Shown: positions 1 through 64,000 of the stretch, piece by piece | How the letters are laid out: every line of letters starts with the position of its first letter | How positions within the stretch are numbered: the stretch's first letter is position 1 | Source: Trypanosoma brucei | Lineage: Eukaryota | Assembly: GCA_000002445.1 (NCBI GenBank) | Contig: CP000067.1 | Coordinates: 1,248,001-1,312,000 of the forward strand | DNA: 64,000 bases | Reading direction: 5' to 3' | Notes under the pieces: generated by a model | The model's database searches: none | The model's input: only the letters and a program-made list of their open reading frames with translations | Told to the model about the DNA's origin: nothing | Made by a program: the position numbers and the translations under genes

Positions 1-1590
1 TTCGTTCCGACAGCAATGCGCGGTAAAGTGCGTGACGCGCCGGCTCTCACCGGTCTCTCGATATAAACGCACTGCTCCGGAGGGAACAAACTCGACCACC
101 CGTCACGCATGCAGGCGGGGATGCTCATAACAACACGGCACTGTGGACACATGGCTAGACTGGTATTCTGTGCTAAAATAAGCACAACACGGCATTGGAC
201 GCATGTAACGCTGAATTGACGCACATGAGTAACAGACGCGCATAGCGGACAACGGACAGAAGGTGCCCCAATGGGATACGCGAGCGTCACTTGACAACCT
301 TGGCAAATAATCTGTCCCGTGCAGCGCGTTATGGACGGCATATCCCTTCGGCCTTGTTTGTGCTATTAGTTAATTTACAAAACGCTATCCCGTCTACGCG
401 TCCAATCGTTTCTCTTTGTATACTCGGTTATACACCACCGTTCCCGTCCCTGCTTTCCTTTCACCGTCTTTTTTTTTTGTAATTCCCCCGTTGTCCCTGT
501 GTTCAGGAAAATATGACGCTTAAAAGTTAGGTATAGGCATGAGTGAAGAAGAAGGGTAAATAATAGGATCAAGTGGGAAACCAGGGCAACGTTCCTCAAC
601 AGATTCCCAGACATACATGCACATAAATGAATATACATTCACTTAGAGGGGTTTGCACAAAAACAAAATATATGCGCATATGGAAATGAGAGAGAAAGTA
701 GGTTTACACCGCGCGTTAATTGCCGCAGCCTTCCACTGAAGGTGGGAAAGAGAAAAAAGAAAATCGCTAAACTGACACAGCTGTCAGAGGAGAGGGGGGA
801 AGCCGATGCGTTGGTCCGGTAACCTCAGAAGGTGACGAACACAATATTAAATATTTGCGAAACAAAGATAAGTGGTAATACTAACGGTGGAGAGCGAAAG
901 CGCCAACACACAAGCACCCGTTAAAGTGACGTCTGGCTGCGCTTTGCAAAAAACAATTGCACCTAAGATAAAAAGAAGCAGTCCCCTGAAGCAGAGACCG
1001 TAATTTGAATTTAGAATACGTTCCCGCATATTCATTCATGAGTGAATAGAACGCTACTTCGGAAAAAAGAAAAAACAGAATAGGTGGGGATGGTGTAACT
1101 CCTTCACATAGCAGTTCACCAAGTAGTGCATGCTGCTCCCTACCCGAAGACGGTAGTCATTCAAAATTTCAGTTTCTATTGTAGCAGTACTGAGCAAAGA
1201 AAAAAACGGGAAAAAGGGAAATTTAAACCTCCGCAACTTCCGTGGAAACGTAGGTCTGCAATATTTTCCTGAGAGCACACCTGTGCAGAGTACCGAAATA
1301 GACTTTAAACACAAAGATTTAATTAAGAAGTAGCTGGAAAAAAAAATAATAAAGGGATGACAACGTAGAACAGAGGTCAAGCACTGAACCTTGTGTGTTT
1401 GTCTGTGTGCCGAAACGCGTTCACACACAAAAAAAACGGAGAAAAACTCAATACACCAAAATTCATTATCTCCGTCGCACAAAAAAAAAAACCTCATCCA
1501 GTCGCACTGGATAAAACCAGGTGGACACACAGAAGCCTACCGGCTTTATTGGAGATTGATGCGGTTGCTGCTACTCCTCCTCTCCGGTAT

Positions 1591-1593
<3 letters not shown>

Positions 1594-1666
<73 letters not shown>
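1594..1666. repeat. (CA)n microsatellite, ~36 units
   Basis: Perfect acacac run read directly in the sequence. Lies in an ORF-free region at the window start. Confidence 0.95.
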
Positions 1667-1667
<1 letters not shown>

Positions 1668-1784
1668 CCCCAAGTTTGCACGCACCACCACACTGTCATT
1701 CTTGGTTACGTCATTGCCCCCATTCTTGTTGATACAAAAGGATCTCATCTATCTGGCCGGTGTTAACATATTGTCCTCCCTTCA

Positions 1785-1786
<2 letters not shown>

Positions 1787-1815
<29 letters not shown>

Positions 1816-1826
1816 TTTATTTATTT
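1787..1826. repeat. (AT)n followed by (ATTT)n microsatellite
   Basis: Direct reading: atatat... run, then atttatttattt. Confidence 0.9.
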
Positions 1827-2241
1827 TCTCGACCACTTGATGAGGGTATGTTCACTTTGCTTTGTTTACCCGATTGCTGTTCTTACCGTTCACTTCATCA
1901 CGTCTGTCTGTCTCCTCCCTGCGACGGCAGCCGCAAGCACACAAGCGATAGTCTCCCAGCTCCGCACCGCTCGTGGCGATAATAATAACAATAATAATAA
2001 TAATAACAATCAACGTTTCTCCGATGGCAGCGGCCGTAATAATGAGAATGATGCGAGCAAGAAAACAATAAAGAATAATTTGATCCACAGCGTGAAGCAG
2101 TCGTGCATGACTTCCGTCCGCCATCGGATGTAGCATTGCACTGAAGCTCGAACACTCAAAAAATCGCGAAGACGGCGGTAGACGTACTGTGCACCCACGT
2201 GGAAGTTATAACTGTCAATCACCCCCTTACTTACACACACC

Positions 2242-4719
2242 TTACTCTAATATTAAAGACGGCGCGCTGAGCATCTTCGCCATAGCGACGCGTCCCAGAG
2301 CATCTTCATCCCGGCTGTCATCATCCTCACGGTCAAAAGCCGCATCGTAATGCATGGCCGCCACGTAATACTTGTCTCGCTCTAAGTCCAGATCTTCCCC
2401 TCCATCCTCCTGAGCCTTGATATCCACCAACATTTTTTCCAGCCGGCGCTGCTGCCCAACAAAGCGGGGGGTGACACCGATGAAATACCGCATGCCATCA
2501 TGTTCGACACGACGAATTATATAGCGATCCACACGGAGTGGTGCGCCCGTTGTGGGGTCACGGACCCAGTGATCGTCCTCCTCAGCGGCATCGCGAGTCT
2601 TGAGTGAGATTATTTTTATCCATGAAAGAAGAACCTCTTCCACATTGGTTGCCCGATAGGCCACACCGTCCTGTTGCTGTTGTTGCTGACGCCTCTCGCC
2701 AGGAGCAACGGAGGGACCATCGCGATCAAAAGGAAAACACACCCAAAAAGCATTCGAAGGCGCCTCGCCTGGGTCTTGTAACAGCACATTACTCGGATGA
2801 TTGCTCGTATAGTTCACTGGAGGGCTTTTCTGCTCAGCAGGCGTCGCCGGCTCCAGGAGTGTGGATGTGCTGTTCAGGCTCTTCTTGGTGTGTGGAAAAG
2901 TCATTTCAAGCGACGTGCCGGAATTACTGCCGGGCGTCTTACATGGTGAACCCCTCCGCTGGCGATCGCCGATCTCCGCAGGAGTGCTGCATCGGAGAAC
3001 GTCACCCTGATAGAGCCCCATACTCGGCATGTCCTCGGCCACAATGAACACATCATTGGCGAGCTCTGGCTCCGGCATTGGCATACCACCGCGTAACAAA
3101 CCACGGTAATTCCACGGGCGTGGTATTGGCAAAAGACTGTTGTCAACCGTCTGCGTCAGCTGCTGCGCAAGCATAAGACACCCCCGTCGGGCGTACGCGG
3201 CACTCGCCCAAATGCACAGCCGACCATCTTCTACCCACATGCGGAAGCGGTTCCGTCGTGTTGCCAGAAGCGATGCAGCCCGAAACGCTTCACGTTGCGG
3301 GCACGAGTTGGGTGGTCCACCGCCCGCGGAGTCGGAGGCGCCATCAAGCACCCACGGCGGGACGCGCACATGTGACATACTCGTAACGGAGGGATGTGTT
3401 AGTGGCGTCGCCTGCACATTCACGCCTGACACGAGGAGTATAGGAATGGTGCCATCGGGATTGGTGTTGTGTGCAGGGCGGAGCTTCAGCGACTGCGCCT
3501 CCGACGGATCAAGGAAAAGTCGGTGCTGAGAGACGACACCGGGCACATCTTCTTCAAAAAGGTACAGTATATCTGCGTCACAACGGGAGGATGCCTCCAC
3601 CGCGTCGTGAACGCTATCAGTACTTGGAGATGAGCTTGCACTACTACCACTACTGTTCGCGCTACAGAAACTGCGGCGCTTCCCACCCGCGTTCAACAAA
3701 CTACGAAGTCGCACTCGCATCTCCCGCACAAACTGCAGCATCGGAATGTTTGATATGGGAGTTCGAAGAATCATGGGGATCATCGGAATGTACGGAGCCC
3801 GAATTTGAGCCTCAATGCACTGTCGAACGTACATGTGGACAGCAAGCATCACCACGTTTCCCAATATCTGATCACCGACATCCTTGTCAACGAACATTGT
3901 CGCCTTCAGCATATGCTGCTCTACTACTTCCCCGTGTACAGTGATGGATATGGTGGAGGGAAGGAGCCCAAACATACCGAGTACCTTAACCGTCGAGCCA
4001 AGAAACTCAACCCCGGCGTCCGGAGCAGACTTGTGTGCCTCCGAACGCGACACAATCGCACATGGAACTGGCCGAAGATAATAGGCACTCGGTGAAGTTA
4101 CGTGCGTACCGAACTCATTACAATGCGTGTGTTGCTCCCTTCCCTTTATGTATGCCAGAGCGTCGTTGTAGCCGTTGGCAAAAGCCCCTGGACCGAATCC
4201 AAAATACTCTTCATATGAGTCACCAAATGCAGCTCCATACTCCTGCGGATGAGGCGATTTGTACTGTTGTTGCCTTTGTTGGTGGCGCTGCTGCTGCTGG
4301 ATCTGCTTTTTGTACCTCTCTCGCAGCCCTTCATCTGTCTCAGACATGCAACACTCGGTCTCTCGCACGAGTCTTTGGTATAAACCTGATATGTCGTCTG
4401 TGAAAAGAGTCTCCACACGTTTATCTCTCGCGAGACTCCCTGGACTGTCTAAATCCGCGTTATTGGCGTGAACTGTCGTCTGGCAGTAGTAGTCAGATTC
4501 CCTGTCCGTATCTGCGGAGCGCACCGCCCGGTAGTAATATTTGGCTGTTCGGTGGTGTCTCGCCTGGAACAGACGCTCAAACAGAGGGCAGCTCTCACTC
4601 GGAAAAAATTCGGTTGTGAGGGGAACTAATATGACTTCACTCCGCCTATTGCGCCCATGGCGATGGCTGTACAACCCACGCCGTTGTGTCTCCCTGCTCG
4701 GAAGTGCTCCCATATTCAC
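2242..4719 (-). CDS. Uncharacterised large protein, member A of a 3-member paralog family with a conserved MG(A/V)xPSRE...(I/V)LVPLT(K/T)EFFPSxDCPLF N-terminus. Probable N-myristoylation. The real start is probably the third Met (4713), which gives MGALPSRE.
   Basis: 825-aa ORF. N-terminal ~250 aa align clearly with ORFs 11265..13973 and 16341..19592 (MGxxPSRE, VLVPLTxEFFPS, RPVPCAI, VxGxFGxxP blocks). MGxxxS fits the N-myristoyltransferase consensus. Confidence 0.75.
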   Translation of the reverse strand: MNMGALPSRETQRRGLYSHRHGRNRRSEVILVPLTTEFFPSESCPLFERLFQARHHRTAKYYYRAVRSADTDRESDYYCQTTVHANNADLDSPGSLARDKRVETLFTDDISGLYQRLVRETECCMSETDEGLRERYKKQIQQQQRHQQRQQQYKSPHPQEYGAAFGDSYEEYFGFGPGAFANGYNDALAYIKGREQHTHCNEFGTHVTSPSAYYLRPVPCAIVSRSEAHKSAPDAGVEFLGSTVKVLGMFGLLPSTISITVHGEVVEQHMLKATMFVDKDVGDQILGNVVMLAVHMYVRQCIEAQIRAPYIPMIPMILRTPISNIPMLQFVREMRVRLRSLLNAGGKRRSFCSANSSGSSASSSPSTDSVHDAVEASSRCDADILYLFEEDVPGVVSQHRLFLDPSEAQSLKLRPAHNTNPDGTIPILLVSGVNVQATPLTHPSVTSMSHVRVPPWVLDGASDSAGGGPPNSCPQREAFRAASLLATRRNRFRMWVEDGRLCIWASAAYARRGCLMLAQQLTQTVDNSLLPIPRPWNYRGLLRGGMPMPEPELANDVFIVAEDMPSMGLYQGDVLRCSTPAEIGDRQRRGSPCKTPGSNSGTSLEMTFPHTKKSLNSTSTLLEPATPAEQKSPPVNYTSNHPSNVLLQDPGEAPSNAFWVCFPFDRDGPSVAPGERRQQQQQQDGVAYRATNVEEVLLSWIKIISLKTRDAAEEDDHWVRDPTTGAPLRVDRYIIRRVEHDGMRYFIGVTPRFVGQQRRLEKMLVDIKAQEDGGEDLDLERDKYYVAAMHYDAAFDREDDDSRDEDALGRVAMAKMLSAPSLILE

Positions 4720-4768
4720 TTCAAACAGCCCACGTGATGATATGAGCCCAACAATTTATCCCCGTTCC

Positions 4769-4771
<3 letters not shown>

Positions 4772-4807
<36 letters not shown>
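4772..4807. repeat. (CT)n microsatellite
   Basis: ctctct run immediately upstream (sense 5'UTR side) of the gene at 2242..4719. Confidence 0.9.
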
Positions 4808-4809
<2 letters not shown>

Positions 4810-5039
4810 ACGTCTCGCCTCGATCGCGTACTCTCTCGTTGCCCAATTAAAACTCAAAAACCAAATCAATGACGATGATAATAGTGATAGCTGCGCCGAT
4901 GCGCAATTTCACTTCGTTTTCCCTCTCCCCACCCCTCCTCCTGCTCTCTGTTATTCTTTTCAAAAAAAAATCGGAGGACAACTCTTCGTCTCCCTTTTCC
5001 ACGTTTTGAGTGTCTCAAGCGGCACAAGAGTCGAACAGT

Positions 5040-5110
5040 CACGTTACCTCAACGTAAAGAGTAAAAAGATAACCAGGAAGAAAAGTCAAAAATAAATAAA
5101 AAGCTAAACG
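5040..5110 (-). promoter_or_regulatory. Candidate polypyrimidine tract / trans-splice acceptor region for gene 2242..4719
   Basis: The plus strand is purine-rich (aaagagtaaaaagataaccaggaagaaaag...), so the minus (sense) strand is polypyrimidine, ~320-390 nt upstream of the ATG. Kinetoplastid trans-splicing uses a polyY tract followed by AG. Confidence 0.4.
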
Positions 5111-5335
5111 AACTTCAAAAGGTGGGACCAGCAGAAGCGAAACTTAAAAATGCTGACTGCCCTTGGCCCCGTTTGCCCTTTATATGGAGGTTGATTTGAA
5201 GCCCTTAATCGTGAAATTTTAATTAGTTCTCTCGCACTCGCGCTCTCCTTTCCTCAATTTGAAGCTGGAGAAACCCCTTTCGCCACGTTCGACTGCCTAA
5301 CCGGAAGCAGTTGTTAAGATGTCGGGATGAAACAG

Positions 5336-5336
<1 letters not shown>

Positions 5337-5368
<32 letters not shown>
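5337..5368. repeat. (TA)n microsatellite
   Basis: Direct reading. Confidence 0.9.
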
Positions 5369-5372
<4 letters not shown>

Positions 5373-5750
5373 CCCTGTGGTGACAAGGGAACAACCAGCA
5401 GCGCAAACGCGGAAGGAGACGCTGAACTCTCCCTCTCCCTTATATTGCAAGTTCCTCCGTCAGTCCTGGTACTTGAAATTGTAGAAACAGATGCAATAAC
5501 AAAAAATGTTGTTTATACCGTTACTTACTTTTTCTTTTTATTGCTTTGGCCCAAATTAGACCTCTTAAGCTTAGATGCTTCTTGTCCTCTACCCCCCTCC
5601 TCACCTTCCTCCCCCGCTGCCAGAAAAGCAAAAATATGTCTCGCTTGTCCCCCTCAAATCCGGCTGTTCAAAGAAAGGTAACAACAAAACGTATTAAGAT
5701 ACAAATTATGGGCGTATGCTACGTGGGAACACGTCACTCCCCGAACTCTA

Positions 5751-5770
5751 CACACAAACAAACAAACAAA

Positions 5771-5805
<35 letters not shown>
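5751..5805. repeat. (CAAA)n followed by (CA)n microsatellite
   Basis: Direct reading: cacaaacaaacaaacaaacacacacac... Confidence 0.9.
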
Positions 5806-5808
<3 letters not shown>

Positions 5809-7044
5809 TTCTCTCTCTTTCTGCCTGTTTCTTTGAGTGGGTGAATGAGTGGCAAAGGGAATGCTTGGTTGGCTGGTTGTGGGGCCTGACCCAACCCCAC
5901 TCCGATGATAACTTGTCTGTTTGCTCGTTTTCCTTGCTTATCCACTCTCGGTTGTGGTTTTGTGTTATTATTTTTCCTTTAATCGTTTCTTGTAGATTAC
6001 GTCCAGTTCCTTCCCCGTGCACGCTAGTCTTCAGAAACTTTTTGTTCTGTTTTCAATTACTTTTGTTTGGTCCAGTGCCGCAGGACTTTGCCTGCTCCTC
6101 GTTCTATTGAGCGCAACGACCTCTTTCAGTTCAGAGGAGGTCTATTGTGGATAGGAGTGTGAAAAAAAAAAAGAGAGCAGAAATAGGGAAACGAGAAAGT
6201 CTTTCGGCAAAGGTATCAAATATAGCAACATGTTCAGACACACAGCGTCGAAGGTAAAGAAGGGCGTGCAGCAGCGGGTGATGACTAACCAGTCATCAAA
6301 ACAAACAGAAGCAAACGCGCTCCGAGGGACTTTAACCTCACTCTTACCCCATCGACAGTCCCGTTTCCCCCCCCCCCCTCGCAAAGTTAATTGCGTTCGG
6401 TTCGCTTGCCACACGCGCGATTTTACAGTTCATATTAACGGTAACGAAAGCGACACTTGGGATGACATCAACCACTATCTTTGTTTGCACCAGTGGTGAT
6501 TTCACTGACGTAACCACACGATTAAATTCGACAGTCCCGCAGAGTCATTTTCTTTTGTCTCATTTCCACTCATGCATCCTTCATAAGCACTGCTTCATGA
6601 CCTTCATCCGCTAATGTCACCGCACAAAGAGCAGATGCATCTTGTTAAATGATCAGCGAACCGAACACAGCGGGCTGGGCCCGAGCATCAGAGTGGTAAT
6701 ACACCCGATAGGGTCAAACAATAGCGTAAACAGGGGAAGTTGTTGATGACATTAGCAGCATGCTATATCATTACCCTCATGAGAAATAAAAGAATTGGAC
6801 ACACTTCACCGGTTTGCCATAGCCCTGAACGCGCACATAAATTCACAAATAAATATGCAGTGTACAAATAGAGGGTGAAGGATAACACAGCAGTGAGGGA
6901 GCAAGAAACTGACTGAGAAACTCAAAACACGGTGTCGCGTGCACTCACCTTCTCAACAGCTCCTAACCCATGCACTACTACAAAATGACAGAAGGACCCT
7001 CCACCCTTTGGTTTCTCCACTGCAAAGTTACTTTGTTTGTCCAA

Positions 7045-10000
7045 TCAGTTATTGCACTTATCCAGCTCCTCCCGCAGACATGGTGGGCACCACTGCAATT
7101 GCTGCAGGTCCTGACGCAAAGCTTGACACTCGAAGGCAGTTAGCGGTCGTTGGCGCAAATATAGCCTGGCAATCCCCTCGACCAGGTTCTGCAAAATTCC
7201 TTTTTTAATTGCATTGCTACCGTGCGCAGGCCCACCTGGGCCGTAAAACTCTACCGAATGAAGTACCTCTGTAAAGTTTCCCAGGTCCCACTGCGCCGTA
7301 GCTGATACCTGTGTATTGTCACAAAGAAGGCTCCCCGACGCCGCCCACTGGTTTAATAATTTGTTATCGTAGCCATGGGCACTGGAAACAGCGGGGTTGC
7401 TACGAGCCGCAGTGGAGTTACTACCCGAATGGTGAGGAATAGGAGCTTCGGTTACTTCAAAATCACTCGATGATGTGAGGCAGTAAGTGCTCCCCTCGAG
7501 TAGAGTATTTGAAAGGAGTCGAGCAATGGAGACAGCAGCGGTCGGCTCACAGGCTGTGCACGTTATTGCAAGTGCTACAAACAGGCAGTATTCCATCGAG
7601 ACCTCCTCATGCAGTGGAATGGTCGAGGCGAGCGCTTTGAGTACGTCTGACGCCGAGGTCGCAATGAGTCGGCCCGCCCGCGGTAGCACACCTGTACAGA
7701 GTTCATGCAGCAACCGTTTAACTTCTTCATCGGTGCGTACGTCGGCTTCCTCCCACTTATCAAATGAGTGACATGATGAAATCGCCCACCTTAGTGTGTG
7801 GCACAGAATGAGGTCCCACTGCAAAACATCCTTCATGCGCTGGTGCATACCGAGCGTTCGGTGTACCCACCCACACCATACGCCTTTTTCTCTCAGATCC
7901 TCATCGTAGAGGGGAAAGAGGAACCAGGGCCATCTGGTCTGTGCGACTGCTCTGCGCAGACTCTCCGCTAAGGTCACAGTTGGCTCGACAAATGGATCAA
8001 TAACAGCAGCCTCGTCAGCGATGGTGACATCTTGGAGTCCAAGAATTGCATCTATTAATCCTGGGGCAACATCCTGACCGTGCTTGGTGAGGAAAATACT
8101 ATGCAGGAGGAAGGTCTCAGCAATGTGCAGTTTCTGTGTACAGGCTCGGCTACTACTGTTCTGGGCGCAACTGTCACGTTGCTGTTGTTGACTTACCGTG
8201 GAGCCGCCACCAACAGCAGAGGTGCCGTGCACGCCTCGTCGCATAAGTTGGACAACTTCAACCATTGTACACAACTCGTCTGGGAGCAAGCGCCCCATCA
8301 CGTCCTTCAGGCCCAGGCACTTCTCCTCGAAACTAGTAGCTAGAGCTGTTGCGTAACCCACGGGCACCTCCCACTCGGTCATGTGCACGAGACCAGTAAA
8401 GGCGGCGGCAAGTCGGACGCGAGCGTGCGTTAGTGATGCCCAACATGCCCCAACAAGCTCAATTTTGTTAAGGCATATCTTACCATCCTCGCCACCACCG
8501 ACGGTGGTCTTCACGTTTCTGGTGTTCAGCAAGTCTAACGGAAGCGGTGTGTGCCTCTTGCTGCTTAAACGGAGAAAGGCATGTTGAAGACCCTTCGACG
8601 TCAGGACGTTTGCCGCCATGAACTCTTTGAGACGAGATTGCGTCTCATGTTCCGTTCCAAGAAGGAAAAGCAGGTCATCCGACCCCGCATACAACGTAAA
8701 ATACGTTGCGAGGTAGTGCATGGACGACAGCGCGGCCAGTAGGGACACAAGATGGCCCGTTTCCTCACCATTTGCAGCACCAGTCTCGGCTACTGTGATG
8801 TGCGCTTGAATGGTGCGCACTGCGGCACGCGCCAATTCGGCCGCAAAAACCTCCATCGTGGGGAAGACACGCCCCACCCCATCCCCTTCGGAGCTCGACG
8901 CGAGAAGCAGCCACATTTCTGCCGGTATTCCTGAGCCCAGAACCGTGGCAGAAAGCAGACCCTCAGCCGTGTCGTTGAACAGTCCCACAAATCCCTGCCG
9001 CACAGCGGCCCTAACCACGAGAAACGCAGCAAGGCATCCCACAACATCGTGCGGCGATCGGGCCTGCTCCACAGGTATACTGCAAACAAACCTGATGAAG
9101 AGCATCAGCGTCTCGTGCAGTGCCGGCAGCAGTGTAGCGCAGGTCTGTTGTAACCGCAAAACATGCCGAAGAACAAGCAACTCCTCCACCACGCCTGAAA
9201 CCGTTTCGCTTCCCAAGAGCACAGACCTTAGTCGCTCCCTCACAAAACGAACAAAACGTGGATCACTCGCCACACGAATAGCCACATTGGGAAGAAGCAG
9301 CACCCCACTGCCTAAGAGCAGACGAGAAGCCAGTGTACAAGGTATCAAATTTAGTGAGTCTAGCACCGCCTTCGTCATTCCTAATCTTTCCAGGGCGTTA
9401 CCCTTGTCTTCCCCGCTTCGCATACATTCCGAAAGCTCTGCAAAAGTCATGTCATTACACTCGTTTGTTGAGATTTCTGCTAAGTCTGTCGGTGGGCAGC
9501 CGATTTCTCCTATGGCCTCCTCCACCTCCATCGTTGGATCGAAAAGAAGCAGCACAAGGCACTCGGCAGCGACCCGGCAGGGCAAAGCGTGGCCAGCAGA
9601 AGCAAGCTCATTGATTATCAGGTGGAGTAATTGTGCACATTCTGTGCCTGTGGTAAAAAGTTCTCGAAGTGGCCTGTCCACTAAAAGGCGGGCACGAAGA
9701 GCCTCCATTGCGCACTCACGGTGCTTCCGAACTGTACTGCGAAGGAACTGCAGAAGCAATTCCACGTATAGCTCCCCACTTGGCACTTCGGGATGGCTCA
9801 CACACGTCCCAGCAGGGGCCGCATTGCACGTATTAAGTGGCACGGTATAATACCCGCATTCAAGATTCTCAAAATCCTTTGGATCCCATTGGCGTTGACG
9901 TGACATGCAATCAATGGCACCAAAACCTCTATCTGCGGAAATGGAAGCCGCTTCGATGTTACCGCTTAACCCGGGTTGCACGTGGGCGGTAAACCCACTA

Positions 10001-10290
10001 GTAGTAATAGAGGAAAACGTTGCCGATTTGGTAGTTTTCATAGGCATCCGGCCGTCGTTGGGATCACCCTCACACTGCATTTCCGTGGCGTTATTTCCAT
10101 AAAATCGATTGGGGTCAATGTGCGGGAATGCCCTCCCAACAACAGCTTGAATGGGACGCAGAATCGAACGCCCCTTTTCAATATTCCCGTTGCCTGATGA
10201 GGAGTTTTTAGAAGTTCCCCCTTCAACAATACCCGTCCGCTCAACTACATCTCCGTATAGGACGATACCGCTTGGCTCCTCAACCATCAC
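7045..10290 (-). CDS. Large conserved hypothetical protein (1081 aa). No family recognised.
   Basis: Uninterrupted 3.2-kb ORF on the same strand as all neighbours, with a coding-like composition. Antisense ORFs (e.g. 8810..9850 +) are Ser/Arg-rich artefacts. Confidence 0.7.
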   Translation of the reverse strand: MMVEEPSGIVLYGDVVERTGIVEGGTSKNSSSGNGNIEKGRSILRPIQAVVGRAFPHIDPNRFYGNNATEMQCEGDPNDGRMPMKTTKSATFSSITTSGFTAHVQPGLSGNIEAASISADRGFGAIDCMSRQRQWDPKDFENLECGYYTVPLNTCNAAPAGTCVSHPEVPSGELYVELLLQFLRSTVRKHRECAMEALRARLLVDRPLRELFTTGTECAQLLHLIINELASAGHALPCRVAAECLVLLLFDPTMEVEEAIGEIGCPPTDLAEISTNECNDMTFAELSECMRSGEDKGNALERLGMTKAVLDSLNLIPCTLASRLLLGSGVLLLPNVAIRVASDPRFVRFVRERLRSVLLGSETVSGVVEELLVLRHVLRLQQTCATLLPALHETLMLFIRFVCSIPVEQARSPHDVVGCLAAFLVVRAAVRQGFVGLFNDTAEGLLSATVLGSGIPAEMWLLLASSSEGDGVGRVFPTMEVFAAELARAAVRTIQAHITVAETGAANGEETGHLVSLLAALSSMHYLATYFTLYAGSDDLLFLLGTEHETQSRLKEFMAANVLTSKGLQHAFLRLSSKRHTPLPLDLLNTRNVKTTVGGGEDGKICLNKIELVGACWASLTHARVRLAAAFTGLVHMTEWEVPVGYATALATSFEEKCLGLKDVMGRLLPDELCTMVEVVQLMRRGVHGTSAVGGGSTVSQQQQRDSCAQNSSSRACTQKLHIAETFLLHSIFLTKHGQDVAPGLIDAILGLQDVTIADEAAVIDPFVEPTVTLAESLRRAVAQTRWPWFLFPLYDEDLREKGVWCGWVHRTLGMHQRMKDVLQWDLILCHTLRWAISSCHSFDKWEEADVRTDEEVKRLLHELCTGVLPRAGRLIATSASDVLKALASTIPLHEEVSMEYCLFVALAITCTACEPTAAVSIARLLSNTLLEGSTYCLTSSSDFEVTEAPIPHHSGSNSTAARSNPAVSSAHGYDNKLLNQWAASGSLLCDNTQVSATAQWDLGNFTEVLHSVEFYGPGGPAHGSNAIKKGILQNLVEGIARLYLRQRPLTAFECQALRQDLQQLQWCPPCLREELDKCNN

Positions 10291-11264
10291 ACTTATGCCC
10301 TAATCGTTAATACTCGTGTAATACAGCTCCAAGCGCCCGTGTCGCACACCCGACCGCGTGCAGATACGTATCAAGAGGGAGCAACAAAAGCGGATAAAAC
10401 AACAACAATAACAATTATTATTATTATTATCGTTGTTTGCATCCGTGTAGTGAAACAAAGGAACAAAGAGGGAGAAGGTGAATTTGTTGAAGGATCACCT
10501 GGAATAAAATGCGTAGAGAGAAACACCGAGGTGGAAGGAGGGTACTCCGTTTCCTCAACGCACTGCTGCAACTCAAAATCATTTAAGTAATATAGTGCGG
10601 CAAGTTGAGAATATCACAGTTAAACCACGTAAAAAAAAAAACAACAACAGAATTGGGCGATCAAAACAAAAATGAAATCACACGTGTGCAACTGAGCAGT
10701 ACAATTTCAAAATGACAACATTTAAACCTCTTATACCTGTGGAGGGAGGTTATGTTACAACGAAACAAAAAATGGTAAAAGAGTAAGGGGAAGGGCAGTC
10801 CCAAGTAACGTGTTCGTTCACCTCTGCCCTATTGTGTCATTCCGGTTCCTTGCACGTCGTCTCGTTTTCCACAAGGCTCCGCATGGTGCTGTGACATCCC
10901 TTCACAAACAAAAGAGAAAAAAAAACACAACAATTTCGGAGAGAGTATTTACGTCGTTCGGTATCGAACACCTCTCCGGTATCTGAGGGGCTCACACACA
11001 AAAATAAACTTTTACATACAACTGCTTTTTTATGCAACAACGGATAGTGATTGCAGCAATATTTGAAAGCAAAACAAAAACAAAGAATGAAGCAGCCACC
11101 ACAAGGACACGGTGGTTTGTTTCCCTCCTCACACGGTAACTCAGTAAAGGAGAAAATCGGGAATCCATAAGCACGCAAGCAGATTAATAGCATCTCCTTT
11201 TATTATTTGCTCATCCAACAACCGCAAATCTTTTCCCCTTTACCAATTCATTTTATCCAACTCA

Positions 11265-13973
11265 TTAGGACTTCCTCCAGTCCCAAATAAAGGCTGTTTC
11301 ATCTATGAACCGCTTAGCAAACGTCCTAGGCCCTGTTGCAGCATTGTTAGGCACCTGTCGTGTCTCGTTTACTTCCGCCTCCGGCCCCACCTTCACAAAT
11401 GTCGATGGTCGCCGTGCCGGCTGCGCTGACAAGCCCGCCGACGGTGGGAACGCTGTTTGAGAGGTTATAGATGTAGTAGCGACGGCAGACCGATCCGGCA
11501 GTGGTTGAAATTGCGGTGCTGTGTGAAAGAGGACCCCCATCAATTGAGCTGCGGCTTGCACTGCCCCATAGCGTACGCGGGTGGGCAAATACGACATGTA
11601 GCTCCTTTCACTGCCCTCACCGCAGCCAGCGAAAAAGGAAAAGAGTGCTGATATGGTGGATACTGACTCTTTGTTGGTGCTATTTTCTACCTTTACCTTT
11701 TCCGCCACGGGTTTTTGCTCCTTTTCCTTCTCTCCAGTAGCGGGATGCGCAGGGACAGTTGATGCAGCAGGACTTACTGCCCCAGCTGCAGGTGCGGCCA
11801 AATTCTGTGCCAACTTCTTTTTGTTGGGATTCGCAAAATCTGGCACCGTTCCGTGGTAATACACCTTGCCATTCAGCTCAAAACGATAGATGTAGAAGTT
11901 GCCTTCACGAACGTGGACCCGTTTTTTCTTCCTCTCCACAGTCCCATCGCAGACCTTTCGCCGCATAGTTGCATCGGCATCCACACCCTCTTCCCCCGCC
12001 GTCTCAGCGTGATCCTGGGCTTCGACCTCCTTCTCGTCTTCCTCTTCCACTTCAGTCGTTACCCATCCAATGTCATCGGGTGGAGCTGTGCGCGCCGCCT
12101 TGCAAAACGGCCGCATTGCCGCAAGGACAACAGCATCAAGTGGAATATTCCGGTCGGCCACCCACGAACGGCTCGTCCGGTCATATCTCAGCACGTCACC
12201 CTCGTCAAAGCCATCGATTACTGCCGCGCCCATGACATACACATTAACTGGGTCCACTGATACATCGTCACCTTCACATAGTTGAGTGGGTGGCTGGTTC
12301 TTACGATCGACAAGGCCACAGAAACGCCAGTAATTTCGATCGTCGGGTAGCGGTTCAGCTCGACTTGATGTAACGTCTGGCCGCTCGGCCATGCTCAAAC
12401 AAAGCCGCTCCGCTAATTCCTTCCCAATACGGCCGTGGAACATGCTATCATCTGTTAACCACATCTCAAGATTTTCGTGTGATACCCCCATATTCGCAGA
12501 CTCCGGGGGCGCGCCCGCCTTCAATCCGGATGTGGACGCGGATGAAAAGTTCAACGAGTCTGTTCGTGAGTGAGGTGCGCTATTCTGGCGGGACAGAAGT
12601 CCAAATTGCTCCCATCGGCAACGCATTTCATACACAAATGAAATAATGGGCACATTTGTCATCAGTGACGAGAAACTAAACGTTTCCAGTGGCGGAAGGT
12701 GACATTTTTCAACCTCTGATGACGCCAAAGCGTTTTTGCCACGCCGTTTCAACACTCCTGCCTCCACAAGTTGATTGTAATAAGTGCTTGCAGCTACAAA
12801 TGTCACACGACCGAGGTTTTGTTCCCCCGCTGATTTTGTTAGGAAAACAATGGCTGCCAGCGGTGCGGCCACAGGAGGTGGCAGTGAGAAAAAGCGATTG
12901 AAGTTCTCCTCCGGCGCTACACTACGATGACGCATAGCCCGGCCCCTTTCCCGTGGCAAAGCTTCTGGCTGCAATGCGGTCCACTGCCTTGCGTACGGAT
13001 CATAAGTTGGTGTCGTGCAGAGAGACGATACTCTTGACGAGGTGCCGTTACGTGACACGGGTGTCCGTTGGTTTGGCTGCATATATACTGTGGGAAACGA
13101 GGTGGGGTTATCATGAAATGTTAGACCGCTGATCATCGAACAGTGTTGCAGTGACGACACCGAAAGGTATTGATTGTCCAGTGAGGAAGAGCAACTAGTT
13201 GCTCCACGCACCCCGGCTAATGAATGAGGTCCTCTGGGTAAACCTGTCAGAGCGCTGCCGCTACCGCTTCTCGCGATTCCGGGACATACTGGAGTGTGAG
13301 GCGCTGACGTTAGCGACTGCATGCCCTCGACTTCCATGGGCACAAAGCCAAAGCAACCAACAATGTTGACAATTGATCCGCCAACACGCACACCGTTTGC
13401 CATCAACGTTTGGAGGTGTGGTGCCCTACCGCCCCCCGTCGTTGCTTGATTCTGTTGCAACTGCCCTAATTTCTCGGGGTCGTAGCGAAATGCTACTGCG
13501 CACATGATCGGAAGAACTCTCTTCTCTTTCACGTCTGCTGTTTTGTCTCTCTCACCAGAGAGTGATGAGGGCCCGCCTGAACGTTCGTCCCGTAAAGACC
13601 GCTCGTGCGCCAGTCGCATTTCCTCATCCGTGTCGAACAGCATCTCCTCCGTCCGCTCCACCACTCCAGAATATAGTACTTCTCGCGATGGGTACGAGGT
13701 TTTTCCATCGCTGCTACTTGCGTTTGGAATGCGGCTCAAATCCCCTGGGTTCCCTGGGTGGCGGAAGTAATAGTTTACACCCGCATCACATCGTGTTTTG
13801 TGGAACTGCACGAACAGTGGGCAGTCGGCAGAGGGAAAAAACTCTTTGGTGAGCGGAACTAGCACTATGTCCAACTTCTTGTGACCCCCGGAGCTGTTGC
13901 CATTACCACTTGTAGGGGGTGGCACAATGTACAGCCCGCGTTTTAATGTTTCTCGACTGGGTGCAACACCCAT
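11265..13973 (-). CDS. Uncharacterised large protein, member B of the MGxxPSRE paralog family (probable N-myristoylated)
   Basis: 902-aa ORF. N-terminus is MGVAPSRETLKRGLY...IVLVPLTKEFFPSADCPLF, paralogous to 2242..4719 and 16341..19592. Confidence 0.75.
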   Translation of the reverse strand: MGVAPSRETLKRGLYIVPPPTSGNGNSSGGHKKLDIVLVPLTKEFFPSADCPLFVQFHKTRCDAGVNYYFRHPGNPGDLSRIPNASSSDGKTSYPSREVLYSGVVERTEEMLFDTDEEMRLAHERSLRDERSGGPSSLSGERDKTADVKEKRVLPIMCAVAFRYDPEKLGQLQQNQATTGGGRAPHLQTLMANGVRVGGSIVNIVGCFGFVPMEVEGMQSLTSAPHTPVCPGIARSGSGSALTGLPRGPHSLAGVRGATSCSSSLDNQYLSVSSLQHCSMISGLTFHDNPTSFPTVYMQPNQRTPVSRNGTSSRVSSLCTTPTYDPYARQWTALQPEALPRERGRAMRHRSVAPEENFNRFFSLPPPVAAPLAAIVFLTKSAGEQNLGRVTFVAASTYYNQLVEAGVLKRRGKNALASSEVEKCHLPPLETFSFSSLMTNVPIISFVYEMRCRWEQFGLLSRQNSAPHSRTDSLNFSSASTSGLKAGAPPESANMGVSHENLEMWLTDDSMFHGRIGKELAERLCLSMAERPDVTSSRAEPLPDDRNYWRFCGLVDRKNQPPTQLCEGDDVSVDPVNVYVMGAAVIDGFDEGDVLRYDRTSRSWVADRNIPLDAVVLAAMRPFCKAARTAPPDDIGWVTTEVEEEDEKEVEAQDHAETAGEEGVDADATMRRKVCDGTVERKKKRVHVREGNFYIYRFELNGKVYYHGTVPDFANPNKKKLAQNLAAPAAGAVSPAASTVPAHPATGEKEKEQKPVAEKVKVENSTNKESVSTISALFSFFAGCGEGSERSYMSYLPTRVRYGAVQAAAQLMGVLFHTAPQFQPLPDRSAVATTSITSQTAFPPSAGLSAQPARRPSTFVKVGPEAEVNETRQVPNNAATGPRTFAKRFIDETAFIWDWRKS

Positions 13974-16340
13974 TATACAGACACAATTTTGTATCCGAAG
14001 TTATCTGTTTTTCTTTACCTCTGCTTGAAATATCGTCTTCTTTTTCTGACTATTTATGAATATATTTACAAACGGTTCCCTTTGGCTCGTGTCCTTTTTT
14101 CTCCCCGTTTACTTTTAACTAACTTCTCTATTTACGCTTACTAAACAGTTGCAACTAACGGACCACCACGCGATGGTATAAGCGTTTGGTGAGGTTCGTA
14201 TGCCTACAATGCTGCAACGTGAGACTCTTGTTCCCTAACAGAAATGTTTGTTTTTTTCGTATCGCTTATACTTTCCCAACCCCTTTTCCTACTCTTCTTC
14301 ACGCCTTTACTTTACTGGTGTTTGCAAAATGCCCCTACTACTCGGTAATATCTTATTATTTTCTTTTTTTTTTGTTTGTGCGTGTGTGTCCTTTCCTCTT
14401 GAAGGTTATAATAAGCACCCTCTTCCTCTCTTCCCCCCCTTTCCTACTTTTTGAAAGTAAAAAATATTAATAACGAATTCACCCCCTCGCTTTTGGTTTT
14501 TCCCTTCTCCCTCCCCTTCTGCTTTCTTCCCCCCCCTTTAGCTACTTTTCACCAAACAGTTGGGTGCCACCAAAAGATTTCTTTTGTAACTTTATTTTCA
14601 CAAGGGAGCGAAAACAAAAACAAAAACAAAAACTTCCTCCAATCGTTCTACTTGTTTCGCTTCCGTTGATTACGAAAGGAGTACACAGCTGCAGATAAAA
14701 GTGATGAATATAGAAATAATAGTAATAGTAATAGTTCCTGTTATTTGATGACGAACCTTCCCTTCTTTCTTGCAGTGCCAGTAATGATTTGTGACTATGT
14801 TGAGATGATGACAGAAGTAATGTGCACGTCTCACAGTGTTTCGTTGTGTGTCTTCCTGCTGTTTTTCCCCTTCTCCTACTTTGTTTTGTTTTGTTTAAAT
14901 GATTCCCTCTTGAGGTCTAATATAACTCAACTACTTTCTTGTGCCGTTTCCTCGAGGTTCCGCTCTAACAGCGGAAAACGCTTCGAAAAGTTCTCCCTTT
15001 TATTTTTAATTTAACAAAAAGAAAAAAGATGAAAAAGAAACAAAGGGAAGACTGCGTACGCGTTTCCCTAAATGAGTTGCGATGCTAAGCTAAAGAATTG
15101 GATAGCAAGTGATAAAATGAAAGGGAAGAAAGGGGTAATATGAAGAAGTAAAATAAAATGAAGGAAAGCCAGGTGAGGGATTAGAATGCGAGGCGATCAA
15201 AGGAAACACGAAAAACAGTCACATAGAGAAGTGAAATGAAGCAAAAAGATACTGAAAAGGGCGATGCCCAAATCACCAAAAAAGAAAACGAAGGAAAACA
15301 AACAAAAGGCGTCGAAGTGAGGAAGCATACAAAACGTAGAAAAGATATTAGCAATAATTGAAAAAGAAGAAAGGAGAGTTAGAGCAACAACAAAATGAAA
15401 TCTTTCAGTACATTACCTACAAAGAAAATCGGAAAATAAAAAAGAGACTAATAAGGGGAGTGGACAAACGAACAACAGCAAAAAGAAGCAAACATAACGT
15501 GTCCACCGGCAAGTAGCCCTTATTAAAGCGTACATCAGTGTGAGTTGAAAAACGACATACAACAGCAAATATGCCCGTACCGCACATGTCATCCGTACGA
15601 CCGGGAGGTAGTTAAAACAATAAATCCCAACATTTCATTTTCTTCTTTGCTAGCGGGGGTAGGGAAGGTGTTAAATCTGAAGGAAAAAAGCATGAAACAT
15701 GAGAAAACAGTTAAAAAGGGGTTATTGCTTTTTTTTTTTTCGGCTGCGTATGGGTTCAATGTACTTCATTTCTCGCTTTGCAAAGCTCAATAAAACATTA
15801 CGGTTATCGAACACAAACGCGGTCCCGAAACCCCTCCACTCCAACGCCCCTTTCAGATGCCACAAAATGTGTGTTTCTGTGGGGAAATTAAATTTTAAAA
15901 ACATTTAACAACAAATTTAAGGAGACACTTAAAAATAGGAAAAGAAAGAACTGGAAGAAGATTCCTTTGCTGAGCATTCACATAACATCCATTTTATCTC
16001 CCTCCCCCCTCATTGTTTTCGGATCCTTATGTTTGTCAACCGTTCGGGTGACTATGCACTCTCTTCACGTGTTTTTTTTAAAAAAATTAAGAGCTGGGGA
16101 TGCTCCCTAACATTCTGTTATAGTATAAATTCTGTATGGCTACTGCTGCACGTAGTTGTGCATCGTGAGAGTTCCTATGTCGTATTTCCCATCCGCATCA
16201 AGCGACAAATACTCGCTTTCATTCTGCTTTCATCCCGACAATGTTACTGTGTATTTACTTTTCTCTTTCCTGAGCCTCAATCTATTTACATTCGCGTCGG
16301 GTTTCCGGTGTCATTATTTCTTCAGAACACTTCACTGTTG

Positions 16341-19300
16341 TCAGTGCTGTAAACCGTGCCGCACCCAAACATTAAGGGACGGAGTCATCACCCCTGACCG
16401 ATCCGAGTAAACGTCTTTACCGCTTTCCAAGTTCGTGGGAACACTGTGGACACGGTTACGCACACATGCCGTGGTATCGTCGGAGTCGCTGATACCCCCA
16501 AAGGAACTGCGGAACCCAGGTAAATAATGGACTTTCTCGCGGGCACCGGAACGGGGGTTCGTGGGATTTAACCATTTATCCGCACTTTGGGGAAAGGGGC
16601 TGCACTGATTGCCCACAATTGACGAGCCTCGCGTTGTACTCGACCGCTCACCCGATGCAGCGTAAGACCAGGGAACCCCAGTATCATCCCAATGGGGAGT
16701 GCTGAAGGAAGGTATGGAAACACGATGGCTGTCCCTATTACTGCTTCCACGGCGCGAATCCTTGGGATCGTCGCAGAATACAAACTCACATGGGTCCACC
16801 GTGGGGCTGCGACTGCTCGTGAAGGGAGCGGGGGGGTGCCTCACCCTGTGGTTCAAAACGGAAGCAGGAGGGCGGTTGGTACCGACAACAGGTTGGTTGA
16901 AGCACGGAAAGTCGTGCTGGGGCTCGTGGGTCAAAACGAGTGGCTCTGCATAATGTGCGGGTGCGGGGCTTCCGTATGTGCGAAGCCGTTGCTGAGGCAA
17001 TACGTAGCCAAACCCTACCGAGGGAAAGTTTGGAGTGGGCATCGGGGGTACCGCACCTTCTTTACAAACTCCATAGTTGACCAATGGGAAGGGGGTGCCC
17101 TGTTCTGCGGTTTTCACTGGTCCCATTACAGTGGTCATCGGTGCCAGAAACCCTGTCGTTGTTGCTTTTGCAGTTACCGTTCTTTTGGCTTTGGATTGTT
17201 GCGGCACCATCGGAGGACCGAGGTGACGCGTGGGGGCGGGTGTGGTCAACTTCGTAGAACTTTCAACACCCTTTGTGAGAACACGCTGTCGTCGGGCTAC
17301 CTTCCTGCGCGACCGCTTTTTCCGTGGTGGGCGGAGGAAGTACGGTGTGACTGCTACAACCCTCACCGCCCCCGTAACGAGTGAGAGACGCCACAGGCAA
17401 AGTGTACCCTCACCAACAAGTTGGGCCACGGCGTCAGCCAACTCTGGCGACCCTTCCGCGTTACCCTCAGTGATATCAGGGGGTAACAACAGGGGTGTTG
17501 GTCGTGATTGCTCACTTCCGGAATCACGGTAACGTATCCAGTTCTCCGCGTCGACATGTGCTTCCCGCGCCAGCTTGCAGCTATTGTGCAACTCGGAGAG
17601 CAGAAGCTCTTCCAGCGGGAACTTGAGACGCTCAATAACCCATGACTGGGATTCGCTTGATTGGCATGGGTCTACCATAAGGTGGATTAACTCCCCAATT
17701 GACACCTGTTCATCATCATCATCTTTGTTGCCGCCGCTTCCTTTTCGTCCACTCTCGACTGACGAACAACATGTTCTCCCGATAACTACCGATCTCCCGT
17801 TAGCCTTCCATGACGAAAGGGCGACGGTGGCGGTCCTCTGTGCCTCCTTTGAGTGGCCAACCACCCAGTACAAATGTAACTGCTGGTCCTTGGTGCTGTC
17901 TTCGCTGTCAGCAAAGTCGACCAAGTCAATACCACCCTCGGGCCACGCCTCCACAACTACGGCGCCACCTGGCCTGTCATTCAGCTTTCGATGTGGCTTC
18001 AGTGCGGCTGCAGCGGCAGCAACAGCGGTACTGTTCCCGTTCTGACTGCTTTCGGTGCCCCTTGAGGGAATACTCGCTAAAATACTCACAGGCGCTTCAT
18101 TAAGCGTGTTGTGCGTGCGAGCATCAATGGCCGGAGGCAGTGACCCCACTGTTTCGGTCACACTGACGGTGGTGCGAGTTCGAGCAGTCGACGCATCACG
18201 GTCGCTAATTTCTTGCATTTCAAAGTACTTCGGCCGTACAATGTCGGTGATGCAGTCTGGGCAATCCATACGTCTTGCGATGCATCCAACAGCGCGTGTT
18301 GCAGCATCTTGTGAAATACGTGTGAACAGCACATCATTGTCCAACCACATGTGAAGATCATCCCCCATCCCGAAATTTGTTTTTGGGCCAAAAACCGTGG
18401 CACATTCTTCTGGGGTTTCATTATCTTCTCTTGGAGCATTCAGCGGTTCCTCGGTCCCCACCTTGTTAAGCCAAGACACGTGGTCGCTTCGGTTGCCGCA
18501 CTTACTACAAAAGGAGCCGTTAGGATCGGTTGCCTTGTCGGCTTCTGCAACAGCAAACAGTCTCGAGAGGGTCGCTCGCAGGACTCGCTGAAAGCACAGC
18601 ATTGGAACATTAGCCCGTCTGCTGGCAATGACAACGGATCCTACAGGAGGGAGCAGCAGATCACGGTTACTGTCAATGTCCGGGGAGTCAGTAAGCCCAC
18701 CATCCCTCATTTTATCCCGTCGTTGCTTTGCCAATCGTGCTTCATCTTTAACACTCATCACCCCAGCCAGAGCTTCACGCCACTGTGCGACGTATGTGTA
18801 AATAGCCGATATGAATGCGTGTACGAAGTTGTGATCCCCAACTGATTTGTTGAGGAACACCTGCAGCTGAAACGGACCTTCACCCAAGTTATCATCACAG
18901 CTACGTGGGAGGATACCGTTCACATCGCCAACGAAACCGACAACCCGTAGCCGCAAACCGCAAACGACGACGCTCTCTTCCAGAACACTTTTGCCCTCAG
19001 CCGCGCCACCCACGCCATCATCTTCACCTTCCCCTTCAGCAGCGTCCTTCATAAATTCGGCGTCGTCATCACAACCATGCATGTACAATCCGCCCTTCTC
19101 CGGAGGCCGTCCGACGTTATCGGACCCGGGCAATGAACCAGCGGGGCCACAAACAAATGCTATGGCGCATGGCACGGGACGAAGTGCCTCCGGGTCTTGC
19201 GCATTCAAGTCGAACATTTGCTTATCCGTATCAAATATCAATGACTTCCGCGCTCGTGTTACGTATGCGTCATAAAACTCCTCAGGGGTACAGTTGAGTG

Positions 19301-19592
19301 GCACAAATTCTTCAGCGTGCCACACACTGTTTCCATCGCCGCTGGTGGTGGCGGAAGCACTCCGTACCTTATCGCCGGACGGCTGAACCCGCGTGAAGGA
19401 CTCATCAAATGTGTGATAATAATGAACAAACGGATCCTTGCGGGCTTCGAATAGCTGGCGCAGAGGCAAGCAGTCGGGCGAAGGAAAAAACTCCTTGGTA
19501 AGGGGAATCAATACCATTTTGTGCTTTTGCCCATAATCTGGCAGCCGGCACAGCCCCCGTGACAAGGACTCCCGACTGGGAACCGCTCCCAT
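16341..19592 (-). CDS. Uncharacterised large protein, member C of the MGxxPSRE paralog family (probable N-myristoylated)
   Basis: 1083-aa ORF. N-terminus is MGAVPSRESLSRGLC...MVLIPLTKEFFPSPDC. Shares internal blocks with the other two members. Confidence 0.75.
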   Translation of the reverse strand: MGAVPSRESLSRGLCRLPDYGQKHKMVLIPLTKEFFPSPDCLPLRQLFEARKDPFVHYYHTFDESFTRVQPSGDKVRSASATTSGDGNSVWHAEEFVPLNCTPEEFYDAYVTRARKSLIFDTDKQMFDLNAQDPEALRPVPCAIAFVCGPAGSLPGSDNVGRPPEKGGLYMHGCDDDAEFMKDAAEGEGEDDGVGGAAEGKSVLEESVVVCGLRLRVVGFVGDVNGILPRSCDDNLGEGPFQLQVFLNKSVGDHNFVHAFISAIYTYVAQWREALAGVMSVKDEARLAKQRRDKMRDGGLTDSPDIDSNRDLLLPPVGSVVIASRRANVPMLCFQRVLRATLSRLFAVAEADKATDPNGSFCSKCGNRSDHVSWLNKVGTEEPLNAPREDNETPEECATVFGPKTNFGMGDDLHMWLDNDVLFTRISQDAATRAVGCIARRMDCPDCITDIVRPKYFEMQEISDRDASTARTRTTVSVTETVGSLPPAIDARTHNTLNEAPVSILASIPSRGTESSQNGNSTAVAAAAAALKPHRKLNDRPGGAVVVEAWPEGGIDLVDFADSEDSTKDQQLHLYWVVGHSKEAQRTATVALSSWKANGRSVVIGRTCCSSVESGRKGSGGNKDDDDEQVSIGELIHLMVDPCQSSESQSWVIERLKFPLEELLLSELHNSCKLAREAHVDAENWIRYRDSGSEQSRPTPLLLPPDITEGNAEGSPELADAVAQLVGEGTLCLWRLSLVTGAVRVVAVTPYFLRPPRKKRSRRKVARRQRVLTKGVESSTKLTTPAPTRHLGPPMVPQQSKAKRTVTAKATTTGFLAPMTTVMGPVKTAEQGTPFPLVNYGVCKEGAVPPMPTPNFPSVGFGYVLPQQRLRTYGSPAPAHYAEPLVLTHEPQHDFPCFNQPVVGTNRPPASVLNHRVRHPPAPFTSSRSPTVDPCEFVFCDDPKDSRRGSSNRDSHRVSIPSFSTPHWDDTGVPWSYAASGERSSTTRGSSIVGNQCSPFPQSADKWLNPTNPRSGAREKVHYLPGFRSSFGGISDSDDTTACVRNRVHSVPTNLESGKDVYSDRSGVMTPSLNVWVRHGLQH

Positions 19593-20968
19593 TTTATATA
19601 AAAATGTTTAAATGCAATATTCCAAATGACAAAGAAAGATATTACAACGAACTCACCGAGGTATTGTTTTACTTTCCCTCCACACCCCTACTGAAGGAAA
19701 AGAAAAAGAAATCTTCCCTTCTCTTTTCACCGCTTGTTTACGATGGATTTACAATAATTTTTCGTTTTTTCTTTCTCTTTCTTTATCGTTGATTATGTCG
19801 TTTGGTCCCCTTATATACAGATCTGTAGATATATGAGACAGCGTGTGTTTGCTTCTCCCACTTGGGTTTTGCTTGTTTTCCTTTTTTTTTCCTTTACTTT
19901 CCAATTTATACCCCCTTTTCAATTTTTTAGTCTAATTTCCCCCCCCTCCCCGGTATCCCCTTACGCACACTTCGTGCGATTGCGAAATGCAGGTCCGACC
20001 AAACGAAAAAGATATCCCTTCAATATCCTCACAACTGTAAACCAAACTTCACCTTAAGCCCGGCCAACAGATACCAAAATCAGTCCGTTTGTTTCCTTGC
20101 CTTTTCCCCTTGATTTTTCCCCCTTAACAATTTCTCCGATTATTTCAATTTTTTTTGTCTCGTTCACCCACTGCGACCTGGAAATGAAAGGTTACAGTGC
20201 AGGTGGAAGCAATGATAACAAGATTTGTGAGGATAAACACAAGATGTCGTTGCAATGTGCGTTTTTTAAAATTATTTCTGCCGTTGTTTTTAATTATTGA
20301 TCTCCCCTATTTTTTAATTTGTAATACTTTTGTTTAAAAGGTAAAAACAAAACAAATATCCCAGTTCTTGACAGCACAACAATTTTAATCCCGAAAACCT
20401 TACGTTCCCACGGGAGTCCTTCCCTTCCTACTGCTCACTTATTTTGCTCTGTTTCCCTTTTCCTTTTCTTTTTTTCCCCCCTCTCCCTCACTATTGGATT
20501 TACCTCCCTCTCTGTGTCCTCTCTATTTTCCTCCTTTTTCAAATATTTTCCCTACTTTTCAGCACTTTCTTTACGACCTGTGGTATGTACAAATACAGGG
20601 ATGTATTTATGTATATGTATATAAATATACTAATTAAGAATGCCTGCTATTCTTCCTCTTTTTTTCGGTTTTTACACCACTCCAACAATATTTAGCTTCA
20701 GTAGTAACAGCGACAATGTGATCAACACCTACGTATAAATGTGTCCCCGTTTGCGTACTTGCGTGTTTGTTTGAGTGCGTTTAATGACAAGAAAGCGGTT
20801 ATGGGGGAAGTAAAACGAAGGAGCGAGTGAAGTGCACAACCGAATAAAACACAAAAAAAGAACAACTAAAAAAGGTATTAACGGTTGTCGTCGTTTGTTG
20901 TTGTCGTTTTTTTTGGTATAAACTTGACAGAGCGGTTGTATTGACCAAATATGGTATAAAATAGAGGG

Positions 20969-20994
20969 ATATATATATATATATATATATATAT
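20969..20994. repeat. (AT)n microsatellite
   Basis: Direct reading. Confidence 0.9.
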
Positions 20995-22751
20995 GTTGCA
21001 AGGAACTCAGTGACGGTGTGCCCGTGGATGCACGTGTCAGTATTGCTCTCCCTTTGTTTTCTGAAGGGGGATAACTCCTCTTCGCTTACTCTCTCTCTTT
21101 CTCGCTTTTTTTTATATATTTGTTTACTTATTTTTTTCAGGTTTTTTTTTCGTATTTACTTCACTCTCTTTTTTTTTCCTTTTATTGTATATCAAACAGC
21201 ACAGTCTGGGGTAATATAATATATAAGGTGATTTCCACGGAATATAGACAAGAAGTATAATACAAGAAAAAGCGAAAGTGAGACAAAGGCAGGTGAAAGG
21301 GAACGAAAGAAGAAAAAAATGAGCCCCAATAAAAGGTGCCTAAAAAGTAAGAGGGGAAGAAGGCAAGTGAGCCAGTTATTAAATTCTGTTTAAGGAAAGG
21401 ATAAGCTAGAAAGAAAAAAGAAACAACAAAACAGCGGATGAATTAATCAGGTACCAGCAGTAAAAGACAGGAGTGCGAGGCCTAGGCTGCCGACCCGGTC
21501 ACAGGATTGCCTGTTAAACTGTACTCGTTATTACTGAATGACGGGGAAAGATTACGAGCAACAAAAAAAAACACAATAAAAGAAGGTTAAACAAACTTGG
21601 GCTTCAGCTCGAGTGTCTTCGTTTCCTCCCACAAGTGGGTTTACGTTCCCTTTTTGTTTTCTTCTTTCTCTTTCTGAACTTGTTATTCTGCGAAGAAGGG
21701 GAGGAAGAAGAAAAGAAAAGAAAAGAAAAATTAAAATGAAAGCTGAACCTTCACGTATATAAGGGAACATGTATTCACATGGCAGTCGGGGAATGCCCGA
21801 AAAAGGAAAAAAAAATGCAACGGAAGAAATTCCACAAGCAAACGCAAAAACGATGAAGGCGGGAGACTCACGTTCCCCAACATATATATGTTCATTTATT
21901 TATATGTTTTACTTAGCAGCCAGCATACCGGCACATATACACATGTGGGCTCACTTCCACCGTCATTCCCTCACCTCCTTCCTTCACTGATGTTGCCACT
22001 ACACGAGACAAGTTGAGTACACATCCGTATGCCTCTGCTACTCACACGAAATGCAATGCAAATACAAATACAGCGTAGAAAAGGGAACCCATCCGTAATC
22101 ACAAACTCCCGGCGAATCGGCCAATGAGACGAACATAAAAGACATAAGAAAAGCATCGCTTCACCGTGGCGTCCCGCTGTCCCCATTATTTTTCCCCACC
22201 CATCCACTATGGTACATATAGGCTAAACTTTTTTTTTTGTTGCACCTTCATTCTCTAGTTGAGACAACCCCACACATTCCCAAAACTTTCCACCCGTCAC
22301 GACGCAACGCGACTCAACAACGTTCATTAAAGCGCAACCGATCCGCATACGTATTGCCGCACTGGAGTAACAGTAATAACCCTAATGACAATAGGGACAA
22401 CAAAAGTAGGAGGGAGAACGTCATAGTTTGAGGAGTTGTGTTCAAAGAAGTGGTGAGCAAGCGCCTAAAAAAATATGTATGTATATATATATGGAGACAG
22501 GTATATTTTTTGCTGGCTACACATTCAGATTGAAGGATAAACTAGTCCTTCCACGCAATTTAAAAGAAGTTATCAAACAACACGCCACAGCGGGCAACAA
22601 AGGTGGCCAACAAAGCAAAATAAAATGAAGGAAGGAGTAAAACATGCACGTTGGTGCCTGTATTGACCACTGGGTGAGCATACCGCACTTAAGAAATGAG
22701 AAGAGGCGGAAACAACACAGAAGCTATGAAGTGACCGCATTCAACAAAGAA

Positions 22752-22775
22752 ACACACACACACACACACACACAC
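22752..22775. repeat. (CA)n microsatellite
   Basis: Direct reading. Confidence 0.9.
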
Positions 22776-24177
22776 GCAGTTGCCCATGAAAGTGGATCCG
22801 TGCTTTGGACATAAATTACATAGGCATATATACGAAGAGAGCGAGGGAGAAAAGGTATTGAGAAGATAGAAATCAAAACTTACAGAGGAGGTAAAAAGAT
22901 ATTTTTATGTTCATTGTGGCGCTTTGTTGAACAGGATGGTAAACCCAAATACTTACGCTCACGAGCTAGGGTACATATTAACGCTTGTCTATGCTGGTGC
23001 TATCGGTGTCTGACTTCACAGTGAAAACAGCAAGGGGTAGCAACGACCACACAAATCAAGAAGGAAGAAAAAAGTCATCTGTTTTTGCACATGGATACCC
23101 CGCTACAACTGCAACCATTCGCTTTGTTGTGTTTGCCAGAAAATATCGTGAGGGGGAAAGCGACAGAACCGTATGCTCGTAAGAAGGAGTTGTAAGAAAG
23201 TTTCCTTTTTTTTTTTCTGGTCACCTTGAGCACTGAACGACACCTTCCCTATACTCCCTACACCTTGAAACACCCAAAGCGCTTACTCCAACTTTCGCAT
23301 GTTCAATGCATCGAAAGAAGATTTAGATGTGAATGCAGCCCCACCTGTATTCGTAGACATCTCATTTTTGTTCGGCACGTGCCAATTTGCATAATCGTAT
23401 CGGGGATGACAAAACAGCACTTTGTTCTCTAGGGCTCAGCGTGTTATGGATGACAAGTTCCCAACAACACAATGCCACGGGTTAAGGGCTTCTGCCCCCT
23501 CCCTCCCCCCCCCGCCCAACTTGGGGATGGTATGCGTGCGTTGGGGAGGAGTTAGCGGTGAGAATGATAGTCACGAGAAGGATGAGCGGTAACGCAAACA
23601 AGAAGAGGCGGGGAGCAAGTGGCAACCATAGAGTTGGATGATAGGATCTTCACCACCAACTAACTGTTCCCCACCCAACCGCCGCTAGTTTGTCTGACGC
23701 GTACGCCTTCAATACACTCACCCCTTTTCACCCCAAACTCCACTGCTATTCAAAAGGGGGTGAGTATCGCAAGGACACGCAGGAGTGGCACCAACCCAAA
23801 TTCGCTCAACGCATTGTACCTTCTCCCAGCCCCTCGCTGCCGCCGTAATCCTGAACTTTGGGAACATAATTTTCTCAGTAACAGTCGGAGAACGGGACGG
23901 CGAGCAAAACTGTTCGCTGCACTCACCCACACTGTGACGTTTTCTACGCACGGACAAGCAGCTTTTCTTTTCGTCGAATTGAAAACTTGCAGAAGTACCG
24001 GGGCAGCAACGCTGACTATGACGACGACCAATTCGATCATGGCGTACTCACCGCCGGAAGGCTCTGCGGTGAAGCTGAGGAGAAACACCTGGCCTGCACC
24101 CCTGACGTGGATGCGGCTGACCCAGCGACAGCCCTCATACACCAGCGACTTGCGCAACGGGTACACAGCCAAAATCT

Positions 24178-25860
24178 TCAAGGCCCCGGCTTCGACAAAC
24201 AATTATACTGGGCCCAGTCGACGTTGGCAAAAAAATCGTGCTTCTTTAAGGATTCAAAACCCCCTGTTTCGTCAGAACCCAGACGATCGCATGGTTCACA
24301 CCTAAGAAGAAGTTGCACAAGATTCTGAGCATCTGTTGGGAAGGTTTCGGGGAAGGCGATGCTGCCATTCTGATACTCCTTTATCGCCGACATCATGAGC
24401 ACATGAGTTTTCCCCTGGATCGGTGTTTGACCTGCGAAGAGTTCGAACACAACGCAGCCGAGGGACCATAAGTCGCTCGTCGATGTCGCTTTTCCTGTCT
24501 TCACCACCTCTGGAGCCATGTAGGCGACGGTGCCCCCGAATGTGTTCGCTGCGGGGTCATCAATTTTGCAAGCCGAACCAAAATCAGCCAGCTTTACGTG
24601 GTGGTCTTTAGTAAGCAAAATATTACACGGTTTAATATCACGGTGTGCGACGCCATGTTGTCGTAGGTACTCTAACGCCAGAACAATTTCAGCTATCATG
24701 CGAGGGACAGTAAGTTGTAGATCCTCCGCCGATGCTTCTTTGGCATACTCCTGAAGTGTACCCCCTTCAGCAACTTCCATAACAAGATAGAGTTCCGTCT
24801 CATCCTCCGCTACTCCATGCACAAAAACTAGAGAAGGGTGTTGAAGGGTACAACTGAGATGGACCTCCGAGTGGAAGGCAACTACAAACTGCTGACGCTT
24901 TGACAAACGACCTTTGTCTACTCGTTTCACCGCCACCACTGTTGACAACTCTTTTTGGGTTGATGGTTCTGTTGTGGCTTCCAAATCCCCCAACCGAGAA
25001 GTGTCAGTCCTACTAGAGACAAATTGGTCGCGACATGGCTGTGGGGAGTCGGCTACAGTAGTCGATATACAGGAATGACTTGACGATTGGGTGCTCACGC
25101 AAGATGTTGACGCCAAAAAGGCATCCTCTAAGTCACACATGCCCCCGTCCGAGTCACGGTTTAGTGTACTTCGGCCGCACTTAACACCATCCCCAGCAGC
25201 GGTGCCCTCAGCCATATCAGAGAAAGAGCAGCCATTCTCTGTGTTGGCGCTACCATGCTTGCTACGACAGTCCCCAGCGGCTACATCAGCAACAGCAGAG
25301 ATCGAATCACTACGAGCAGCAGCGCTCCCAAAGTTTCGTGGCGGCTCTGTGGGGCTTATGCTAATATCGTCCGCAGGGCCCCCTGTTGCAGCTCCGGAGC
25401 TGCGACACGGGGGCGCGACTCGGGGAAGTCCTAATACCGGATCTACGTGGCATTCCACTGCGCTAACATTACGTGCCAACTCTCCATACACTACTTCCCC
25501 AAACGAACCATGGCCCAATACCCTATCCAGGAGCCGGAGCCACCCTCTAGGTAGAATCTTGTCCGCTGGTGCATTCAACACAGTTTGCAGCATCTCAGGC
25601 AAGTTAAGGAAGTGTGCATTCAACGTGGATGTGCCCCGCGTAGAGCACGTGGGGGATGCTGCAGATTGCGCCGACACTTCGTAAAATACACTAACCGACC
25701 GGCGGTGACCCATGGCGCGACGTGCAGCAGGTCTTAGACGCTGCGCAGGCATACCGGCAGTTACGGTTGGGGACCCCTCCACATTTGTGGTTGGTGTGCT
25801 GACGGCGTCCCCTAATACCTGCTTGACCGGAAGCTCCTGCTGGGGTTCAGACGGCACCAT
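24178..25860 (-). CDS. AGC-family Ser/Thr protein kinase, PDK1-like. It has a ~190-aa low-complexity insertion between the Gly-rich loop and the catalytic Lys, and no C-terminal PH domain.
   Basis: Motifs: LGHGSFGEV (GxGxxG), VVAVKRV (beta3 Lys), HRDIKPCNILL (catalytic loop), DFGSACKI (DFG), GTVAYMAPE (APE), and a C-terminal HDFFANVDW tail. DFG/APE spacing and the tail resemble PDK1 as recalled from human PDK1. Confidence 0.8.
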   Translation of the reverse strand: MVPSEPQQELPVKQVLGDAVSTPTTNVEGSPTVTAGMPAQRLRPAARRAMGHRRSVSVFYEVSAQSAASPTCSTRGTSTLNAHFLNLPEMLQTVLNAPADKILPRGWLRLLDRVLGHGSFGEVVYGELARNVSAVECHVDPVLGLPRVAPPCRSSGAATGGPADDISISPTEPPRNFGSAAARSDSISAVADVAAGDCRSKHGSANTENGCSFSDMAEGTAAGDGVKCGRSTLNRDSDGGMCDLEDAFLASTSCVSTQSSSHSCISTTVADSPQPCRDQFVSSRTDTSRLGDLEATTEPSTQKELSTVVAVKRVDKGRLSKRQQFVVAFHSEVHLSCTLQHPSLVFVHGVAEDETELYLVMEVAEGGTLQEYAKEASAEDLQLTVPRMIAEIVLALEYLRQHGVAHRDIKPCNILLTKDHHVKLADFGSACKIDDPAANTFGGTVAYMAPEVVKTGKATSTSDLWSLGCVVFELFAGQTPIQGKTHVLMMSAIKEYQNGSIAFPETFPTDAQNLVQLLLRCEPCDRLGSDETGGFESLKKHDFFANVDWAQYNCLSKPGP

Positions 25861-26620
25861 TTCGTTCCACAGTAATCACACACAAAAGTTCGTTTGCAGA
25901 CCAAGCTTCAAAGGCGATACAATGCAGAATGAGAGCAATCTGCTAAGTTCTGCCCAGTACTAACTTATCCTAATGTTGGTTTACGTGACTTTGCGTCTCC
26001 ACAAACCAACAACTTCTGTCGTGTGCCGGGCAGGTAAGTGCCCCGTCAAGCGTAATTTTGGGTGCTCACGTTGCACCCGCAAACGTGCTCAACTGCTTTG
26101 TCAGCTGTCGAATAAGTTGTTGGGTTGGCTCTTTGTGTTAAAATTTTTTAAAAAAAGGGAGAGCAAACGGTGAAGGGTTGAGCTTTGAACCTAGAAGCAG
26201 AAGAAAATTAAAAGGAAACAGAAGCTATTACAAACGGTGGGGGAACCCCAAAATTCTGTGGGCAACAGCTGAAAACCCCTCACCACTCACCAACTTCGTG
26301 TGAGAGAAAAAATGAATTATTTGCAAGATCTGCGGTGAGTCCAGCCGCATATACTTCGTTGAAAAGAGAATCCCAATCGGAAATCTCGTGACGCCAGGTT
26401 TCAACAGCATTGGAGGAGTGCCCAACATACGACTGGGGTAGCAGCAGTTGAGACCTCAGTAGCCTGGTCAGTGAATATCGATAAAAGATGCACTCCACCA
26501 CACAACAATGCATGCAGAACAGGTGCTTGCTCCGTACAGAAGCACAAACCGGAACGCAATCGTTTCGGGCGGCAACTCACGTGCCTTCAACTTCTGGTGT
26601 GCATCCACAACGGTCACAAA

Positions 26621-27403
26621 CTAGGGGGGCTTTAATTGTTCCTTTCGTTTTCGCCACCAAACTTCCATGTTATGTGATTCCCTTCTCCTCATCGTGTCGA
26701 CAGCATCCTGCCCGAGCTCTCGTGGGTCAGGAACAGAGAACAAACGGTACTCACCCATTGTCACCGGACGTTGCTGAAGCTGCCCTCGGGCGTGCTGTCG
26801 CTTGAAGTGGGAAAGATTAAACTCCAAATCAGTTTGCATCCTGGGCACCACGTGTCGTTTCCAACGTTCTTGCACCTCTCGTGTGCTCTGCTCCTGTACG
26901 CATGTGCGATCCGCAACCCTGCGTTGGATTTCATCCTCCTCCTGCTTCATCTGAGCGCTATACTGCCCGACATAATAGTCCCACTCCTTTTCCGAGAGCT
27001 TCCGTCGCCACTGTGGTGCCTCCGTACGGCGGCGCTCCGTTTCATAGTTCCACAACCACGGATTCCACGTCCCCTGCACAGAGCGTCGCTGGAAGTGCAA
27101 ATGCGAAGCACAGAAAGGCTGATCGTAGTCGTTAGCGGTGCTCACAAGATTGTTCAGTCGTAGGAATATTCCCATCGGGCTCAAATTCTTTGTGTTGTAA
27201 CTACGCTCACTTCCGTCACGATACACTCCGGTGATGGCCATCTCTGGCCACAGACGCGGCCGGAGATCAATGCTAACGCTTGGGTACTTCGCATGGAAGT
27301 GGGGCAGGTGAGTGGCAAGAAACTGTCGTGTGTTTGGGGCCCCGTTGCTGGGGCAATAAGAAATTATCACCTTTTTGAGGCAAAGCTCGCCATTGCGGCT
27401 CAT
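26621..27403 (-). CDS. Mitochondrial ribosomal protein-like, L51/S25/CI-B8 domain (mS25/mL43-type)
   Basis: N-terminus LKKVIISYCPSNGAPNTRQFLATHLPHFHAKYPSVSI...GVYRDGSE fits the thioredoxin-like MRP-L51/S25/CI-B8 domain pattern. Basic, Arg/Trp-rich C-terminal extension. Confidence 0.5.
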   Translation of the reverse strand: MSRNGELCLKKVIISYCPSNGAPNTRQFLATHLPHFHAKYPSVSIDLRPRLWPEMAITGVYRDGSERSYNTKNLSPMGIFLRLNNLVSTANDYDQPFCASHLHFQRRSVQGTWNPWLWNYETERRRTEAPQWRRKLSEKEWDYYVGQYSAQMKQEEDEIQRRVADRTCVQEQSTREVQERWKRHVVPRMQTDLEFNLSHFKRQHARGQLQQRPVTMGEYRLFSVPDPRELGQDAVDTMRRRESHNMEVWWRKRKEQLKPP

Positions 27404-27706
27404 GGTCTACCTTTGTCGCGTCCGGTATTGAATTCCTCACCGCCACCGCCACCACCACTATTTCCACAATAAACTACAACAAAAGTAGTTGTTGTAATCC
27501 TTTTTAAAAAAAACCCATAGCAAATGAGGAAATGAGCGATTCAAAGTGAAGTGATCCCTATCGCTGCCGACGCAAAAACAGTTGGGGAGAGTTGGATCGC
27601 CACCCTCTCCCCCAAAAATAAAAAGCAGTGTAAGCAAAGAGGGCGAAGGAGATACAAGACAGTACTTGTGTGAATTATATAGCACGACGTACAAAGTGAC
27701 AATCAT

Positions 27707-28666
27707 TTACCTATGAAGACCCTGCATCGTCCATGGGATGCGGGCAGGGGTGCGCTGTAGTCCTAGTCGCGCTCCGCTCACCCGCGCCCGTAGCGGCCCC
27801 TTTTCACCGGTAACCCCAGCCATAATACGCTCTGGAGGGTCGGTAGTGTACTCTGCTATTTGTTTCTGAATGTCGCGTAGAAAACCTCGGTGTGGCCAAG
27901 CTGGAAGTTCTCCCGTGGGTCCCTCGGGACCCCGGGATAACTCAAACGTGCGCCAAACAAGTTGACTATGCGCGACGACAGGCGTGGATTCCTTCAGCCG
28001 ATAATATGCTCTGGACATTCGTGGGAATGGGCCTAGCGGCAAGCCACCCTCCTCCACCAGGAACTGTATCGTTGTGAATAGAGGCCAGGTGCTCAAACAG
28101 TCAACCTCCTGTGTTGCCCCATTTCCTCCCCCTCCCTCTTCATTTTCTGTAGTTTGCTGGAGGGAGGCATCGAGAGCCGCTACGCAATCTATCAGGTTTC
28201 CGTGCGTTTGCCGAACCGCTTCCATCTCGCCGATGCTCAAAGCTATAAGCACGTCATCTGCGGCACGCAACACCTGATTGCTCACAACCACTGCATTCAG
28301 GTACGACTGAATTTGTTCATCCAGTGCAGACTGACGCACTGGTGATGCCGATGAAAAGAGGTAGAGTATGTGTTGAGGGTCATGCACGCGCTGCAGCCCG
28401 TGCTCAGCAACACACAGCGGTGATTCCCCTACCGTCCCTATGCTCCCTCCGCTAGTCACGCATTTGCTTCCGTGTAAATTCGGAGGTACAATGGAGATAT
28501 GATTCCCGCACTGTGACAAAGAAACAGTGCCGCCGATGTTGGTCACATTAGCCCCCATGCGTTCTATAGCAAGGGTGTGGCGTTGCCGCAGTGCCCGTAA
28601 AAGCAGTAAGCTGTGGTGCACTGCTGGATGACACAAGAAGGCAACATTACAAGATACAGTAAACAT
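27707..28666 (-). CDS. Hypothetical protein (319 aa)
   Basis: Long ORF on the cluster strand. No family recognised from sequence. Start codon uncertain. Confidence 0.5.
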   Translation of the reverse strand: MFTVSCNVAFLCHPAVHHSLLLLRALRQRHTLAIERMGANVTNIGGTVSLSQCGNHISIVPPNLHGSKCVTSGGSIGTVGESPLCVAEHGLQRVHDPQHILYLFSSASPVRQSALDEQIQSYLNAVVVSNQVLRAADDVLIALSIGEMEAVRQTHGNLIDCVAALDASLQQTTENEEGGGGNGATQEVDCLSTWPLFTTIQFLVEEGGLPLGPFPRMSRAYYRLKESTPVVAHSQLVWRTFELSRGPEGPTGELPAWPHRGFLRDIQKQIAEYTTDPPERIMAGVTGEKGPLRARVSGARLGLQRTPARIPWTMQGLHR

Positions 28667-29330
28667 ACCCGCAAAACACTCGATTCCTGCTCAACCTCAC
28701 CACCACTTTACAATCCGACTTCTTATAGCCTCCTGGGGCCAGCCAACCTAATGTTACCCAGTCGAAAACCAAGAAGGAGCAGACGCATGGCATAGAAAAC
28801 GTCACACATACATGTCGAGACTTTGCACGCACCGTGCTATTAGAAGGTACACAGAAGGGTGTGTGCTCATCAGGCGATCGAATTCTACCGTCCCTTGACT
28901 TACTCTGTGCAAATTATTTCCCCTACACTATGCAGCTAAAAGAACGAACGCTCGTCTTGTGGCTGCAACAGGTCCACGCTTGTGCTTTACACCCACAGTG
29001 TCACTCACATTTTTACCACTCCCTTGCGTTTTGCCGCACCCTGCCGTGCTCAACATATAACATTGCAACGAAGTACACCCGTGCCATAAGGAACGTTGGA
29101 ATTTTTTTAGAAATATAAGGTAAAAAACAGAAAAATAATCCACATTTACGGTGACTGGGAACAGACAAGACTACCTACTTAAAGACAACAAGGAATAAAA
29201 GTTATACATGAACTACTAAGCATGGAACGTACGTAAAATAGTTTCGATAGTACACGATAGCTCCCTTTCACAACTACGTGCATCTTTCCTAACCCTACCA
29301 TTGGCGTTTTACCGGCTCGGACCCCTTTCA

Positions 29331-29813
29331 TCACAGATCTTCAGTCGTCATTGTTAGCATCGGAGGATTTATGTGAAAGTACGGTTTGATAAACTTGCCA
29401 TCCGCTGCCCAAACATCCGAACCCTTGGATTGTGCATATGCCCGCGCGTTCTCCCGCTTGAATTCTTCGGGCCAGTCCTGATAGTATATATGGTAAAACG
29501 ACGAGAAGCACACAGAGATGTATGTCAGATACATAAAAACAAACACTGCGCACCAATTCATAACCACTCGACTCTTTGTCATGCGGTATGTTGAGCGAAT
29601 GCCAAGTTGATACATACACTTCCAGTACCACTCAAAAGATTGCTTGCGCGAAGCACCGATTAGATGAACAGGCATCTCATCCCACGCGACTTTGAAGCGT
29701 TCCAGCGAGTGCATATCAGCGGACAAAAGAGGGCGGTTAGTGCGCAGCATCAGGGCGCGGTGAGACGTTGTGAAGCTCACTGCTGGTGCCGTGCGACGGA
29801 TCATCGCGTGCAA
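29331..29813 (-). CDS. Hypothetical small protein with one predicted transmembrane helix (160 aa)
   Basis: ORF on the cluster strand. Hydrophobic stretch VVMNWCAVFVFMYLTYISVCF. Confidence 0.45.
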   Translation of the reverse strand: MHAMIRRTAPAVSFTTSHRALMLRTNRPLLSADMHSLERFKVAWDEMPVHLIGASRKQSFEWYWKCMYQLGIRSTYRMTKSRVVMNWCAVFVFMYLTYISVCFSSFYHIYYQDWPEEFKRENARAYAQSKGSDVWAADGKFIKPYFHINPPMLTMTTEDL

Positions 29814-30006
29814 AATCCAACTTGCTTAACTTAATAAATCAGTGATACTAATTGTTGTTTTCGGGTTGGTGTGCAGACAATAAAAGTGATAAAACACGGC
29901 CGAAGCAGTGGAGACAAGCAAAAAAACGGCCGATAGGGCCAAAGCGAATGAACATTTAAGCCCGATTTACTAGCGCTCCATTTCACTCGACAGCCCATTA
30001 CGGTAC

Positions 30007-30504
30007 TTAAAAGAACTTGTACCATGCTGAGGCAGGCTCCTCCTTCCAGCTCTTGTTTTTAGTTAAACACACCATCAAGTTTTTGCGTTCCGAATTGCAA
30101 GATGCAATCCGTCCAGCGAGTTTCATTTCCATGGGACACTCTAAACTGCACCGCACCAGCTGTTCATTAAGGGGGTAGCAAGGGTGCTTCGGTGATAGAT
30201 CCAACTTGGCGGGGGGTGCAATCTGTTGGTTATACTCCCGTGTTCCCTGGTCCTTCCACCCTGTCACGATCTCGATATTGTGACTGCTGTCATGTTGGTA
30301 AATCATGTTACGGATCACATGGCCACCGCTCCGGCGGTTCGGATCTACCGGTACTTCAGGATCAGCGCTCATAAGTGCAGTCCCCACAGCCTCCGTCAAT
30401 TTGGATGAATACGCACTGGATATTTTAAGCCGATAAAATGCTTTCTTCGCTAACTCAGCTACCTTTACTACAATTGAGCTCGCCGCTGCATGCCCTAAGT
30501 TCAT
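30007..30504 (-). CDS. Twin Cx9C (CHCH-domain) protein, probably mitochondrial intermembrane-space
   Basis: CYPLNEQLVRC (Cx9C), a 16-aa linker, then CNSERKNLMVC (Cx9C), read directly from the ORF translation. Size of 165 aa is typical for CHCH proteins. Confidence 0.55.
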   Translation of the reverse strand: MNLGHAAASSIVVKVAELAKKAFYRLKISSAYSSKLTEAVGTALMSADPEVPVDPNRRSGGHVIRNMIYQHDSSHNIEIVTGWKDQGTREYNQQIAPPAKLDLSPKHPCYPLNEQLVRCSLECPMEMKLAGRIASCNSERKNLMVCLTKNKSWKEEPASAWYKFF

Positions 30505-30632
30505 GTGTCAGTGATAAGCGACATGAAGCAATTTGAAGATTAAGACTCAAGGACGGATAAGCATATACAGATACAAGTACTTAAACCCCCACCGTGACAT
30601 ACCAGAATCAAAACGATAAATGTGCCTACCAC

Positions 30633-31244
30633 TTACGTAGGAAATGGAAATCTAGTTTTCCACCGTGTGTTATACTGTCCAATCCTGCTCACATCCCTAG
30701 ATATACCCCGTCTTTCTTTTTCGAGGTTAAGTGTCCGTGTGGTGAGTCCCTGTCCACGCCGTTCATTATTCATGCCGCGCGCATCTTCGCGAGCCATGGG
30801 CATCCCTGTCCTAGGATTGCGCACTGCGGGCATGTATTTGTAATATTTGTACGGTTGTTGTTTTCCCCACATCCATGTGCTATGCAGCCACATCTCACGT
30901 TGGTCATGAGACGGCTGGGCGGGGCAGCGAACACAAAGTGTATCGTGGATCCATTCAAAGCGACAGTACTCACATCGCAGCTTCAGCTCGTCCCGAGACA
31001 TGACCATCTGAGGGTCTTTCGATTGCCCTTGGATCTTCTTCATACCATGAGTTGTCCGACCGTCAAAATTATTCCGAGGTAAAAGGATGTGAGAATTCAG
31101 TGGCCCAGCGGATAGACCCAGTGGGAAAAAATTTAGCCTCACAGCTGTGGAGCACAAAAAGAGCATCGGCTTTGTTGTTCCACGCATCGTCCACACTTTC
31201 TTCACGCGCGCGCTATAATTGCCTAACGCAAACGGCCCCGACAC
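30633..31244 (-). CDS. Hypothetical protein (203 aa) with a possible CxxC...CxxC zinc-ribbon-like pair
   Basis: ORF on the cluster strand containing CEYCRFEWIHDTLCVRCP. No family recognised. Confidence 0.45.
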   Translation of the reverse strand: MSGPFALGNYSARVKKVWTMRGTTKPMLFLCSTAVRLNFFPLGLSAGPLNSHILLPRNNFDGRTTHGMKKIQGQSKDPQMVMSRDELKLRCEYCRFEWIHDTLCVRCPAQPSHDQREMWLHSTWMWGKQQPYKYYKYMPAVRNPRTGMPMAREDARGMNNERRGQGLTTRTLNLEKERRGISRDVSRIGQYNTRWKTRFPFPT

Positions 31245-31420
31245 AAGCGCCCCTGCCAGAGGACGCCGAAAAGAGAAAGTAAAGTAGAAGATGGGAAGGA
31301 ATTACGTTAGCTGAAACCTGATTGGACTTCGCAGTTTAACTACACAACCCCCTAAGAGAGATAAACCAATTATTGCATTTCCGTTAGTATGTTACCCACT
31401 TTCGATATTAGTAATTGCTG

Positions 31421-32230
31421 TTAATTAAGGTAAAAAAGACGCAAGTGCTCTTCCTCGCATGGGTGAACCTCTCCTGCAATAACCAGAGAGTGAAGGGGGG
31501 TCCCAAAATCAACTGCACGCAAAGCTTGCATAGGCCCAGCGACGACCTGCTGTGTTGCCGACCCGACTCTCGCCATGCCAACAGCTAGCGTACCCCCGTC
31601 CACAGCAACCGCACCCCTACCCTTTCTCTTCTCAACTGCGAGGATTTGGTCAATTGCTTCACTTATCTTCATGTACCGCGGTGGTTCATAAACTTTCCGA
31701 CCACGCGCAAGATTTTCATCGGAGATCTCCTTTACCTTGATGTCCAATAACACCAAAGTGTGAAGACCTGCGTCACGGTTTGTCTTCAATCTGTCGTACC
31801 ACGAGTCTGGTTTCCATGTCTCAGTCCAGAAACAAAGTGAAAGCACCTGACCAAATCGATAGAGCTGGAGACCACAGCACCCCACGGCATTGATAATGGA
31901 GGCATTATGAATGGCACGACACTCAATCTTCTGTTCCCGACAGCGCACAACCAAGTCGGAGTGCGTCGTTGCCCCAAAGACGTCACCAACAACCAGAAAT
32001 GCAACCTTTTTACTTTCCGCATCCCTCAAAACATCCCCACTCTCCACCATTTCCCTATCAGCGACAATAACAGGCTTCCCATACGCTGCAGAAAGCTCCT
32101 CGGGTGAGCTGTTAATGAGGAACGATGTGTATGCCTCGAGGTAGACAACGTCTGCGTCGTGGACCGCCTTGAGTCCGTTGACTGTGATGTCGTTGGCATC
32201 ACCAAGTCCCAGACCTATTAGGGTGAACAT
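31421..32230 (-). CDS. DPH5: Diphthine synthase (diphthamide biosynthesis methyltransferase, DPH5)
   Basis: MFTLIGLGLGD...VYLEAYTS...FLVVGDVFGATTHSDLVVR...IHNASIINAVGCCGLQLYRFGQ...DSWYDRL...GLHTLVLLDIKVKE aligns nearly end to end with eukaryotic DPH5 as I recall it. Confidence 0.9.
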   Translation of the reverse strand: MFTLIGLGLGDANDITVNGLKAVHDADVVYLEAYTSFLINSSPEELSAAYGKPVIVADREMVESGDVLRDAESKKVAFLVVGDVFGATTHSDLVVRCREQKIECRAIHNASIINAVGCCGLQLYRFGQVLSLCFWTETWKPDSWYDRLKTNRDAGLHTLVLLDIKVKEISDENLARGRKVYEPPRYMKISEAIDQILAVEKRKGRGAVAVDGGTLAVGMARVGSATQQVVAGPMQALRAVDFGTPLHSLVIAGEVHPCEEEHLRLFYLN

Positions 32231-32362
32231 TGGTGCCTCTTCCTACATACAGGGAGGGGGAACAGTGAAGTATCAATCATTCGGCCAGACCAACGTATTA
32301 AATAGCTAGAGCAGGAGGAAACAATTCACAGTGTATTGCCACAAACCGTAATAACATACTCT

Positions 32363-32908
32363 TTAATTGTCCCAATACGTCCGACTTGACAGAAACGGGG
32401 CTAACGCGTATATCAGTCCGTGTGTGTAGGATTCGGCACGATTGAGGTGACCGGCTGTGAGAACTCCCATTGCTCCTTGTCCAGATCTCACGTCCTTCTC
32501 ACCAGTCATTTCGTCCATTATTTCTGCAAGCTCCTTTCCCTCATTGAGGATCTTCTGCATGAGCTTCTGACTCATTTCAAACCTTCCAGATGACCCTGTC
32601 CCCTCGCGTCCACTCGAACGCTCAATGACATGCATCCACCCACATTCAAACCATCTGTCACCGATCTTTTCCAGGCCACCTTCCATTCCTACCCCATAAT
32701 GGGCATCAGGTATGTGCCGTAGCGCCTCTCGGGCGCGGTGTTGAGCCCCTTCTTGTGACTCTCCCGCTGACATGGGTTGAGCTCGGACAGCTGAACTCAC
32801 CTCAACAGGTCTGATGTCGTGTTGTTGATCAGGAAAACACTTGTTAACAACCAAGGCAACAGAGTTCAATTTTGCTTTGTTCGTTGTCCCTACTGCCCAA
32901 ATGATCAT
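32363..32908 (-). CDS. Inosine/xanthosine triphosphatase-like NTPase (YjjX/DUF84 family). The start is placed at the internal Met (MIIWAVGTTNKAK); the ORF-track ATG at 32968 adds 20 unlikely residues.
   Basis: MIIWAVGTTNKAKLNSV at the N-terminus and C-terminal GAMGVLTAGHLNRAESYTHGLIYALAPF match the E. coli YjjX pattern (..VCATTNPAK..., [28 protein letters not shown]). Confidence 0.75.
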   Translation of the reverse strand: MIIWAVGTTNKAKLNSVALVVNKCFPDQQHDIRPVEVSSAVRAQPMSAGESQEGAQHRAREALRHIPDAHYGVGMEGGLEKIGDRWFECGWMHVIERSSGREGTGSSGRFEMSQKLMQKILNEGKELAEIMDEMTGEKDVRSGQGAMGVLTAGHLNRAESYTHGLIYALAPFLSSRTYWDN

Positions 32909-33293
32909 TGTGTTACTAACAGCCACAATAACACTAAGAAACGAGTGCTTGATGCTTGCCGAAACCAAGAAGTAGCACCAGCCACAAGGTTAGAAAAGAT
33001 GTGAGCACAAACGAGAATCGGCCGGTATGTCCGGTTGCACAGGATACAAAAAAGAAAAACAGCAAGACACCTCCATGCGCAAGATGCTGCGACAACATAA
33101 CACCCAAAGACGTACGCCTAGATTGGCAAGTGCACAACCAGCAGCGCATTACGTATCGGTTCTCTCTGATCATACGCATATATGTATGTAGAGTTCAGAA
33201 AGAGAGGAAATGATTACCTACTTGGACTTCCTGTGAGCCAAACACCTAAATAAAGATGGTGGACATCCCGCAGAAACTGAAAATGAGGGTTCC

Positions 33294-33309
33294 AAAAAAA
33301 AAAAAAAAA
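33294..33309 (-). promoter_or_regulatory. T16 polypyrimidine tract on the sense (minus) strand. Candidate trans-splicing signal for the first gene (32363..32908) downstream of the ORF-free region.
   Basis: A16 on the plus strand equals T16 on the coding strand, ~390 nt upstream of the ATG at 32908. Confidence 0.45.
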
Positions 33310-36300
33310 TCAGCCGCCTTGAACGATCATGGACACTGTGCACGGTTGTCAGGCAGCTACGCATGGGTGCATGCGCCCGAATGATTATGCATTACATAAC
33401 ATTTCGGGTGACGTAGCCTCTGGTGCTGAAAAAGTTCCTGTCAAGGTGGTGAGCTTCACAAAGGAAAAGCAATAACACCACCTTACGTTTTGCTTTGCAT
33501 AAGCAAAGTGATCGATGCCCTCTCACCTACGAAATGATCAGCGGTATTAGAATGTATTTTCTATTGTACACAAGGAGATGCGTGCATGTACTCGCAACAG
33601 GTGGTACTGAAGAGCTCTCTCGAACACTGTGCGGGCAGGGGCGTTGGCCCTTTCGGAGCATTACTAAGCAAAAATAAAAATTTCATGTTAACGCTTGCAT
33701 GGAAAAATTGTTGCTTCTCGTCACCTGCTAAAAAGTCACTGACAACCACCTAGAGTTCATGCGCTGGAACTGGCACGTAGTGCCACTTGAAAGCGACATA
33801 ACACCATGGCTAACTAACGACACAACGGATCCTCAGCACCTGCAGAACCTCATTTTTGTCGTCCAATAGCATAAGGCCTAATTCTCGATCATGGCAACTG
33901 TCTATTCATTGAATCAGTAGCGAGAACGTTATGTTGGAGTCGCTTTTGGCGCCATATGCTTGGCGCTCGGAGACGTCATTCCGTACACATAGCGCCAGCA
34001 CTTCAGTATACTAAGAACTTCGGCATCTAAATTCCCCAGCCACCTTACGCGGTACCAACAAGGGAAGCAAGTGATATTATTGATCACCTCATCGTGCAGT
34101 ACTTGCATAAGGGAGAAAACACAGCTGTACCGACGCCTTGCGGAGTTTGTCCAGATAGTATCTGCCTTAGCGTACTTTGCTTTTTCGCCCCCCCCCCCAT
34201 GCGTAAATGTTACTACCGACTGACTGCCAGTAATACTGAGATGTCTAAACGCCAAATACCTTGGCCGCATAACCGGTGATCTCTACTTGCCGATCACCCG
34301 TTAGCAGCGTACAGACATAACCAAATCCTGACACTAGTAATGAGCCGCTCCGCGGGTTGCCAACAGCGCTTGTTTCATGTGTAGTGCCGCAAATTAATGT
34401 GCATATCACACTGTCAGGATTTTGCTGAAACAGGATTTTATGATGCATCACAGCTCTTCTTTCTTTTTAAAAAAAAAACTCAAAAGCCGATGTTTCCTAC
34501 ACATTGCAAGCACGCAAGTTCGCTATGGTTACACCCCATTTCTCTTATTCACACGAAGCGCTGTTAGACACCTAATACGCTGCAACGAGGGTGCCTCAAC
34601 TATTAGCTGAACTCAGAAGGGAGAACACATTCACCGTAGGTTCGTTATGCGGTATAAGAGCCTATGTGATCATAAAAAAAATGAAACGAAGGACAACTGG
34701 CTAGCATGTAAGTTAGGTGCAATAAATAAATAAGTTACTGAATTAGAGACGGTAATGGTGACCATCATTTTATGTGTGGAAAACCAACACGTCGTTGACA
34801 CAGAAGAAACAAAACGTCTAGAATCCTGTATTCCATCTTTACCAAGTAAAGTAATTAAAAAAAGAGACACCAGCTCTCCTCTTTTTTTGTGAGAGATGCG
34901 TTCAAAGGATACGTACCCCTAAATGGGGTTAAGTTAGTAAGGGAATATGTAGTAGTTACAAAGCCATCGAAGACGGTGCACAACAGTTGCTTTCGGTCAA
35001 CAAGGCACTCATATAAAGAAAACACATGTTTCATCGTGCTCTGGAGTTTGCAGCCACAACAGAATCAGTTTGGGAACAGAATACCAATAACTTGGTTGAC
35101 ACACACGCAAAAAATCATTTTGTGGCACAAAACTTAAAAATAAATCAGAGACCCGTTCATAAATACACCCGTGTGCACACACAAGCACATGAGTTCGAAG
35201 TTATTGGGGGAACATGTTGCATTTGGTGGGTGCTGAAATGAGTTGTGGTTCGCCAACAAACCACAGCTTTTACCTCGTCCTGAAATATCTTCAGTCAGCT
35301 AACATTGCACAGCCGTTTTTTTACACGTGATCGTCTTGGGGGGAGGGAGTGCAAAGCACCAAATCTCACCATAATGAGAGGTGGAATAGGAACGCGAGCA
35401 ACAGATCACTCGTAGGAAACACTACGACAGCAATAACGGATCACTCCAGCGCAAAAAAGCGCAGCTGACAGTAAGCAGCACGTACACTCCGGTGACCCCT
35501 CCCCCCCCCCCCCAAGGATGTCCCAGTCTCACTCCACTCTTTTTGGCAGAAGAAACCCGCACCATCCCAACTGCTTCAAAAAAAAGTTCCCTGCGAAATC
35601 CATTTGCGTCACTGTCAGAACCTTAAAATGTGTCTTCTGTTGACATCTCCAACTGCGTGTCCGAGCGTGTAGCTACTTAACAGACTAATCAGGGTACACG
35701 AACCCGCTGCACAGGAAGAAGAGTATACTTTCTCCTATACTCACCTTTGCAACCGGTACATCACTAGCATTTGCTACCTCTATAATTACTCCACATGAAA
35801 CAAAAATAAATATGCACCTAAGATAATCAAAAACTATTCCTTTGGTACCGCCCCCTCCAGGAACTCGTTCGACACCTGCGGCAACCAAATAAAATACTTT
35901 TCGCCTCCCGCAACTCCAGTTACCTTAACGCGACACCAGGCTAGAGAATCTTGCTGAGACAGTGGAAGCCGTAGGACTGTATACCAGTGCGCTAAGACAG
36001 GATAGTAGTGAAAAGTTCACGCCATCAAGGCACCCTGGAACCAGCAGCTGAATCACTCCCGGACAGATGTCACCGCAAGAAACCTCCAGTACCTGCGGCC
36101 GCACTTTCAACAATATCAGCGTACTCCGACATGTTCCAATGCACCACTCCTACTATTGCCATCTCGAAAGAAGTTTTAAGAGACCCAAGAATCGAGCATC
36201 AAAATCACAGCATAACTCAAGTCAACCAGTAGAGAATCTGGTTTCTGCCCCGGGGCCATGACTGCCGATAGGCTGCCAAAGGTTCAATCACCGCCGTGTC

Positions 36301-37556
36301 GTCGCCATCTCCTTCATTGACTGTTCCGAGAAATTGGCCACGACTGTACACGGCAGCTTTTTGCAGGAAATACGTAAACTTGGCATACAAAGCCCATTCG
36401 TCCACTGCATGGCAACGCTCCTGGCTGAACGTGCCCAGCGGCCTCGCTTACAAAGATCAGTCTCCCGACGAGGACACTTCATCTGAGACTAAGCACCAGG
36501 CGCATCAGTCGACCCTTTATTCTTAACAATTGTATTGAACCCCTTCCCCCCTGTGAAGCATGACACAACGCAGGCTCCAACCCCATCATGGTTTCTTCGT
36601 AGGCGACCAAATGATGAGGAACTAAGATGCTGGAGGCTCTGCTGAGGGAAGCAGACACTACGAATATGTCAGGGGCCAGCTGATACTTCGGCCCCCTTGC
36701 CGCACGAAAAGCATGGTCTAAAGTGTTAAGATGACATTTTATGGGTACCGTGGCACTGACACTCGATGATGCCAACATCGAAGCGAGCCCTTCCTCCATT
36801 AGTAAAAATACTGGTGATCTGCAGCCAGTACCGCCTTCTCACAAACACGGATCGAGCGGTGGAGAATAATAACTGACATGGACACACTCTCCATTACGCC
36901 GAGAATATATCAGAGAAAATATGTACATATACGGATGCACAAGCGCAGCATACGGGTATATGATATCACGTGATGATGCAGAACTTTCAAAGGATCAACA
37001 GCGTACACCACACACTATAGAGAGAGATAGTCATGCCCTTCTGATCTTTTCTTTTTTCACCCAATCTATCATTCCACATCATTTCTCCCATTAGAACACG
37101 ATGGTATGGAGTAATAATGTGAGGTGAAGCACAAACATATGATGTGAGAAGGAGAGGTGTGACTGTAGTGTTCCATCCGAAGGAAGAGTTAACAAATAAC
37201 ATATACAGTAGCGACACTTCCCATACTGTGCACATAACACAGCATGGTATATTAGTATGCACAGGGGAAAACTATGTCGATATATAACGCACCTTTAGCC
37301 ACCGTACGGGGTGCAGTATCGTGATTGGGCCGTTCCTGAAAGCTAAAAATCCTATGGCGAACTGGAGCGCTCCGTGCAGGCAAAGTAGCTCCCTAAAAGT
37401 CCTCCGCGCACTGACCAGGTCGGTACGGACAAATTCCGTTGCAGAGGAGCGGAGAACCCCCCAGGAAATGTGGAACCTAGACTTCAAGACCAAGCGTCAC
37501 GACACCTCTATTCCGCCAGAGCCTGTGTTCGGTCGCCTCCGACCAAAGAATGGATC

Positions 37557-38066
37557 CTAAGACGACGGTGGAAACAACGCAACCCTACGAAGCGAGAGGC
37601 GTAAGAACCACTGACTAGCAAAACGACAATGCAGCGCAACTCCGATGAAGTGAAGCATGCTCCGGTCGGGAACCACCGGAAACTCGCAAACGACGATCTG
37701 GTTAGTCGAAAGGGGTCCAGTGTGCGCGCAGGACTCCGCACAACCGCACCCACCTCCCTTGGATAGCCCGGCGCAGTTCCACTGCATCCCGCGCAACGAC
37801 GGGCCGGGATTCTCTTCCACATCACCGGACAGCAGCATCTTAGTGCGTATGATACTGCTGATGGCACGCTGGCACGTGCCCAGGGACCGACAAATGAAAA
37901 GCGGTGTCCCAGCAAGACACTGCTGATCCCTGTGCCGTATGATGCCGTAGCCGGAGCAAAGCAGTGTTCCCCATGAAAGGAACGCTGTTGGCTCTTGGCT
38001 TCCCCCGATGATACGGGGTACTGGACCCTGGCACCACGTTGAGGTGGCCGGCATCGCCAGGGTCCC
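37557..38066 (-). mobile_element. 5' portion of a degenerate ingi/RIME-like (DIRE-type) non-LTR retrotransposon encoding a 2A-like self-cleaving peptide. Frameshifted and degenerate downstream; full extent uncertain (possibly to ~37.0 kb or further).
   Basis: The ORF encodes ...AISSIIRTKMLLSGDVEENPGP (nt 37800..37859), then SLRGMQWNCAGL, an AP-endonuclease-like start. The 2A motif D(V/I)ExNPGP is a hallmark of trypanosome L1Tc/ingi elements. From memory the T. brucei ingi/TSR1 2A is SSIIRTKMLVSGDVEENPGP. Three overlapping frames (37508..37915, 37557..38054, 37840..38124) suggest frameshift decay. The sense strand starts near 38062 with CCCTGGCGATGCCGGCCACCTCAACGTGGTGCCAGGGTCC. Confidence 0.7.
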
Positions 38067-39116
38067 TACACGTGAAAAACAGCTGCCAAGGTGGCCTGAC
38101 CGCTGGAAACCAATCTAGCACCAATTGTTGCCCTGAGATAAAAGAGGAGAAGCACTGAGAGCTTGGGAAACGGCCGGAGTGTCGTTGCTAACGTCTTCTC
38201 CCCTCTGCGGTCTCAGAAGTCACTTCACACAGGCCGCGTCTTTTGCAGAAGCGCCGCATCTCCGGGGCGCCACTTTTTGAGCTTCACTGCTGACACGTTA
38301 CGGTTGTTTTTACTACGAACAAAGATGAGGAGAGATTCAGCTACTCAGGAAGCTTCTAGACGCACCAAAGTTTCGGGTTTTGAGCCCACCAGCATAGGCA
38401 AACGTGCCCAAGCTAATGTGGTTGAAATGTCTCTTTACTAAATAGTGTCCATCCGTTCCTGAAGAGTGTGTGCAGACAACGTGCGGTGGAAGGCGAGTCT
38501 CCTAATGAGACCGTGTTGGGGAAAAGGTCAGGAAAGTTCTTCCATACAATTAGTGGAGTCCATGCCGCAGCGGTCACCTTTTTTACAAAAGAAGGATGCG
38601 CTCACTTAAAAGAAAGATACCACTCAAAGGGTTTCAGCGTATGAGAATGGACAAAGTGGTCTATTATAGCTTTTTTTTGTTGAAAGCCTGCATTACGAAT
38701 GGTTTTGGGCTTAGGAATGCAGAGTATTTTTTTGTACGGTTATCTTTGTATAAACACACTGTCCTCCCGTTTATGTACACAGCTGTTTGCAAGAGGGTGA
38801 AAATTTTAGAAAGCTCACCCAACCAAACCCAACCCTCTACGCCCCGCACGGGAGGTGAGTAAACTGCGCTTTCAGACACTTCCATATCGTTAGTAAATTA
38901 TCGTTTCAATTCATATTTGTGTAGGATGATGAGGAACGCTTACTGTTTCTTCAGCATGATAATTATTTCGTATATCTTTCTTGTCCGTAGTAAAAAGGGA
39001 AGGTAAGAACTAAACTATTCTTGGTGGAATGAGGGGGGAATTTAGTTGACATCTTCCCCCGCCACACCGTTACTTTTGCCATCCGAAGGTTCTTAAAACC
39101 TTGTCTCAGCACTCGT

Positions 39117-39136
39117 CAGCCACGACGTCGTGGCTG
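39117..39136. repeat. Perfect 20-bp palindrome cagccacgacgtcgtggctg
   Basis: Read directly. The two halves are exact reverse complements (centre gacgtc). It lies 165 bp downstream of the tRNA-like gene. Confidence 0.9.
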
Positions 39137-39280
39137 CCGCCATGATACGGTTACTTTCGGTGGTTTCATCCACATCGATGTATTTCGTGCACTTTGTAGT
39201 GCAGTCGCACTTTTTCCCCCCTTTAAATTAGGCGAAAACAAAACGCAGCGGTGCTTGTTGACAGTATTTTTTCAAGCCTG

Positions 39281-39284
39281 TCAG
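39281..39284 (-). terminator. Candidate Pol III terminator (T4 on the minus strand) for the tRNA-like gene
   Basis: Plus-strand aaaa gives TTTT on the minus strand, ~18 nt past the 3' end of the tRNA-like gene. Confidence 0.35.
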
Positions 39285-39301
39285 CCAGAAGAAAAGAAAG
39301 A

Positions 39302-39374
39302 CGCGCAGTCCGGGAATCGAACCCGGGGCTCCCGCTAATTGAGTGCGAGTGACTTTCCACTAGACTAACCGCGC
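39302..39374 (-). tRNA. Aberrant tRNA or tRNA-like gene (73 nt). Apparent anticodon CAA but a short variable arm, so incompatible with tRNA-Leu. The D-stem cannot pair. Possibly a pseudogene or tRNA-like RNA.
   Basis: Reverse complement is GCGCGGT-TA-GTCTAGTGGAAAGTCA-C-TCGCA-CTCAATT-AGCGG-GAGCC-CCGGG-TTCGATT-CCCGG-ACTGCGC-G. The acceptor stem has 7 bp (one G.U). The T-arm CCGGG/TTCGATT/CCCGG is canonical and identical to the tRNA-Glu-type T-arm I recall. The D-stem has 3 of 4 mismatches and the anticodon stem has A31.A39. Confidence 0.65.
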
Positions 39375-39428
39375 CACCTGAGCGTTTGGTGTTCAAAATT
39401 TATTGCAACGTGCAGCGTCCGAAGAACG

Positions 39429-39433
39429 GGAAA
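39429..39433 (-). terminator. Candidate Pol III terminator (T5 on the minus strand) for tRNA-Val
   Basis: Plus-strand aaaaa gives TTTTT on the minus strand, starting 3 nt past the tRNA 3' end. Confidence 0.4.
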
Positions 39434-39435
39434 TA

Positions 39436-39508
39436 TAAAAAGGCTACGACGGGCGGGGATCGAACCCGCGATCTCTCGCGTGTGAGGCGAATGTCCTAAC
39501 CACTAGAC
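39436..39508 (-). tRNA. tRNA-Val (anticodon CAC)
   Basis: Reverse complement is GCGATGG-TC-GTCT-AGTGGTTA-GGAC-A-TTCGC-CTCACAC-GCGAG-AGATC-GCGGG-TTCGATC-CCCGC-CCGTCGT-A. All four arms pair (acceptor with two G.U). Anticodon loop CTCACAC has U33 and anticodon CAC. The D-loop AGTGGTTA and T-loop TTCGATC are canonical. Confidence 0.9.
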
Positions 39509-41621
39509 GACCATCGCACGGTAAGCATTCCTCAGGGGTAGCTCATAGAAATGATTGTTGAACCGACCGGATCAAGGAACTTGCGGGTGTTGCGGACGAA
39601 TGGCTGTTAAGAGGCAAACCTGTTGGTTTGGAGGACTTTGGGGCGCACCCGGGTGGAGATGTTTCAGATGCGGAAGGGTTGGAAGAGTTGGAAGGGAGAT
39701 GCGAATCCACCACCTTACGCGAAGTGGGAGGCACGAAAAGGAAGCACGGCAACTGTAGCAAAAGCAACGTGAATGCCAGTGGTGTGTTTGCGTTGTTTCC
39801 GCGGCGCTGGAAAGAGTGCAAAGACCGGGAAAATAGAGTTGCGGTTCATATAAAACCGTATGCGTGCAATGCCCGGTGGTGAAGCAGGATTTAAGCAAAA
39901 AAAAAAAGAGATAAATACGCGGGGGGGGGGAAGTTTACGAGTTCAACATGTGAAAGGTGTTTCGTAGCAGGGGCTTTGATAATGCACATCAACCTCGTGA
40001 GTATGCACGGCCCCGTGGCACCGCTAAAGGGACTACGAGCAGTGGAGGGAAAGTGGGGTTAGCCATAGCCGCGCCGGTGTTGAGACCAAAATAAAAAAAG
40101 GGATGACGTGGAGGTAACAGTTAAGGAAGGAGAGGATAGAGAGAACAGGGTGGGGTTGGAATAAAATGTTCCTAGTAAACTTTTGATGTTCACGGGGCAC
40201 GTGGGACTCCAGAGAGTAAGGAGAGGTGCGCACTTAAGGCACACACAAGAAAAATGCATACTGAATCCGATTGCGCGCTCCGAGGGGTTTCCTGACGCTT
40301 TTATAAGGAAGTGGAAAGTGTGAAGTGAAACCCACCATTGCCCCATACTGCGGCTAAACGTAAGCGAGGCGAGTTGGTCTAAAAGGTTTAGTAGGAAGGA
40401 TACACGGCGATGGAAAGAAGGACGTTTACAACAAATTGAAGTTGGGCATCCAAGGATTGCTGAGCCACTTGCCCGAATGCACTGCCCTGAAGAATCTGAA
40501 GATGAAACATGAACTAATAGGCTTGATGGGGAAAGCGCCTCGCGGGGAGGCAAAATTGGCGGGGTTCCTTTCCGTTTGACTCGGAAAGGGAGGGTACCGG
40601 TGCTCAATGGTTGGGAAATGGCTCCGATCAGTGATGCGGAAGGAAGAGAACAAACAAATCAAGAATAGGGGCGCCCGAAACAAATCCACCACCGGAGACG
40701 TCGGATTGAGGAGTGTGTGTGTGTGTGGGGGGGGAAGGGGAGCAGCGGTGGAAGGACGATCTCTGCAAAGCACGGCGTAGACACAAATTGATTGTAGTTC
40801 ACTAATTCCCTCGTGGTCTGCTTTCGCCCATTCTCCATAGTGATGCATGAGTTCCCGCTGCGACTGTCAATGACGGGCTGCCCATCAACGGGCTGTTTCC
40901 ATTCAAAGAGGCAGGCAGCGCTGCGTGCGATTTCCATTCCCACGTGTTAGAAAAATCCACCGACAGTACAGGGTGACTTTTAGCTTGACTCAGCTCCGCA
41001 ACGCAAAGAGGAAAGGCAGCTTTTTTTTTTTTTTAAAAAAAAGAGATCTTGGGGCTGATCACGCACAAACGCCGATGTAAGAAACGTTGGCTTTTGTCTC
41101 ATTGTTGACTCGTCTTTCATGACACATTGGCCTGGGTCCCAGGCGCGAGGGAAGGAACCGCAACAGTTTAGCGGGGCTCAGTGTGGGTGATGTGGGTGCA
41201 AGCCGACTGAGCTCAGTTAATCGTCCCAATGATAATGCGGTGCAACTTTTTTGCCATAGTGTGTGTGCGTGTGTGTGTGTGCCCGAAAACCCTCCGCTAA
41301 CAACTCAGCTTTAGCGGTGGTTACATACATCGACGCAATTCATGCACCCCCGTTTGTCTCGGGCGTGTGGGTAACCATCGCTTCACCTATGTGGTGTAGA
41401 GAGCTGTGAAATTCAAGGAGAAAAAAACAGCATGTAAAAAGCAAAAACTCTGCTTACGTGTGTTGCTTGTGCTTCATCGGAAGGGGACACTCCGCGTAAG
41501 TTACAATAATTAGGTTAAACGCCCCTCGTACGGCACTCCAACTGCATTAGGTTCCATTTCCCCCTCCCCCCCCCCACACACACCCACTCTCCCCTCTGTG
41601 CGATCCGGGCCAGAAAATTCC

Positions 41622-43160
41622 TCAGCTGAAGGCAGCGGACTTTAGGGTCTGCACTTCAGTTTCTGCTGTCTTTATAATCGTCGGCGCTACCTTTCGGCGG
41701 GCCATCTCCATGCAGAGGGGCCGATGTGACTTGTAATCTTCTCGTTGACATGCCACACCACAATAAGATACGGTGCGGCAAGCGGCGCACTTCAGCACTT
41801 CTTTTACATTTCCCGGGCAACACGGATTGTGGCATTTCGGGGTAACCCCATTTTCATTTGGCGGCGTCTTACTGTGCACCGCAAGGTGATATTGAGGCTC
41901 GCTCAGGAAGGCGAATGTGGTGATGATGTACTCCTTAAGTGTGTGCAGATGCTGTGTCACACTACCTTTCCCGAGGCGTGTGTATATGTTGTCGGCGGTG
42001 GTGAGTGCGCGGTCCAGCACCGGAAGTTGTTCGCTTGCGCAGGCCATATTTTTCACTTCCCGTCGCACCACATGCAATGCGAGGGCGACGCTTGCAACAT
42101 GGGATGGAAGATCAGTATGCAGGTTTATTGACCCCGTCATGATCGCCTTCACGTGGCGGAATGCGTCGAACAGTGCTACTCTCGCTGCAAAAAGGGACCC
42201 ATTTTGAACCCTACGCACCGGCTTGTCGAGGAAAGGATTGCGGTAATCCAGTCGCTGGAGCAAATCCTCCACCAACTTACATGCAAACGCATCATCCTCC
42301 TTTACTGCCATCATAAGCAAACAGTCAATGACTTTCATTTTCTCAATGTCCTTTATAAACAACGTGTACGTGCTACGGAACTTCACGTAACATGGACAAC
42401 GGTCACAACAGACATATGTCCCAGTTCCATTCGCATTGGCACCCTGGAACATGCTATACACACCAACGCACGGGCTAAAGCAAAAGAACAGCGCCCTTAG
42501 CGAATCCATCAACGCACCAAAGATCTCCAAGTTGTCGAGCGAGGTCCTCAAACCATTTATTAAGCTGAGGGTGGTTTTCATAGCCTCTTCTGCATTGGAG
42601 GTGCTAAATTTGGTTGGAGTATTTCTGGGTTCCCCAATATCCAGTATGAATTCCTTAATGTTTCCGAGGGCTTCTACCTTCGAATTCACGTCCCATTGCG
42701 GGTACTTGGAAACAAGCCGGATAGCCTCAAAAACACGACGGGCGATGTCACAGAATGAATCCATACCCTTGGGAAACCGCGGCCATTCTTCCTCATCCTT
42801 CGCCGCCGTCGCGTTGTAGAACTCATAGCAAGCCTCTCCCAAAAAAGGGTCCTTATGGAGTACGGCGAATGCCATGAAGTCATTAAGCAGGCGAAGTGCC
42901 GCAGGGAAGCGGTCCTCTGGTTGAAAACAGGCTCCAATGTAATCCACCAACCATCCGAGGTCGATGGATTGAAAGGGATATCGGAGTACGGTTGCATTGT
43001 TCATTGTGCTTTCCACCGCTTGTGCATTTGCCAAACGGGTCTCATTACTGGGCGTGGATGGGGAAGTTGTCATGGTCGGTTTGACTAACAGGCGCGCATT
43101 ATTTTCAAGAACGAGCGCAAGGGGAGAAAAGCAACGGGAGATGGATGAGGGACTCGTCAT
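41622..43160 (-). CDS. MYND-type zinc-finger protein (C-terminal zf-MYND). The N-terminal start may be an internal Met.
   Basis: C-terminus CHNPCCPGNVKEVLKCAACRTVSYCGVACQREDYKSHRPLC matches the C-x2-C...C-x2-C...YC-x3-CQ...H-x3-C MYND pattern. Confidence 0.7.
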   Translation of the reverse strand: MTSPSSISRCFSPLALVLENNARLLVKPTMTTSPSTPSNETRLANAQAVESTMNNATVLRYPFQSIDLGWLVDYIGACFQPEDRFPAALRLLNDFMAFAVLHKDPFLGEACYEFYNATAAKDEEEWPRFPKGMDSFCDIARRVFEAIRLVSKYPQWDVNSKVEALGNIKEFILDIGEPRNTPTKFSTSNAEEAMKTTLSLINGLRTSLDNLEIFGALMDSLRALFFCFSPCVGVYSMFQGANANGTGTYVCCDRCPCYVKFRSTYTLFIKDIEKMKVIDCLLMMAVKEDDAFACKLVEDLLQRLDYRNPFLDKPVRRVQNGSLFAARVALFDAFRHVKAIMTGSINLHTDLPSHVASVALALHVVRREVKNMACASEQLPVLDRALTTADNIYTRLGKGSVTQHLHTLKEYIITTFAFLSEPQYHLAVHSKTPPNENGVTPKCHNPCCPGNVKEVLKCAACRTVSYCGVACQREDYKSHRPLCMEMARRKVAPTIIKTAETEVQTLKSAAFS

Positions 43161-43243
43161 GAAGTGGAAGCGAAGGGGGGATTACAGGTTTCCAACAAGA
43201 TCAGTTGTTGCAGTTACCTGAATGTAGTTCCACGGTGCCAACA

Positions 43244-43283
43244 ACGGAAGGAAAAAAGAAAAAAGAAAAAAAGAAAAGAATAA
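43244..43283 (-). promoter_or_regulatory. Polypyrimidine tract (sense strand) between the Psf3 and MYND genes; candidate trans-splice/polyadenylation coupling signal
   Basis: Plus-strand ggaaggaaaaaagaaaaaagaaaaaaagaaaag is a long T/C tract on the coding strand, ~90-120 nt upstream of the MYND ORF. Confidence 0.45.
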
Positions 43284-43352
43284 TATATGGTACACCCCCC
43301 AAATCAGTGGGGCCACGCGATATAGTTGGTTGTCACTTGCCTCCGTTACGAT

Positions 43353-43889
43353 CTAGAAGGCGCTACGGTACCATTGTCGTTCCTCCTCCATTCCACGAAT
43401 TAACGCGTCCAGAAGGTCCCGCTCACTTTCACAGAGCTTCTCTCGCACATCACTCAAGTCAAACCCCTTCTTCGCAGCTGCACGGATGATTTTAAGATAT
43501 CGCAACTGATAGAGTCTAAAGAGTTGCCCCGCTAGTCGGTTGCCATCGCCCGTGGGGAGCATTGCACACAGCAGAAGCCCTGCTTCATAATAGTAAGGTG
43601 ATTTAGCATGAAGACTCACAGCAAGTGGGTCAGTTTTAAATTCGCGAAATACCGATGTGGTGTAACGTGACGGAACCTGGGGCACTATATGACCTACTTG
43701 GCGAAAAGCCACTGCTGCCCACAGGGGAAGAGTTGCGGTACTTCCGACTTGCACCTCGTCATGAGTCTCGCCCTCAGCGGTACGGGGGTTAACGTCTTTG
43801 CCAAGCCCAAACAAGGGTGTGGTGAAGGTGACTGGGATTAACTCCTCATTGGATAAAATGCTAGAGAGATCAAAATAATTCTTGATCAT
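43353..43889 (-). CDS. PSF3: GINS complex subunit Psf3. Start placed at the internal Met (MIKNYFDLSSIL); the ORF-track N-terminal 41 aa are probably spurious.
   Basis: YFDLSSILSNEELIPVTF...GLG resembles Psf3 YYDIDDVLADGTEFPCKF..PGLG. ATLPLWAAVAF resembles LSLPLWLARIL. FKTDPLAVSLHAKSPYYY resembles IKTDPVALDLHSINSHFF. C-terminal ERDLLDAL..EEERQWY resembles EEMEKEIY..KDTKRW (comparison with yeast Psf3 from memory). Confidence 0.8.
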   Translation of the reverse strand: MIKNYFDLSSILSNEELIPVTFTTPLFGLGKDVNPRTAEGETHDEVQVGSTATLPLWAAVAFRQVGHIVPQVPSRYTTSVFREFKTDPLAVSLHAKSPYYYEAGLLLCAMLPTGDGNRLAGQLFRLYQLRYLKIIRAAAKKGFDLSDVREKLCESERDLLDALIRGMEEERQWYRSAF

Positions 43890-44328
43890 TCTACCGTTTT
43901 CTATTTGATAAGTGAAGACAAAATAATGGGTCCCATGGAAGGGGAAATGACACAGTGTATATCCGCACACAATTATCTTTGGTACTAAATGAAAGGTCAT
44001 GCGGCTTCCCATTCGGAAGGATTAAAAAGTGAGTGAATCATCTGATACATGCAGTCTCCCTGTGCGCTTCTACAAGCAAGAGGGCAGGAAAATAAGATAA
44101 AATAAAATACCACCGTAATGATGATGAGGCTTGGTATTAGAGGTATAAGATCCTTTCTCCATATAGAGCAATGAAAAAAAAAAGATCTAATCTTCCTGCC
44201 TTCGTGCCAGCACCAAAAAACACCAAGAACACTTAACAACACCAACGACAAAAAAAAAAAGTACATACAGGTGATTTACATTTACGTATACAAGCCGAAC
44301 CCGTTAGGGGAATTTTGTTTCCTCTTTC

Positions 44329-45165
44329 TTAGGGATGGATAATCGGCGGAAAGTCTTCGTGCGCCCTCAGGGAGCGAAGCTGCATGAATTGCTCTTGACG
44401 GTCAACAATGCCCCGCAAAATGTCAATGTTTGTTTGGTTAAGAGGTCTGTTTACAATACCACGAACCTCACGCAGGAGTTCCTTCAGCTGTCCCTCTGAA
44501 GCGGCCATCGCTTGCTTTCGTTTCTTTTCGTTTTCGTAGTCCACCTTATAGTCATTCTCTGCGCCACGCTTCTTGATATCTTCGAGCTCGTCCACATCCA
44601 TTTCAATTCTGCGCCGTTCTCCGTGTTCGCGCAGGATGAGCTCCTCGAGTTTCGCTAACTTTTGCGTGGTTACGCTGCTCACGTCACTGTCCTTGTCTTG
44701 AGAACGTATGGGTTTCTTGAAAGCCATATTGCCAAATGTATCGCATAGACCGGAAGCAGCGCAATTCTTCGCAAGCACTTTGTGTGGACCAGGGAGCCAA
44801 CCATATGTCTCACCGGCGTGCACACAACACGTGGTACCAGGACGCTTTTTGGTGCATCCGAATGGAAAATGGTTTGCAGTTGAACGAAGCTGCTCCCGCT
44901 TGTTCCTCCAGCTCCCCGGATGTGCTGCGGAGCGGGGGATGCAAGGACAACCACCCGTCGCGTTGTAATAATTATTGGTTCTTGGTTGCGCGAGAACCTT
45001 ATAATTGGGTAACCCGAGTGGATGGCCGTAGCAATCGCAATGGTGGTACTTTTTATCGTGTTGTGCCGCCGCTGCAGTGGGCAGGCGCGATGGCCGTTGG
45101 GGAGTTTCTGTGGAGGGCTTTTCAGTGGCTGGTTTATGGGGGTTTAACACCGCCCCTCCAATCAT
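44329..45165 (-). CDS. Uncharacterised protein, paralog 1 of a tandem pair (KYHxC(D/E)CYGH...LPNYK...CPCIP Cys-rich N-domain plus C-terminal coiled-coil-like region)
   Basis: 278-aa ORF. Clear similarity to ORF 45878..46687 in the N-terminal ~60 aa; charged, Glu/Arg-rich C-terminal half. Confidence 0.65.
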   Translation of the reverse strand: MIGGAVLNPHKPATEKPSTETPQRPSRLPTAAAAQHDKKYHHCDCYGHPLGLPNYKVLAQPRTNNYYNATGGCPCIPRSAAHPGSWRNKREQLRSTANHFPFGCTKKRPGTTCCVHAGETYGWLPGPHKVLAKNCAASGLCDTFGNMAFKKPIRSQDKDSDVSSVTTQKLAKLEELILREHGERRRIEMDVDELEDIKKRGAENDYKVDYENEKKRKQAMAASEGQLKELLREVRGIVNRPLNQTNIDILRGIVDRQEQFMQLRSLRAHEDFPPIIHP

Positions 45166-45877
45166 GTTTTTTTTGTTATCTGGCTTGTTTTTATTCCTTC
45201 CTTCCGTATCGGTCTACCAACTGCGTCGGCCTTATATTTATTCTTTCTAGAGTCTACTGTTATTTGCGTTCGACCGTATCATTTAGAACGAAAAAAAAGA
45301 AAAGGAAGGGACCAACAGAATGAAAAAGAAATACCAAAAGCATACACAGTGGCTTCAAAAGCTCACGGGACACCGCCACAACTATCCAACAAACAACGGA
45401 AACTAACGACATCGTCACTTTGCCCGGCGCCGGAAGGGAAGGGGAGAAGCAATGGACTAAGGTGTGAATCCTCCTAAACTCATTACGCTGAACTCGTCAA
45501 CTACCTCTCCATTTTTCACATAAATACATACAATCTCCACCTCCGCGCTGGAAACATCACGGAGGAAGAGAATAATACTTGAAGTTTACATTTTTCTTTC
45601 TTTCCGCAGCATAACGGAGCCTAGGATAAAAGCAACGTGCGACAAAGCACCAGGACTCGGATCGCACGCTAGCAACTCCTCCTCCCTGGCGAAAAATCTA
45701 AGAATAATTTGTACAAAAGTATTGGGGGCCAAAATGCGGGAGGTAAGATGGTGTACGTCTTCTTATGTGTACAAAAAAATAATGGAGGAAATATCGCTTC
45801 CCAAGAATCCGCATTTGTTAATTGAAATCCCCCATCAATTCACGCATCTTCTTTCTTTTTGTTACTTTCCTCACCCG

Positions 45878-46687
45878 TCATACCCGCCCGGATGTCTTCT
45901 GTGATCCGAAGCTACGAGCAAAATTCCGCATTCTCTCTTGCTCTTCCAGTGTGTAATACATACGAATGATGTTGAGCTTAGAACCGACTGGCTGCCGCGT
46001 GACAAAGCGCAGCTCATCCATCACAGCATCGTATTGCTCCCCTACCGTCTTGGGTTCTTCATGATCTTCACTCAGCTGTGCTTCCCTGGCCGCAGCTGCA
46101 GCTTCTGCAAGTAGTCGTGCGTGGCGGCTTCCGCGAAGCCCGGTTTCATTTTCCAACTCTTCCAACTGCTTCTCAGCCTCCGCGCGATGGCAAATCTCAT
46201 CACGAAGCACAGCCTTTAGGAACTCCTTGCGGTCGTACATTTGCTCGTATTTTCGCTCACCTGGCGTCAGACGCCTCGGTTGGCCAATGGCAGGAAAAGT
46301 ATGTTTGGCCACCGTGCCGCCGTAGTTGCAGGCGTTGGGGAAGACGAGGCGGGCTCTCGTTACGGGATCCCGAAGTGTCGCTCCATCTCCAGGCACGCTG
46401 GCTGCCTTATGCACTCTGTGCTTGCCAGGTTCGAAGTCACGGTAAGTTTCCTCAGGAAATGCCACATTGCGTTTTGCAGGGTTTTCGCTGCAGTATGTGG
46501 TGTTGAAATTCTTCTCCCTCTTGTTGGGGATGCACGGGCAGGCGCTCACCTTCTGCTTTGCGTAGAAGCCCTGCAGCGTGCGCGGGTTGGTCAGTTTCTT
46601 ATAGTTGGGCAATTGCTGTGTGTGTCCGTAGCACTCGCACACGTGATACTTGTCTGAGTGAGTGACATTGTTGCTCGTCTGAGCCAT
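45878..46687 (-). CDS. Uncharacterised protein, paralog 2 of the tandem pair
   Basis: 269-aa ORF. DKYHVCECYGHTQQLPNYKKLTNPRT...ACPCIPNK aligns with KKYHHCDCYGHPLGLPNYKVLAQPRT...GCPCIPRS of 44329..45165. Confidence 0.65.
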   Translation of the reverse strand: MAQTSNNVTHSDKYHVCECYGHTQQLPNYKKLTNPRTLQGFYAKQKVSACPCIPNKREKNFNTTYCSENPAKRNVAFPEETYRDFEPGKHRVHKAASVPGDGATLRDPVTRARLVFPNACNYGGTVAKHTFPAIGQPRRLTPGERKYEQMYDRKEFLKAVLRDEICHRAEAEKQLEELENETGLRGSRHARLLAEAAAAAREAQLSEDHEEPKTVGEQYDAVMDELRFVTRQPVGSKLNIIRMYYTLEEQERMRNFARSFGSQKTSGRV

Positions 46688-47039
46688 CCTTGATTTCTTG
46701 CCTCCTTTGCTTGAAGACTATCACCTGCTCAATTCCTTCCCTTTCCCTTTCTCTTTTTCTGTGTTTAGTTCCGATTTTGTATTCCTGAGTTTTTTCACTC
46801 TTTCCCTTTAACAAAAAGGAGGATCTGATGCCCAACAGGTTGGCAGAGTGATTAGAAGAAAGAAGGGAAGGTCAAAAAATAAATAAAAAAAAGAAAATCA
46901 CGTTTCGGTGAAGTGACATCTGCTGAGGAAAGCAAGTAGTTCCCGGCCGAACGGGAACAATGCGTTGGCCACGTTCCACCACCAGTCTTCAGGTTACATA
47001 CACCACTTTCAACAAATATTAAACGAACGAAAGCGCCAC

Positions 47040-50000
47040 CTATTGTCCATTTGCGCCAACCAAAGGTAGATAACGACGCCGCACCTCAGCACTGAGCACT
47101 GTGGGTGCAGTACTGGTGAATGAGTCAATTGCTTTTACGATTGTTGGAACCACCGGGGCCCAATTCGATTGATCAGCAGCGAGTAGTAACGAGAGCATCA
47201 GCAGCAGTCGATAGGCCTCGCCAATGTGATTTTTCACCCTTGGAATGAAGCTGGGCGAGGCATGAATGACAGCAAACAACAGCGGCTCTGCCACGTCCAG
47301 GTGCAGGCGTCCCACCTGATGGAGAGCGGCCAACGCAACAGCACAAATGAAAGCGTTCATCTTCACGTATCCCCTGTCCTGCGCTGTCGATGATGTAAGA
47401 TAGCTCCGCAACGTCTCCGTCAAGTTGTTCAGACTCTGTGAAGGAACCACTACATGTAGAATTGGGACTGGATCTGCGTTGTGGTCAAACAGAAGGTTGT
47501 AGAAGATCAGCCCCAAGCAAAGAAAAACATTACTTATAGCCTTTACCGCTGGCATTTCGCAGGCCACTTCTGTTAGACACAATCGACAAATTGTGGCGAC
47601 CATGTGTGGATCTCTATGGAAGTGCATAGCAGTGCTAAGAAATGCCACGCACGAGCGCGCTAGTTCAACTTCACCAAACTGTTGCCGCCGTTGCCTTTCT
47701 TCGAGAATTTGGGCACAAACAGAGACAACATTATTAGCTGCGCCGGTACCATATCCAACCATTACATTCTTCAGGAGCACTGCGGTACGCAAAGATGAAT
47801 CTATCATACAAAGTAGTTCTTCTTCATTCATCAATGCAGAACAGCAACCGTCCAGCATATCGAAGACAAGTGTGGCGATGTCACTACCGTACACCTCCAT
47901 GATGGAGGATGAATTCCCTTCGGTGTCTGCCGAACAGTTCAGCACTACAAGGGCGAATTCAGTGAGAGGAGATACTACATCTTCTAGCGTGCCCTTGCTT
48001 GCGGCCGAAACGACCTCCACCATGGCATTCATCAAGGAAATAAGCTCGACAGCGTTAGTTCCGGATTTTTTTTTGTTCTCGCCGTGATGAAGCAGAGAAG
48101 CGAGTTGTTGTCCCTGTTTCCCCAAAGCAGTTATGGTGTGCATGGTAGTAATATCGTCAATCAAAGGCTCTTGTTGTCGCTGTTCGTTACCGGAGGCCAC
48201 CGAAAGAACCTCTGATAAACAGCGATACGTCGCCGTTCTTGCCGCATATTGCATCGACGGAAGTGCAGAAACAAGTCCCCGAATCACAGTGGACAGTGCA
48301 GAAGCAACAGCCCTGGTCTCGCCGTCGATGCGACAGTCATCCAATGAATAAAGCGTAACCTTCGTGATGGAGTTAATGGCCTCCAGCTGAACTTGTTTAC
48401 TCACCTCCGATGCCGTGACACCAATGAGCAGATGTAACACAGGCGGAGGGGAAATCAACCCCTGCAGGTGTGCCGGTCGGCGTGCACTTGCCGCCCATCC
48501 AGTTGACATTCGAGCCACACAACGAACTGCCTGATAACGCAGGTGGTGAGGCGCCGTAGAATTTGGGCCGAGAGCTCCCCAACAGTTTGCTGACACGTGC
48601 CCCAAGAAGTCATCATGTAAGTCATCAAACAACTCGTCCACAACTTCAGCCAATATAAACAGTGCCGCCTGTTGCTCTTTCAGCGATTCCACGGAGTTTG
48701 CTTCCCTCGTTAAGGCCGAGGTAATGAGGGGGATGAGATGCGCCAGAAGATCTCCTGGGCATGTGCAGCTCATAACGTCAAGAATATGGGTGAAGACTTG
48801 CTTCTTGGTTGTTGCACACTCCGCATCACTTTCTTGCCCGTCGCTTCTATCCGTGGCGCCGCAGCTGTTTATGTCACTTTTGTTCTCGTCGGAATGATCT
48901 TCGGCATCCCCCGCTTCCACGTTGCGTCGATTGAGCACGACGGGGCGGACGGTGGCTTCGTCATCAGGTGCGCTCGTAGTTTCTTCTTCACTTGTGTTGG
49001 GAAATATATCAGTCAAGTGCACTGCGTTGTAGAAAAGAGTTTCAGCCACCTCCCGAGCTATACCTGATAGCACTGTTGCATGTGTCTCCGCTATATCGCC
49101 CAGAAGTGTAAGACAGCGTATGACAATACTTTCTTCTTCACTTTCGTGGCTGCGGATACGGTACAGTACGTGTGGTAAGAATAAAACAGTTGCGTTAATA
49201 GTGGAGGCTGAAGACTCTGTGTCCCACCGAAGGGCCTCACTTAGGTATTCCGTTGTGGCCACTAATACGTGTTGGTTAAATGGGGCGGTACACAGTTCAG
49301 CAACAAGAGCACATACTTGCTCGTGCAACTGTTTCGCATAGTGGAGGGTATGATCTGGTGCAGTGGACACGTCAAGCGATGCCTCAGGCGTGGAGTCATC
49401 AAAAGATTCGTCCGGGTTGTCTGAGAGAAAAAACACCTTCTCAACAAAGCATGACGTTGCGGCTGACAGCACTAGTTGCATAGCACTGGCCACATCGCCT
49501 CCACTACGCAACATGAAAGCTACAGCCTGAAGCATATACGAAAAAAGTTCACCTAAGCACTCACACGCCGAGCTGTCCGCTTCAATAAGTTCCCGAAGTT
49601 CTTCATTGCATTCTTCACACACGATTCGTGTGCAGGTGGCCAAACCTTGTACAGTCCGGCTGACGGTAAAGAATCCCTCCATATCAGTGGCCTGCTGACA
49701 CCGAAGGAATGTCAGACTAGATTCATTTTTCAGTGTCTCAAGGAGCTGTGGCCAGCGCTGCAAAAGTCCCTCACCCCTCACGATGGATGCTACCACAAGA
49801 CTCGCGGCTACGTTCACAGAAGGAATCGTGTCTGCCAGCGCTCTAAGCAGGGGCGGTCCAACTATATCGGCGTTCAAACAATCAATAATGGTCGGGTTTA
49901 TTTGCACGATCTGTTTCAGAATCAACCCAGCTGAATGACGAATAGACGCTTCATAACTCTCGTTTCCACTACATAGTACTTCCAACAAGAAAATGGCCGC

Positions 50001-50138
50001 CCCGCCGCTGAAGGCAAAACGCTGCAGCTGCAGGATGTTATCCCGCTGTACATTCATGTCAGAGGAAGTGACGTTCCGCAGAAATTGTACGAGGGCCTCA
50101 TGTTGCTGCGGGCCCCAACTTGAAGTCATGAACCGCAA
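47040..50138 (-). CDS. Importin-beta family karyopherin (transportin/importin-like), 1032 aa
   Basis: N-terminal importin-beta N-domain pattern: ALVQFLRNVTSSDMNVQRDNILQLQRF...IRHSAGLILKQIV (cf. transportin ...DTTIQRTVQQKLEQL...RSLSGLILKNNV). The ~1000-aa length is consistent with HEAT/ARM karyopherins. Confidence 0.7.
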   Translation of the reverse strand: MRFMTSSWGPQQHEALVQFLRNVTSSDMNVQRDNILQLQRFAFSGGAAIFLLEVLCSGNESYEASIRHSAGLILKQIVQINPTIIDCLNADIVGPPLLRALADTIPSVNVAASLVVASIVRGEGLLQRWPQLLETLKNESSLTFLRCQQATDMEGFFTVSRTVQGLATCTRIVCEECNEELRELIEADSSACECLGELFSYMLQAVAFMLRSGGDVASAMQLVLSAATSCFVEKVFFLSDNPDESFDDSTPEASLDVSTAPDHTLHYAKQLHEQVCALVAELCTAPFNQHVLVATTEYLSEALRWDTESSASTINATVLFLPHVLYRIRSHESEEESIVIRCLTLLGDIAETHATVLSGIAREVAETLFYNAVHLTDIFPNTSEEETTSAPDDEATVRPVVLNRRNVEAGDAEDHSDENKSDINSCGATDRSDGQESDAECATTKKQVFTHILDVMSCTCPGDLLAHLIPLITSALTREANSVESLKEQQAALFILAEVVDELFDDLHDDFLGHVSANCWGALGPNSTAPHHLRYQAVRCVARMSTGWAASARRPAHLQGLISPPPVLHLLIGVTASEVSKQVQLEAINSITKVTLYSLDDCRIDGETRAVASALSTVIRGLVSALPSMQYAARTATYRCLSEVLSVASGNEQRQQEPLIDDITTMHTITALGKQGQQLASLLHHGENKKKSGTNAVELISLMNAMVEVVSAASKGTLEDVVSPLTEFALVVLNCSADTEGNSSSIMEVYGSDIATLVFDMLDGCCSALMNEEELLCMIDSSLRTAVLLKNVMVGYGTGAANNVVSVCAQILEERQRRQQFGEVELARSCVAFLSTAMHFHRDPHMVATICRLCLTEVACEMPAVKAISNVFLCLGLIFYNLLFDHNADPVPILHVVVPSQSLNNLTETLRSYLTSSTAQDRGYVKMNAFICAVALAALHQVGRLHLDVAEPLLFAVIHASPSFIPRVKNHIGEAYRLLLMLSLLLAADQSNWAPVVPTIVKAIDSFTSTAPTVLSAEVRRRYLPLVGANGQ

Positions 50139-50312
50139 CTAGAAAGCTGTTAAATGTTACCACGTCAAATAGCGAGAGAGAAAGAGTGGCAGATGTGCGC
50201 GGGGTGAGTCACAACATTGGCGCACGATTAAAGCACTTCCGTAAAGGGGGAGGGAAAGGAGAGGATACAGACTCGTCGTTGGTACGAAACACCCGATGTG
50301 ATGATGCCAATT

Positions 50313-51908
50313 TCACCGACCTGTGGCGGCGTTCGCGTCTTCGGTAATTTTGCACATCTCTTCCCTCAGGGGAGCACGCACGGCCGTTGCGTACTCTTGT
50401 CGAAGCTCGTCAAAAACCGTGACGCCTTTTTTGTCCATTGTCACCAAAAGTGCAGAGGCCTCTTCATATCGATTCAGCTTGAGCAGCACGCGAAGTATCT
50501 TGTTGAGTGTCACACCATTTCCCTTTACACGAAAGCGGCGCATTTCGCGAAGAAAGTAATTGAGTTCACCGTACGACTGTGCCTTCTCCATCGCCTCCAG
50601 TAGAATGGTGAAGGTGTGTTCACTGGGCGCCATCCCACTCGCCCTACCACCAGGCCGTCCCATCACACTCTTATAAATAGCAAAGGCGGAAAGCGGATCA
50701 CGCGAGTGACAGGTCACGTGAAGAGCGGCGTTGAGAAGTTGCGGTGTAATAACTGTGCTGTCAATGGAAGACAAACACGCGAGCGCTTCGTCATGCTGCT
50801 GGTTGTGCATCAACCCAAACAGAAGCCGTGCGCACACACCGGCAGACACTTGCCGCTCGTGCCTTGTGCGATAGTCGGTAACTCGCGCTACCGCCAGATG
50901 CATCACAGCGTTCACGTCGCACACGCCAATGTAGGAGGCTATAGTGTACTCCGTAGGTGCGAGGTGAAAGCGGTCAAGGTCCATCATGAGGGAGTGTGCG
51001 CGCGCCTCCACAACGACATCTTTCTTGCGGTGTCTTTCGAGTATTCCCATGACATGCTGCACCACGCGGGATGTGGGATTTGTTCCGCTATCAATCATGT
51101 AACGATATACCCTCCAAAGGCTTTGGAGCATCGGTCCCGTGAGGAGGGATGCCGCTGCGATGATGGGGCTGACAAACTCAGCGGGCAGGAGGCTCGGTGC
51201 CGCCTTTGCGGTGCGACCAGCTACCTCTTCAGCATCTAGTGAAGGTGATGAGCTACCCAGCGTTCCCACGGCGTAGAACACGTGAAATATATCTTCATAT
51301 GTGTCTACCCGAAGACGAATCCGTTTGTCGATAACTTCATCATGCAATGCGAGTAAAACATGACACTTTTCGATGGGCGCGAGATGAGACTCCATACACG
51401 TGACAATGCGTACGAGAAGCTGTTGGTACTGTCGCCTGCGAGCATTCCAAAGCAATTCCCGCTGCGAGCGGTCGAGATGCAGTTCCTCTCTTTGGGAGTC
51501 GAGTGTCACCACCGTTGCGGGGTCGTGTTGAACCAACCGTGCATTACCACTTTCTGCTTTATCCTCACCAATGCAAGATGCCTCCGCGGCTGACCGTGCA
51601 GCGGCCTGTGAACCTCCTGCACTCCTAATGATATGCTCGTTGAGCGCCTCATTCTGAGGCAGCAGTTCTTTGTCCGCACGTAATTCACGATGTTTTACCT
51701 GCTTGAAGGGCTTCACCCTGACAGTCTTACCCCGTTGTAGCGGTCGCAAGTGATTTGCTTCGGCACTTACTCCTATACGATTCCCCCAGCTGCTTACGCA
51801 CAGCCGTTTCTCTGCTATTGGGAAGCGTTTCCAAACAGGTGCTTTTAACACCGCAAACCGCCGCCACGAGACACTACAGACTTCTGCGAGGACCATAATG
51901 TTCCCCAA
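50313..51908 (-). CDS. Pentatricopeptide-repeat (PPR)-like protein, likely a mitochondrial RNA-binding factor. Start codon uncertain.
   Basis: Repeated 35-aa helical hairpins, e.g. TFTILLEAMEKAQSYGELNYFLREMRRFRVKGNGVTLNKILRVLLKLNRYEEASALLVTMDKKGV. Kinetoplastids encode many PPR proteins. Confidence 0.55.
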   Translation of the reverse strand: MGNIMVLAEVCSVSWRRFAVLKAPVWKRFPIAEKRLCVSSWGNRIGVSAEANHLRPLQRGKTVRVKPFKQVKHRELRADKELLPQNEALNEHIIRSAGGSQAAARSAAEASCIGEDKAESGNARLVQHDPATVVTLDSQREELHLDRSQRELLWNARRRQYQQLLVRIVTCMESHLAPIEKCHVLLALHDEVIDKRIRLRVDTYEDIFHVFYAVGTLGSSSPSLDAEEVAGRTAKAAPSLLPAEFVSPIIAAASLLTGPMLQSLWRVYRYMIDSGTNPTSRVVQHVMGILERHRKKDVVVEARAHSLMMDLDRFHLAPTEYTIASYIGVCDVNAVMHLAVARVTDYRTRHERQVSAGVCARLLFGLMHNQQHDEALACLSSIDSTVITPQLLNAALHVTCHSRDPLSAFAIYKSVMGRPGGRASGMAPSEHTFTILLEAMEKAQSYGELNYFLREMRRFRVKGNGVTLNKILRVLLKLNRYEEASALLVTMDKKGVTVFDELRQEYATAVRAPLREEMCKITEDANAATGR

Positions 51909-52081
51909 TCAGCTTAATTCTGTTCCTATGATCACGTAGGGGCCCTAACAATAAGCAAAATGTAGTGTTTAAACGCACCCATCCGCAAAGGGCGTAGCGG
52001 TGGGCAGCGAAGTAAAAAAAAAAAGAGAATTCGTTGGAATAAGGCGTTAAGACGCGAGGGGAACGCACGGAAGATACAGGC

Positions 52082-52099
52082 ATATATATATATATATAT
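52082..52099. repeat. (AT)n microsatellite
   Basis: Direct reading. Confidence 0.9.
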
Positions 52100-52968
52100 C
52101 TTTTAATTTATTTGCGCGCTTGCGCATAGTTTTGTCCCGAAAGTATCGCCTGCCTCACGGCAACGGCTGCAGGGGTGGTGGGTAGGGTGGGAAAGTGTTG
52201 AAGTATCAAAAAGAGATAGCCGCGTTGATGGCGATACCGCCAAAGTGGAATACAACAAGGAAACGGCTTGGGTAAGAAAAAGAAAAAAGAACAGAGAACA
52301 AATATAAAAAACAAGAAAAAAAAAGGGACAACAAACAGAACGAAAATAAGACAAGTGGAGGAAATAAGTAACCATAGTTAGTGGCAGACAAAGGAAAAAG
52401 TAATAAATGTATTGAAAAGTAGTGATACTTTCTTTAGTCTTTTCTCAGTTAATCCATTGAGCGCGCTACGCTATATGCATGTACACGACGCTTGCCACAC
52501 ACGTGTTAAGCGCCGCTACCGCAACTCACCAAGATTAAAAGAGAAAAGTAGGAAAAGAACTGGTAGTAGTAAGCGCTAAACAAGAAAAAAAAATAGAAAG
52601 TATTGGTTGAGTCCTCACTGCGTCACGGTTTCCCGTTACATAACCGAAATTACGCTTGTGCTCAGTGGACGGAAGACGCAGCTCAGTGTCTCTATAAATC
52701 AATGCGTACAACAGTAAATTAAATTTTAGAAAAAATAAAAAGAAACATTCTTGAGGCTTTTCTGAAGGGGTACAAGTTACCTTTTTGATTGGTTATTTGC
52801 TTAATGAAGCAAATAACAAAACGTACTCAATTATTGATGCAACCCATTAAATGGGTTTCGGGTTTTTTAAAAGGAAGTGAAAATATTATTATTTTTTCTT
52901 CATTACATTCGTGAGGTGTTGAATAAGGGCTGTTTGCACTCCCTCTCCTGCTACGCCGCCTCCCCTCC

Positions 52969-54390
52969 TTAAGAATACCTCTTAATTGTGTAGTAAACAG
53001 ACGCGCTCGTACCAAAGACAATTGCAACAACGCCCAGAATGAGCAATACATATGTCAAGATATACTGCACCCAGCCCACGCTTTGGCGTGTCCAACCACC
53101 GGCGTACATGATGAAGAGTGCGGGGAATATAAAGCCAATGAAACCACCGCAGAAGGCACCAACAAGTCCGAAGATGACGTTGATGTCTGGCACGAACAAA
53201 CCGAGAACGAGCGAACCGACAGCAAATGAAACACTGACGATACTGTGCCTAACATATGACATGGTATCCAGGTCCCACCGCAGCACCTGAAAGAGGGCTG
53301 TACGGCATGCGAGCATGTTAAGCGAAAACCCAGCGCAGAGTTTGACGATGATGCCAATGAAGCAAACAAAGAAGACGGGATTTGCGTAGGGGTCGTAAAG
53401 CTTCAGAACGGAGCCCTCCACCGTTGGGCCGAATTCTGCGTAGCCGAAAAATCCGGTGAGCAGGTAGACACAGCAGCAAATGGAGCAGCTCACCGCCGCA
53501 TCGCGGGTCATACGAGTGACGGAACGCTTCTTCATCTCAAAGAAGATGGAGAATGAGTTCACATGACAAAGATAAGCGAAGATGAATAGCGAAAGCCCTG
53601 CCACGGCGTCATTACCGGAACGGAACATGACAAGTTCCTGCTTGATGCCGCCATCGGTAACCATCTTTTCAGCCGAGTGCTCCACCACACAGATGGCGAA
53701 GAATAGGATGAACGAAACGCCGATCGCTGACGCATAGCGCAATGAATTCACCCTCTTAGGGAGCGTCAACGGAAAGATGAAGACAAACCAGATGGCACTC
53801 GTGAGCAGGCGGCGGCCGCCTTTGGACTGCAGATATGCCGGTACCTTTTCATGTGAAAGCAATCCTTGCAGTACGTCACCGATTGCCACCACATATCCAG
53901 AGGCACCGCCAAAGCACAGAAGCCACAACAGAAAACCCACAGCAATATCAGCACGGGGACCGAGTAGGTTACGCGCCATGGATTCAAAGCTGCGGTAGCC
54001 GGTCTTTTCCGCCGCAGACACAATCAGGAAGATGGAGAAGACGGTAAAAACCGTAACCAGCAGCAAATAGATGATTGCCATGATCATGCCTGATGTGTTG
54101 AAAGCGGATGGAATTGACATGATACCGGCGCCCAATGTAACACTTGCCAGGTTGAAGATGCCGGAAAGGGCACCACCGCGCGGTAAGATAAAGTGGAAAC
54201 AGCGCATCAACGCGTTGCCTTGTTCTTCGGGCTTTTGTGCTTCTCCAGATTTCTCCGGTGATTCCCCTTCACTCAAGTTGGAACGAGCGAGGAGGTTGTC
54301 TGCGAGAACATTTGGAGTGCGTAATGGTTCCGCTGTTGCCTCATTGGTAGGGCACTTGTTTGGCGCTTGTGCAGCAGCTTCAAATGTCAT
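52969..54390 (-). CDS. Amino acid transporter (Aa_trans / AAT family), ~11 TM helices
   Basis: N-terminal FNLASVTLGAGIMSIPSAF, multiple hydrophobic helices, a hydrophilic N-tail and a length of 473 aa all fit the eukaryotic amino-acid/auxin permease family that is expanded in trypanosomatids. Confidence 0.85.
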   Translation of the reverse strand: MTFEAAAQAPNKCPTNEATAEPLRTPNVLADNLLARSNLSEGESPEKSGEAQKPEEQGNALMRCFHFILPRGGALSGIFNLASVTLGAGIMSIPSAFNTSGMIMAIIYLLLVTVFTVFSIFLIVSAAEKTGYRSFESMARNLLGPRADIAVGFLLWLLCFGGASGYVVAIGDVLQGLLSHEKVPAYLQSKGGRRLLTSAIWFVFIFPLTLPKRVNSLRYASAIGVSFILFFAICVVEHSAEKMVTDGGIKQELVMFRSGNDAVAGLSLFIFAYLCHVNSFSIFFEMKKRSVTRMTRDAAVSCSICCCVYLLTGFFGYAEFGPTVEGSVLKLYDPYANPVFFVCFIGIIVKLCAGFSLNMLACRTALFQVLRWDLDTMSYVRHSIVSVSFAVGSLVLGLFVPDINVIFGLVGAFCGGFIGFIFPALFIMYAGGWTRQSVGWVQYILTYVLLILGVVAIVFGTSASVYYTIKRYS

Positions 54391-55714
54391 ACTTTCGCTT
54401 CCTTGTGGTTGTTAACGAGAAAAAAAACTCAACTTCCTGGTGATATTAGTTATTCTACTCCAAATTAAAAAGATAAGGGAGGAAGAAGAAGTTGAGGAGA
54501 GTCACTTCTGTCACACAACCAAGGTTATACAGACAGAAACTAACGTGTAATAACCACCGAAGTGGTAATACAAAGGTATTTAATGAGGCTCTGCCGTTGC
54601 GCATAATTACGCATGGGGAGAAACATTGGGCGAAGAAACCAAAGGGAAGGGAGGTTAATTACAGAGAGCAGCCGAAACAGGCTTCATGTGCCTGAGGTGC
54701 ATACTCTCTCCTTACCTTCCACAGTGTTTCGCCTCGAGTGTAATGATACTTGCAATAGCACTAAAACACAATGTGAAACACGACAATCGTCTCTAAACAT
54801 GACGATCTCTCGATGATTACCTTGGGGGGGGGGGAATTGGCATTTTCATACAATTTGCATCGTTTTCCCGTTAATTTCCTCATAGTTGCTGTTCTTGTTT
54901 CCAGTCGCTTCCGGTGAAGGAGTCTGGGACTTGAAGCATTTAAAATAAGGTGATAGTTTTTTTCTTTGTTTGCATTGCCAGACTCACGCGCTGAACTCCG
55001 CCCACCAAAGGTCATGCTTAAACGCAGAAGTTGTACCACCCGTCCCACTCGCCTTTCACCATTCACCTACACAAACGGACTGAAAAGCGCTGTGAACTGC
55101 TTCAACAACAGTTCCCAAGTAATTTCCAAGATGATTCCCTGCGCGGTCACACTCAAGAAAAAAAAAAGAAAAAAAAGAAAAAAGAAGTCAAAAGTCACTT
55201 ATTTGAAACCGACATCATCCGGTAACGTTTGCTTAATTTCCTGGCGCATACACATGCACGTGCGCACGAGGCACACGTGTCTGCATGCACGACGTACAGA
55301 AGTAGTAGAAACAAGGGGTAAAGAACCCAAATGCCGGAAAATATCACGCTTAATGGTGACAACACGCTGAAAGACTCGGAAGACGGAAGCCGAAACAACA
55401 ACAACAACAAAACGGAACATTAGTAAGATATATATATGAATCACCTCACATGTAACTGTGGGTTGCTCGCATTGGTGCAGGGTTTGTTACGTAATCCGCG
55501 GCGGCTGCTAGGCAGTGTTTTCATCTATTACTCTTTGAACCACATCAAATCCTTTTATTATTATTATTTTTTTCTTATTAACACTCCAAATATCTCTTCC
55601 TTCCGCTCTTCCGAAGACTTATCGTGTCTTTGAAAAGACGGAAGGGAAATAAACAAACAAACACAAAATTTATGGGGGTTAAGTAGGATATCACTCTGCT
55701 TCCTTTCACTGATT

Positions 55715-56917
55715 CTACTCCCTATGAGGTTTTGAATTCTTTGGTACAGCCTGCCCCTCAACACCGTCACCATCGTCGTCATCTTCAGAGCGAATATCAT
55801 CTACTCGTTTCCCTGTCAATGAGTTAATTGCAATTTTCATAATGAGTGTGAACCAATAGACATGTAGTCCTTGCAGGACTCCTTGCAGAAGAATAATGAG
55901 GAGACAGTAACTCCCCGTGAACATCCGTATCTTCACTCCGTATACGATATTCGCTAAAGCCAAATAGGGCAGGCACACCAACCTGAAGAATACGAAAAAT
56001 AGGGTAAACAAAGCAAAACATACATTTACTGTGATTTCATTAAATATAACTCTATAGAGAAGGGAGGGCTTCGCCTTTGTTTGTTTGTCCCCACCTCCAT
56101 TGTTTTTTAATCTCTGCGCGCGCTTACCTTCTGCAGATACAACATAGTTGATGACTTTTCCGGCGGCCAGCATGATGTCACTCGCATCATGAATGAAAAG
56201 CACGTACACCCCGAAGCGATGCTCGTAACTGCAGTGGGAGAAAACAATGAGCGCACAAGTCACAATATGATGGACAAAGTACTCCACAAAATCGGAACGC
56301 CTGATGTCATTTTCTACCGGAAGCGCCAGCATTTCTGAGAAATAGAAACCGAGTCCTGACTGGTAATAGCACATTAATCCCCCATCAGGCTTGTAAGGAT
56401 GCGGGGTCAGTAGGGCAATGCGGTTCGACTCGCTCACGGGAAGACCAAACCACGGTTTTGTGCACTGTACAGCGTATCCAAATACAGCGGATATGATGTA
56501 ATAGACGGTTAGCCATACCTGATTCTGGAACTTCCTCAGTTTTCGGCGCTGTGCGTTGTTCAAAGTTGCCTTACTGCCATCCTTTGGCACCACGACTTGT
56601 AGCCAGAGTCCGAACCGCGAAAGCTGCCTTTGGGCAAAAATACGAAAGATCAAAAAGGCGAGGGTCCACGGCAAACACAACAATAATTGTGGGAGTACCG
56701 TCACGTCGAAACCAGCACCTCCCCAGCCGCCACTCTGCAGTATAAACTGCACGGGACTGGTCAGCAGTTGCGCCCATTCTTCGCCTGTTAGTGTGATGTT
56801 GTTCGCTAGTTTGTCTGATGCCTCACTCCCGGTGTGGTTGTAGTAGGACACGAAACCATACTCCCGTGCTCGTTCTGGCGTCATTGCGTACATGTCCCCC
56901 AAAGGTTGCCGGGCCAT
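55715..56917 (-). CDS. Ceramide synthase (TLC/Lag1 domain). Start placed at MARQPLGDMY (Met65 of the ORF-track product); the upstream 64 codons translate a pyrimidine-rich leader.
   Basis: The Lag1p motif DFVEYFVHHIVTCALIVFSHCSY, including the catalytic HH, sits within a multi-TM TLC domain. The upstream F/S/P-rich aa 1-64 are typical of a translated polyY tract. Confidence 0.8.
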   Translation of the reverse strand: MARQPLGDMYAMTPERAREYGFVSYYNHTGSEASDKLANNITLTGEEWAQLLTSPVQFILQSGGWGGAGFDVTVLPQLLLCLPWTLAFLIFRIFAQRQLSRFGLWLQVVVPKDGSKATLNNAQRRKLRKFQNQVWLTVYYIISAVFGYAVQCTKPWFGLPVSESNRIALLTPHPYKPDGGLMCYYQSGLGFYFSEMLALPVENDIRRSDFVEYFVHHIVTCALIVFSHCSYEHRFGVYVLFIHDASDIMLAAGKVINYVVSAEGKRAQRLKNNGGGDKQTKAKPSLLYRVIFNEITVNVCFALFTLFFVFFRLVCLPYLALANIVYGVKIRMFTGSYCLLIILLQGVLQGLHVYWFTLIMKIAINSLTGKRVDDIRSEDDDDGDGVEGQAVPKNSKPHRE

Positions 56918-57345
56918 GGGGCAACAGTGGAAGGCAACTGTTGGAGTAAATTGTGTTGCACTGAACTTCCCTGAGAATACCCTGCTTAGACTGAAATTGC
57001 GACGGAAAGGGGGTAAAAATAAAGAAAAGAAATCGGGATTAGTGCAAAGGCAGGCGACACCAGGAGGGAATGGAGAAGTGTCTGGCGCAGAAAATGAAAA
57101 CGGTCGCAAGGATATGCCTCCGTCCCCAGAAAACGGCTTTCGCTACTTTTTTTTTCCTCTGTTGTGATGGCACTTGATGGGAAATTTACTTCACTTTCCA
57201 GGGGTTTACTACAGGAACTTTAGTAGTTGACCTGTTTCTACAATGTTGTATAACCACTGGATGCAACACAGTGATACAAACGCGTCAGCGCTTTCCTACC
57301 CCAACTAGGTGTAACTCGTCGCGGTATCCCTCATTCGCTAATTCT

Positions 57346-58617
57346 TTACGATCTTGCTGCTGTTTTCCTCACAGCAGCATCCGACACTTGGGCACTGGCT
57401 CCAACGTTTCTAGCGGGCTCACTACCTTTTACTATCGTGTTGGAGGCAACAACTGCTGCAAGTGCACTAGGGGCAAATAACTTCAGCCATGGAAGCGAGC
57501 GTGGTGGTGGGCCCTGAGAGGCGTAACAAAGCTGCCATCCATATACCCACGAGAAGGAGCTCCCGAGTCGTAGGTAATCTTCCAGCGTGTGGGCGATAAA
57601 AAATAGCTCATCACATTCTTCTGAACTGCCATTACCGTTCGCCACTTCAACTTCTCCATCCGTTACCACTCCATTATTGCATTCTTGCTGCTTCTGTTGG
57701 TATTTAACGCGCCCCCATATCTCAGGATTATGATCTGGTACGTGCTCTCCAATGCCAGGAAACGTAAGGTGTCTAAAATCATACACCAGCAGTACCTCAC
57801 ACGCCTCACCAGCCCCACACGTTGTAGCCAAAGTACTTACCCCCTCCTCTCTGGCAACACGATTCACCACGTCCCGCAATGAAGCATACGGGACACATGG
57901 CGACAAAAGAAAGAACCGCGGCCAACATTTTTCAGCCCAATTTTCGTCATCTTCGGCGCCCTGGCTGTCGCTCGATGTCATTTCCATACCTTGATTAGCT
58001 GCATTCTTTTTGGACGTGTGACGATACATTGCTTTGGCTTGTTGCGACAGCCGCTCCGTGACGTCGACGATTCCCTCAAGTGCATTGATGCATAAAGAAA
58101 TGATTGGTTGGAGTGTGGTTTTTTTCGTCGCCGACGTCCCGACACTGCGGCGACAATGTTGCTCTACGGCTGCCGCAGGCTCGAGGACGCCCAACAAGCA
58201 AAGGGATTCACTTGCTTTTACAAGTCCGATATCAGCTAAAAGAAGTAACAATGCCGCAGGTAGGAGCGGACGAACTCGGAACTGTTGCTCTGACTGAGAA
58301 CGCAGAGGATCTAGCGAACGGATCCAGCTATTGCTCCACGCTTCAGCGCTCTGACGCAGTTTTTCCACCTCCTGAACCTTGTTAGGATTCTTCTCAGATA
58401 CAGCTCTCTTACCTGTCGCTATAAGAGTTTCTTGCAGCTCTGTGCCATGTACTGCCTTCTCCTCGCCGAGTTTGATGAGGAAAAAGGAAACACCATACTT
58501 TGTAGCTACCCGGTTAGTAATCGTCTCTAAGAATGATGAGGCGGGAGCACTAGCGGATAACGTCCCACTGGTATTTCTATGTGGAGATCGCGTTGCCTTT
58601 GACCTCGATGCTTGCAT
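57346..58617 (-). CDS. Hypothetical protein (423 aa)
   Basis: ORF on the cluster strand. No family recognised with confidence. Confidence 0.5.
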   Translation of the reverse strand: MQASRSKATRSPHRNTSGTLSASAPASSFLETITNRVATKYGVSFFLIKLGEEKAVHGTELQETLIATGKRAVSEKNPNKVQEVEKLRQSAEAWSNSWIRSLDPLRSQSEQQFRVRPLLPAALLLLLADIGLVKASESLCLLGVLEPAAAVEQHCRRSVGTSATKKTTLQPIISLCINALEGIVDVTERLSQQAKAMYRHTSKKNAANQGMEMTSSDSQGAEDDENWAEKCWPRFFLLSPCVPYASLRDVVNRVAREEGVSTLATTCGAGEACEVLLVYDFRHLTFPGIGEHVPDHNPEIWGRVKYQQKQQECNNGVVTDGEVEVANGNGSSEECDELFFIAHTLEDYLRLGSSFSWVYGWQLCYASQGPPPRSLPWLKLFAPSALAAVVASNTIVKGSEPARNVGASAQVSDAAVRKTAARS

Positions 58618-58887
58618 CTTCTCAACTAGATCTATTCGTCACGCGACCAAAATTGTCAGCGCACCACTGCGTCTTTACTGTTTTCTTTGTGTTCTTTTTG
58701 CGCTTACAAAAAAAAAAATGTGAAAAGCGATGAGGCAGGGAGGGGGTTGGAGAAAAGGCAGTAATAAACAGTAGCGGCTAGGTATAAATGCAGGCGGGGG
58801 AAATTGCCAATGTGAGAGCGCAAATGCGGTAATGGCATGTCGGCATGAGGCAAACAAAATACGAGCAACAACAGGCGGCACCCCTTT

Positions 58888-61749
58888 TTACGCTCTGTAA
58901 ACAAACTGCTCCCTGTCTTCTTGGTCACGCACAATATACTCCTTATCAATTAATCTTCTCAACACCTCCTTGAACTCAACATCACTTAGTTGAAAATGAT
59001 GTCGAAGTGACTCTTGGGTGAACTGAAATAAATCCTTGTAGGAGCCGTGCTGTACTGTTTTCAACCGGTGCATTACCGCAGCCTGAATCGCCCCTATCCG
59101 TGTCTCTTGTAACCCTTTGGCAGCCTTTTCGTTCGTTCGGGTGCACGTCGTCAACTGCTTCCGTTGGGAACGCTCGGGGAGGAGGTTGAAATGTGTGTGT
59201 GACGAAGTGAATTCAGGGTTGAGACGGAGAGCTTGCTGTGAAGCGGTATCGGCTCTCTCGGCCACCTTCGCTTCTTCCTCTTGTGGAAGCACCAGCAATC
59301 CGTTAAAGATGGGCTTGCGGAGCTCTTGCTGCAACTTCGCCGTTTCCCATTCAACCTCCTTGGCCAAATTTTCCCACGTAACGCCCGCGCCCGCAGCCTC
59401 GCTAAGGCAGTTGAAGATCTCGTAGTGTTCCAAGGATCCCGTTACCAGCTTCTTCCCGCGGGGGTATGCGATATCAAAGGTTACACGTTCAAATGTGGTT
59501 CGAATCCATATCAGACGGCGCGTTGAATGCCGGTTCTGATAGAACGCGGAGAAGCCGTCCATGGTGTTCTTCAATGGCCTTGGTACGCGCTCCAGTTTGG
59601 GATATACGGGCCAAGCATGAGGTGAAAGAATGCTTGTGGTGAGTTTGACGGAGAGTGCTGCATTTCCAATATCCTGCATCTGCTGTTGGTTAAAAGCCTC
59701 CGACATCTCATTGGCCGTTTTAACATCTTCGCACATCTGTACCATATGCTGGACCGCCTCACGGTCGCCGGGAAATAGTTCCATCAGATAGCGGCACATG
59801 GATCCCTCAAACTGAAGCCTCTCGTGACGCAGTTCCTCAGTGCTCACGGCGTTATCGTGAGGTTTCGGATGAAGGATGCTCAGTAATCGGATAGCGAGGT
59901 TTTCCTTATAGAAACTGAACAATTGAGTCCGACCGGAGAGGCCCTGTATAATTCGAAGTGCCGCTCGGAGGTCCTCATTGCCGCTCAGGGAACCGTTGCC
60001 TGTTGCCGGTGATGTCTCGTTGCCTCTGAGCAAATACTCGTACACATTGTAAAGAAGTTCTTCAACAAGCGCGCTGGCACCGCGCAGCTGGTGTTGATGA
60101 TTAGCAAGTGCTGTCTCTAGAATGTAGTAGAAACAGCCTTTAGTGTCGTTATCGCTGGTCCTCGTACCGAGTAAGCAAGCTTTGAGTGCTTGGATGCCGC
60201 AGAGGCAGTCAAACACACGCTCCGTACGGATCAAATACGTGATTAAACGCTGAAGTTGCTTTTTTGGCGCATCGTTACTCAACAAGAAGGAGTTCACTGA
60301 AAGGGGTATTTGTTCCTGCAACAGCCTTCTGCACACACTTGCCATTACAAAGGAACCAATGTCCTTGTTCCCATTAGCAACGTTTTGTGTCAATAGGGGG
60401 CCCACACCTATACAGTCCCAATAATGAATATCACGGCACAGTGGTGAACCAATACACGCCATAACATCTGCAACCTCCAAAAGGAGTTTCAACGGATCCT
60501 TTTTTTCGCCGGAAGTGGTACGCTCAGTTGAAAGAGCCTCTACTGACTGCGAGTTAGCAGTGCTCGGTGTAAACTCTTTGTTGTCAACAGCAGGAACACC
60601 AAAGAGGTTGTCAAACATTGGTTGAAGTGTCAGCAAGAGCAAATGAAAAAGGTACGTATCGTCAGCGTCAACTGGGGAGCCCTCCACGCCACTTGCCATG
60701 CCTTCACCGCTGAGACTTTCTGGGTTCCATAATAACGCCATGTTTAACATAATAGCCTTCACCCACTCCTTGTCCACGCTGGGGATATCACCTAATATTG
60801 TGAGCTCACTGAGCCAATACTGTGGCCACCTTTCCAGGACAAAAACTTGGCGTGTCTCAACGTTGTTCGCCTTGCGTTCCAACATTGCCAAAAGCGCATG
60901 GCGATTGAAGTACATTTCACATCCTTCAACTACGCTGCGGAGTGCAGTTACGATGATACGCCTCTCCGCCGTGCGAGCATCGCAGCTGAAGAGCATGATG
61001 AGTTGACAAATATCTGCCAGGGCGGTTTGCAACTGCTGCCGCAGTGGAGGCGGAAGTTTGGCGCTTGAATTGGTGCCTTTCCACTGTAGCTGGCGGCACC
61101 ACCGAAGCGTCCACGTCAGCAACTGTTCCAAAAGCAACAGTTCAGCCCCCTCGCTAAAGTTGTCGATAATTACTTTGTGAAGAAGTTCCTCAAACTTGCT
61201 AGTATCTCCCAAATTCATGTCCCATGCGAAGAAAAATGCCACCAGGGCTGGAAGCCGTCGGATGACGTTCCGAAGCTCCATCGCATGTTGGATTGCCTCA
61301 AGTGATTTTTCTCCCTCAAATGTGACGTTTTCATCGGGAACGCCCTGTCCCTGTGGTGGCAGTTGTTGTTCCCCTGATTTCTCCCTTTCACGCTCACGTA
61401 TTCCCGCCAGGCACCTTTCCATCTCGCGGAGTTCATAACTAACGATTCCTGTCACCCAGTATAACAGCAGAGCATTTACATTGTGCGTGCAGCGAAGGCT
61501 GTTGTATATTTCGTTGTACCACTGCAACCACTTCTTACGACGTGTCACGGGTGTTTCCGTTTCTTCATTTCGGAACAGCAGAAGCTCGCGGTTGAGCGTC
61601 ACTTCGAAGAGATCACGAAGCGAGGCTGAGAGGTACTGCGGTCGTTTTGTTTCCCCCGCGGCGTATGCCTGCCGAAGCTTCTCTTCGTAGCTGAGTCCGT
61701 CGGAGGAGGTTTCCTCTGCAATAAGAGGAGGCGGGAGACTCGTTTTCAT
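58888..61749 (-). CDS. Cullin-family protein (cullin scaffold with C-terminal neddylation/winged-helix domain)
   Basis: C-terminus ...IGAIQAAVMHRLKTVQHGSYKDLFQFTQESLRHHFQLSDVEFKEVLRRLIDKEYIVRDQEDREQFVYRA matches the cullin C-terminal consensus (IDAAIVRIMKxRK...LIxR(D/E)Y(L/M)ERDxxxxxxYxYxA). The ~950-aa length fits. Confidence 0.8.
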   Translation of the reverse strand: MKTSLPPPLIAEETSSDGLSYEEKLRQAYAAGETKRPQYLSASLRDLFEVTLNRELLLFRNEETETPVTRRKKWLQWYNEIYNSLRCTHNVNALLLYWVTGIVSYELREMERCLAGIREREREKSGEQQLPPQGQGVPDENVTFEGEKSLEAIQHAMELRNVIRRLPALVAFFFAWDMNLGDTSKFEELLHKVIIDNFSEGAELLLLEQLLTWTLRWCRQLQWKGTNSSAKLPPPLRQQLQTALADICQLIMLFSCDARTAERRIIVTALRSVVEGCEMYFNRHALLAMLERKANNVETRQVFVLERWPQYWLSELTILGDIPSVDKEWVKAIMLNMALLWNPESLSGEGMASGVEGSPVDADDTYLFHLLLLTLQPMFDNLFGVPAVDNKEFTPSTANSQSVEALSTERTTSGEKKDPLKLLLEVADVMACIGSPLCRDIHYWDCIGVGPLLTQNVANGNKDIGSFVMASVCRRLLQEQIPLSVNSFLLSNDAPKKQLQRLITYLIRTERVFDCLCGIQALKACLLGTRTSDNDTKGCFYYILETALANHQHQLRGASALVEELLYNVYEYLLRGNETSPATGNGSLSGNEDLRAALRIIQGLSGRTQLFSFYKENLAIRLLSILHPKPHDNAVSTEELRHERLQFEGSMCRYLMELFPGDREAVQHMVQMCEDVKTANEMSEAFNQQQMQDIGNAALSVKLTTSILSPHAWPVYPKLERVPRPLKNTMDGFSAFYQNRHSTRRLIWIRTTFERVTFDIAYPRGKKLVTGSLEHYEIFNCLSEAAGAGVTWENLAKEVEWETAKLQQELRKPIFNGLLVLPQEEEAKVAERADTASQQALRLNPEFTSSHTHFNLLPERSQRKQLTTCTRTNEKAAKGLQETRIGAIQAAVMHRLKTVQHGSYKDLFQFTQESLRHHFQLSDVEFKEVLRRLIDKEYIVRDQEDREQFVYRA

Positions 61750-62578
61750 CCCTTCCTTCCTTTTCTTCCTTTTCTTTCCTTTTCGTCCCCCCTACTTCAC
61801 CTCACCTATCATTTGTAGTTAGTTTTACAGATGTACGAGATGGGTAGAAGCCAGTGAAACAGTTCCGGTTTGATCAACAGCCCCCTACCTTTCTTGTTAT
61901 TATTGAATGCTTCAGAAAAATGATTGGTGTGTATTTTCCCTTCTTATTTTTCCCTGACCCCCTAACACTGATGTGATTAATGAGGAAAAGCACGACCACT
62001 ACTCAATGTTAGCACAAGGCAAAGATAACTCAATCGCTGTTGTTTTATGTTATGGTATTAAAATGACAAAAGGGGGAAAGTTGTTTAGAGTTTGTATTAT
62101 CCTTCACAAGCGAGTAGCCGATACACCAAACAATCAGTTGTAGTGGTGCCTCACCTGCAATAAAGTAATAACGATATTAATGTTAATAACAATGCAAACC
62201 ATATTAGGTAAATAAATATTAAATAAATAAATATATATATAAATGTATTATATACACAAGTGTGAGCACATGAAAAAGTGCATGATGTGTACTTGGGTTT
62301 CGAATGCTTGGCAAAACAATCTAAATACCGCTAAGGTGATCTTAAAAAATAAAAAAAGTAAAACTCTAAAAATGGCAAGCGGGCGGAATAAAAACGAAGT
62401 CAGTAAATGATGACAACAACAACAACAATGATACCAACAAAAGTATCATGTCAGATGAGAAGTCCACCACTCCATCTCGTAAACAACCTTCTATGGTTTG
62501 AACACACTGGTAGATCACCAGCATTGGCTCCACACATCACTACGCTCTATACGACGCGTGGGATTCCATGATAACGAG

Positions 62579-63562
62579 TTACCCCGCCGCGTATTCTTCT
62601 CCTTCTTCCTCATCTGATGCAAAGAGGGAATTGGATGAAGATACGGAAAGGTGCATATGGGAAGGAAAGGAAAAAGAGAAGGGATAGAGTGAAAGTGGAA
62701 AAGAAGACAACATCGTTGGAGGGGCACACCTGTTAGCAACTATACAACGAGCGGGCTCCGTGGCCACACTACTTATGTCACTGCTGCTTTCGCTACTGGA
62801 TCCAGCACAACCGTCTCTCAATACACATTCCAAAGGCACCTCCCCACGCGGCCCATCCCAATGAGGGCCAACGAAATAACAGGATCTGCCATAAACTATG
62901 TGACTCTCATCGCGTGAACCGCCTCTCACAGTTGATGGAAAACAACTGGAGAGCGCGCCGCCGGCGTGCTGTGGGTCTGTACCGGTTGTCCATCCAGCAG
63001 GACTGCTACTTTCTTCCTCATCCCACTGTTGCTCACCTTCTAAAAAAGGTATGGCATCTGGTTCATCTGCTGCTAATAACAGGGCGGGAAGCGGTACAGC
63101 AATACGGTTGCTCAACCCCCATGACGGGAAATGCCTGGTTTCTGTTAATGCGCTGTTTGTCATTTGGTTAGTAGGTGAAACAACCATTCCCTCAACAGCA
63201 AGTTGGTGAAGAAGGCTTACATCATCTGTCGTGAGAGGGTGTATTTGCTGTCGCGCCATACGTTCATCAGCGGCATTAGGGATTGCATTGCCGTCCGTAA
63301 TGCCGCCAACACCACTACCGCCATTGAATATGACCGCCTCACCTTGATGTCGGTAATCACCAACAATTAAAGGAGGATAGTGTTGTGCAAGCGTCACAAC
63401 TGCAGTTTGGCCCGCTGTGCCATCTAAACCGTTGGCCACTCTTTCCCTAATCTGCATTCGATGCGCTGAGCGACGCACGAGCACAACTACCAGCGCAATC
63501 AATACGCATATGTTCACAAACACCAGCAGCGCTAGCATCACGTAAAGAATGGAAATCGGCAT
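62579..63562 (-). CDS. Hypothetical membrane-anchored protein (327 aa, N-terminal TM helix)
   Basis: ORF on the cluster strand. N-terminal MPISILYVMLALLVFVNICVLIALVVVLV is a signal-anchor-like helix. No family recognised. Confidence 0.45.
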   Translation of the reverse strand: MPISILYVMLALLVFVNICVLIALVVVLVRRSAHRMQIRERVANGLDGTAGQTAVVTLAQHYPPLIVGDYRHQGEAVIFNGGSGVGGITDGNAIPNAADERMARQQIHPLTTDDVSLLHQLAVEGMVVSPTNQMTNSALTETRHFPSWGLSNRIAVPLPALLLAADEPDAIPFLEGEQQWDEEESSSPAGWTTGTDPQHAGGALSSCFPSTVRGGSRDESHIVYGRSCYFVGPHWDGPRGEVPLECVLRDGCAGSSSESSSDISSVATEPARCIVANRCAPPTMLSSFPLSLYPFSFSFPSHMHLSVSSSNSLFASDEEEGEEYAAG

Positions 63563-64000
63563 TTACTACCCCCCCTATGTACGGCTGCCTTTCCCGTCAC
63601 CGTACCGTGTGCAACCTTGACGTTTAAATAAAGCGAACAAATGGATTCACATAATGAGAGTGAAAGAAATAAAAATGAGGGTGAATACAGGCTATTCTCT
63701 TTTCCGTTCTTTTCTTGTTTTTGTTTGTTTCAAGTTAATGGCACGATGGTGTTGAAAGTGGTTCGCACGTAAGCGTCTACAAAATATCGACAAACAATCA
63801 CAAATACCCCTTTCCTTTTTTTAATTTTCCCTCTTTCCCTTACTACCCGAGCCGCAACAACACCCCTTTAACAGGAGTAATGGAACAATCAGACAAATGC
63901 AAACAACCGCGCACATTTAGAAGGTCACTTTTTTTTTTTTTAAAAAAAGAAAAGGAAACAAGTAAACAAACAAACTCTACGCTTCTATTCCCTTTTTTTT

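What the first reader, a model, noticed from the sequence alone, without database searches (positions are those of the whole stretch)
2242..19592. Three interleaved paralogs of a large, uncharacterised, probably N-myristoylated protein family
ORFs 2242..4719, 11265..13973 and 16341..19592 (825-1083 aa) share a strictly conserved N-terminus MG(A/V)xPSRE(S/T)LxRGL...(I/V)LVPLT(K/T)EFFPSxDCPLF, plus downstream blocks (RPVPCAIA/LPIMCAVAF, VVGFVGDV/IVGCFGFVP/VLGMFGLLP). Their C-terminal halves diverge. Gly2 with Ser6 fits the NMT consensus, pointing to membrane-associated proteins. Three copies within 17 kb, separated by one unrelated large gene, suggests local duplication with subfunctionalisation. 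I could not assign the family. A longin/uDENN-like N-terminal fold is a speculative possibility.
Basis: seen in the sequence. Interest (0 to 1): 0.6.

Follow-up and report, generated by a model that had tools for sequence, protein, structure and literature searches.

The report
Myristoylated PuREBP1-family paralogues with GNAT-like fold
Three neighbouring Trypanosoma brucei genes are ancient relatives of each other: one is the known purine-responsive RNA-binding repressor PuREBP1, and all three share a lipid-modified N-terminus and a predicted acetyltransferase-like fold, which suggests testable ways these regulators could sense nutrients.

The parts
2242..4713 (-). ORF A: Tb927.4.4550 = PuREBP1 (823 aa plus stop). 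The true start is the ATG at 4713, not the GTG at 4719.
   Evidence: Translation. 100% identity to AAZ11045/XP_844604, named 'Purine-responsive element-binding protein 1' in UniRef. The gene ID is given in PMC8053114.
4690..4713 (-). N-terminal MGALPSRE of ORF A: N-myristoylation site (Gly2, Ser6) plus the family-wide PSRE motif
   Evidence: Of 92 family representatives that start MG, 85 have MGxxPS and 63 have MGxxPSRE. The L. donovani orthologue peptide G(+534.33)ALPSHETHER was detected with a YnMyr tag. N-terminal TAP tagging abolishes PuREBP2 and NT8 mRNA binding.
3679..4713 (-). ORF A residues 1 to about 345: predicted GNAT-like alpha/beta domain with disordered inserts (77-104, 153-211)
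2407..3300 (-). ORF A residues about 472-769: conserved C-terminal alpha/beta region, fold unassigned, ending in the basic motif RYIIRRVEHDGMRYFIGVTPRFVGQQRR
   Evidence: Conserved blocks. Secondary structure. No Pfam, PDB or Foldseek match.
11265..13973 (-). ORF B: Tb927.4.4570 (902 aa plus stop), paralogue of PuREBP1
   Evidence: Translation. Cluster member AAZ11047 on the 1,590,432-bp TREU927 contig. The Gateway primer ATGGGTGTTGCACCCAG in Erben 2014 Table S6 matches MGVAPS. It is a tethering activator and bound RNA on a protein array.
12426..13973 (-). ORF B residues 1 to about 516: GNAT-like domain. Predicted elements: beta1 35-40, alpha1 52-61, alpha2 97-131, beta2 158-164, beta3 200-212, disordered insert 215-368, beta4 372-378, alpha3 384-404, beta5 432-437, alpha4 441-456, beta6/7 502-516.
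11799..12422 (-). ORF B residues about 518-725: conserved C-terminal domain (invariant W604; motif GNFYIYRFELNGKVYYHGTVPDFANPNKKK)
16341..19592 (-). ORF C: Tb927.4.4580 (1083 aa plus stop), third paralogue. The conserved core is residues 1 to about 765 (nt 17298-19592), followed by a divergent tail of about 320 aa.
   Evidence: Translation. 100% identity to AAZ11048/XP_844607. Family HMM E 9e-177. Blocks.

Best explanation
The three ORFs are Tb927.4.4550 (PuREBP1), Tb927.4.4570 and Tb927.4.4580. They are three ancient paralogues of a kinetoplastid-restricted protein family.

Shared architecture of the three:
- an N-terminal glycine that is myristoylated, within an almost invariant MGxxPSRE peptide;
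- a highly diverged GNAT-like (acyl-CoA N-acyltransferase-like) alpha/beta domain, interrupted by long disordered inserts;
- a second conserved alpha/beta region that ends in a basic motif.

What is shown:
- paralogy;
- the identity of ORF A as PuREBP1;
- published RNA-binding and repressor function for A;
- published tethering-activator and in-vitro RNA-binding data for B;
- lipidation of orthologues.

What is inferred:
- The family as a whole acts in post-transcriptional control of mRNAs.
- The lipidated N-terminal peptide is an integral, docked part of the GNAT-like domain, or a partner-binding element, and not a permanent membrane anchor. This would explain why N-terminal tagging inactivates PuREBP1.
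- The GNAT-like cleft is a non-catalytic ligand- or RNA-binding site. It sits where GNATs hold the adenine-nucleotide part of CoA. It could couple metabolite levels such as purines to RNA binding.
- The paralogues differ in targets and in sign of regulation: A represses, B activates when tethered.
For: Paralogy and extent: BLASTP E 3e-11 to 7e-15. Blocks are conserved across about 760 residues. The family HMM matches all three ORFs end-to-end and nothing else in the window.

Identity: exact matches to T. brucei chromosome 4 proteins, with UniRef naming ORF A PuREBP1. Gene IDs come from PMC8053114 and PMC2212663.

Function of A: it binds the PuRE stem-loop with PuREBP2, represses NT8 and AATP6, and is essential. 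The N-terminally TAP-tagged form loses PuREBP2 and NT8 mRNA.

Function of B: Erben 2014 Table S3 lists it among the best up-regulators, with 25 locations at >=3x and a mean of 16.5. On the protein array it was positive on 3 of 3 total-RNA slides and 2 of 3 poly(A)+ slides.

Myristoylation:
- The YnMyr-modified peptide G(+534.33)ALPSHETHER comes from LDBPK_311430, the orthologue of A. A modified peptide was also found for the neighbouring family member LDBPK_311550.
- LdBPK_311540 (orthologue of C) and LdBPK_200770 sit in the block above the 'Lower confidence' heading in Table S5.
- T. cruzi K4E6H0 (orthologue of B) was enriched with azidomyristate. Enrichment fell with DDD85646 (H/L -1.56, Significance B 2.2e-8, 24 peptides).
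- All 92 MG-starting representatives have G2, and 89 of them have S6.

Ligand-site inference: the family-invariant residues G383, Q401, N440 and P442 fall at the beta4-alpha3 loop and the beta5-alpha4 junction. From established knowledge of the superfamily, these are the CoA-contacting elements of GNATs.

Docked N-terminus: residues 1-20 are predicted ordered, at pLDDT 80-90.

Age: each paralogue has separate Trypanosoma, Leishmania, Phytomonas or Angomonas orthologues. B and C are adjacent in T. vivax, Porcisia and L. donovani.
Against: - The canonical GNAT motif A (Q/R-x-x-G-x-G/A) is not kept. The family has K-x-x-G-[DE]-Q-x-L-G, and C lacks the last Gly.
- No lipidation data for the T. brucei proteins themselves could be read, because the T. 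brucei N-myristoylome paper is not held.
- The L. donovani B orthologue gave only weak, non-significant values.
- There is no functional data at all for ORF C.
- The protein-array RNA binding used an N-terminally His-tagged, unlipidated product. The authors warn of electrostatic artefacts.
- A represses and B activates, so 'same mechanism' is an extrapolation.
- I could not inspect model coordinates, so docking of the N-terminus is inferred from pLDDT alone.
Confidence: 0.68

Rival explanations
1. The GNAT-like domains are catalytically active acyltransferases. For example, they might acetylate proteins, RNA or small molecules, and RNA binding would be secondary to enzyme function.
Against: No GNAT Pfam model is matched, even at E<=10. 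Motif A is degenerate and is not conserved in paralogue C. Reported PuREBP1 phenotypes are highly transcript-specific repression through a stem-loop, with no hint of enzyme activity. Huge disordered inserts split the domain.
Confidence: 0.12
2. The GNAT resemblance is a generic alpha/beta sandwich artefact of structure prediction. On this reading the family has a novel fold, the N-terminus is simply a lipid anchor, and the proteins act as membrane-proximal scaffolds.
For: There is no sequence-level support for GNAT. Foldseek finds nothing significant. Mean pLDDT is only 58-63 because about 40% of each protein is disordered. About half of the other PuREBP1/2-bound mRNAs encode putative membrane proteins.
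Against: Two models from different alignments independently return only GNATs among their top 60 hits, with near-complete coverage of the targets. The core segments have pLDDT 80-96. The predicted element order beta1-alpha1-alpha2-beta2-beta3-beta4-alpha3-beta5-alpha4-beta6/7 is the GNAT order. PuREBP1 is reported as apparently cytosolic.
Confidence: 0.17
3. One reading: the conserved N-terminal region is a longin/uDENN-like domain of membrane-trafficking regulators.
For: An alpha/beta N-terminal domain combined with an N-terminal lipid is compatible in outline with small trafficking modules.
Confidence: 0.02

Closest known systems
PuREBP1 (Tb927.4.4550), purine-responsive element-binding protein 1 of T. 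brucei (Rico-Jimenez et al., NAR 2021, PMC8053114)
   Same: ORF A is this protein (100% identity). ORFs B and C share its whole core architecture.
   Different: The paper reports no recognisable motifs, no similarity outside trypanosomatids and nothing about paralogues of PuREBP1, and it never uses the word 'myristoyl'. The family relationship, the lipidated N-terminus and the GNAT-like fold are additions from this analysis. B behaves as an activator when tethered, whereas PuREBP1 represses.
GNAT (GCN5-related N-acetyltransferase) superfamily, e.g. PseH 4ri1, RimJ/RimL, NAT9, Naa50
   Different: Identity is only 5-13%. There is no profile-level match. Motif A is degenerate. Inserts of 100-150 disordered residues lie inside the domain. 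The N-terminus is lipidated. The characterised member is known for RNA-binding regulation, not catalysis.
N-myristoylated proteins with a sequestered or functional lipid (myristoyl-switch type: recoverin, Arf, c-Abl; general knowledge)
   Same: Gly2/Ser6 NMT motif with experimental lipidation of orthologues. There is a single acyl group and no nearby Cys in A, B or C. The known member appears cytosolic. The N-terminal 20 residues are predicted ordered.
   Different: No evidence yet shows a lipid pocket or switching. Conservation of P5, R7 and E8 goes far beyond NMT requirements, and such conservation is not a feature of classical switches.
GNAT-fold proteins that recognise RNA stems (aminoacyl-tRNA transferases ATE1, FemX, L/F-transferase; general knowledge)
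   Different: No sequence relationship exists. No tandem-GNAT arrangement was shown here; hhalign of the N-terminal against the C-terminal domain was negative. Which part of PuREBP1 touches RNA is unknown.

Membership tests
PuREBP1 family (kinetoplastid MGxxPSRE proteins) | Significant full-length sequence similarity to PuREBP1 (Tb927.4.4550) | tested here: met
   A is identical to it. A-B E 7e-15 and A-C E 3e-11. The family HMM hits all three ORFs at E<=9e-177.
PuREBP1 family (kinetoplastid MGxxPSRE proteins) | Sequence-specific mRNA binding and post-transcriptional regulation | not testable with these tools
   Published for A. For B there is tethering-activator and protein-array RNA-binding data. 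Nothing is available for C.
N-myristoylated proteins (NMT substrates) | Gly at position 2 after the initiator Met, small or uncharged residue 3, Ser/Thr at position 6 | tested here: met
   MGALPS, MGVAPS and MGAVPS. All 92 MG-starting family representatives have G2 and 89 of them have S6.
N-myristoylated proteins (NMT substrates) | Experimental NMT-dependent lipidation of the N-terminal glycine | tested here: inconclusive
   Shown for orthologues only. A YnMyr-modified peptide was found for LDBPK_311430, the A orthologue. T. cruzi K4E6H0, the B orthologue, was inhibitor-sensitive. LdBPK_311540, the C orthologue, is listed above the 'Lower confidence' heading. The T. brucei dataset (Wright 2016) is not held.
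GNAT superfamily | beta1-alpha1-alpha2-beta2-beta3-beta4-alpha3-beta5-alpha4-beta6 mixed sheet fold | tested here: met
GNAT superfamily | Motif A pyrophosphate-binding signature Q/R-x-x-G-x-G/A at beta4-alpha3 | tested here: not met
   The family has K-x-x-G-[DE]-Q-x-L-G (A: KDVGDQILG; B: KSAGEQNLG). C has KSVGDHNFV. Only one Gly (G383 in B numbering) is invariant.
GNAT superfamily | Detectable sequence or profile homology to GNAT families | tested here: not met
   There are no Pfam hits on full or insert-trimmed sequences. No GNAT appears in a profile search of PDB sequences. hhalign against a RimI-based profile gave E 0.76. Foldseek's best GNAT hit was E 2.6.
GNAT superfamily | Acyl-CoA binding and acyl transfer | not testable with these tools
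   Needs biochemistry.
Longin / uDENN domains | Longin-type alpha-beta-alpha sandwich (beta-beta-alpha-beta-beta-beta-alpha-alpha) detectable by fold or profile search | tested here: not met
dsRBD (double-stranded RNA-binding motif) | Pfam dsrm match in the C-terminal beta-beta-beta-alpha basic motif | tested here: not met
   Only ORF B gives a sub-threshold hit (E 0.095-0.14). Just 1 of 24 family members matched.

The most novel reading that the evidence does not exclude
The MGxxPSRE proteins may be a kinetoplastid-specific class of nutrient-sensing RNA regulators. In this reading a degenerate GNAT pocket binds a metabolite (purine nucleotide or nucleoside, CoA or acyl-CoA) or the protein's own myristate, and this binding allosterically gates mRNA binding. 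Each paralogue (A, B, C and the other subfamilies) would then couple a different metabolic cue to a small mRNA regulon, which would answer the open question of how PuREBP1 senses purines.
Probability: 0.15. Interest if true: 0.85.

Novelty: new variant of a known kind. Interest (0 to 1): 0.55.

Why it matters
Trypanosomatids control genes almost entirely after transcription. PuREBP1 was reported as the first trans-acting factor there that links a nutrient cue to a specific mRNA element, and how it senses purines is stated to be unknown.

Three points make that question testable:
- PuREBP1 is one member of a lineage-restricted family of at least ten subfamilies.
- Its orthologue carries a myristate on Gly2.
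- Its conserved core is predicted to adopt a fold whose usual job is to hold an adenine-nucleotide cofactor.

These points suggest concrete experiments: G2A mutants, NMT inhibitors, and ligand screens on the GNAT-like domain. They also nominate Tb927.4.4570, Tb927.4.4580 and the other paralogues as candidate regulators for other cues. NMT is a validated drug target in these parasites, and an essential myristoylated RNA regulator would be a relevant downstream substrate.

Tried and rejected
- Pfam on the full proteins and on insert-trimmed N- and C-terminal cores gave nothing significant.
- phmmer and profile searches against PDB sequences gave nothing. The best hit was a glutathione-synthetase-like effector at E 1.4 (full profile) and 0.26 (C-terminal profile) on the C-terminal GxxxiyRfexdGxxyxGxtPrF motif. 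I judged this chance.
- A weak dsrm hit (E about 0.1) on ORF B's C-terminal basic motif looked attractive for a stem-loop binder. Only 1 of 24 family members shows it, so I rejected it.
- I tested for internal duplication, meaning a C-terminal domain that is a second GNAT. hhalign of the N- against the C-domain profile was negative, with probability below 1%.
- hhalign of the N-domain profile against a small GNAT alignment was negative. That alignment was built from RimI and four PDB relatives taken.
- Foldseek of model B against PDB gave no hit below E 2.5, so the C-terminal fold stays unassigned.
- The bioRxiv ZNK1 paper only cites PuREBP1 and is unrelated.
- The T. brucei N-myristoylome (Wright 2016) and the mRNA-bound proteome (Lueong 2016) could not be read.
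- The intervening ORF 7045..10290 is not a diverged family member.
- Low complexity or chance as the cause of the similarity is rejected by the E-values and by multi-block colinearity.
Full report

The window carries long ORFs only on the minus strand, as expected for a trypanosome polycistron. ORF A (2242..4719) is listed from an upstream GTG. The conserved MGALPSRE starts at the ATG at 4713, which gives 823 aa. That protein is identical to T. brucei TREU927 AAZ11045. ORFs B (11265..13973, 902 aa) and C (16341..19592, 1083 aa) start at ATG.

Pairwise BLASTP gives A-B 7e-15 with a second colinear segment at 4e-8, B-C 1e-14 plus 2e-8, and A-C 3e-11. None of the matching segments is low-complexity.

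I aligned the three ORFs with 53 orthologues using MAFFT E-INS-i. Shared blocks run along the whole core. In ORF A coordinates they are 1-63, 107-136, 209-256, 263-339, 486-522, 563-577, 688-718 and 722-764. An HMM of the family matches each ORF end-to-end (E 4e-243, 5e-225, 9e-177) and nothing else in the six-frame translation of the window. So the paralogy is confirmed, and the intervening 1081-aa gene (7045..10290) is unrelated. The statement that the C-terminal halves diverge is true only of the tails and the disordered inserts.

2. What the genes are

All three proteins are exact or near-exact matches to T. brucei, T. b. gambiense and T. equiperdum chromosome 4 proteins. UniRef names ORF A 'Purine-responsive element-binding protein 1'.

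The source paper (PMC8053114) identifies PuREBP1 as Tb927.4.4550. It reports the following:
- It is an essential protein of apparently cytosolic location.
- Together with PuREBP2 it binds the 35-nt PuRE stem-loop of NT8 mRNA.
- It represses NT8 and AATP6, and only a handful of mRNAs associate with the complex.
- The authors found no conserved motif and no similarity outside trypanosomatids.
- They ask how purines are sensed.
- They note that an N-terminally TAP-tagged PuREBP1 binds neither PuREBP2 nor NT8 mRNA.

Jackson (2007) pairs Tb927.4.4550, 4.4570 and 4.4580 with Tb927.8.7780, 8.7760 and 8.7750 on the chromosome 4/8 duplicon. The chromosome 8 copy of A is 74% identical to it. ORFs B and C are therefore Tb927.4.4570 and Tb927.4.4580.

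ORF B has published functional data in Erben et al. 2014 (PMC4055773):
- It is in the table of best up-regulators in the genome-wide tethering screen, with 25 locations enriched at least 3-fold and a mean of 16.5. Tb927.8.7760 is there too, with 13 locations and a mean of 32.1.
- On the protein microarray, ORF B scored positive on 3 of 3 total-RNA slides and 2 of 3 poly(A)+ slides.

I found nothing on ORF C beyond one expression list.

3. N-myristoylation

The motif fits NMT rules: G2, small residues at positions 3 and 4, S6 and R7.

There is published chemical-proteomic evidence on orthologues.

In L. donovani (Wright 2015, PMC4372256):
- Table S6 lists the YnMyr-modified peptide G(+534.33)ALPSHETHER from LDBPK_311430, the PuREBP1 orthologue. 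The annotation says it decreased or was absent with NMT inhibitor and was of low abundance.
- Table S6 also lists G(+534.33)TAPSAEIVPDAPFR from LDBPK_311550, a further family member next to the C orthologue.
- In Table S5, LdBPK_311540 (C orthologue) and LdBPK_200770 (another member) appear in the block that precedes the heading 'Lower confidence N-myristoylation assigned'. LdBPK_311430 appears after that heading.
- LdBPK_311530 (B orthologue) has weak values.

In T. cruzi (PMC4974623):
- K4E6H0, the B orthologue, was enriched with azidomyristate (log2 6.4).
- Its enrichment fell with DDD85646 (H/L -1.56, Significance B 2.2e-8, 24 unique peptides).

The T. brucei dataset is not in the library. 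For the window's own proteins, lipidation is therefore inferred from orthology and from the invariant motif.

4. Size and age of the family

I searched 1.84 billion representative proteins with a profile of 48 family members. Only 116 had E<=1e-3. Every hit that carries a name is from a kinetoplastid: Trypanosoma, Leishmania, Leptomonas, Porcisia, Phytomonas or Angomonas. The rest are unnamed metagenome or read-assembly proteins.

Of the 116, 92 start with MG. The other 24 are fragments or have mis-called starts. Among the 92:
- 85 read MGxxPS and 63 read MGxxPSRE;
- P5 occurs in 87, S6 in 89, R7 in 72 and E8 in 81.

By N-terminal signature there are at least ten subfamilies.

Each of A, B and C has its own orthologues in Leishmaniinae and Trypanosoma. 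Identity is 38-60% within a subfamily and 21-26% between subfamilies. The duplications therefore predate the trypanosomatid radiation.

The clustering is conserved:
- L. donovani has 311430 (A), then 311530 (B), 311540 (C) and 311550 (a fourth member).
- T. vivax has 356500 (C), 356600 (B) and 356700 (another member).
- T. theileri has C, B, an 1141-aa gene, an aldehyde dehydrogenase, then another member.
- T. cruzi has TCSYLVIO_002913 and 002914 adjacent.

In this window the gene beyond C is a protein kinase.

5. Fold

I built AlphaFold2 models from two different alignments:
- ORF A with its 21 orthologues: pTM 0.62.
- ORF B with the 48-sequence family alignment: pTM 0.66, 193 residues at pLDDT>=90, and all five models within 60-63 mean pLDDT.

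About 40% of each protein is predicted disordered.

The predicted element order in B is the GNAT order: beta1 35-40, alpha1, alpha2, beta2 158-164, beta3 200-212, a 150-residue disordered insert, beta4 372-378, alpha3 384-404, beta5 432-437, alpha4 441-456, beta6/7 502-516.

The family-invariant residues G383, Q401, N440 and P442, and the near-invariant K380, F377 and Y398, lie at the beta4-alpha3 loop and the beta5-alpha4 junction. From general knowledge of GNAT structures, these are where GNATs contact the pyrophosphate and pantetheine of CoA.

The caveats are serious:
- No sequence method links the family to GNATs.
- Motif A is degenerate.
- Foldseek finds nothing significant.

I therefore call the domain GNAT-like in fold and do not file the family as GNAT members.

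The C-terminal conserved region (B residues about 518-725) has alpha/beta structure and ends in a basic motif. Its fold is unassigned. Weak echoes of dsRBD and of a glutathione-synthetase-like protein did not hold up. It is not a detectable duplicate of the N-domain.

6. How it most likely works

Shown:
- A binds a specific RNA stem-loop and represses.
- B activates when tethered and binds RNA in vitro.
- Orthologues are N-myristoylated.
- Blocking the N-terminus of A destroys partner and RNA binding.

Inferred:
- The family consists of post-transcriptional regulators built on a non-catalytic GNAT-like scaffold.
- Conservation of P5, R7 and E8 goes beyond what NMT needs, and AF2 predicts residues 1-20 to be ordered (pLDDT 80-90). 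This suggests the lipidated peptide docks onto the domain or a partner and does not serve as a permanent membrane anchor. That would fit the apparent cytosolic location and the tagging result.
- The GNAT cleft normally holds an adenine-nucleotide cofactor. It is a plausible site for the allosteric purine binding that the PuREBP1 authors proposed as one possibility.

These last two points are hypotheses, with perhaps 15% probability for the full sensor model.

7. Novelty and verdict

One gene is already known and a second has screen data. Three things are absent from the PuREBP1 paper: that PuREBP1 belongs to a sizeable kinetoplastid-only family, that its orthologue is demonstrably myristoylated, and that the core is GNAT-like. 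I found no paper in the library that states them, although the raw lipidation data sit in published supplements.

I rate this a new variant of a known kind: a lipidated, insert-rich, probably non-catalytic GNAT-like domain in RNA regulators. Interest is moderate (0.55), chiefly because it turns the question of how purines are sensed into specific experiments.

Noticed in passing
window 39302-39374 and 39442-39518, minus strand: Two tRNA genes, tRNA-Leu(CAA) and tRNA-Val(CAC). Rfam scores 40.3 and 60.9 bits, confirmed by ARAGORN.
   Followed up: partly
window 32968-41622: An 8.6-kb stretch has no ORF of 200 aa or more on either strand. It contains the two tRNAs. GC skew changes sign at about 38-42 kb, although flanking genes on both sides are on the minus strand. 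It may be a Pol III/Pol II boundary or a decayed element inside the polycistron.
   Followed up: no
window 4714-4719: The mechanical ORF call for gene A starts at a GTG two codons upstream of the real ATG, which is at 4713.
   Followed up: yes
L001:10001-13786 (T. theileri), plus T. vivax ERJ75_000356700 and L. donovani LdBPK_311550: Other species carry a fourth family member in the same gene cluster, with N-termini MGLAPSR(R/S)LLY... or MGTAPSAEIV...APFR. In this window the gene beyond C is instead a protein kinase (24178-25860). This suggests differential loss or relocation, possibly to the chromosome 8 duplicon.
   Followed up: partly
window 11268-11279 (C-terminus of ORF B): The B subfamily has a nearly invariant extreme C-terminal W-D-W-R motif (W897 D898 W899 R900). 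It lies after about 170 poorly conserved residues. Its function is unknown.
   Followed up: no
window 52969-54390, minus strand: An Aa_trans-family amino-acid transporter gene (Pfam 3.5e-57) lies about 50 kb from PuREBP1. PuREBP1 is reported to repress the amino-acid transporter AATP6 mRNAs. I did not establish whether this copy is a target or the non-target AATP11.
   Followed up: no
window 24178-63562: Other neighbours identified by Pfam are: protein kinase (24178-25860), L51_S25_CI-B8 domain protein (26621-27403), TP_methylase (31421-32230), zf-MYND protein (41622-43160), PPR protein (50313-51908) and cullin (58888-61749). All are on the minus strand.
   Followed up: no
ORF B residues about 683-725 (window about 11799-11927): The conserved motif GNFYIYRFELNGKVYYHGTVPDFANPNKKK gives sub-threshold matches to dsrm (E 0.1) and to a nematode glutathione-synthetase-like effector, 5oet_B (E 0.26). 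Neither generalises across the family, so both are probably chance.
   Followed up: yes

What the first reader, a model, noticed from the sequence alone, without database searches (positions are those of the whole stretch)
33294..41621. Same-strand tRNA pair plus ~6 kb ORF-free region with a retroelement remnant interrupts a unidirectional polycistronic cluster: candidate Pol II termination and re-initiation site
Every credible CDS from 2.2 kb to 63.6 kb is on the minus strand. Between the MYND-finger gene (ends 41622) and the NTPase gene (starts 32908) there is about 8.7 kb with no credible ORF. This stretch holds two minus-strand tRNA genes (39302..39508), a degenerate ingi/RIME-like 5' end (37557..38066), long homopolymer tracts and many stop-rich small ORFs. 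In T. brucei, tRNA genes inside directional gene clusters are known to coincide with Pol II termination (H3.V/H4.V/base J) followed by re-initiation (H2A.Z/H2B.V). The T16 tract at 33294..33309 would then serve the first trans-splice site of the downstream unit.
Basis: partly seen in the sequence, partly recalled or inferred. Interest (0 to 1): 0.6.

Follow-up and report, generated by a model that had tools for sequence, protein, structure and literature searches.

The report
Known transcription-unit boundary at Pol III genes
This stretch of Trypanosoma brucei chromosome 4 is an already catalogued site where RNA polymerase II stops at two small polymerase III genes (tRNA-Val and the tRNA-like SRP RNA sRNA-76) and restarts just downstream, so it is a correct reading of an ordinary, known feature.

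Summary
The window is T. brucei TREU927 chromosome 4, bases 1,248,001-1,312,000. Twelve of 12 published splice-acceptor coordinates fall right after an AG with this offset. In detail: all genes are on the minus strand, and 8.7 kb without a credible ORF separates the MYND gene (Tb927.4.4670) from the NTPase gene (Tb927.4.4660).

Kolev 2010 lists a transcription unit starting at Tb927.4.4660 "next to tRNA". The Lister 427 annotation places single termination region sTTR_52 on these two genes.

Corrections:
- The second "tRNA" (39302-39374) is sRNA-76, the tRNA-like RNA of the trypanosome signal recognition particle.
- The ingi remnant is only about 305 nt (38065-37757). Its Pr77 promoter hallmark is intact.
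- The ORF-free stretch is transcribed into three low-abundance polyadenylated RNAs (Tb4.NT.51, .50, .49). The first spliced-leader site is at 38312.
- The T16 tract lies inside Tb4.NT.49 and does not serve the NTPase splice site (32954). A nearer pyrimidine tract does.

New side observations: tRNA-Val follows the MYND gene in T. vivax and T. theileri too. The thiolase gene that precedes the NTPase gene in other trypanosomatids is missing here.

The parts
41622..43073 (-). Tb927.4.4670, a MYND-finger protein of 483 aa. It is the last gene of the upstream transcription unit (Tb927.4.5080 -> 4670).
   Evidence: Pfam zf-MYND. The SAS at window 43084 with an 11-nt 5'UTR puts the ATG at 43073. Unit limits come from Kolev Table S14.
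39518..41621 (-). MYND 3' flank and inferred Pol II termination zone. The sense strand is C-rich and GT-poor, with (CA)n runs, A14/T8, C10 and a G10 run.
   Evidence: Composition (sense-strand GT 0.487 over 38001-41600). 97.4-98.0% identity among T. brucei subspecies, against 99.2-99.9% for CDS. The termination role is inferred from sTTR_52. No poly(A) site was found for this gene in the tables held.
39445..39517 (-). tRNA-Val(CAC), Tb927.4.4666, the single Val-CAC gene of T. brucei. A Pol III T5 terminator lies at 39441-39437.
   Evidence: ARAGORN and Rfam, 60.9 bits. Coordinates 1287445-1287517 from PMC3091756 Additional file 1. Single copy per PMC2695483 Table 1. 100% identical in T. b. gambiense, T. 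b. equiperdum, T. vivax and T. theileri.
39302..39374 (-). sRNA-76, Tb927.4.4663, the tRNA-like RNA subunit of the trypanosomatid signal recognition particle. It has been mis-annotated as tRNA-Sec (GeneDB) and as tRNA-Ser-CGA (Tb427v9), and ARAGORN calls it Leu-CAA. A T4 run lies at 39295-39292.
   Evidence: Rfam tRNA model at 40.3 bits, with a 9-nt loop where the anticodon loop should be. 'Incorrect annotation-really sRNA-76' at Tb927_04_v4:1287302-1287374(-). Also PMC2695483, locus chr04-V. 100% conserved among T. brucei subspecies while the 70-nt spacer is 87-90% identical.
38313..39301 (-). About 1 kb between sRNA-76 and the first mapped spliced-leader acceptor. This is the inferred zone of Pol II re-initiation.
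   Evidence: No processed transcript is listed here. No Rfam match at E<=1. Initiation here is an inference from the first SAS at 38312 and Table S14.
35817..38312 (-). Tb4.NT.51, a novel polyA+ trans-spliced transcript of 2495 nt at 0.28 RNA per cell. Its splice sites are dispersed (dispersion 348 nt).
   Evidence: Kolev 2010 Tables S7 and S12. An AG precedes 38312.
37757..38065 (-). The 5'-terminal ~305 nt of an ingi retrotransposon, in the same orientation as the downstream unit. The rest of the element is absent.
   Evidence: blastn gives 95-97% identity to the 5' ends of two ingi copies (L004, L005), and nothing else in 32900-41700 matches ingi. Protein hits are named Tbingi/BES15S03c and cover only the first 61% of the 165-aa ORF. 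No RT or endonuclease domain in any minus frame.
37986..38062 (-). Pr77 hallmark (the internal Pol II promoter / HDV-like ribozyme region of L1Tc/ingi elements), intact here. CCACC is at +16-20 (38047-38043) and the DPE motif CGTG at +25-28 (38038-38035).
   Evidence: The alignment with ingi copies shows the element boundary exactly at +1. Motif positions are as defined in Macias et al. 2016, PMC4748587. Promoter activity at this locus was not tested.
37800..37823 (-). 2A self-cleaving peptide motif DVEENPGP of the ingi ORF, followed by the first residues of the endonuclease domain just before the truncation point.
   Evidence: Translation of ORF 37557-38054. The match to an Exo_endo_phos-containing ingi protein covers only 16% of the query.
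34772..35788 (-). Tb4.NT.50, a novel polyA+ transcript of 1016 nt at 0.28 RNA per cell.
   Evidence: Kolev Table S7. An AG precedes 35788.
33073..34661 (-). Tb4.NT.49, a novel polyA+ trans-spliced transcript of 1588 nt at 1.77 RNA per cell. It contains the T16 tract (33309-33294) and the 113-aa ORF 33929-34270.
   Evidence: Kolev Tables S7 and S12. An AG precedes 34661.
33041..33067 (-). Pyrimidine-rich tract that serves the NTPase trans-splice site. The poly(A) site of Tb4.NT.49 (33073) lies 6 nt upstream of it.
   Evidence: The first AG downstream of this tract is 32956-32955, which is the mapped SAS at 32954. The first AG after T16 would be at 33278-33277, and no SAS is listed there. SAS dispersion is 2.4 nt.
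32363..32908 (-). Tb927.4.4660, an inosine/xanthosine triphosphatase (DUF84). It is the first protein-coding gene of the downstream unit (Tb927.4.4660 -> 3760).
   Evidence: Pfam NTPase_I-T at 8.8e-52. Exact match to AAZ11056.1/XP_844615.1. SAS at 32954 with a 46-nt 5'UTR. Unit start from Table S14.

Best explanation
This is a head-to-tail boundary between two RNA polymerase II polycistronic transcription units on T. brucei chromosome 4.

Pol II transcribing the unit Tb927.4.5080 -> Tb927.4.4670 terminates in the 2.1 kb after the MYND gene, at or before two active Pol III genes on the same strand. These are tRNA-Val(CAC) and the tRNA-like SRP RNA sRNA-76. Their Pol III/TBP complexes, the nucleosome-depleted region over them and the termination chromatin (H3.V, H4.V, base J) act as a roadblock.

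Pol II then re-initiates in dispersed fashion within about 1 kb downstream, in a 5-6 kb start region whose sense strand is GT-rich. The first products are three low-abundance, non-conserved, polyadenylated RNAs (Tb4.NT.51, .50, .49), carved out by the normal trans-splicing/polyadenylation machinery. The first protein-coding mRNA of the new unit is the NTPase gene.

Shown here:
- gene order and strand;
- the identity of the two Pol III genes;
- the mapped splice and poly(A) sites;
- the published unit and termination annotations;
- neutral divergence of the gap.

Inferred: the exact points of termination and initiation, and the roadblock mechanism, which rests on general knowledge of such sites.
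For: - Coordinate mapping is secure. The offset of 1,248,000 reproduces three start codons from the published SAS plus 5'UTR. It reproduces the exact ARAGORN/Rfam coordinates of both RNA genes. It puts 12 of 12 published splice acceptors directly after an AG.
- Kolev 2010 Table S14 lists a unit ending at Tb927.4.4670 and a new minus-strand unit starting at Tb927.4.4660 'next to tRNA'. The paper says such starts were defined by 5'-triphosphate RNA enrichment at sites marked by variant and modified histones.
- Staneva 2021 Table S8 shows both genes overlapping sTTR_52 and all eight RNAPIII/TTR factors in Lister 427.
- The general mechanism is described: tRNA genes as strong Pol II stops, and about 40% of termination regions being head-to-tail and often at Pol III genes.
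- The first SL site after the Pol III genes is 990 nt downstream, at 38312.
- Sense-strand GT content switches from 0.487 (38001-41600) to 0.555 (33001-38000). That is the highest of 119 five-kb windows, in line with GT-rich start regions.
- tRNA-Val and sRNA-76 are 100% conserved among subspecies. The surrounding gap diverges 3-8 times faster than CDS.
- tRNA-Val(CAC) lies directly after the MYND gene in T. vivax and T. theileri as well, so the junction is old.
Against: - I could not view ChIP-seq, base J, or nascent-RNA tracks for this locus. Support comes from published summary tables, not raw data.
- Spliced transcripts downstream of the Pol III genes do not by themselves exclude partial read-through.
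- The GT bias is modest, and there is no dense GT block in the start region.
- Staneva 2021 notes that not all tRNA genes coincide with a termination region, so Pol III genes are not sufficient in general.
Confidence: 0.87

Rival explanations
1. The truncated ingi 5' end acts as the promoter. Its intact Pr77 hallmark lies in sense orientation at the head of the unit. It would have been co-opted as a focused Pol II promoter, and possibly as an HDV-like ribozyme that frees the 5' end, driving much of the re-initiation.
For: - Pr77 is intact, with CCACC, TCAA and the essential DPE CGTG at the published positions.
- It is oriented with the downstream unit and sits 1.24 kb after sRNA-76, at the upstream edge of the GT-rich zone.
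- Only the promoter-bearing 305 nt of the element survive. That is unusual for non-LTR elements, which are normally 5'-truncated.
- The literature proposes that Pr77 elements at unit boundaries influence polycistronic initiation.
Against: - The major spliced-leader site of Tb4.NT.51 (38312) is 250 nt upstream of Pr77 +1 (38062). Pol II must therefore already be transcribing before the element.
- Pr77 shows 2 differences in 77 nt among subspecies, the same rate as neutral flanks.
- Pr77 promoter activity was shown for T. cruzi L1Tc. The authors say other Pr77 copies still need testing.
- T. theileri and T. vivax have the tRNA-Val junction, with no evidence here of such an element.
Confidence: 0.08
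2. There is no boundary. Pol II reads through a long intergenic region, and the tRNA and sRNA-76 genes are incidental passengers inside one continuous unit.
For: - All genes are on one strand.
- Spliced, polyadenylated RNAs are found throughout 38312-33073.
- Some T. brucei tRNA genes do not coincide with termination regions.
Against: - Two independent published annotations put a termination region on, and a unit start next to, these genes.
- No processed transcript is listed for the 3.3 kb between the MYND stop and 38312.
- A composition switch occurs at the Pol III genes.
Confidence: 0.04
3. The ORF-free stretch hides a real gene. Candidates are a protein-coding gene, a decayed retroelement (DIRE), a thiolase pseudogene, or a functional long non-coding RNA.
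For: - Three polyA+ transcripts exist.
- ORFs of 113 and 165 aa have been annotated as proteins in T. b. gambiense and T. b. equiperdum.
- Thiolase genes occupy this position in T. cruzi, T. grayi and L. mexicana.
Against: - No Pfam domain at E<=1 in any minus-strand frame of 33201-38100.
- tblastn with four thiolases finds only noise.
- No ingi similarity beyond 305 nt.
- The 165-aa ORF is an ingi N-terminus read through into unique sequence.
- The transcripts are absent from Kolev's lists of novel transcripts with homologues or peptides.
- Divergence among subspecies matches non-coding flanks, at 97.9-98.9%.
- Abundance is 0.28-1.77 RNA per cell.
- A regulatory lncRNA role cannot be excluded with these data.
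Confidence: 0.03

Closest known systems
[quoted passage not shown]
   Same: - Same-strand flanking units with Pol III genes in the gap.
- Published TTR (sTTR_52) and 'next to tRNA' unit start at exactly this locus.
- GT-biased sense strand downstream.
- Low-abundance start-proximal polyA+ RNAs.
   Different: Nothing essential; this locus is one of the catalogued cases. Its particulars are that one of the two Pol III genes is sRNA-76, that an ingi 5' fragment lies in the start region, and that the start region is unusually long before the first coding gene (6.4 kb).
sRNA-76 / sRNA-85, the tRNA-like second RNA of the trypanosomatid signal recognition particle (Beja 1993; Liu 2003)
   Same: Window 39302-39374(-) has the exact coordinates given for sRNA-76 in the literature. 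It has a tRNA-like cloverleaf, a Pol III T-run, and 73 nt plus CCA gives 76.
   Different: It is not a decoding tRNA, although ARAGORN, Rfam, GeneDB and the Tb427v9 annotation each give it a different tRNA identity (Leu-CAA, generic tRNA, Sec, Ser-CGA).
ingi/RIME non-LTR retrotransposons and their Pr77 hallmark
   Same: The first ~305 nt are 95-97% identical to ingi 5' ends. Pr77 has its DPE at +25-28, and the 2A peptide DVEENPGP is present.
   Different: There are no endonuclease, RT or RNase H regions, no RIME 3' half, and no poly(A) tail. It is a 3'-deleted stump, neither a RIME (5' plus 3' halves) nor a DIRE.
GT-rich dispersed Pol II promoters of T. brucei (Wedel 2017)
   Same: Broad sense-strand G+T excess over about 5 kb downstream of the boundary, with sense-strand G runs (G11, G13).
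   Different: The bias is modest (0.555 against a window mean of 0.521). There is no dense GT element like the synthetic promoters, and promoter activity was not tested.

Membership tests
Head-to-tail PTU boundary at Pol III genes (sTTR + non-divergent TSR) | Flanking protein-coding genes are on the same strand on both sides. | tested here: met
   All credible CDS from 2.2 to 63.6 kb are on the minus strand.
Head-to-tail PTU boundary at Pol III genes (sTTR + non-divergent TSR) | One or more Pol III-transcribed genes lie in the gap. | tested here: met
   tRNA-Val(CAC) and sRNA-76. RPC1 and TBP enrichment is reported for these genes.
Head-to-tail PTU boundary at Pol III genes (sTTR + non-divergent TSR) | Termination chromatin (H3.V, H4.V, base J), or a termination region annotated from it. 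| tested here: met
   Only through published annotation: sTTR_52 overlaps both genes. The ChIP tracks themselves cannot be viewed with these tools.
Head-to-tail PTU boundary at Pol III genes (sTTR + non-divergent TSR) | Initiation marks downstream (H2A.Z/H2B.V/H4K10ac, 5'-triphosphate RNA). | tested here: met
   Only through Kolev 2010 Table S14, 'Tb927.4.4660 -> 3760, next to tRNA', a table built on those marks. Raw tracks were not seen.
Head-to-tail PTU boundary at Pol III genes (sTTR + non-divergent TSR) | Sense-strand GT-rich start region. | tested here: met
   33001-38000 ranks 1 of 119 five-kb windows at 0.555. The effect is weak, with no dense GT block.
Decoding tRNA (for the gene at 39302-39374) | Seven-nucleotide anticodon loop with U33 and a purine at position 37, and an isoacceptor identity consistent with its length. 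| tested here: not met
   Rfam aligns a 9-nt loop. ARAGORN's Leu-CAA call lacks the long variable arm expected of tRNA-Leu, and the published identity is sRNA-76.
sRNA-76 (tRNA-like SRP RNA) | Identity with the published sRNA-76 locus. | tested here: met
   Tb927_04_v4:1287302-1287374(-) equals window 39302-39374(-). Association with 7SL RNA rests on the literature and was not tested here.
ingi / RIME retroelement | Pr77 hallmark at the 5' end, with the DPE CGTG at +25-28. | tested here: met
ingi / RIME retroelement | Endonuclease, RT and RNase H coding regions (ingi), or the 3'-terminal ~250 nt plus poly(A) (RIME). | tested here: not met
   No Pfam hit in the minus frames. No blastn match to the rest of a full ingi in 32900-41700.
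[quoted passage not shown] | Recognisable but degenerate RT/endonuclease remnants following Pr77. | tested here: not met

The most novel reading that the evidence does not exclude
The 305-nt ingi stump was retained because its intact Pr77 promoter/ribozyme module, oriented with the downstream unit, contributes to Pol II re-initiation or 5'-end formation after the Pol III roadblock. This junction, MYND gene | tRNA-Val, has been conserved since before the split of salivarian and stercorarian trypanosomes. In the T. brucei lineage it was remodelled by loss of the thiolase gene and the presence of sRNA-76 and the ingi fragment.
Probability: 0.08. Interest if true: 0.45.

Novelty: already known. 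Interest (0 to 1): 0.15.

Why it matters
It matters little as a discovery. The site is already listed as a unit boundary in at least two published genome-wide data sets, and the phenomenon has been textbook knowledge for trypanosomes since 1998-2009.

Its value is as a clean, fully mapped example, with a Pol III pair, a 1-kb gap, the first SL site, three start-proximal RNAs and then the first coding gene. It also corrects recurring mis-annotation of sRNA-76 as a tRNA: Sec, Ser-CGA or Leu-CAA, depending on the tool.

The conserved MYND | tRNA-Val junction and the sense-oriented Pr77 stump offer a tractable single locus. It could be used to test whether Pol III genes are necessary for termination and whether Pr77 remnants contribute to initiation.

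Tried and rejected
- **Decayed retroelement (DIRE).** Pfam on all three minus-strand frames of 33201-38100 at E<=1 found nothing. blastn against a full ingi matched only 305 nt. Rejected.
- **Thiolase pseudogene.** tblastn with T. cruzi, T. grayi and two L. mexicana thiolases against the whole window gave only chance hits (E>1) outside the gap. There were no hits in T. vivax or T. b. equiperdum loci either. Rejected.
- **Tandem duplication of the ingi fragment in T. b. gambiense**. The two copies flank a run of N, so it is an assembly-gap artefact. Rejected.
- **Dense GT-rich promoter block in the start region.** The only 30-mers with at least 93% G+T on the sense strand are (GT)n microsatellites elsewhere, plus one just after the MYND stop. 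Only the broad bias remains.
- **Other ncRNA genes in 32300-42000.** Rfam at E<=1 found only the two tRNA-model hits, and no HDV-ribozyme family hit on Pr77.
- **sRNA-76 next to tRNA-Val in T. vivax or T. theileri.** Not found with blastn-short, nhmmer, ARAGORN or Rfam.
- **Literature dead ends.**
  - Siegel 2009 is not held.
  - No chromosome 4 coordinates in the Wedel 2017 supplements or in the SPARC supplements for this locus.
  - No paper mentions Tb927.4.4660, 4663, 4666 or 4670 in its main text.
  - The Cordon-Obras 2022 promoter motif paper is not in the library.
- **Look-ups that returned nothing.** The exact NTPase product and the T. congolense MYND protein.
- **T. cruzi.** The MYND contig ends 1.7 kb after the gene with no tRNA, which is inconclusive.

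Full report
**Identity of the window.** Exact-sequence look-ups place the flanking proteins in Trypanosoma brucei chromosome 4. The NTPase is AAZ11056.1/XP_844615.1 of TREU927, and the diphthine synthase is AAZ11055.

Kolev et al. 2010 (PMC2936537) Table S12 gives splice-acceptor sites (SAS) and 5'UTR lengths for this stretch. For Tb927.4.4650.4660 and .4670, the published SAS position less the 5'UTR length gives start codons at 1,280,230, 1,280,908 and 1,291,073. These equal window 32230, 32908 and 43073. The window is therefore Tb927_04_v4:1,248,001-1,312,000.

Two independent checks confirm the offset:
- The published coordinates of the two small RNA genes (1287302-1287374 and 1287445-1287517, minus strand) equal the ARAGORN/Rfam coordinates to the base.
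- All 12 published SAS tested fall immediately after an AG dinucleotide.

**The observation.** All long ORFs with coding character are on the minus strand. The MYND-finger gene (Tb927.4.4670; true start 43073, 483 aa) ends at 41622, and the NTPase gene (Tb927.4.4660) starts at 32908. That leaves 8.7 kb without any ORF that matches Pfam, the largest gap in the window.

Two tRNA-model matches lie on the minus strand at 39445-39517 (60.9 bits, Val-CAC) and 39302-39374 (40.3 bits). The T16 tract and several runs of 10 or more are real.

**Correction 1: the second 'tRNA' is sRNA-76.** Rfam aligns a 9-nt loop where the anticodon loop should be. ARAGORN calls it Leu-CAA although it lacks a long variable arm. 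GeneDB called it tRNA-Sec, and the Tb427v9 annotation calls it Ser-CGA.

Two papers state that the chromosome 4 'tRNA-Sec' (Tb927.4.4663, 1287302-1287374, minus) is really sRNA-76. These are PMC2695483 and PMC3091756, with exact coordinates. sRNA-76 is the tRNA-like molecule that pairs with 7SL RNA in the trypanosomatid signal recognition particle. T. brucei has a single Val-CAC gene.

Both RNA genes are 100% identical in T. b. gambiense and T. b. equiperdum, while the 70-nt spacer between them is only 87-90% identical. That is the signature of two functional genes.

**Correction 2: the retroelement remnant is shorter and better defined.** The 165-aa ORF (37557-38054) hits proteins named Tbingi/BES15S03c, but only over its first 61%. 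At the DNA level, similarity to two ingi copies (95-97%) runs from 38065/38062 to about 37757. Nothing else in 32900-41700 matches a complete ingi. No reverse transcriptase or endonuclease domain is detectable in any minus-strand frame of 33201-38100.

The fragment starts exactly at ingi +1 (38062), where the flanks of different copies diverge. It contains:
- an intact Pr77 hallmark, with CCACC at +16-20, TCAA, and the essential DPE CGTG at +25-28, as defined for L1Tc/ingi elements;
- the 2A motif DVEENPGP (37823-37800);
- the first residues of the endonuclease domain.

It is thus a 3'-deleted 5' stump, oriented like the downstream genes. It is neither a RIME nor a DIRE.

**Correction 3: the ORF-free stretch is transcribed and processed.** Kolev Table S7 lists three minus-strand polyadenylated novel transcripts that tile it:

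| Transcript | Window coordinates | Length (nt) | RNA per cell |
|---|---|---|---|
| Tb4.NT.51 | 38312-35817 | 2495 | 0.28 |
| Tb4.NT.50 | 35788-34772 | 1016 | 0.28 |
| Tb4.NT.49 | 34661-33073 | 1588 | 1.77 |

SAS are recorded for NT.51 (dispersion 348 nt) and NT.49. All three 5' ends follow an AG. None appears in the lists of novel transcripts with homologues or peptides. The sequence diverges among subspecies like non-coding DNA, at 97.9-98.9% against 99.2-99.9% for neighbouring CDS. They look like the start-proximal by-products of coupled trans-splicing and polyadenylation that Kolev et al. describe at unit starts.

**The interpretation.** This is correct and already published for this exact locus.
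- Kolev Table S14 lists 'Tb927.4.5080 -> Tb927.4.4670, minus' and then 'Tb927.4.4660 -> Tb927.4.3760, minus, next to tRNA'. The paper explains that such starts were assigned from 5'-triphosphate RNA enrichment at sites carrying the variant and modified histones of Siegel et al. 2009.
- Staneva et al. 2021 Table S8 lists the same pair in Lister 427 (Chr4_core 1212837-1212909 and 1212978-1213053, with identical lengths and spacing). It overlaps single termination region sTTR_52 and all eight RNAPIII/TTR-associated factors.
- The general mechanism is set out. tRNA genes act as strong Pol II stops. About 40% of termination regions are head-to-tail and often sit at Pol I/III genes. Nucleosome-depleted Pol III genes act as boundaries.

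**Sequence features that fit.** The sense strand is GT-poor and C-rich from the MYND stop through the Pol III genes (0.487 over 38001-41600). It becomes GT-rich from 38000 to 33000 (0.555, rank 1 of 119 five-kb windows; ten consecutive 500-nt bins at or above the window mean). Three of the five sense-strand G runs of 9 or more in the window lie in the gap. This agrees with the GT-rich character of T. brucei start regions. The bias is modest, however, and no dense GT block is present.

**The T16 claim fails.** The first spliced-leader site of the downstream unit is at 38312, 990 nt after sRNA-76. It is not near 33300. T16 (33309-33294 on the sense strand) lies inside Tb4.NT.49, 221-236 nt upstream of that RNA's poly(A) site (33073).

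The NTPase SAS (32954, dispersion 2.4 nt) is the first AG after a nearer pyrimidine tract (33067-33041). The NT.49 poly(A) site sits 6 nt upstream of that tract, the normal coupled arrangement. The first AG after T16 would be at 33278-33277, and no SAS is recorded there.

**Comparative context.**
- In L. mexicana the order is GINS - MYND - 4.1 kb - thiolase - thiolase - NTPase - diphthine synthase, all on one strand, with no tRNA.
- T. cruzi and T. grayi have thiolase - NTPase - diphthine synthase. In T. cruzi, opposite-strand DGF-1 genes lie upstream of the thiolase.
- T. brucei has no detectable thiolase remnant, and none was found upstream of the T. vivax NTPase gene.
- A tRNA-Val(CAC) gene identical at 73 of 73 positions lies right after the MYND gene in T. 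vivax (opposite strand, 1.2 kb) and in T. theileri (same strand, 614 nt). In T. theileri it is followed by T-rich and G-rich tracts. sRNA-76 is not next to it in either species.

The MYND | tRNA-Val junction is therefore old within Trypanosoma. Among the loci examined, sRNA-76 and the ingi stump were seen at this junction only in the T. brucei group. The thiolase gene is undetectable here in T. brucei and also in the T. vivax locus.

**Rivals.** The most interesting is that the sense-oriented Pr77 stump serves as a focused promoter or ribozyme for the new unit. Against it, the major SAS of Tb4.NT.51 is 250 nt upstream of Pr77 +1, so Pol II is already engaged before the element. Pr77 also shows neutral-rate divergence. 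I give this about 0.08.

Continuous read-through (about 0.04) conflicts with both published annotations. A hidden gene (about 0.03) conflicts.

**Verdict.** The site is an already catalogued head-to-tail boundary at Pol III genes, so it is not novel. This check adds:
- exact genome coordinates;
- the identity of sRNA-76;
- the true extent and content of the ingi stump;
- the mapped transcript and splice-site anatomy, which refutes the T16 sub-claim;
- the comparative history of the junction.

Limits: I saw no chromatin or nascent-RNA tracks, only published tables derived from them. The exact termination and initiation points remain inferred.

Noticed in passing
window 32909-39301; L006 8286-9629, L007 251-1594, L009 6690-9777: T. 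cruzi, T. grayi and L. mexicana carry one or two thiolase genes directly upstream of the NTPase gene. T. brucei has no detectable remnant at this position, and none was found in the T. vivax locus. The non-coding 'start region' occupies the place of the missing gene(s).
   Followed up: partly
L010 12627-12699 (T. vivax), L011 12069-12141 (T. theileri): tRNA-Val(CAC), identical at 73 of 73 positions, lies immediately downstream of the MYND-finger gene in both species. It is on the opposite strand in T. vivax and on the same strand in T. theileri, where a T34 tract and G-rich sequence follow. sRNA-76 is not adjacent in either. The junction is conserved across the genus.
   Followed up: partly
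L002 3964-4167 (T. b. gambiense DAL972 chr4): An apparent 0.7-kb tandem duplication of the ingi fragment flanks a run of about 200 N. It is most likely an assembly-gap artefact with overlapping contig ends.
   Followed up: yes
window 43353-44012 and 30007-30504: The published splice sites of Tb927.4.4680 (GINS Psf3; SAS at window 43900) and Tb927.4.4630 (SAS at 30494) fall inside the longest ORFs, so the true start codons lie downstream of the first ATG. Likewise, the 512-aa MYND ORF starts upstream of its SAS (43084), and the real protein is 483 aa.
   Followed up: partly
window 19593-24177: This is the second-largest ORF-free gap (4.6 kb). It is explained by a 2,094-nt 5'UTR of the gene at 16341-19592 (SAS at window 21686) and the novel transcript Tb4.NT.48 (22381-21817). 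A (GT)n microsatellite lies at 22741-22779.
   Followed up: partly
window 39302-39374: The same gene has been given four different tRNA identities by different tools and annotations: Sec, Ser-CGA, Leu-CAA and generic tRNA. Rfam has no dedicated sRNA-76/sRNA-85 family, so automatic pipelines keep mis-naming it.
   Followed up: yes
window 41622-39518: No poly(A) site for Tb927.4.4670, the last gene of its unit, was found in the parts of Kolev's tables that are held. How this terminal mRNA gets its 3' end without a downstream trans-splice site within 3.3 kb is unclear.
   Followed up: no
window 1588-1674, 5744-5808, 41256-41290, 40715-40735: Long (GT)n or (CA)n microsatellites lie in several intergenic regions. 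On the sense strand they are mostly GT-type, except in the MYND 3' flank, where they are CA-type.
   Followed up: no
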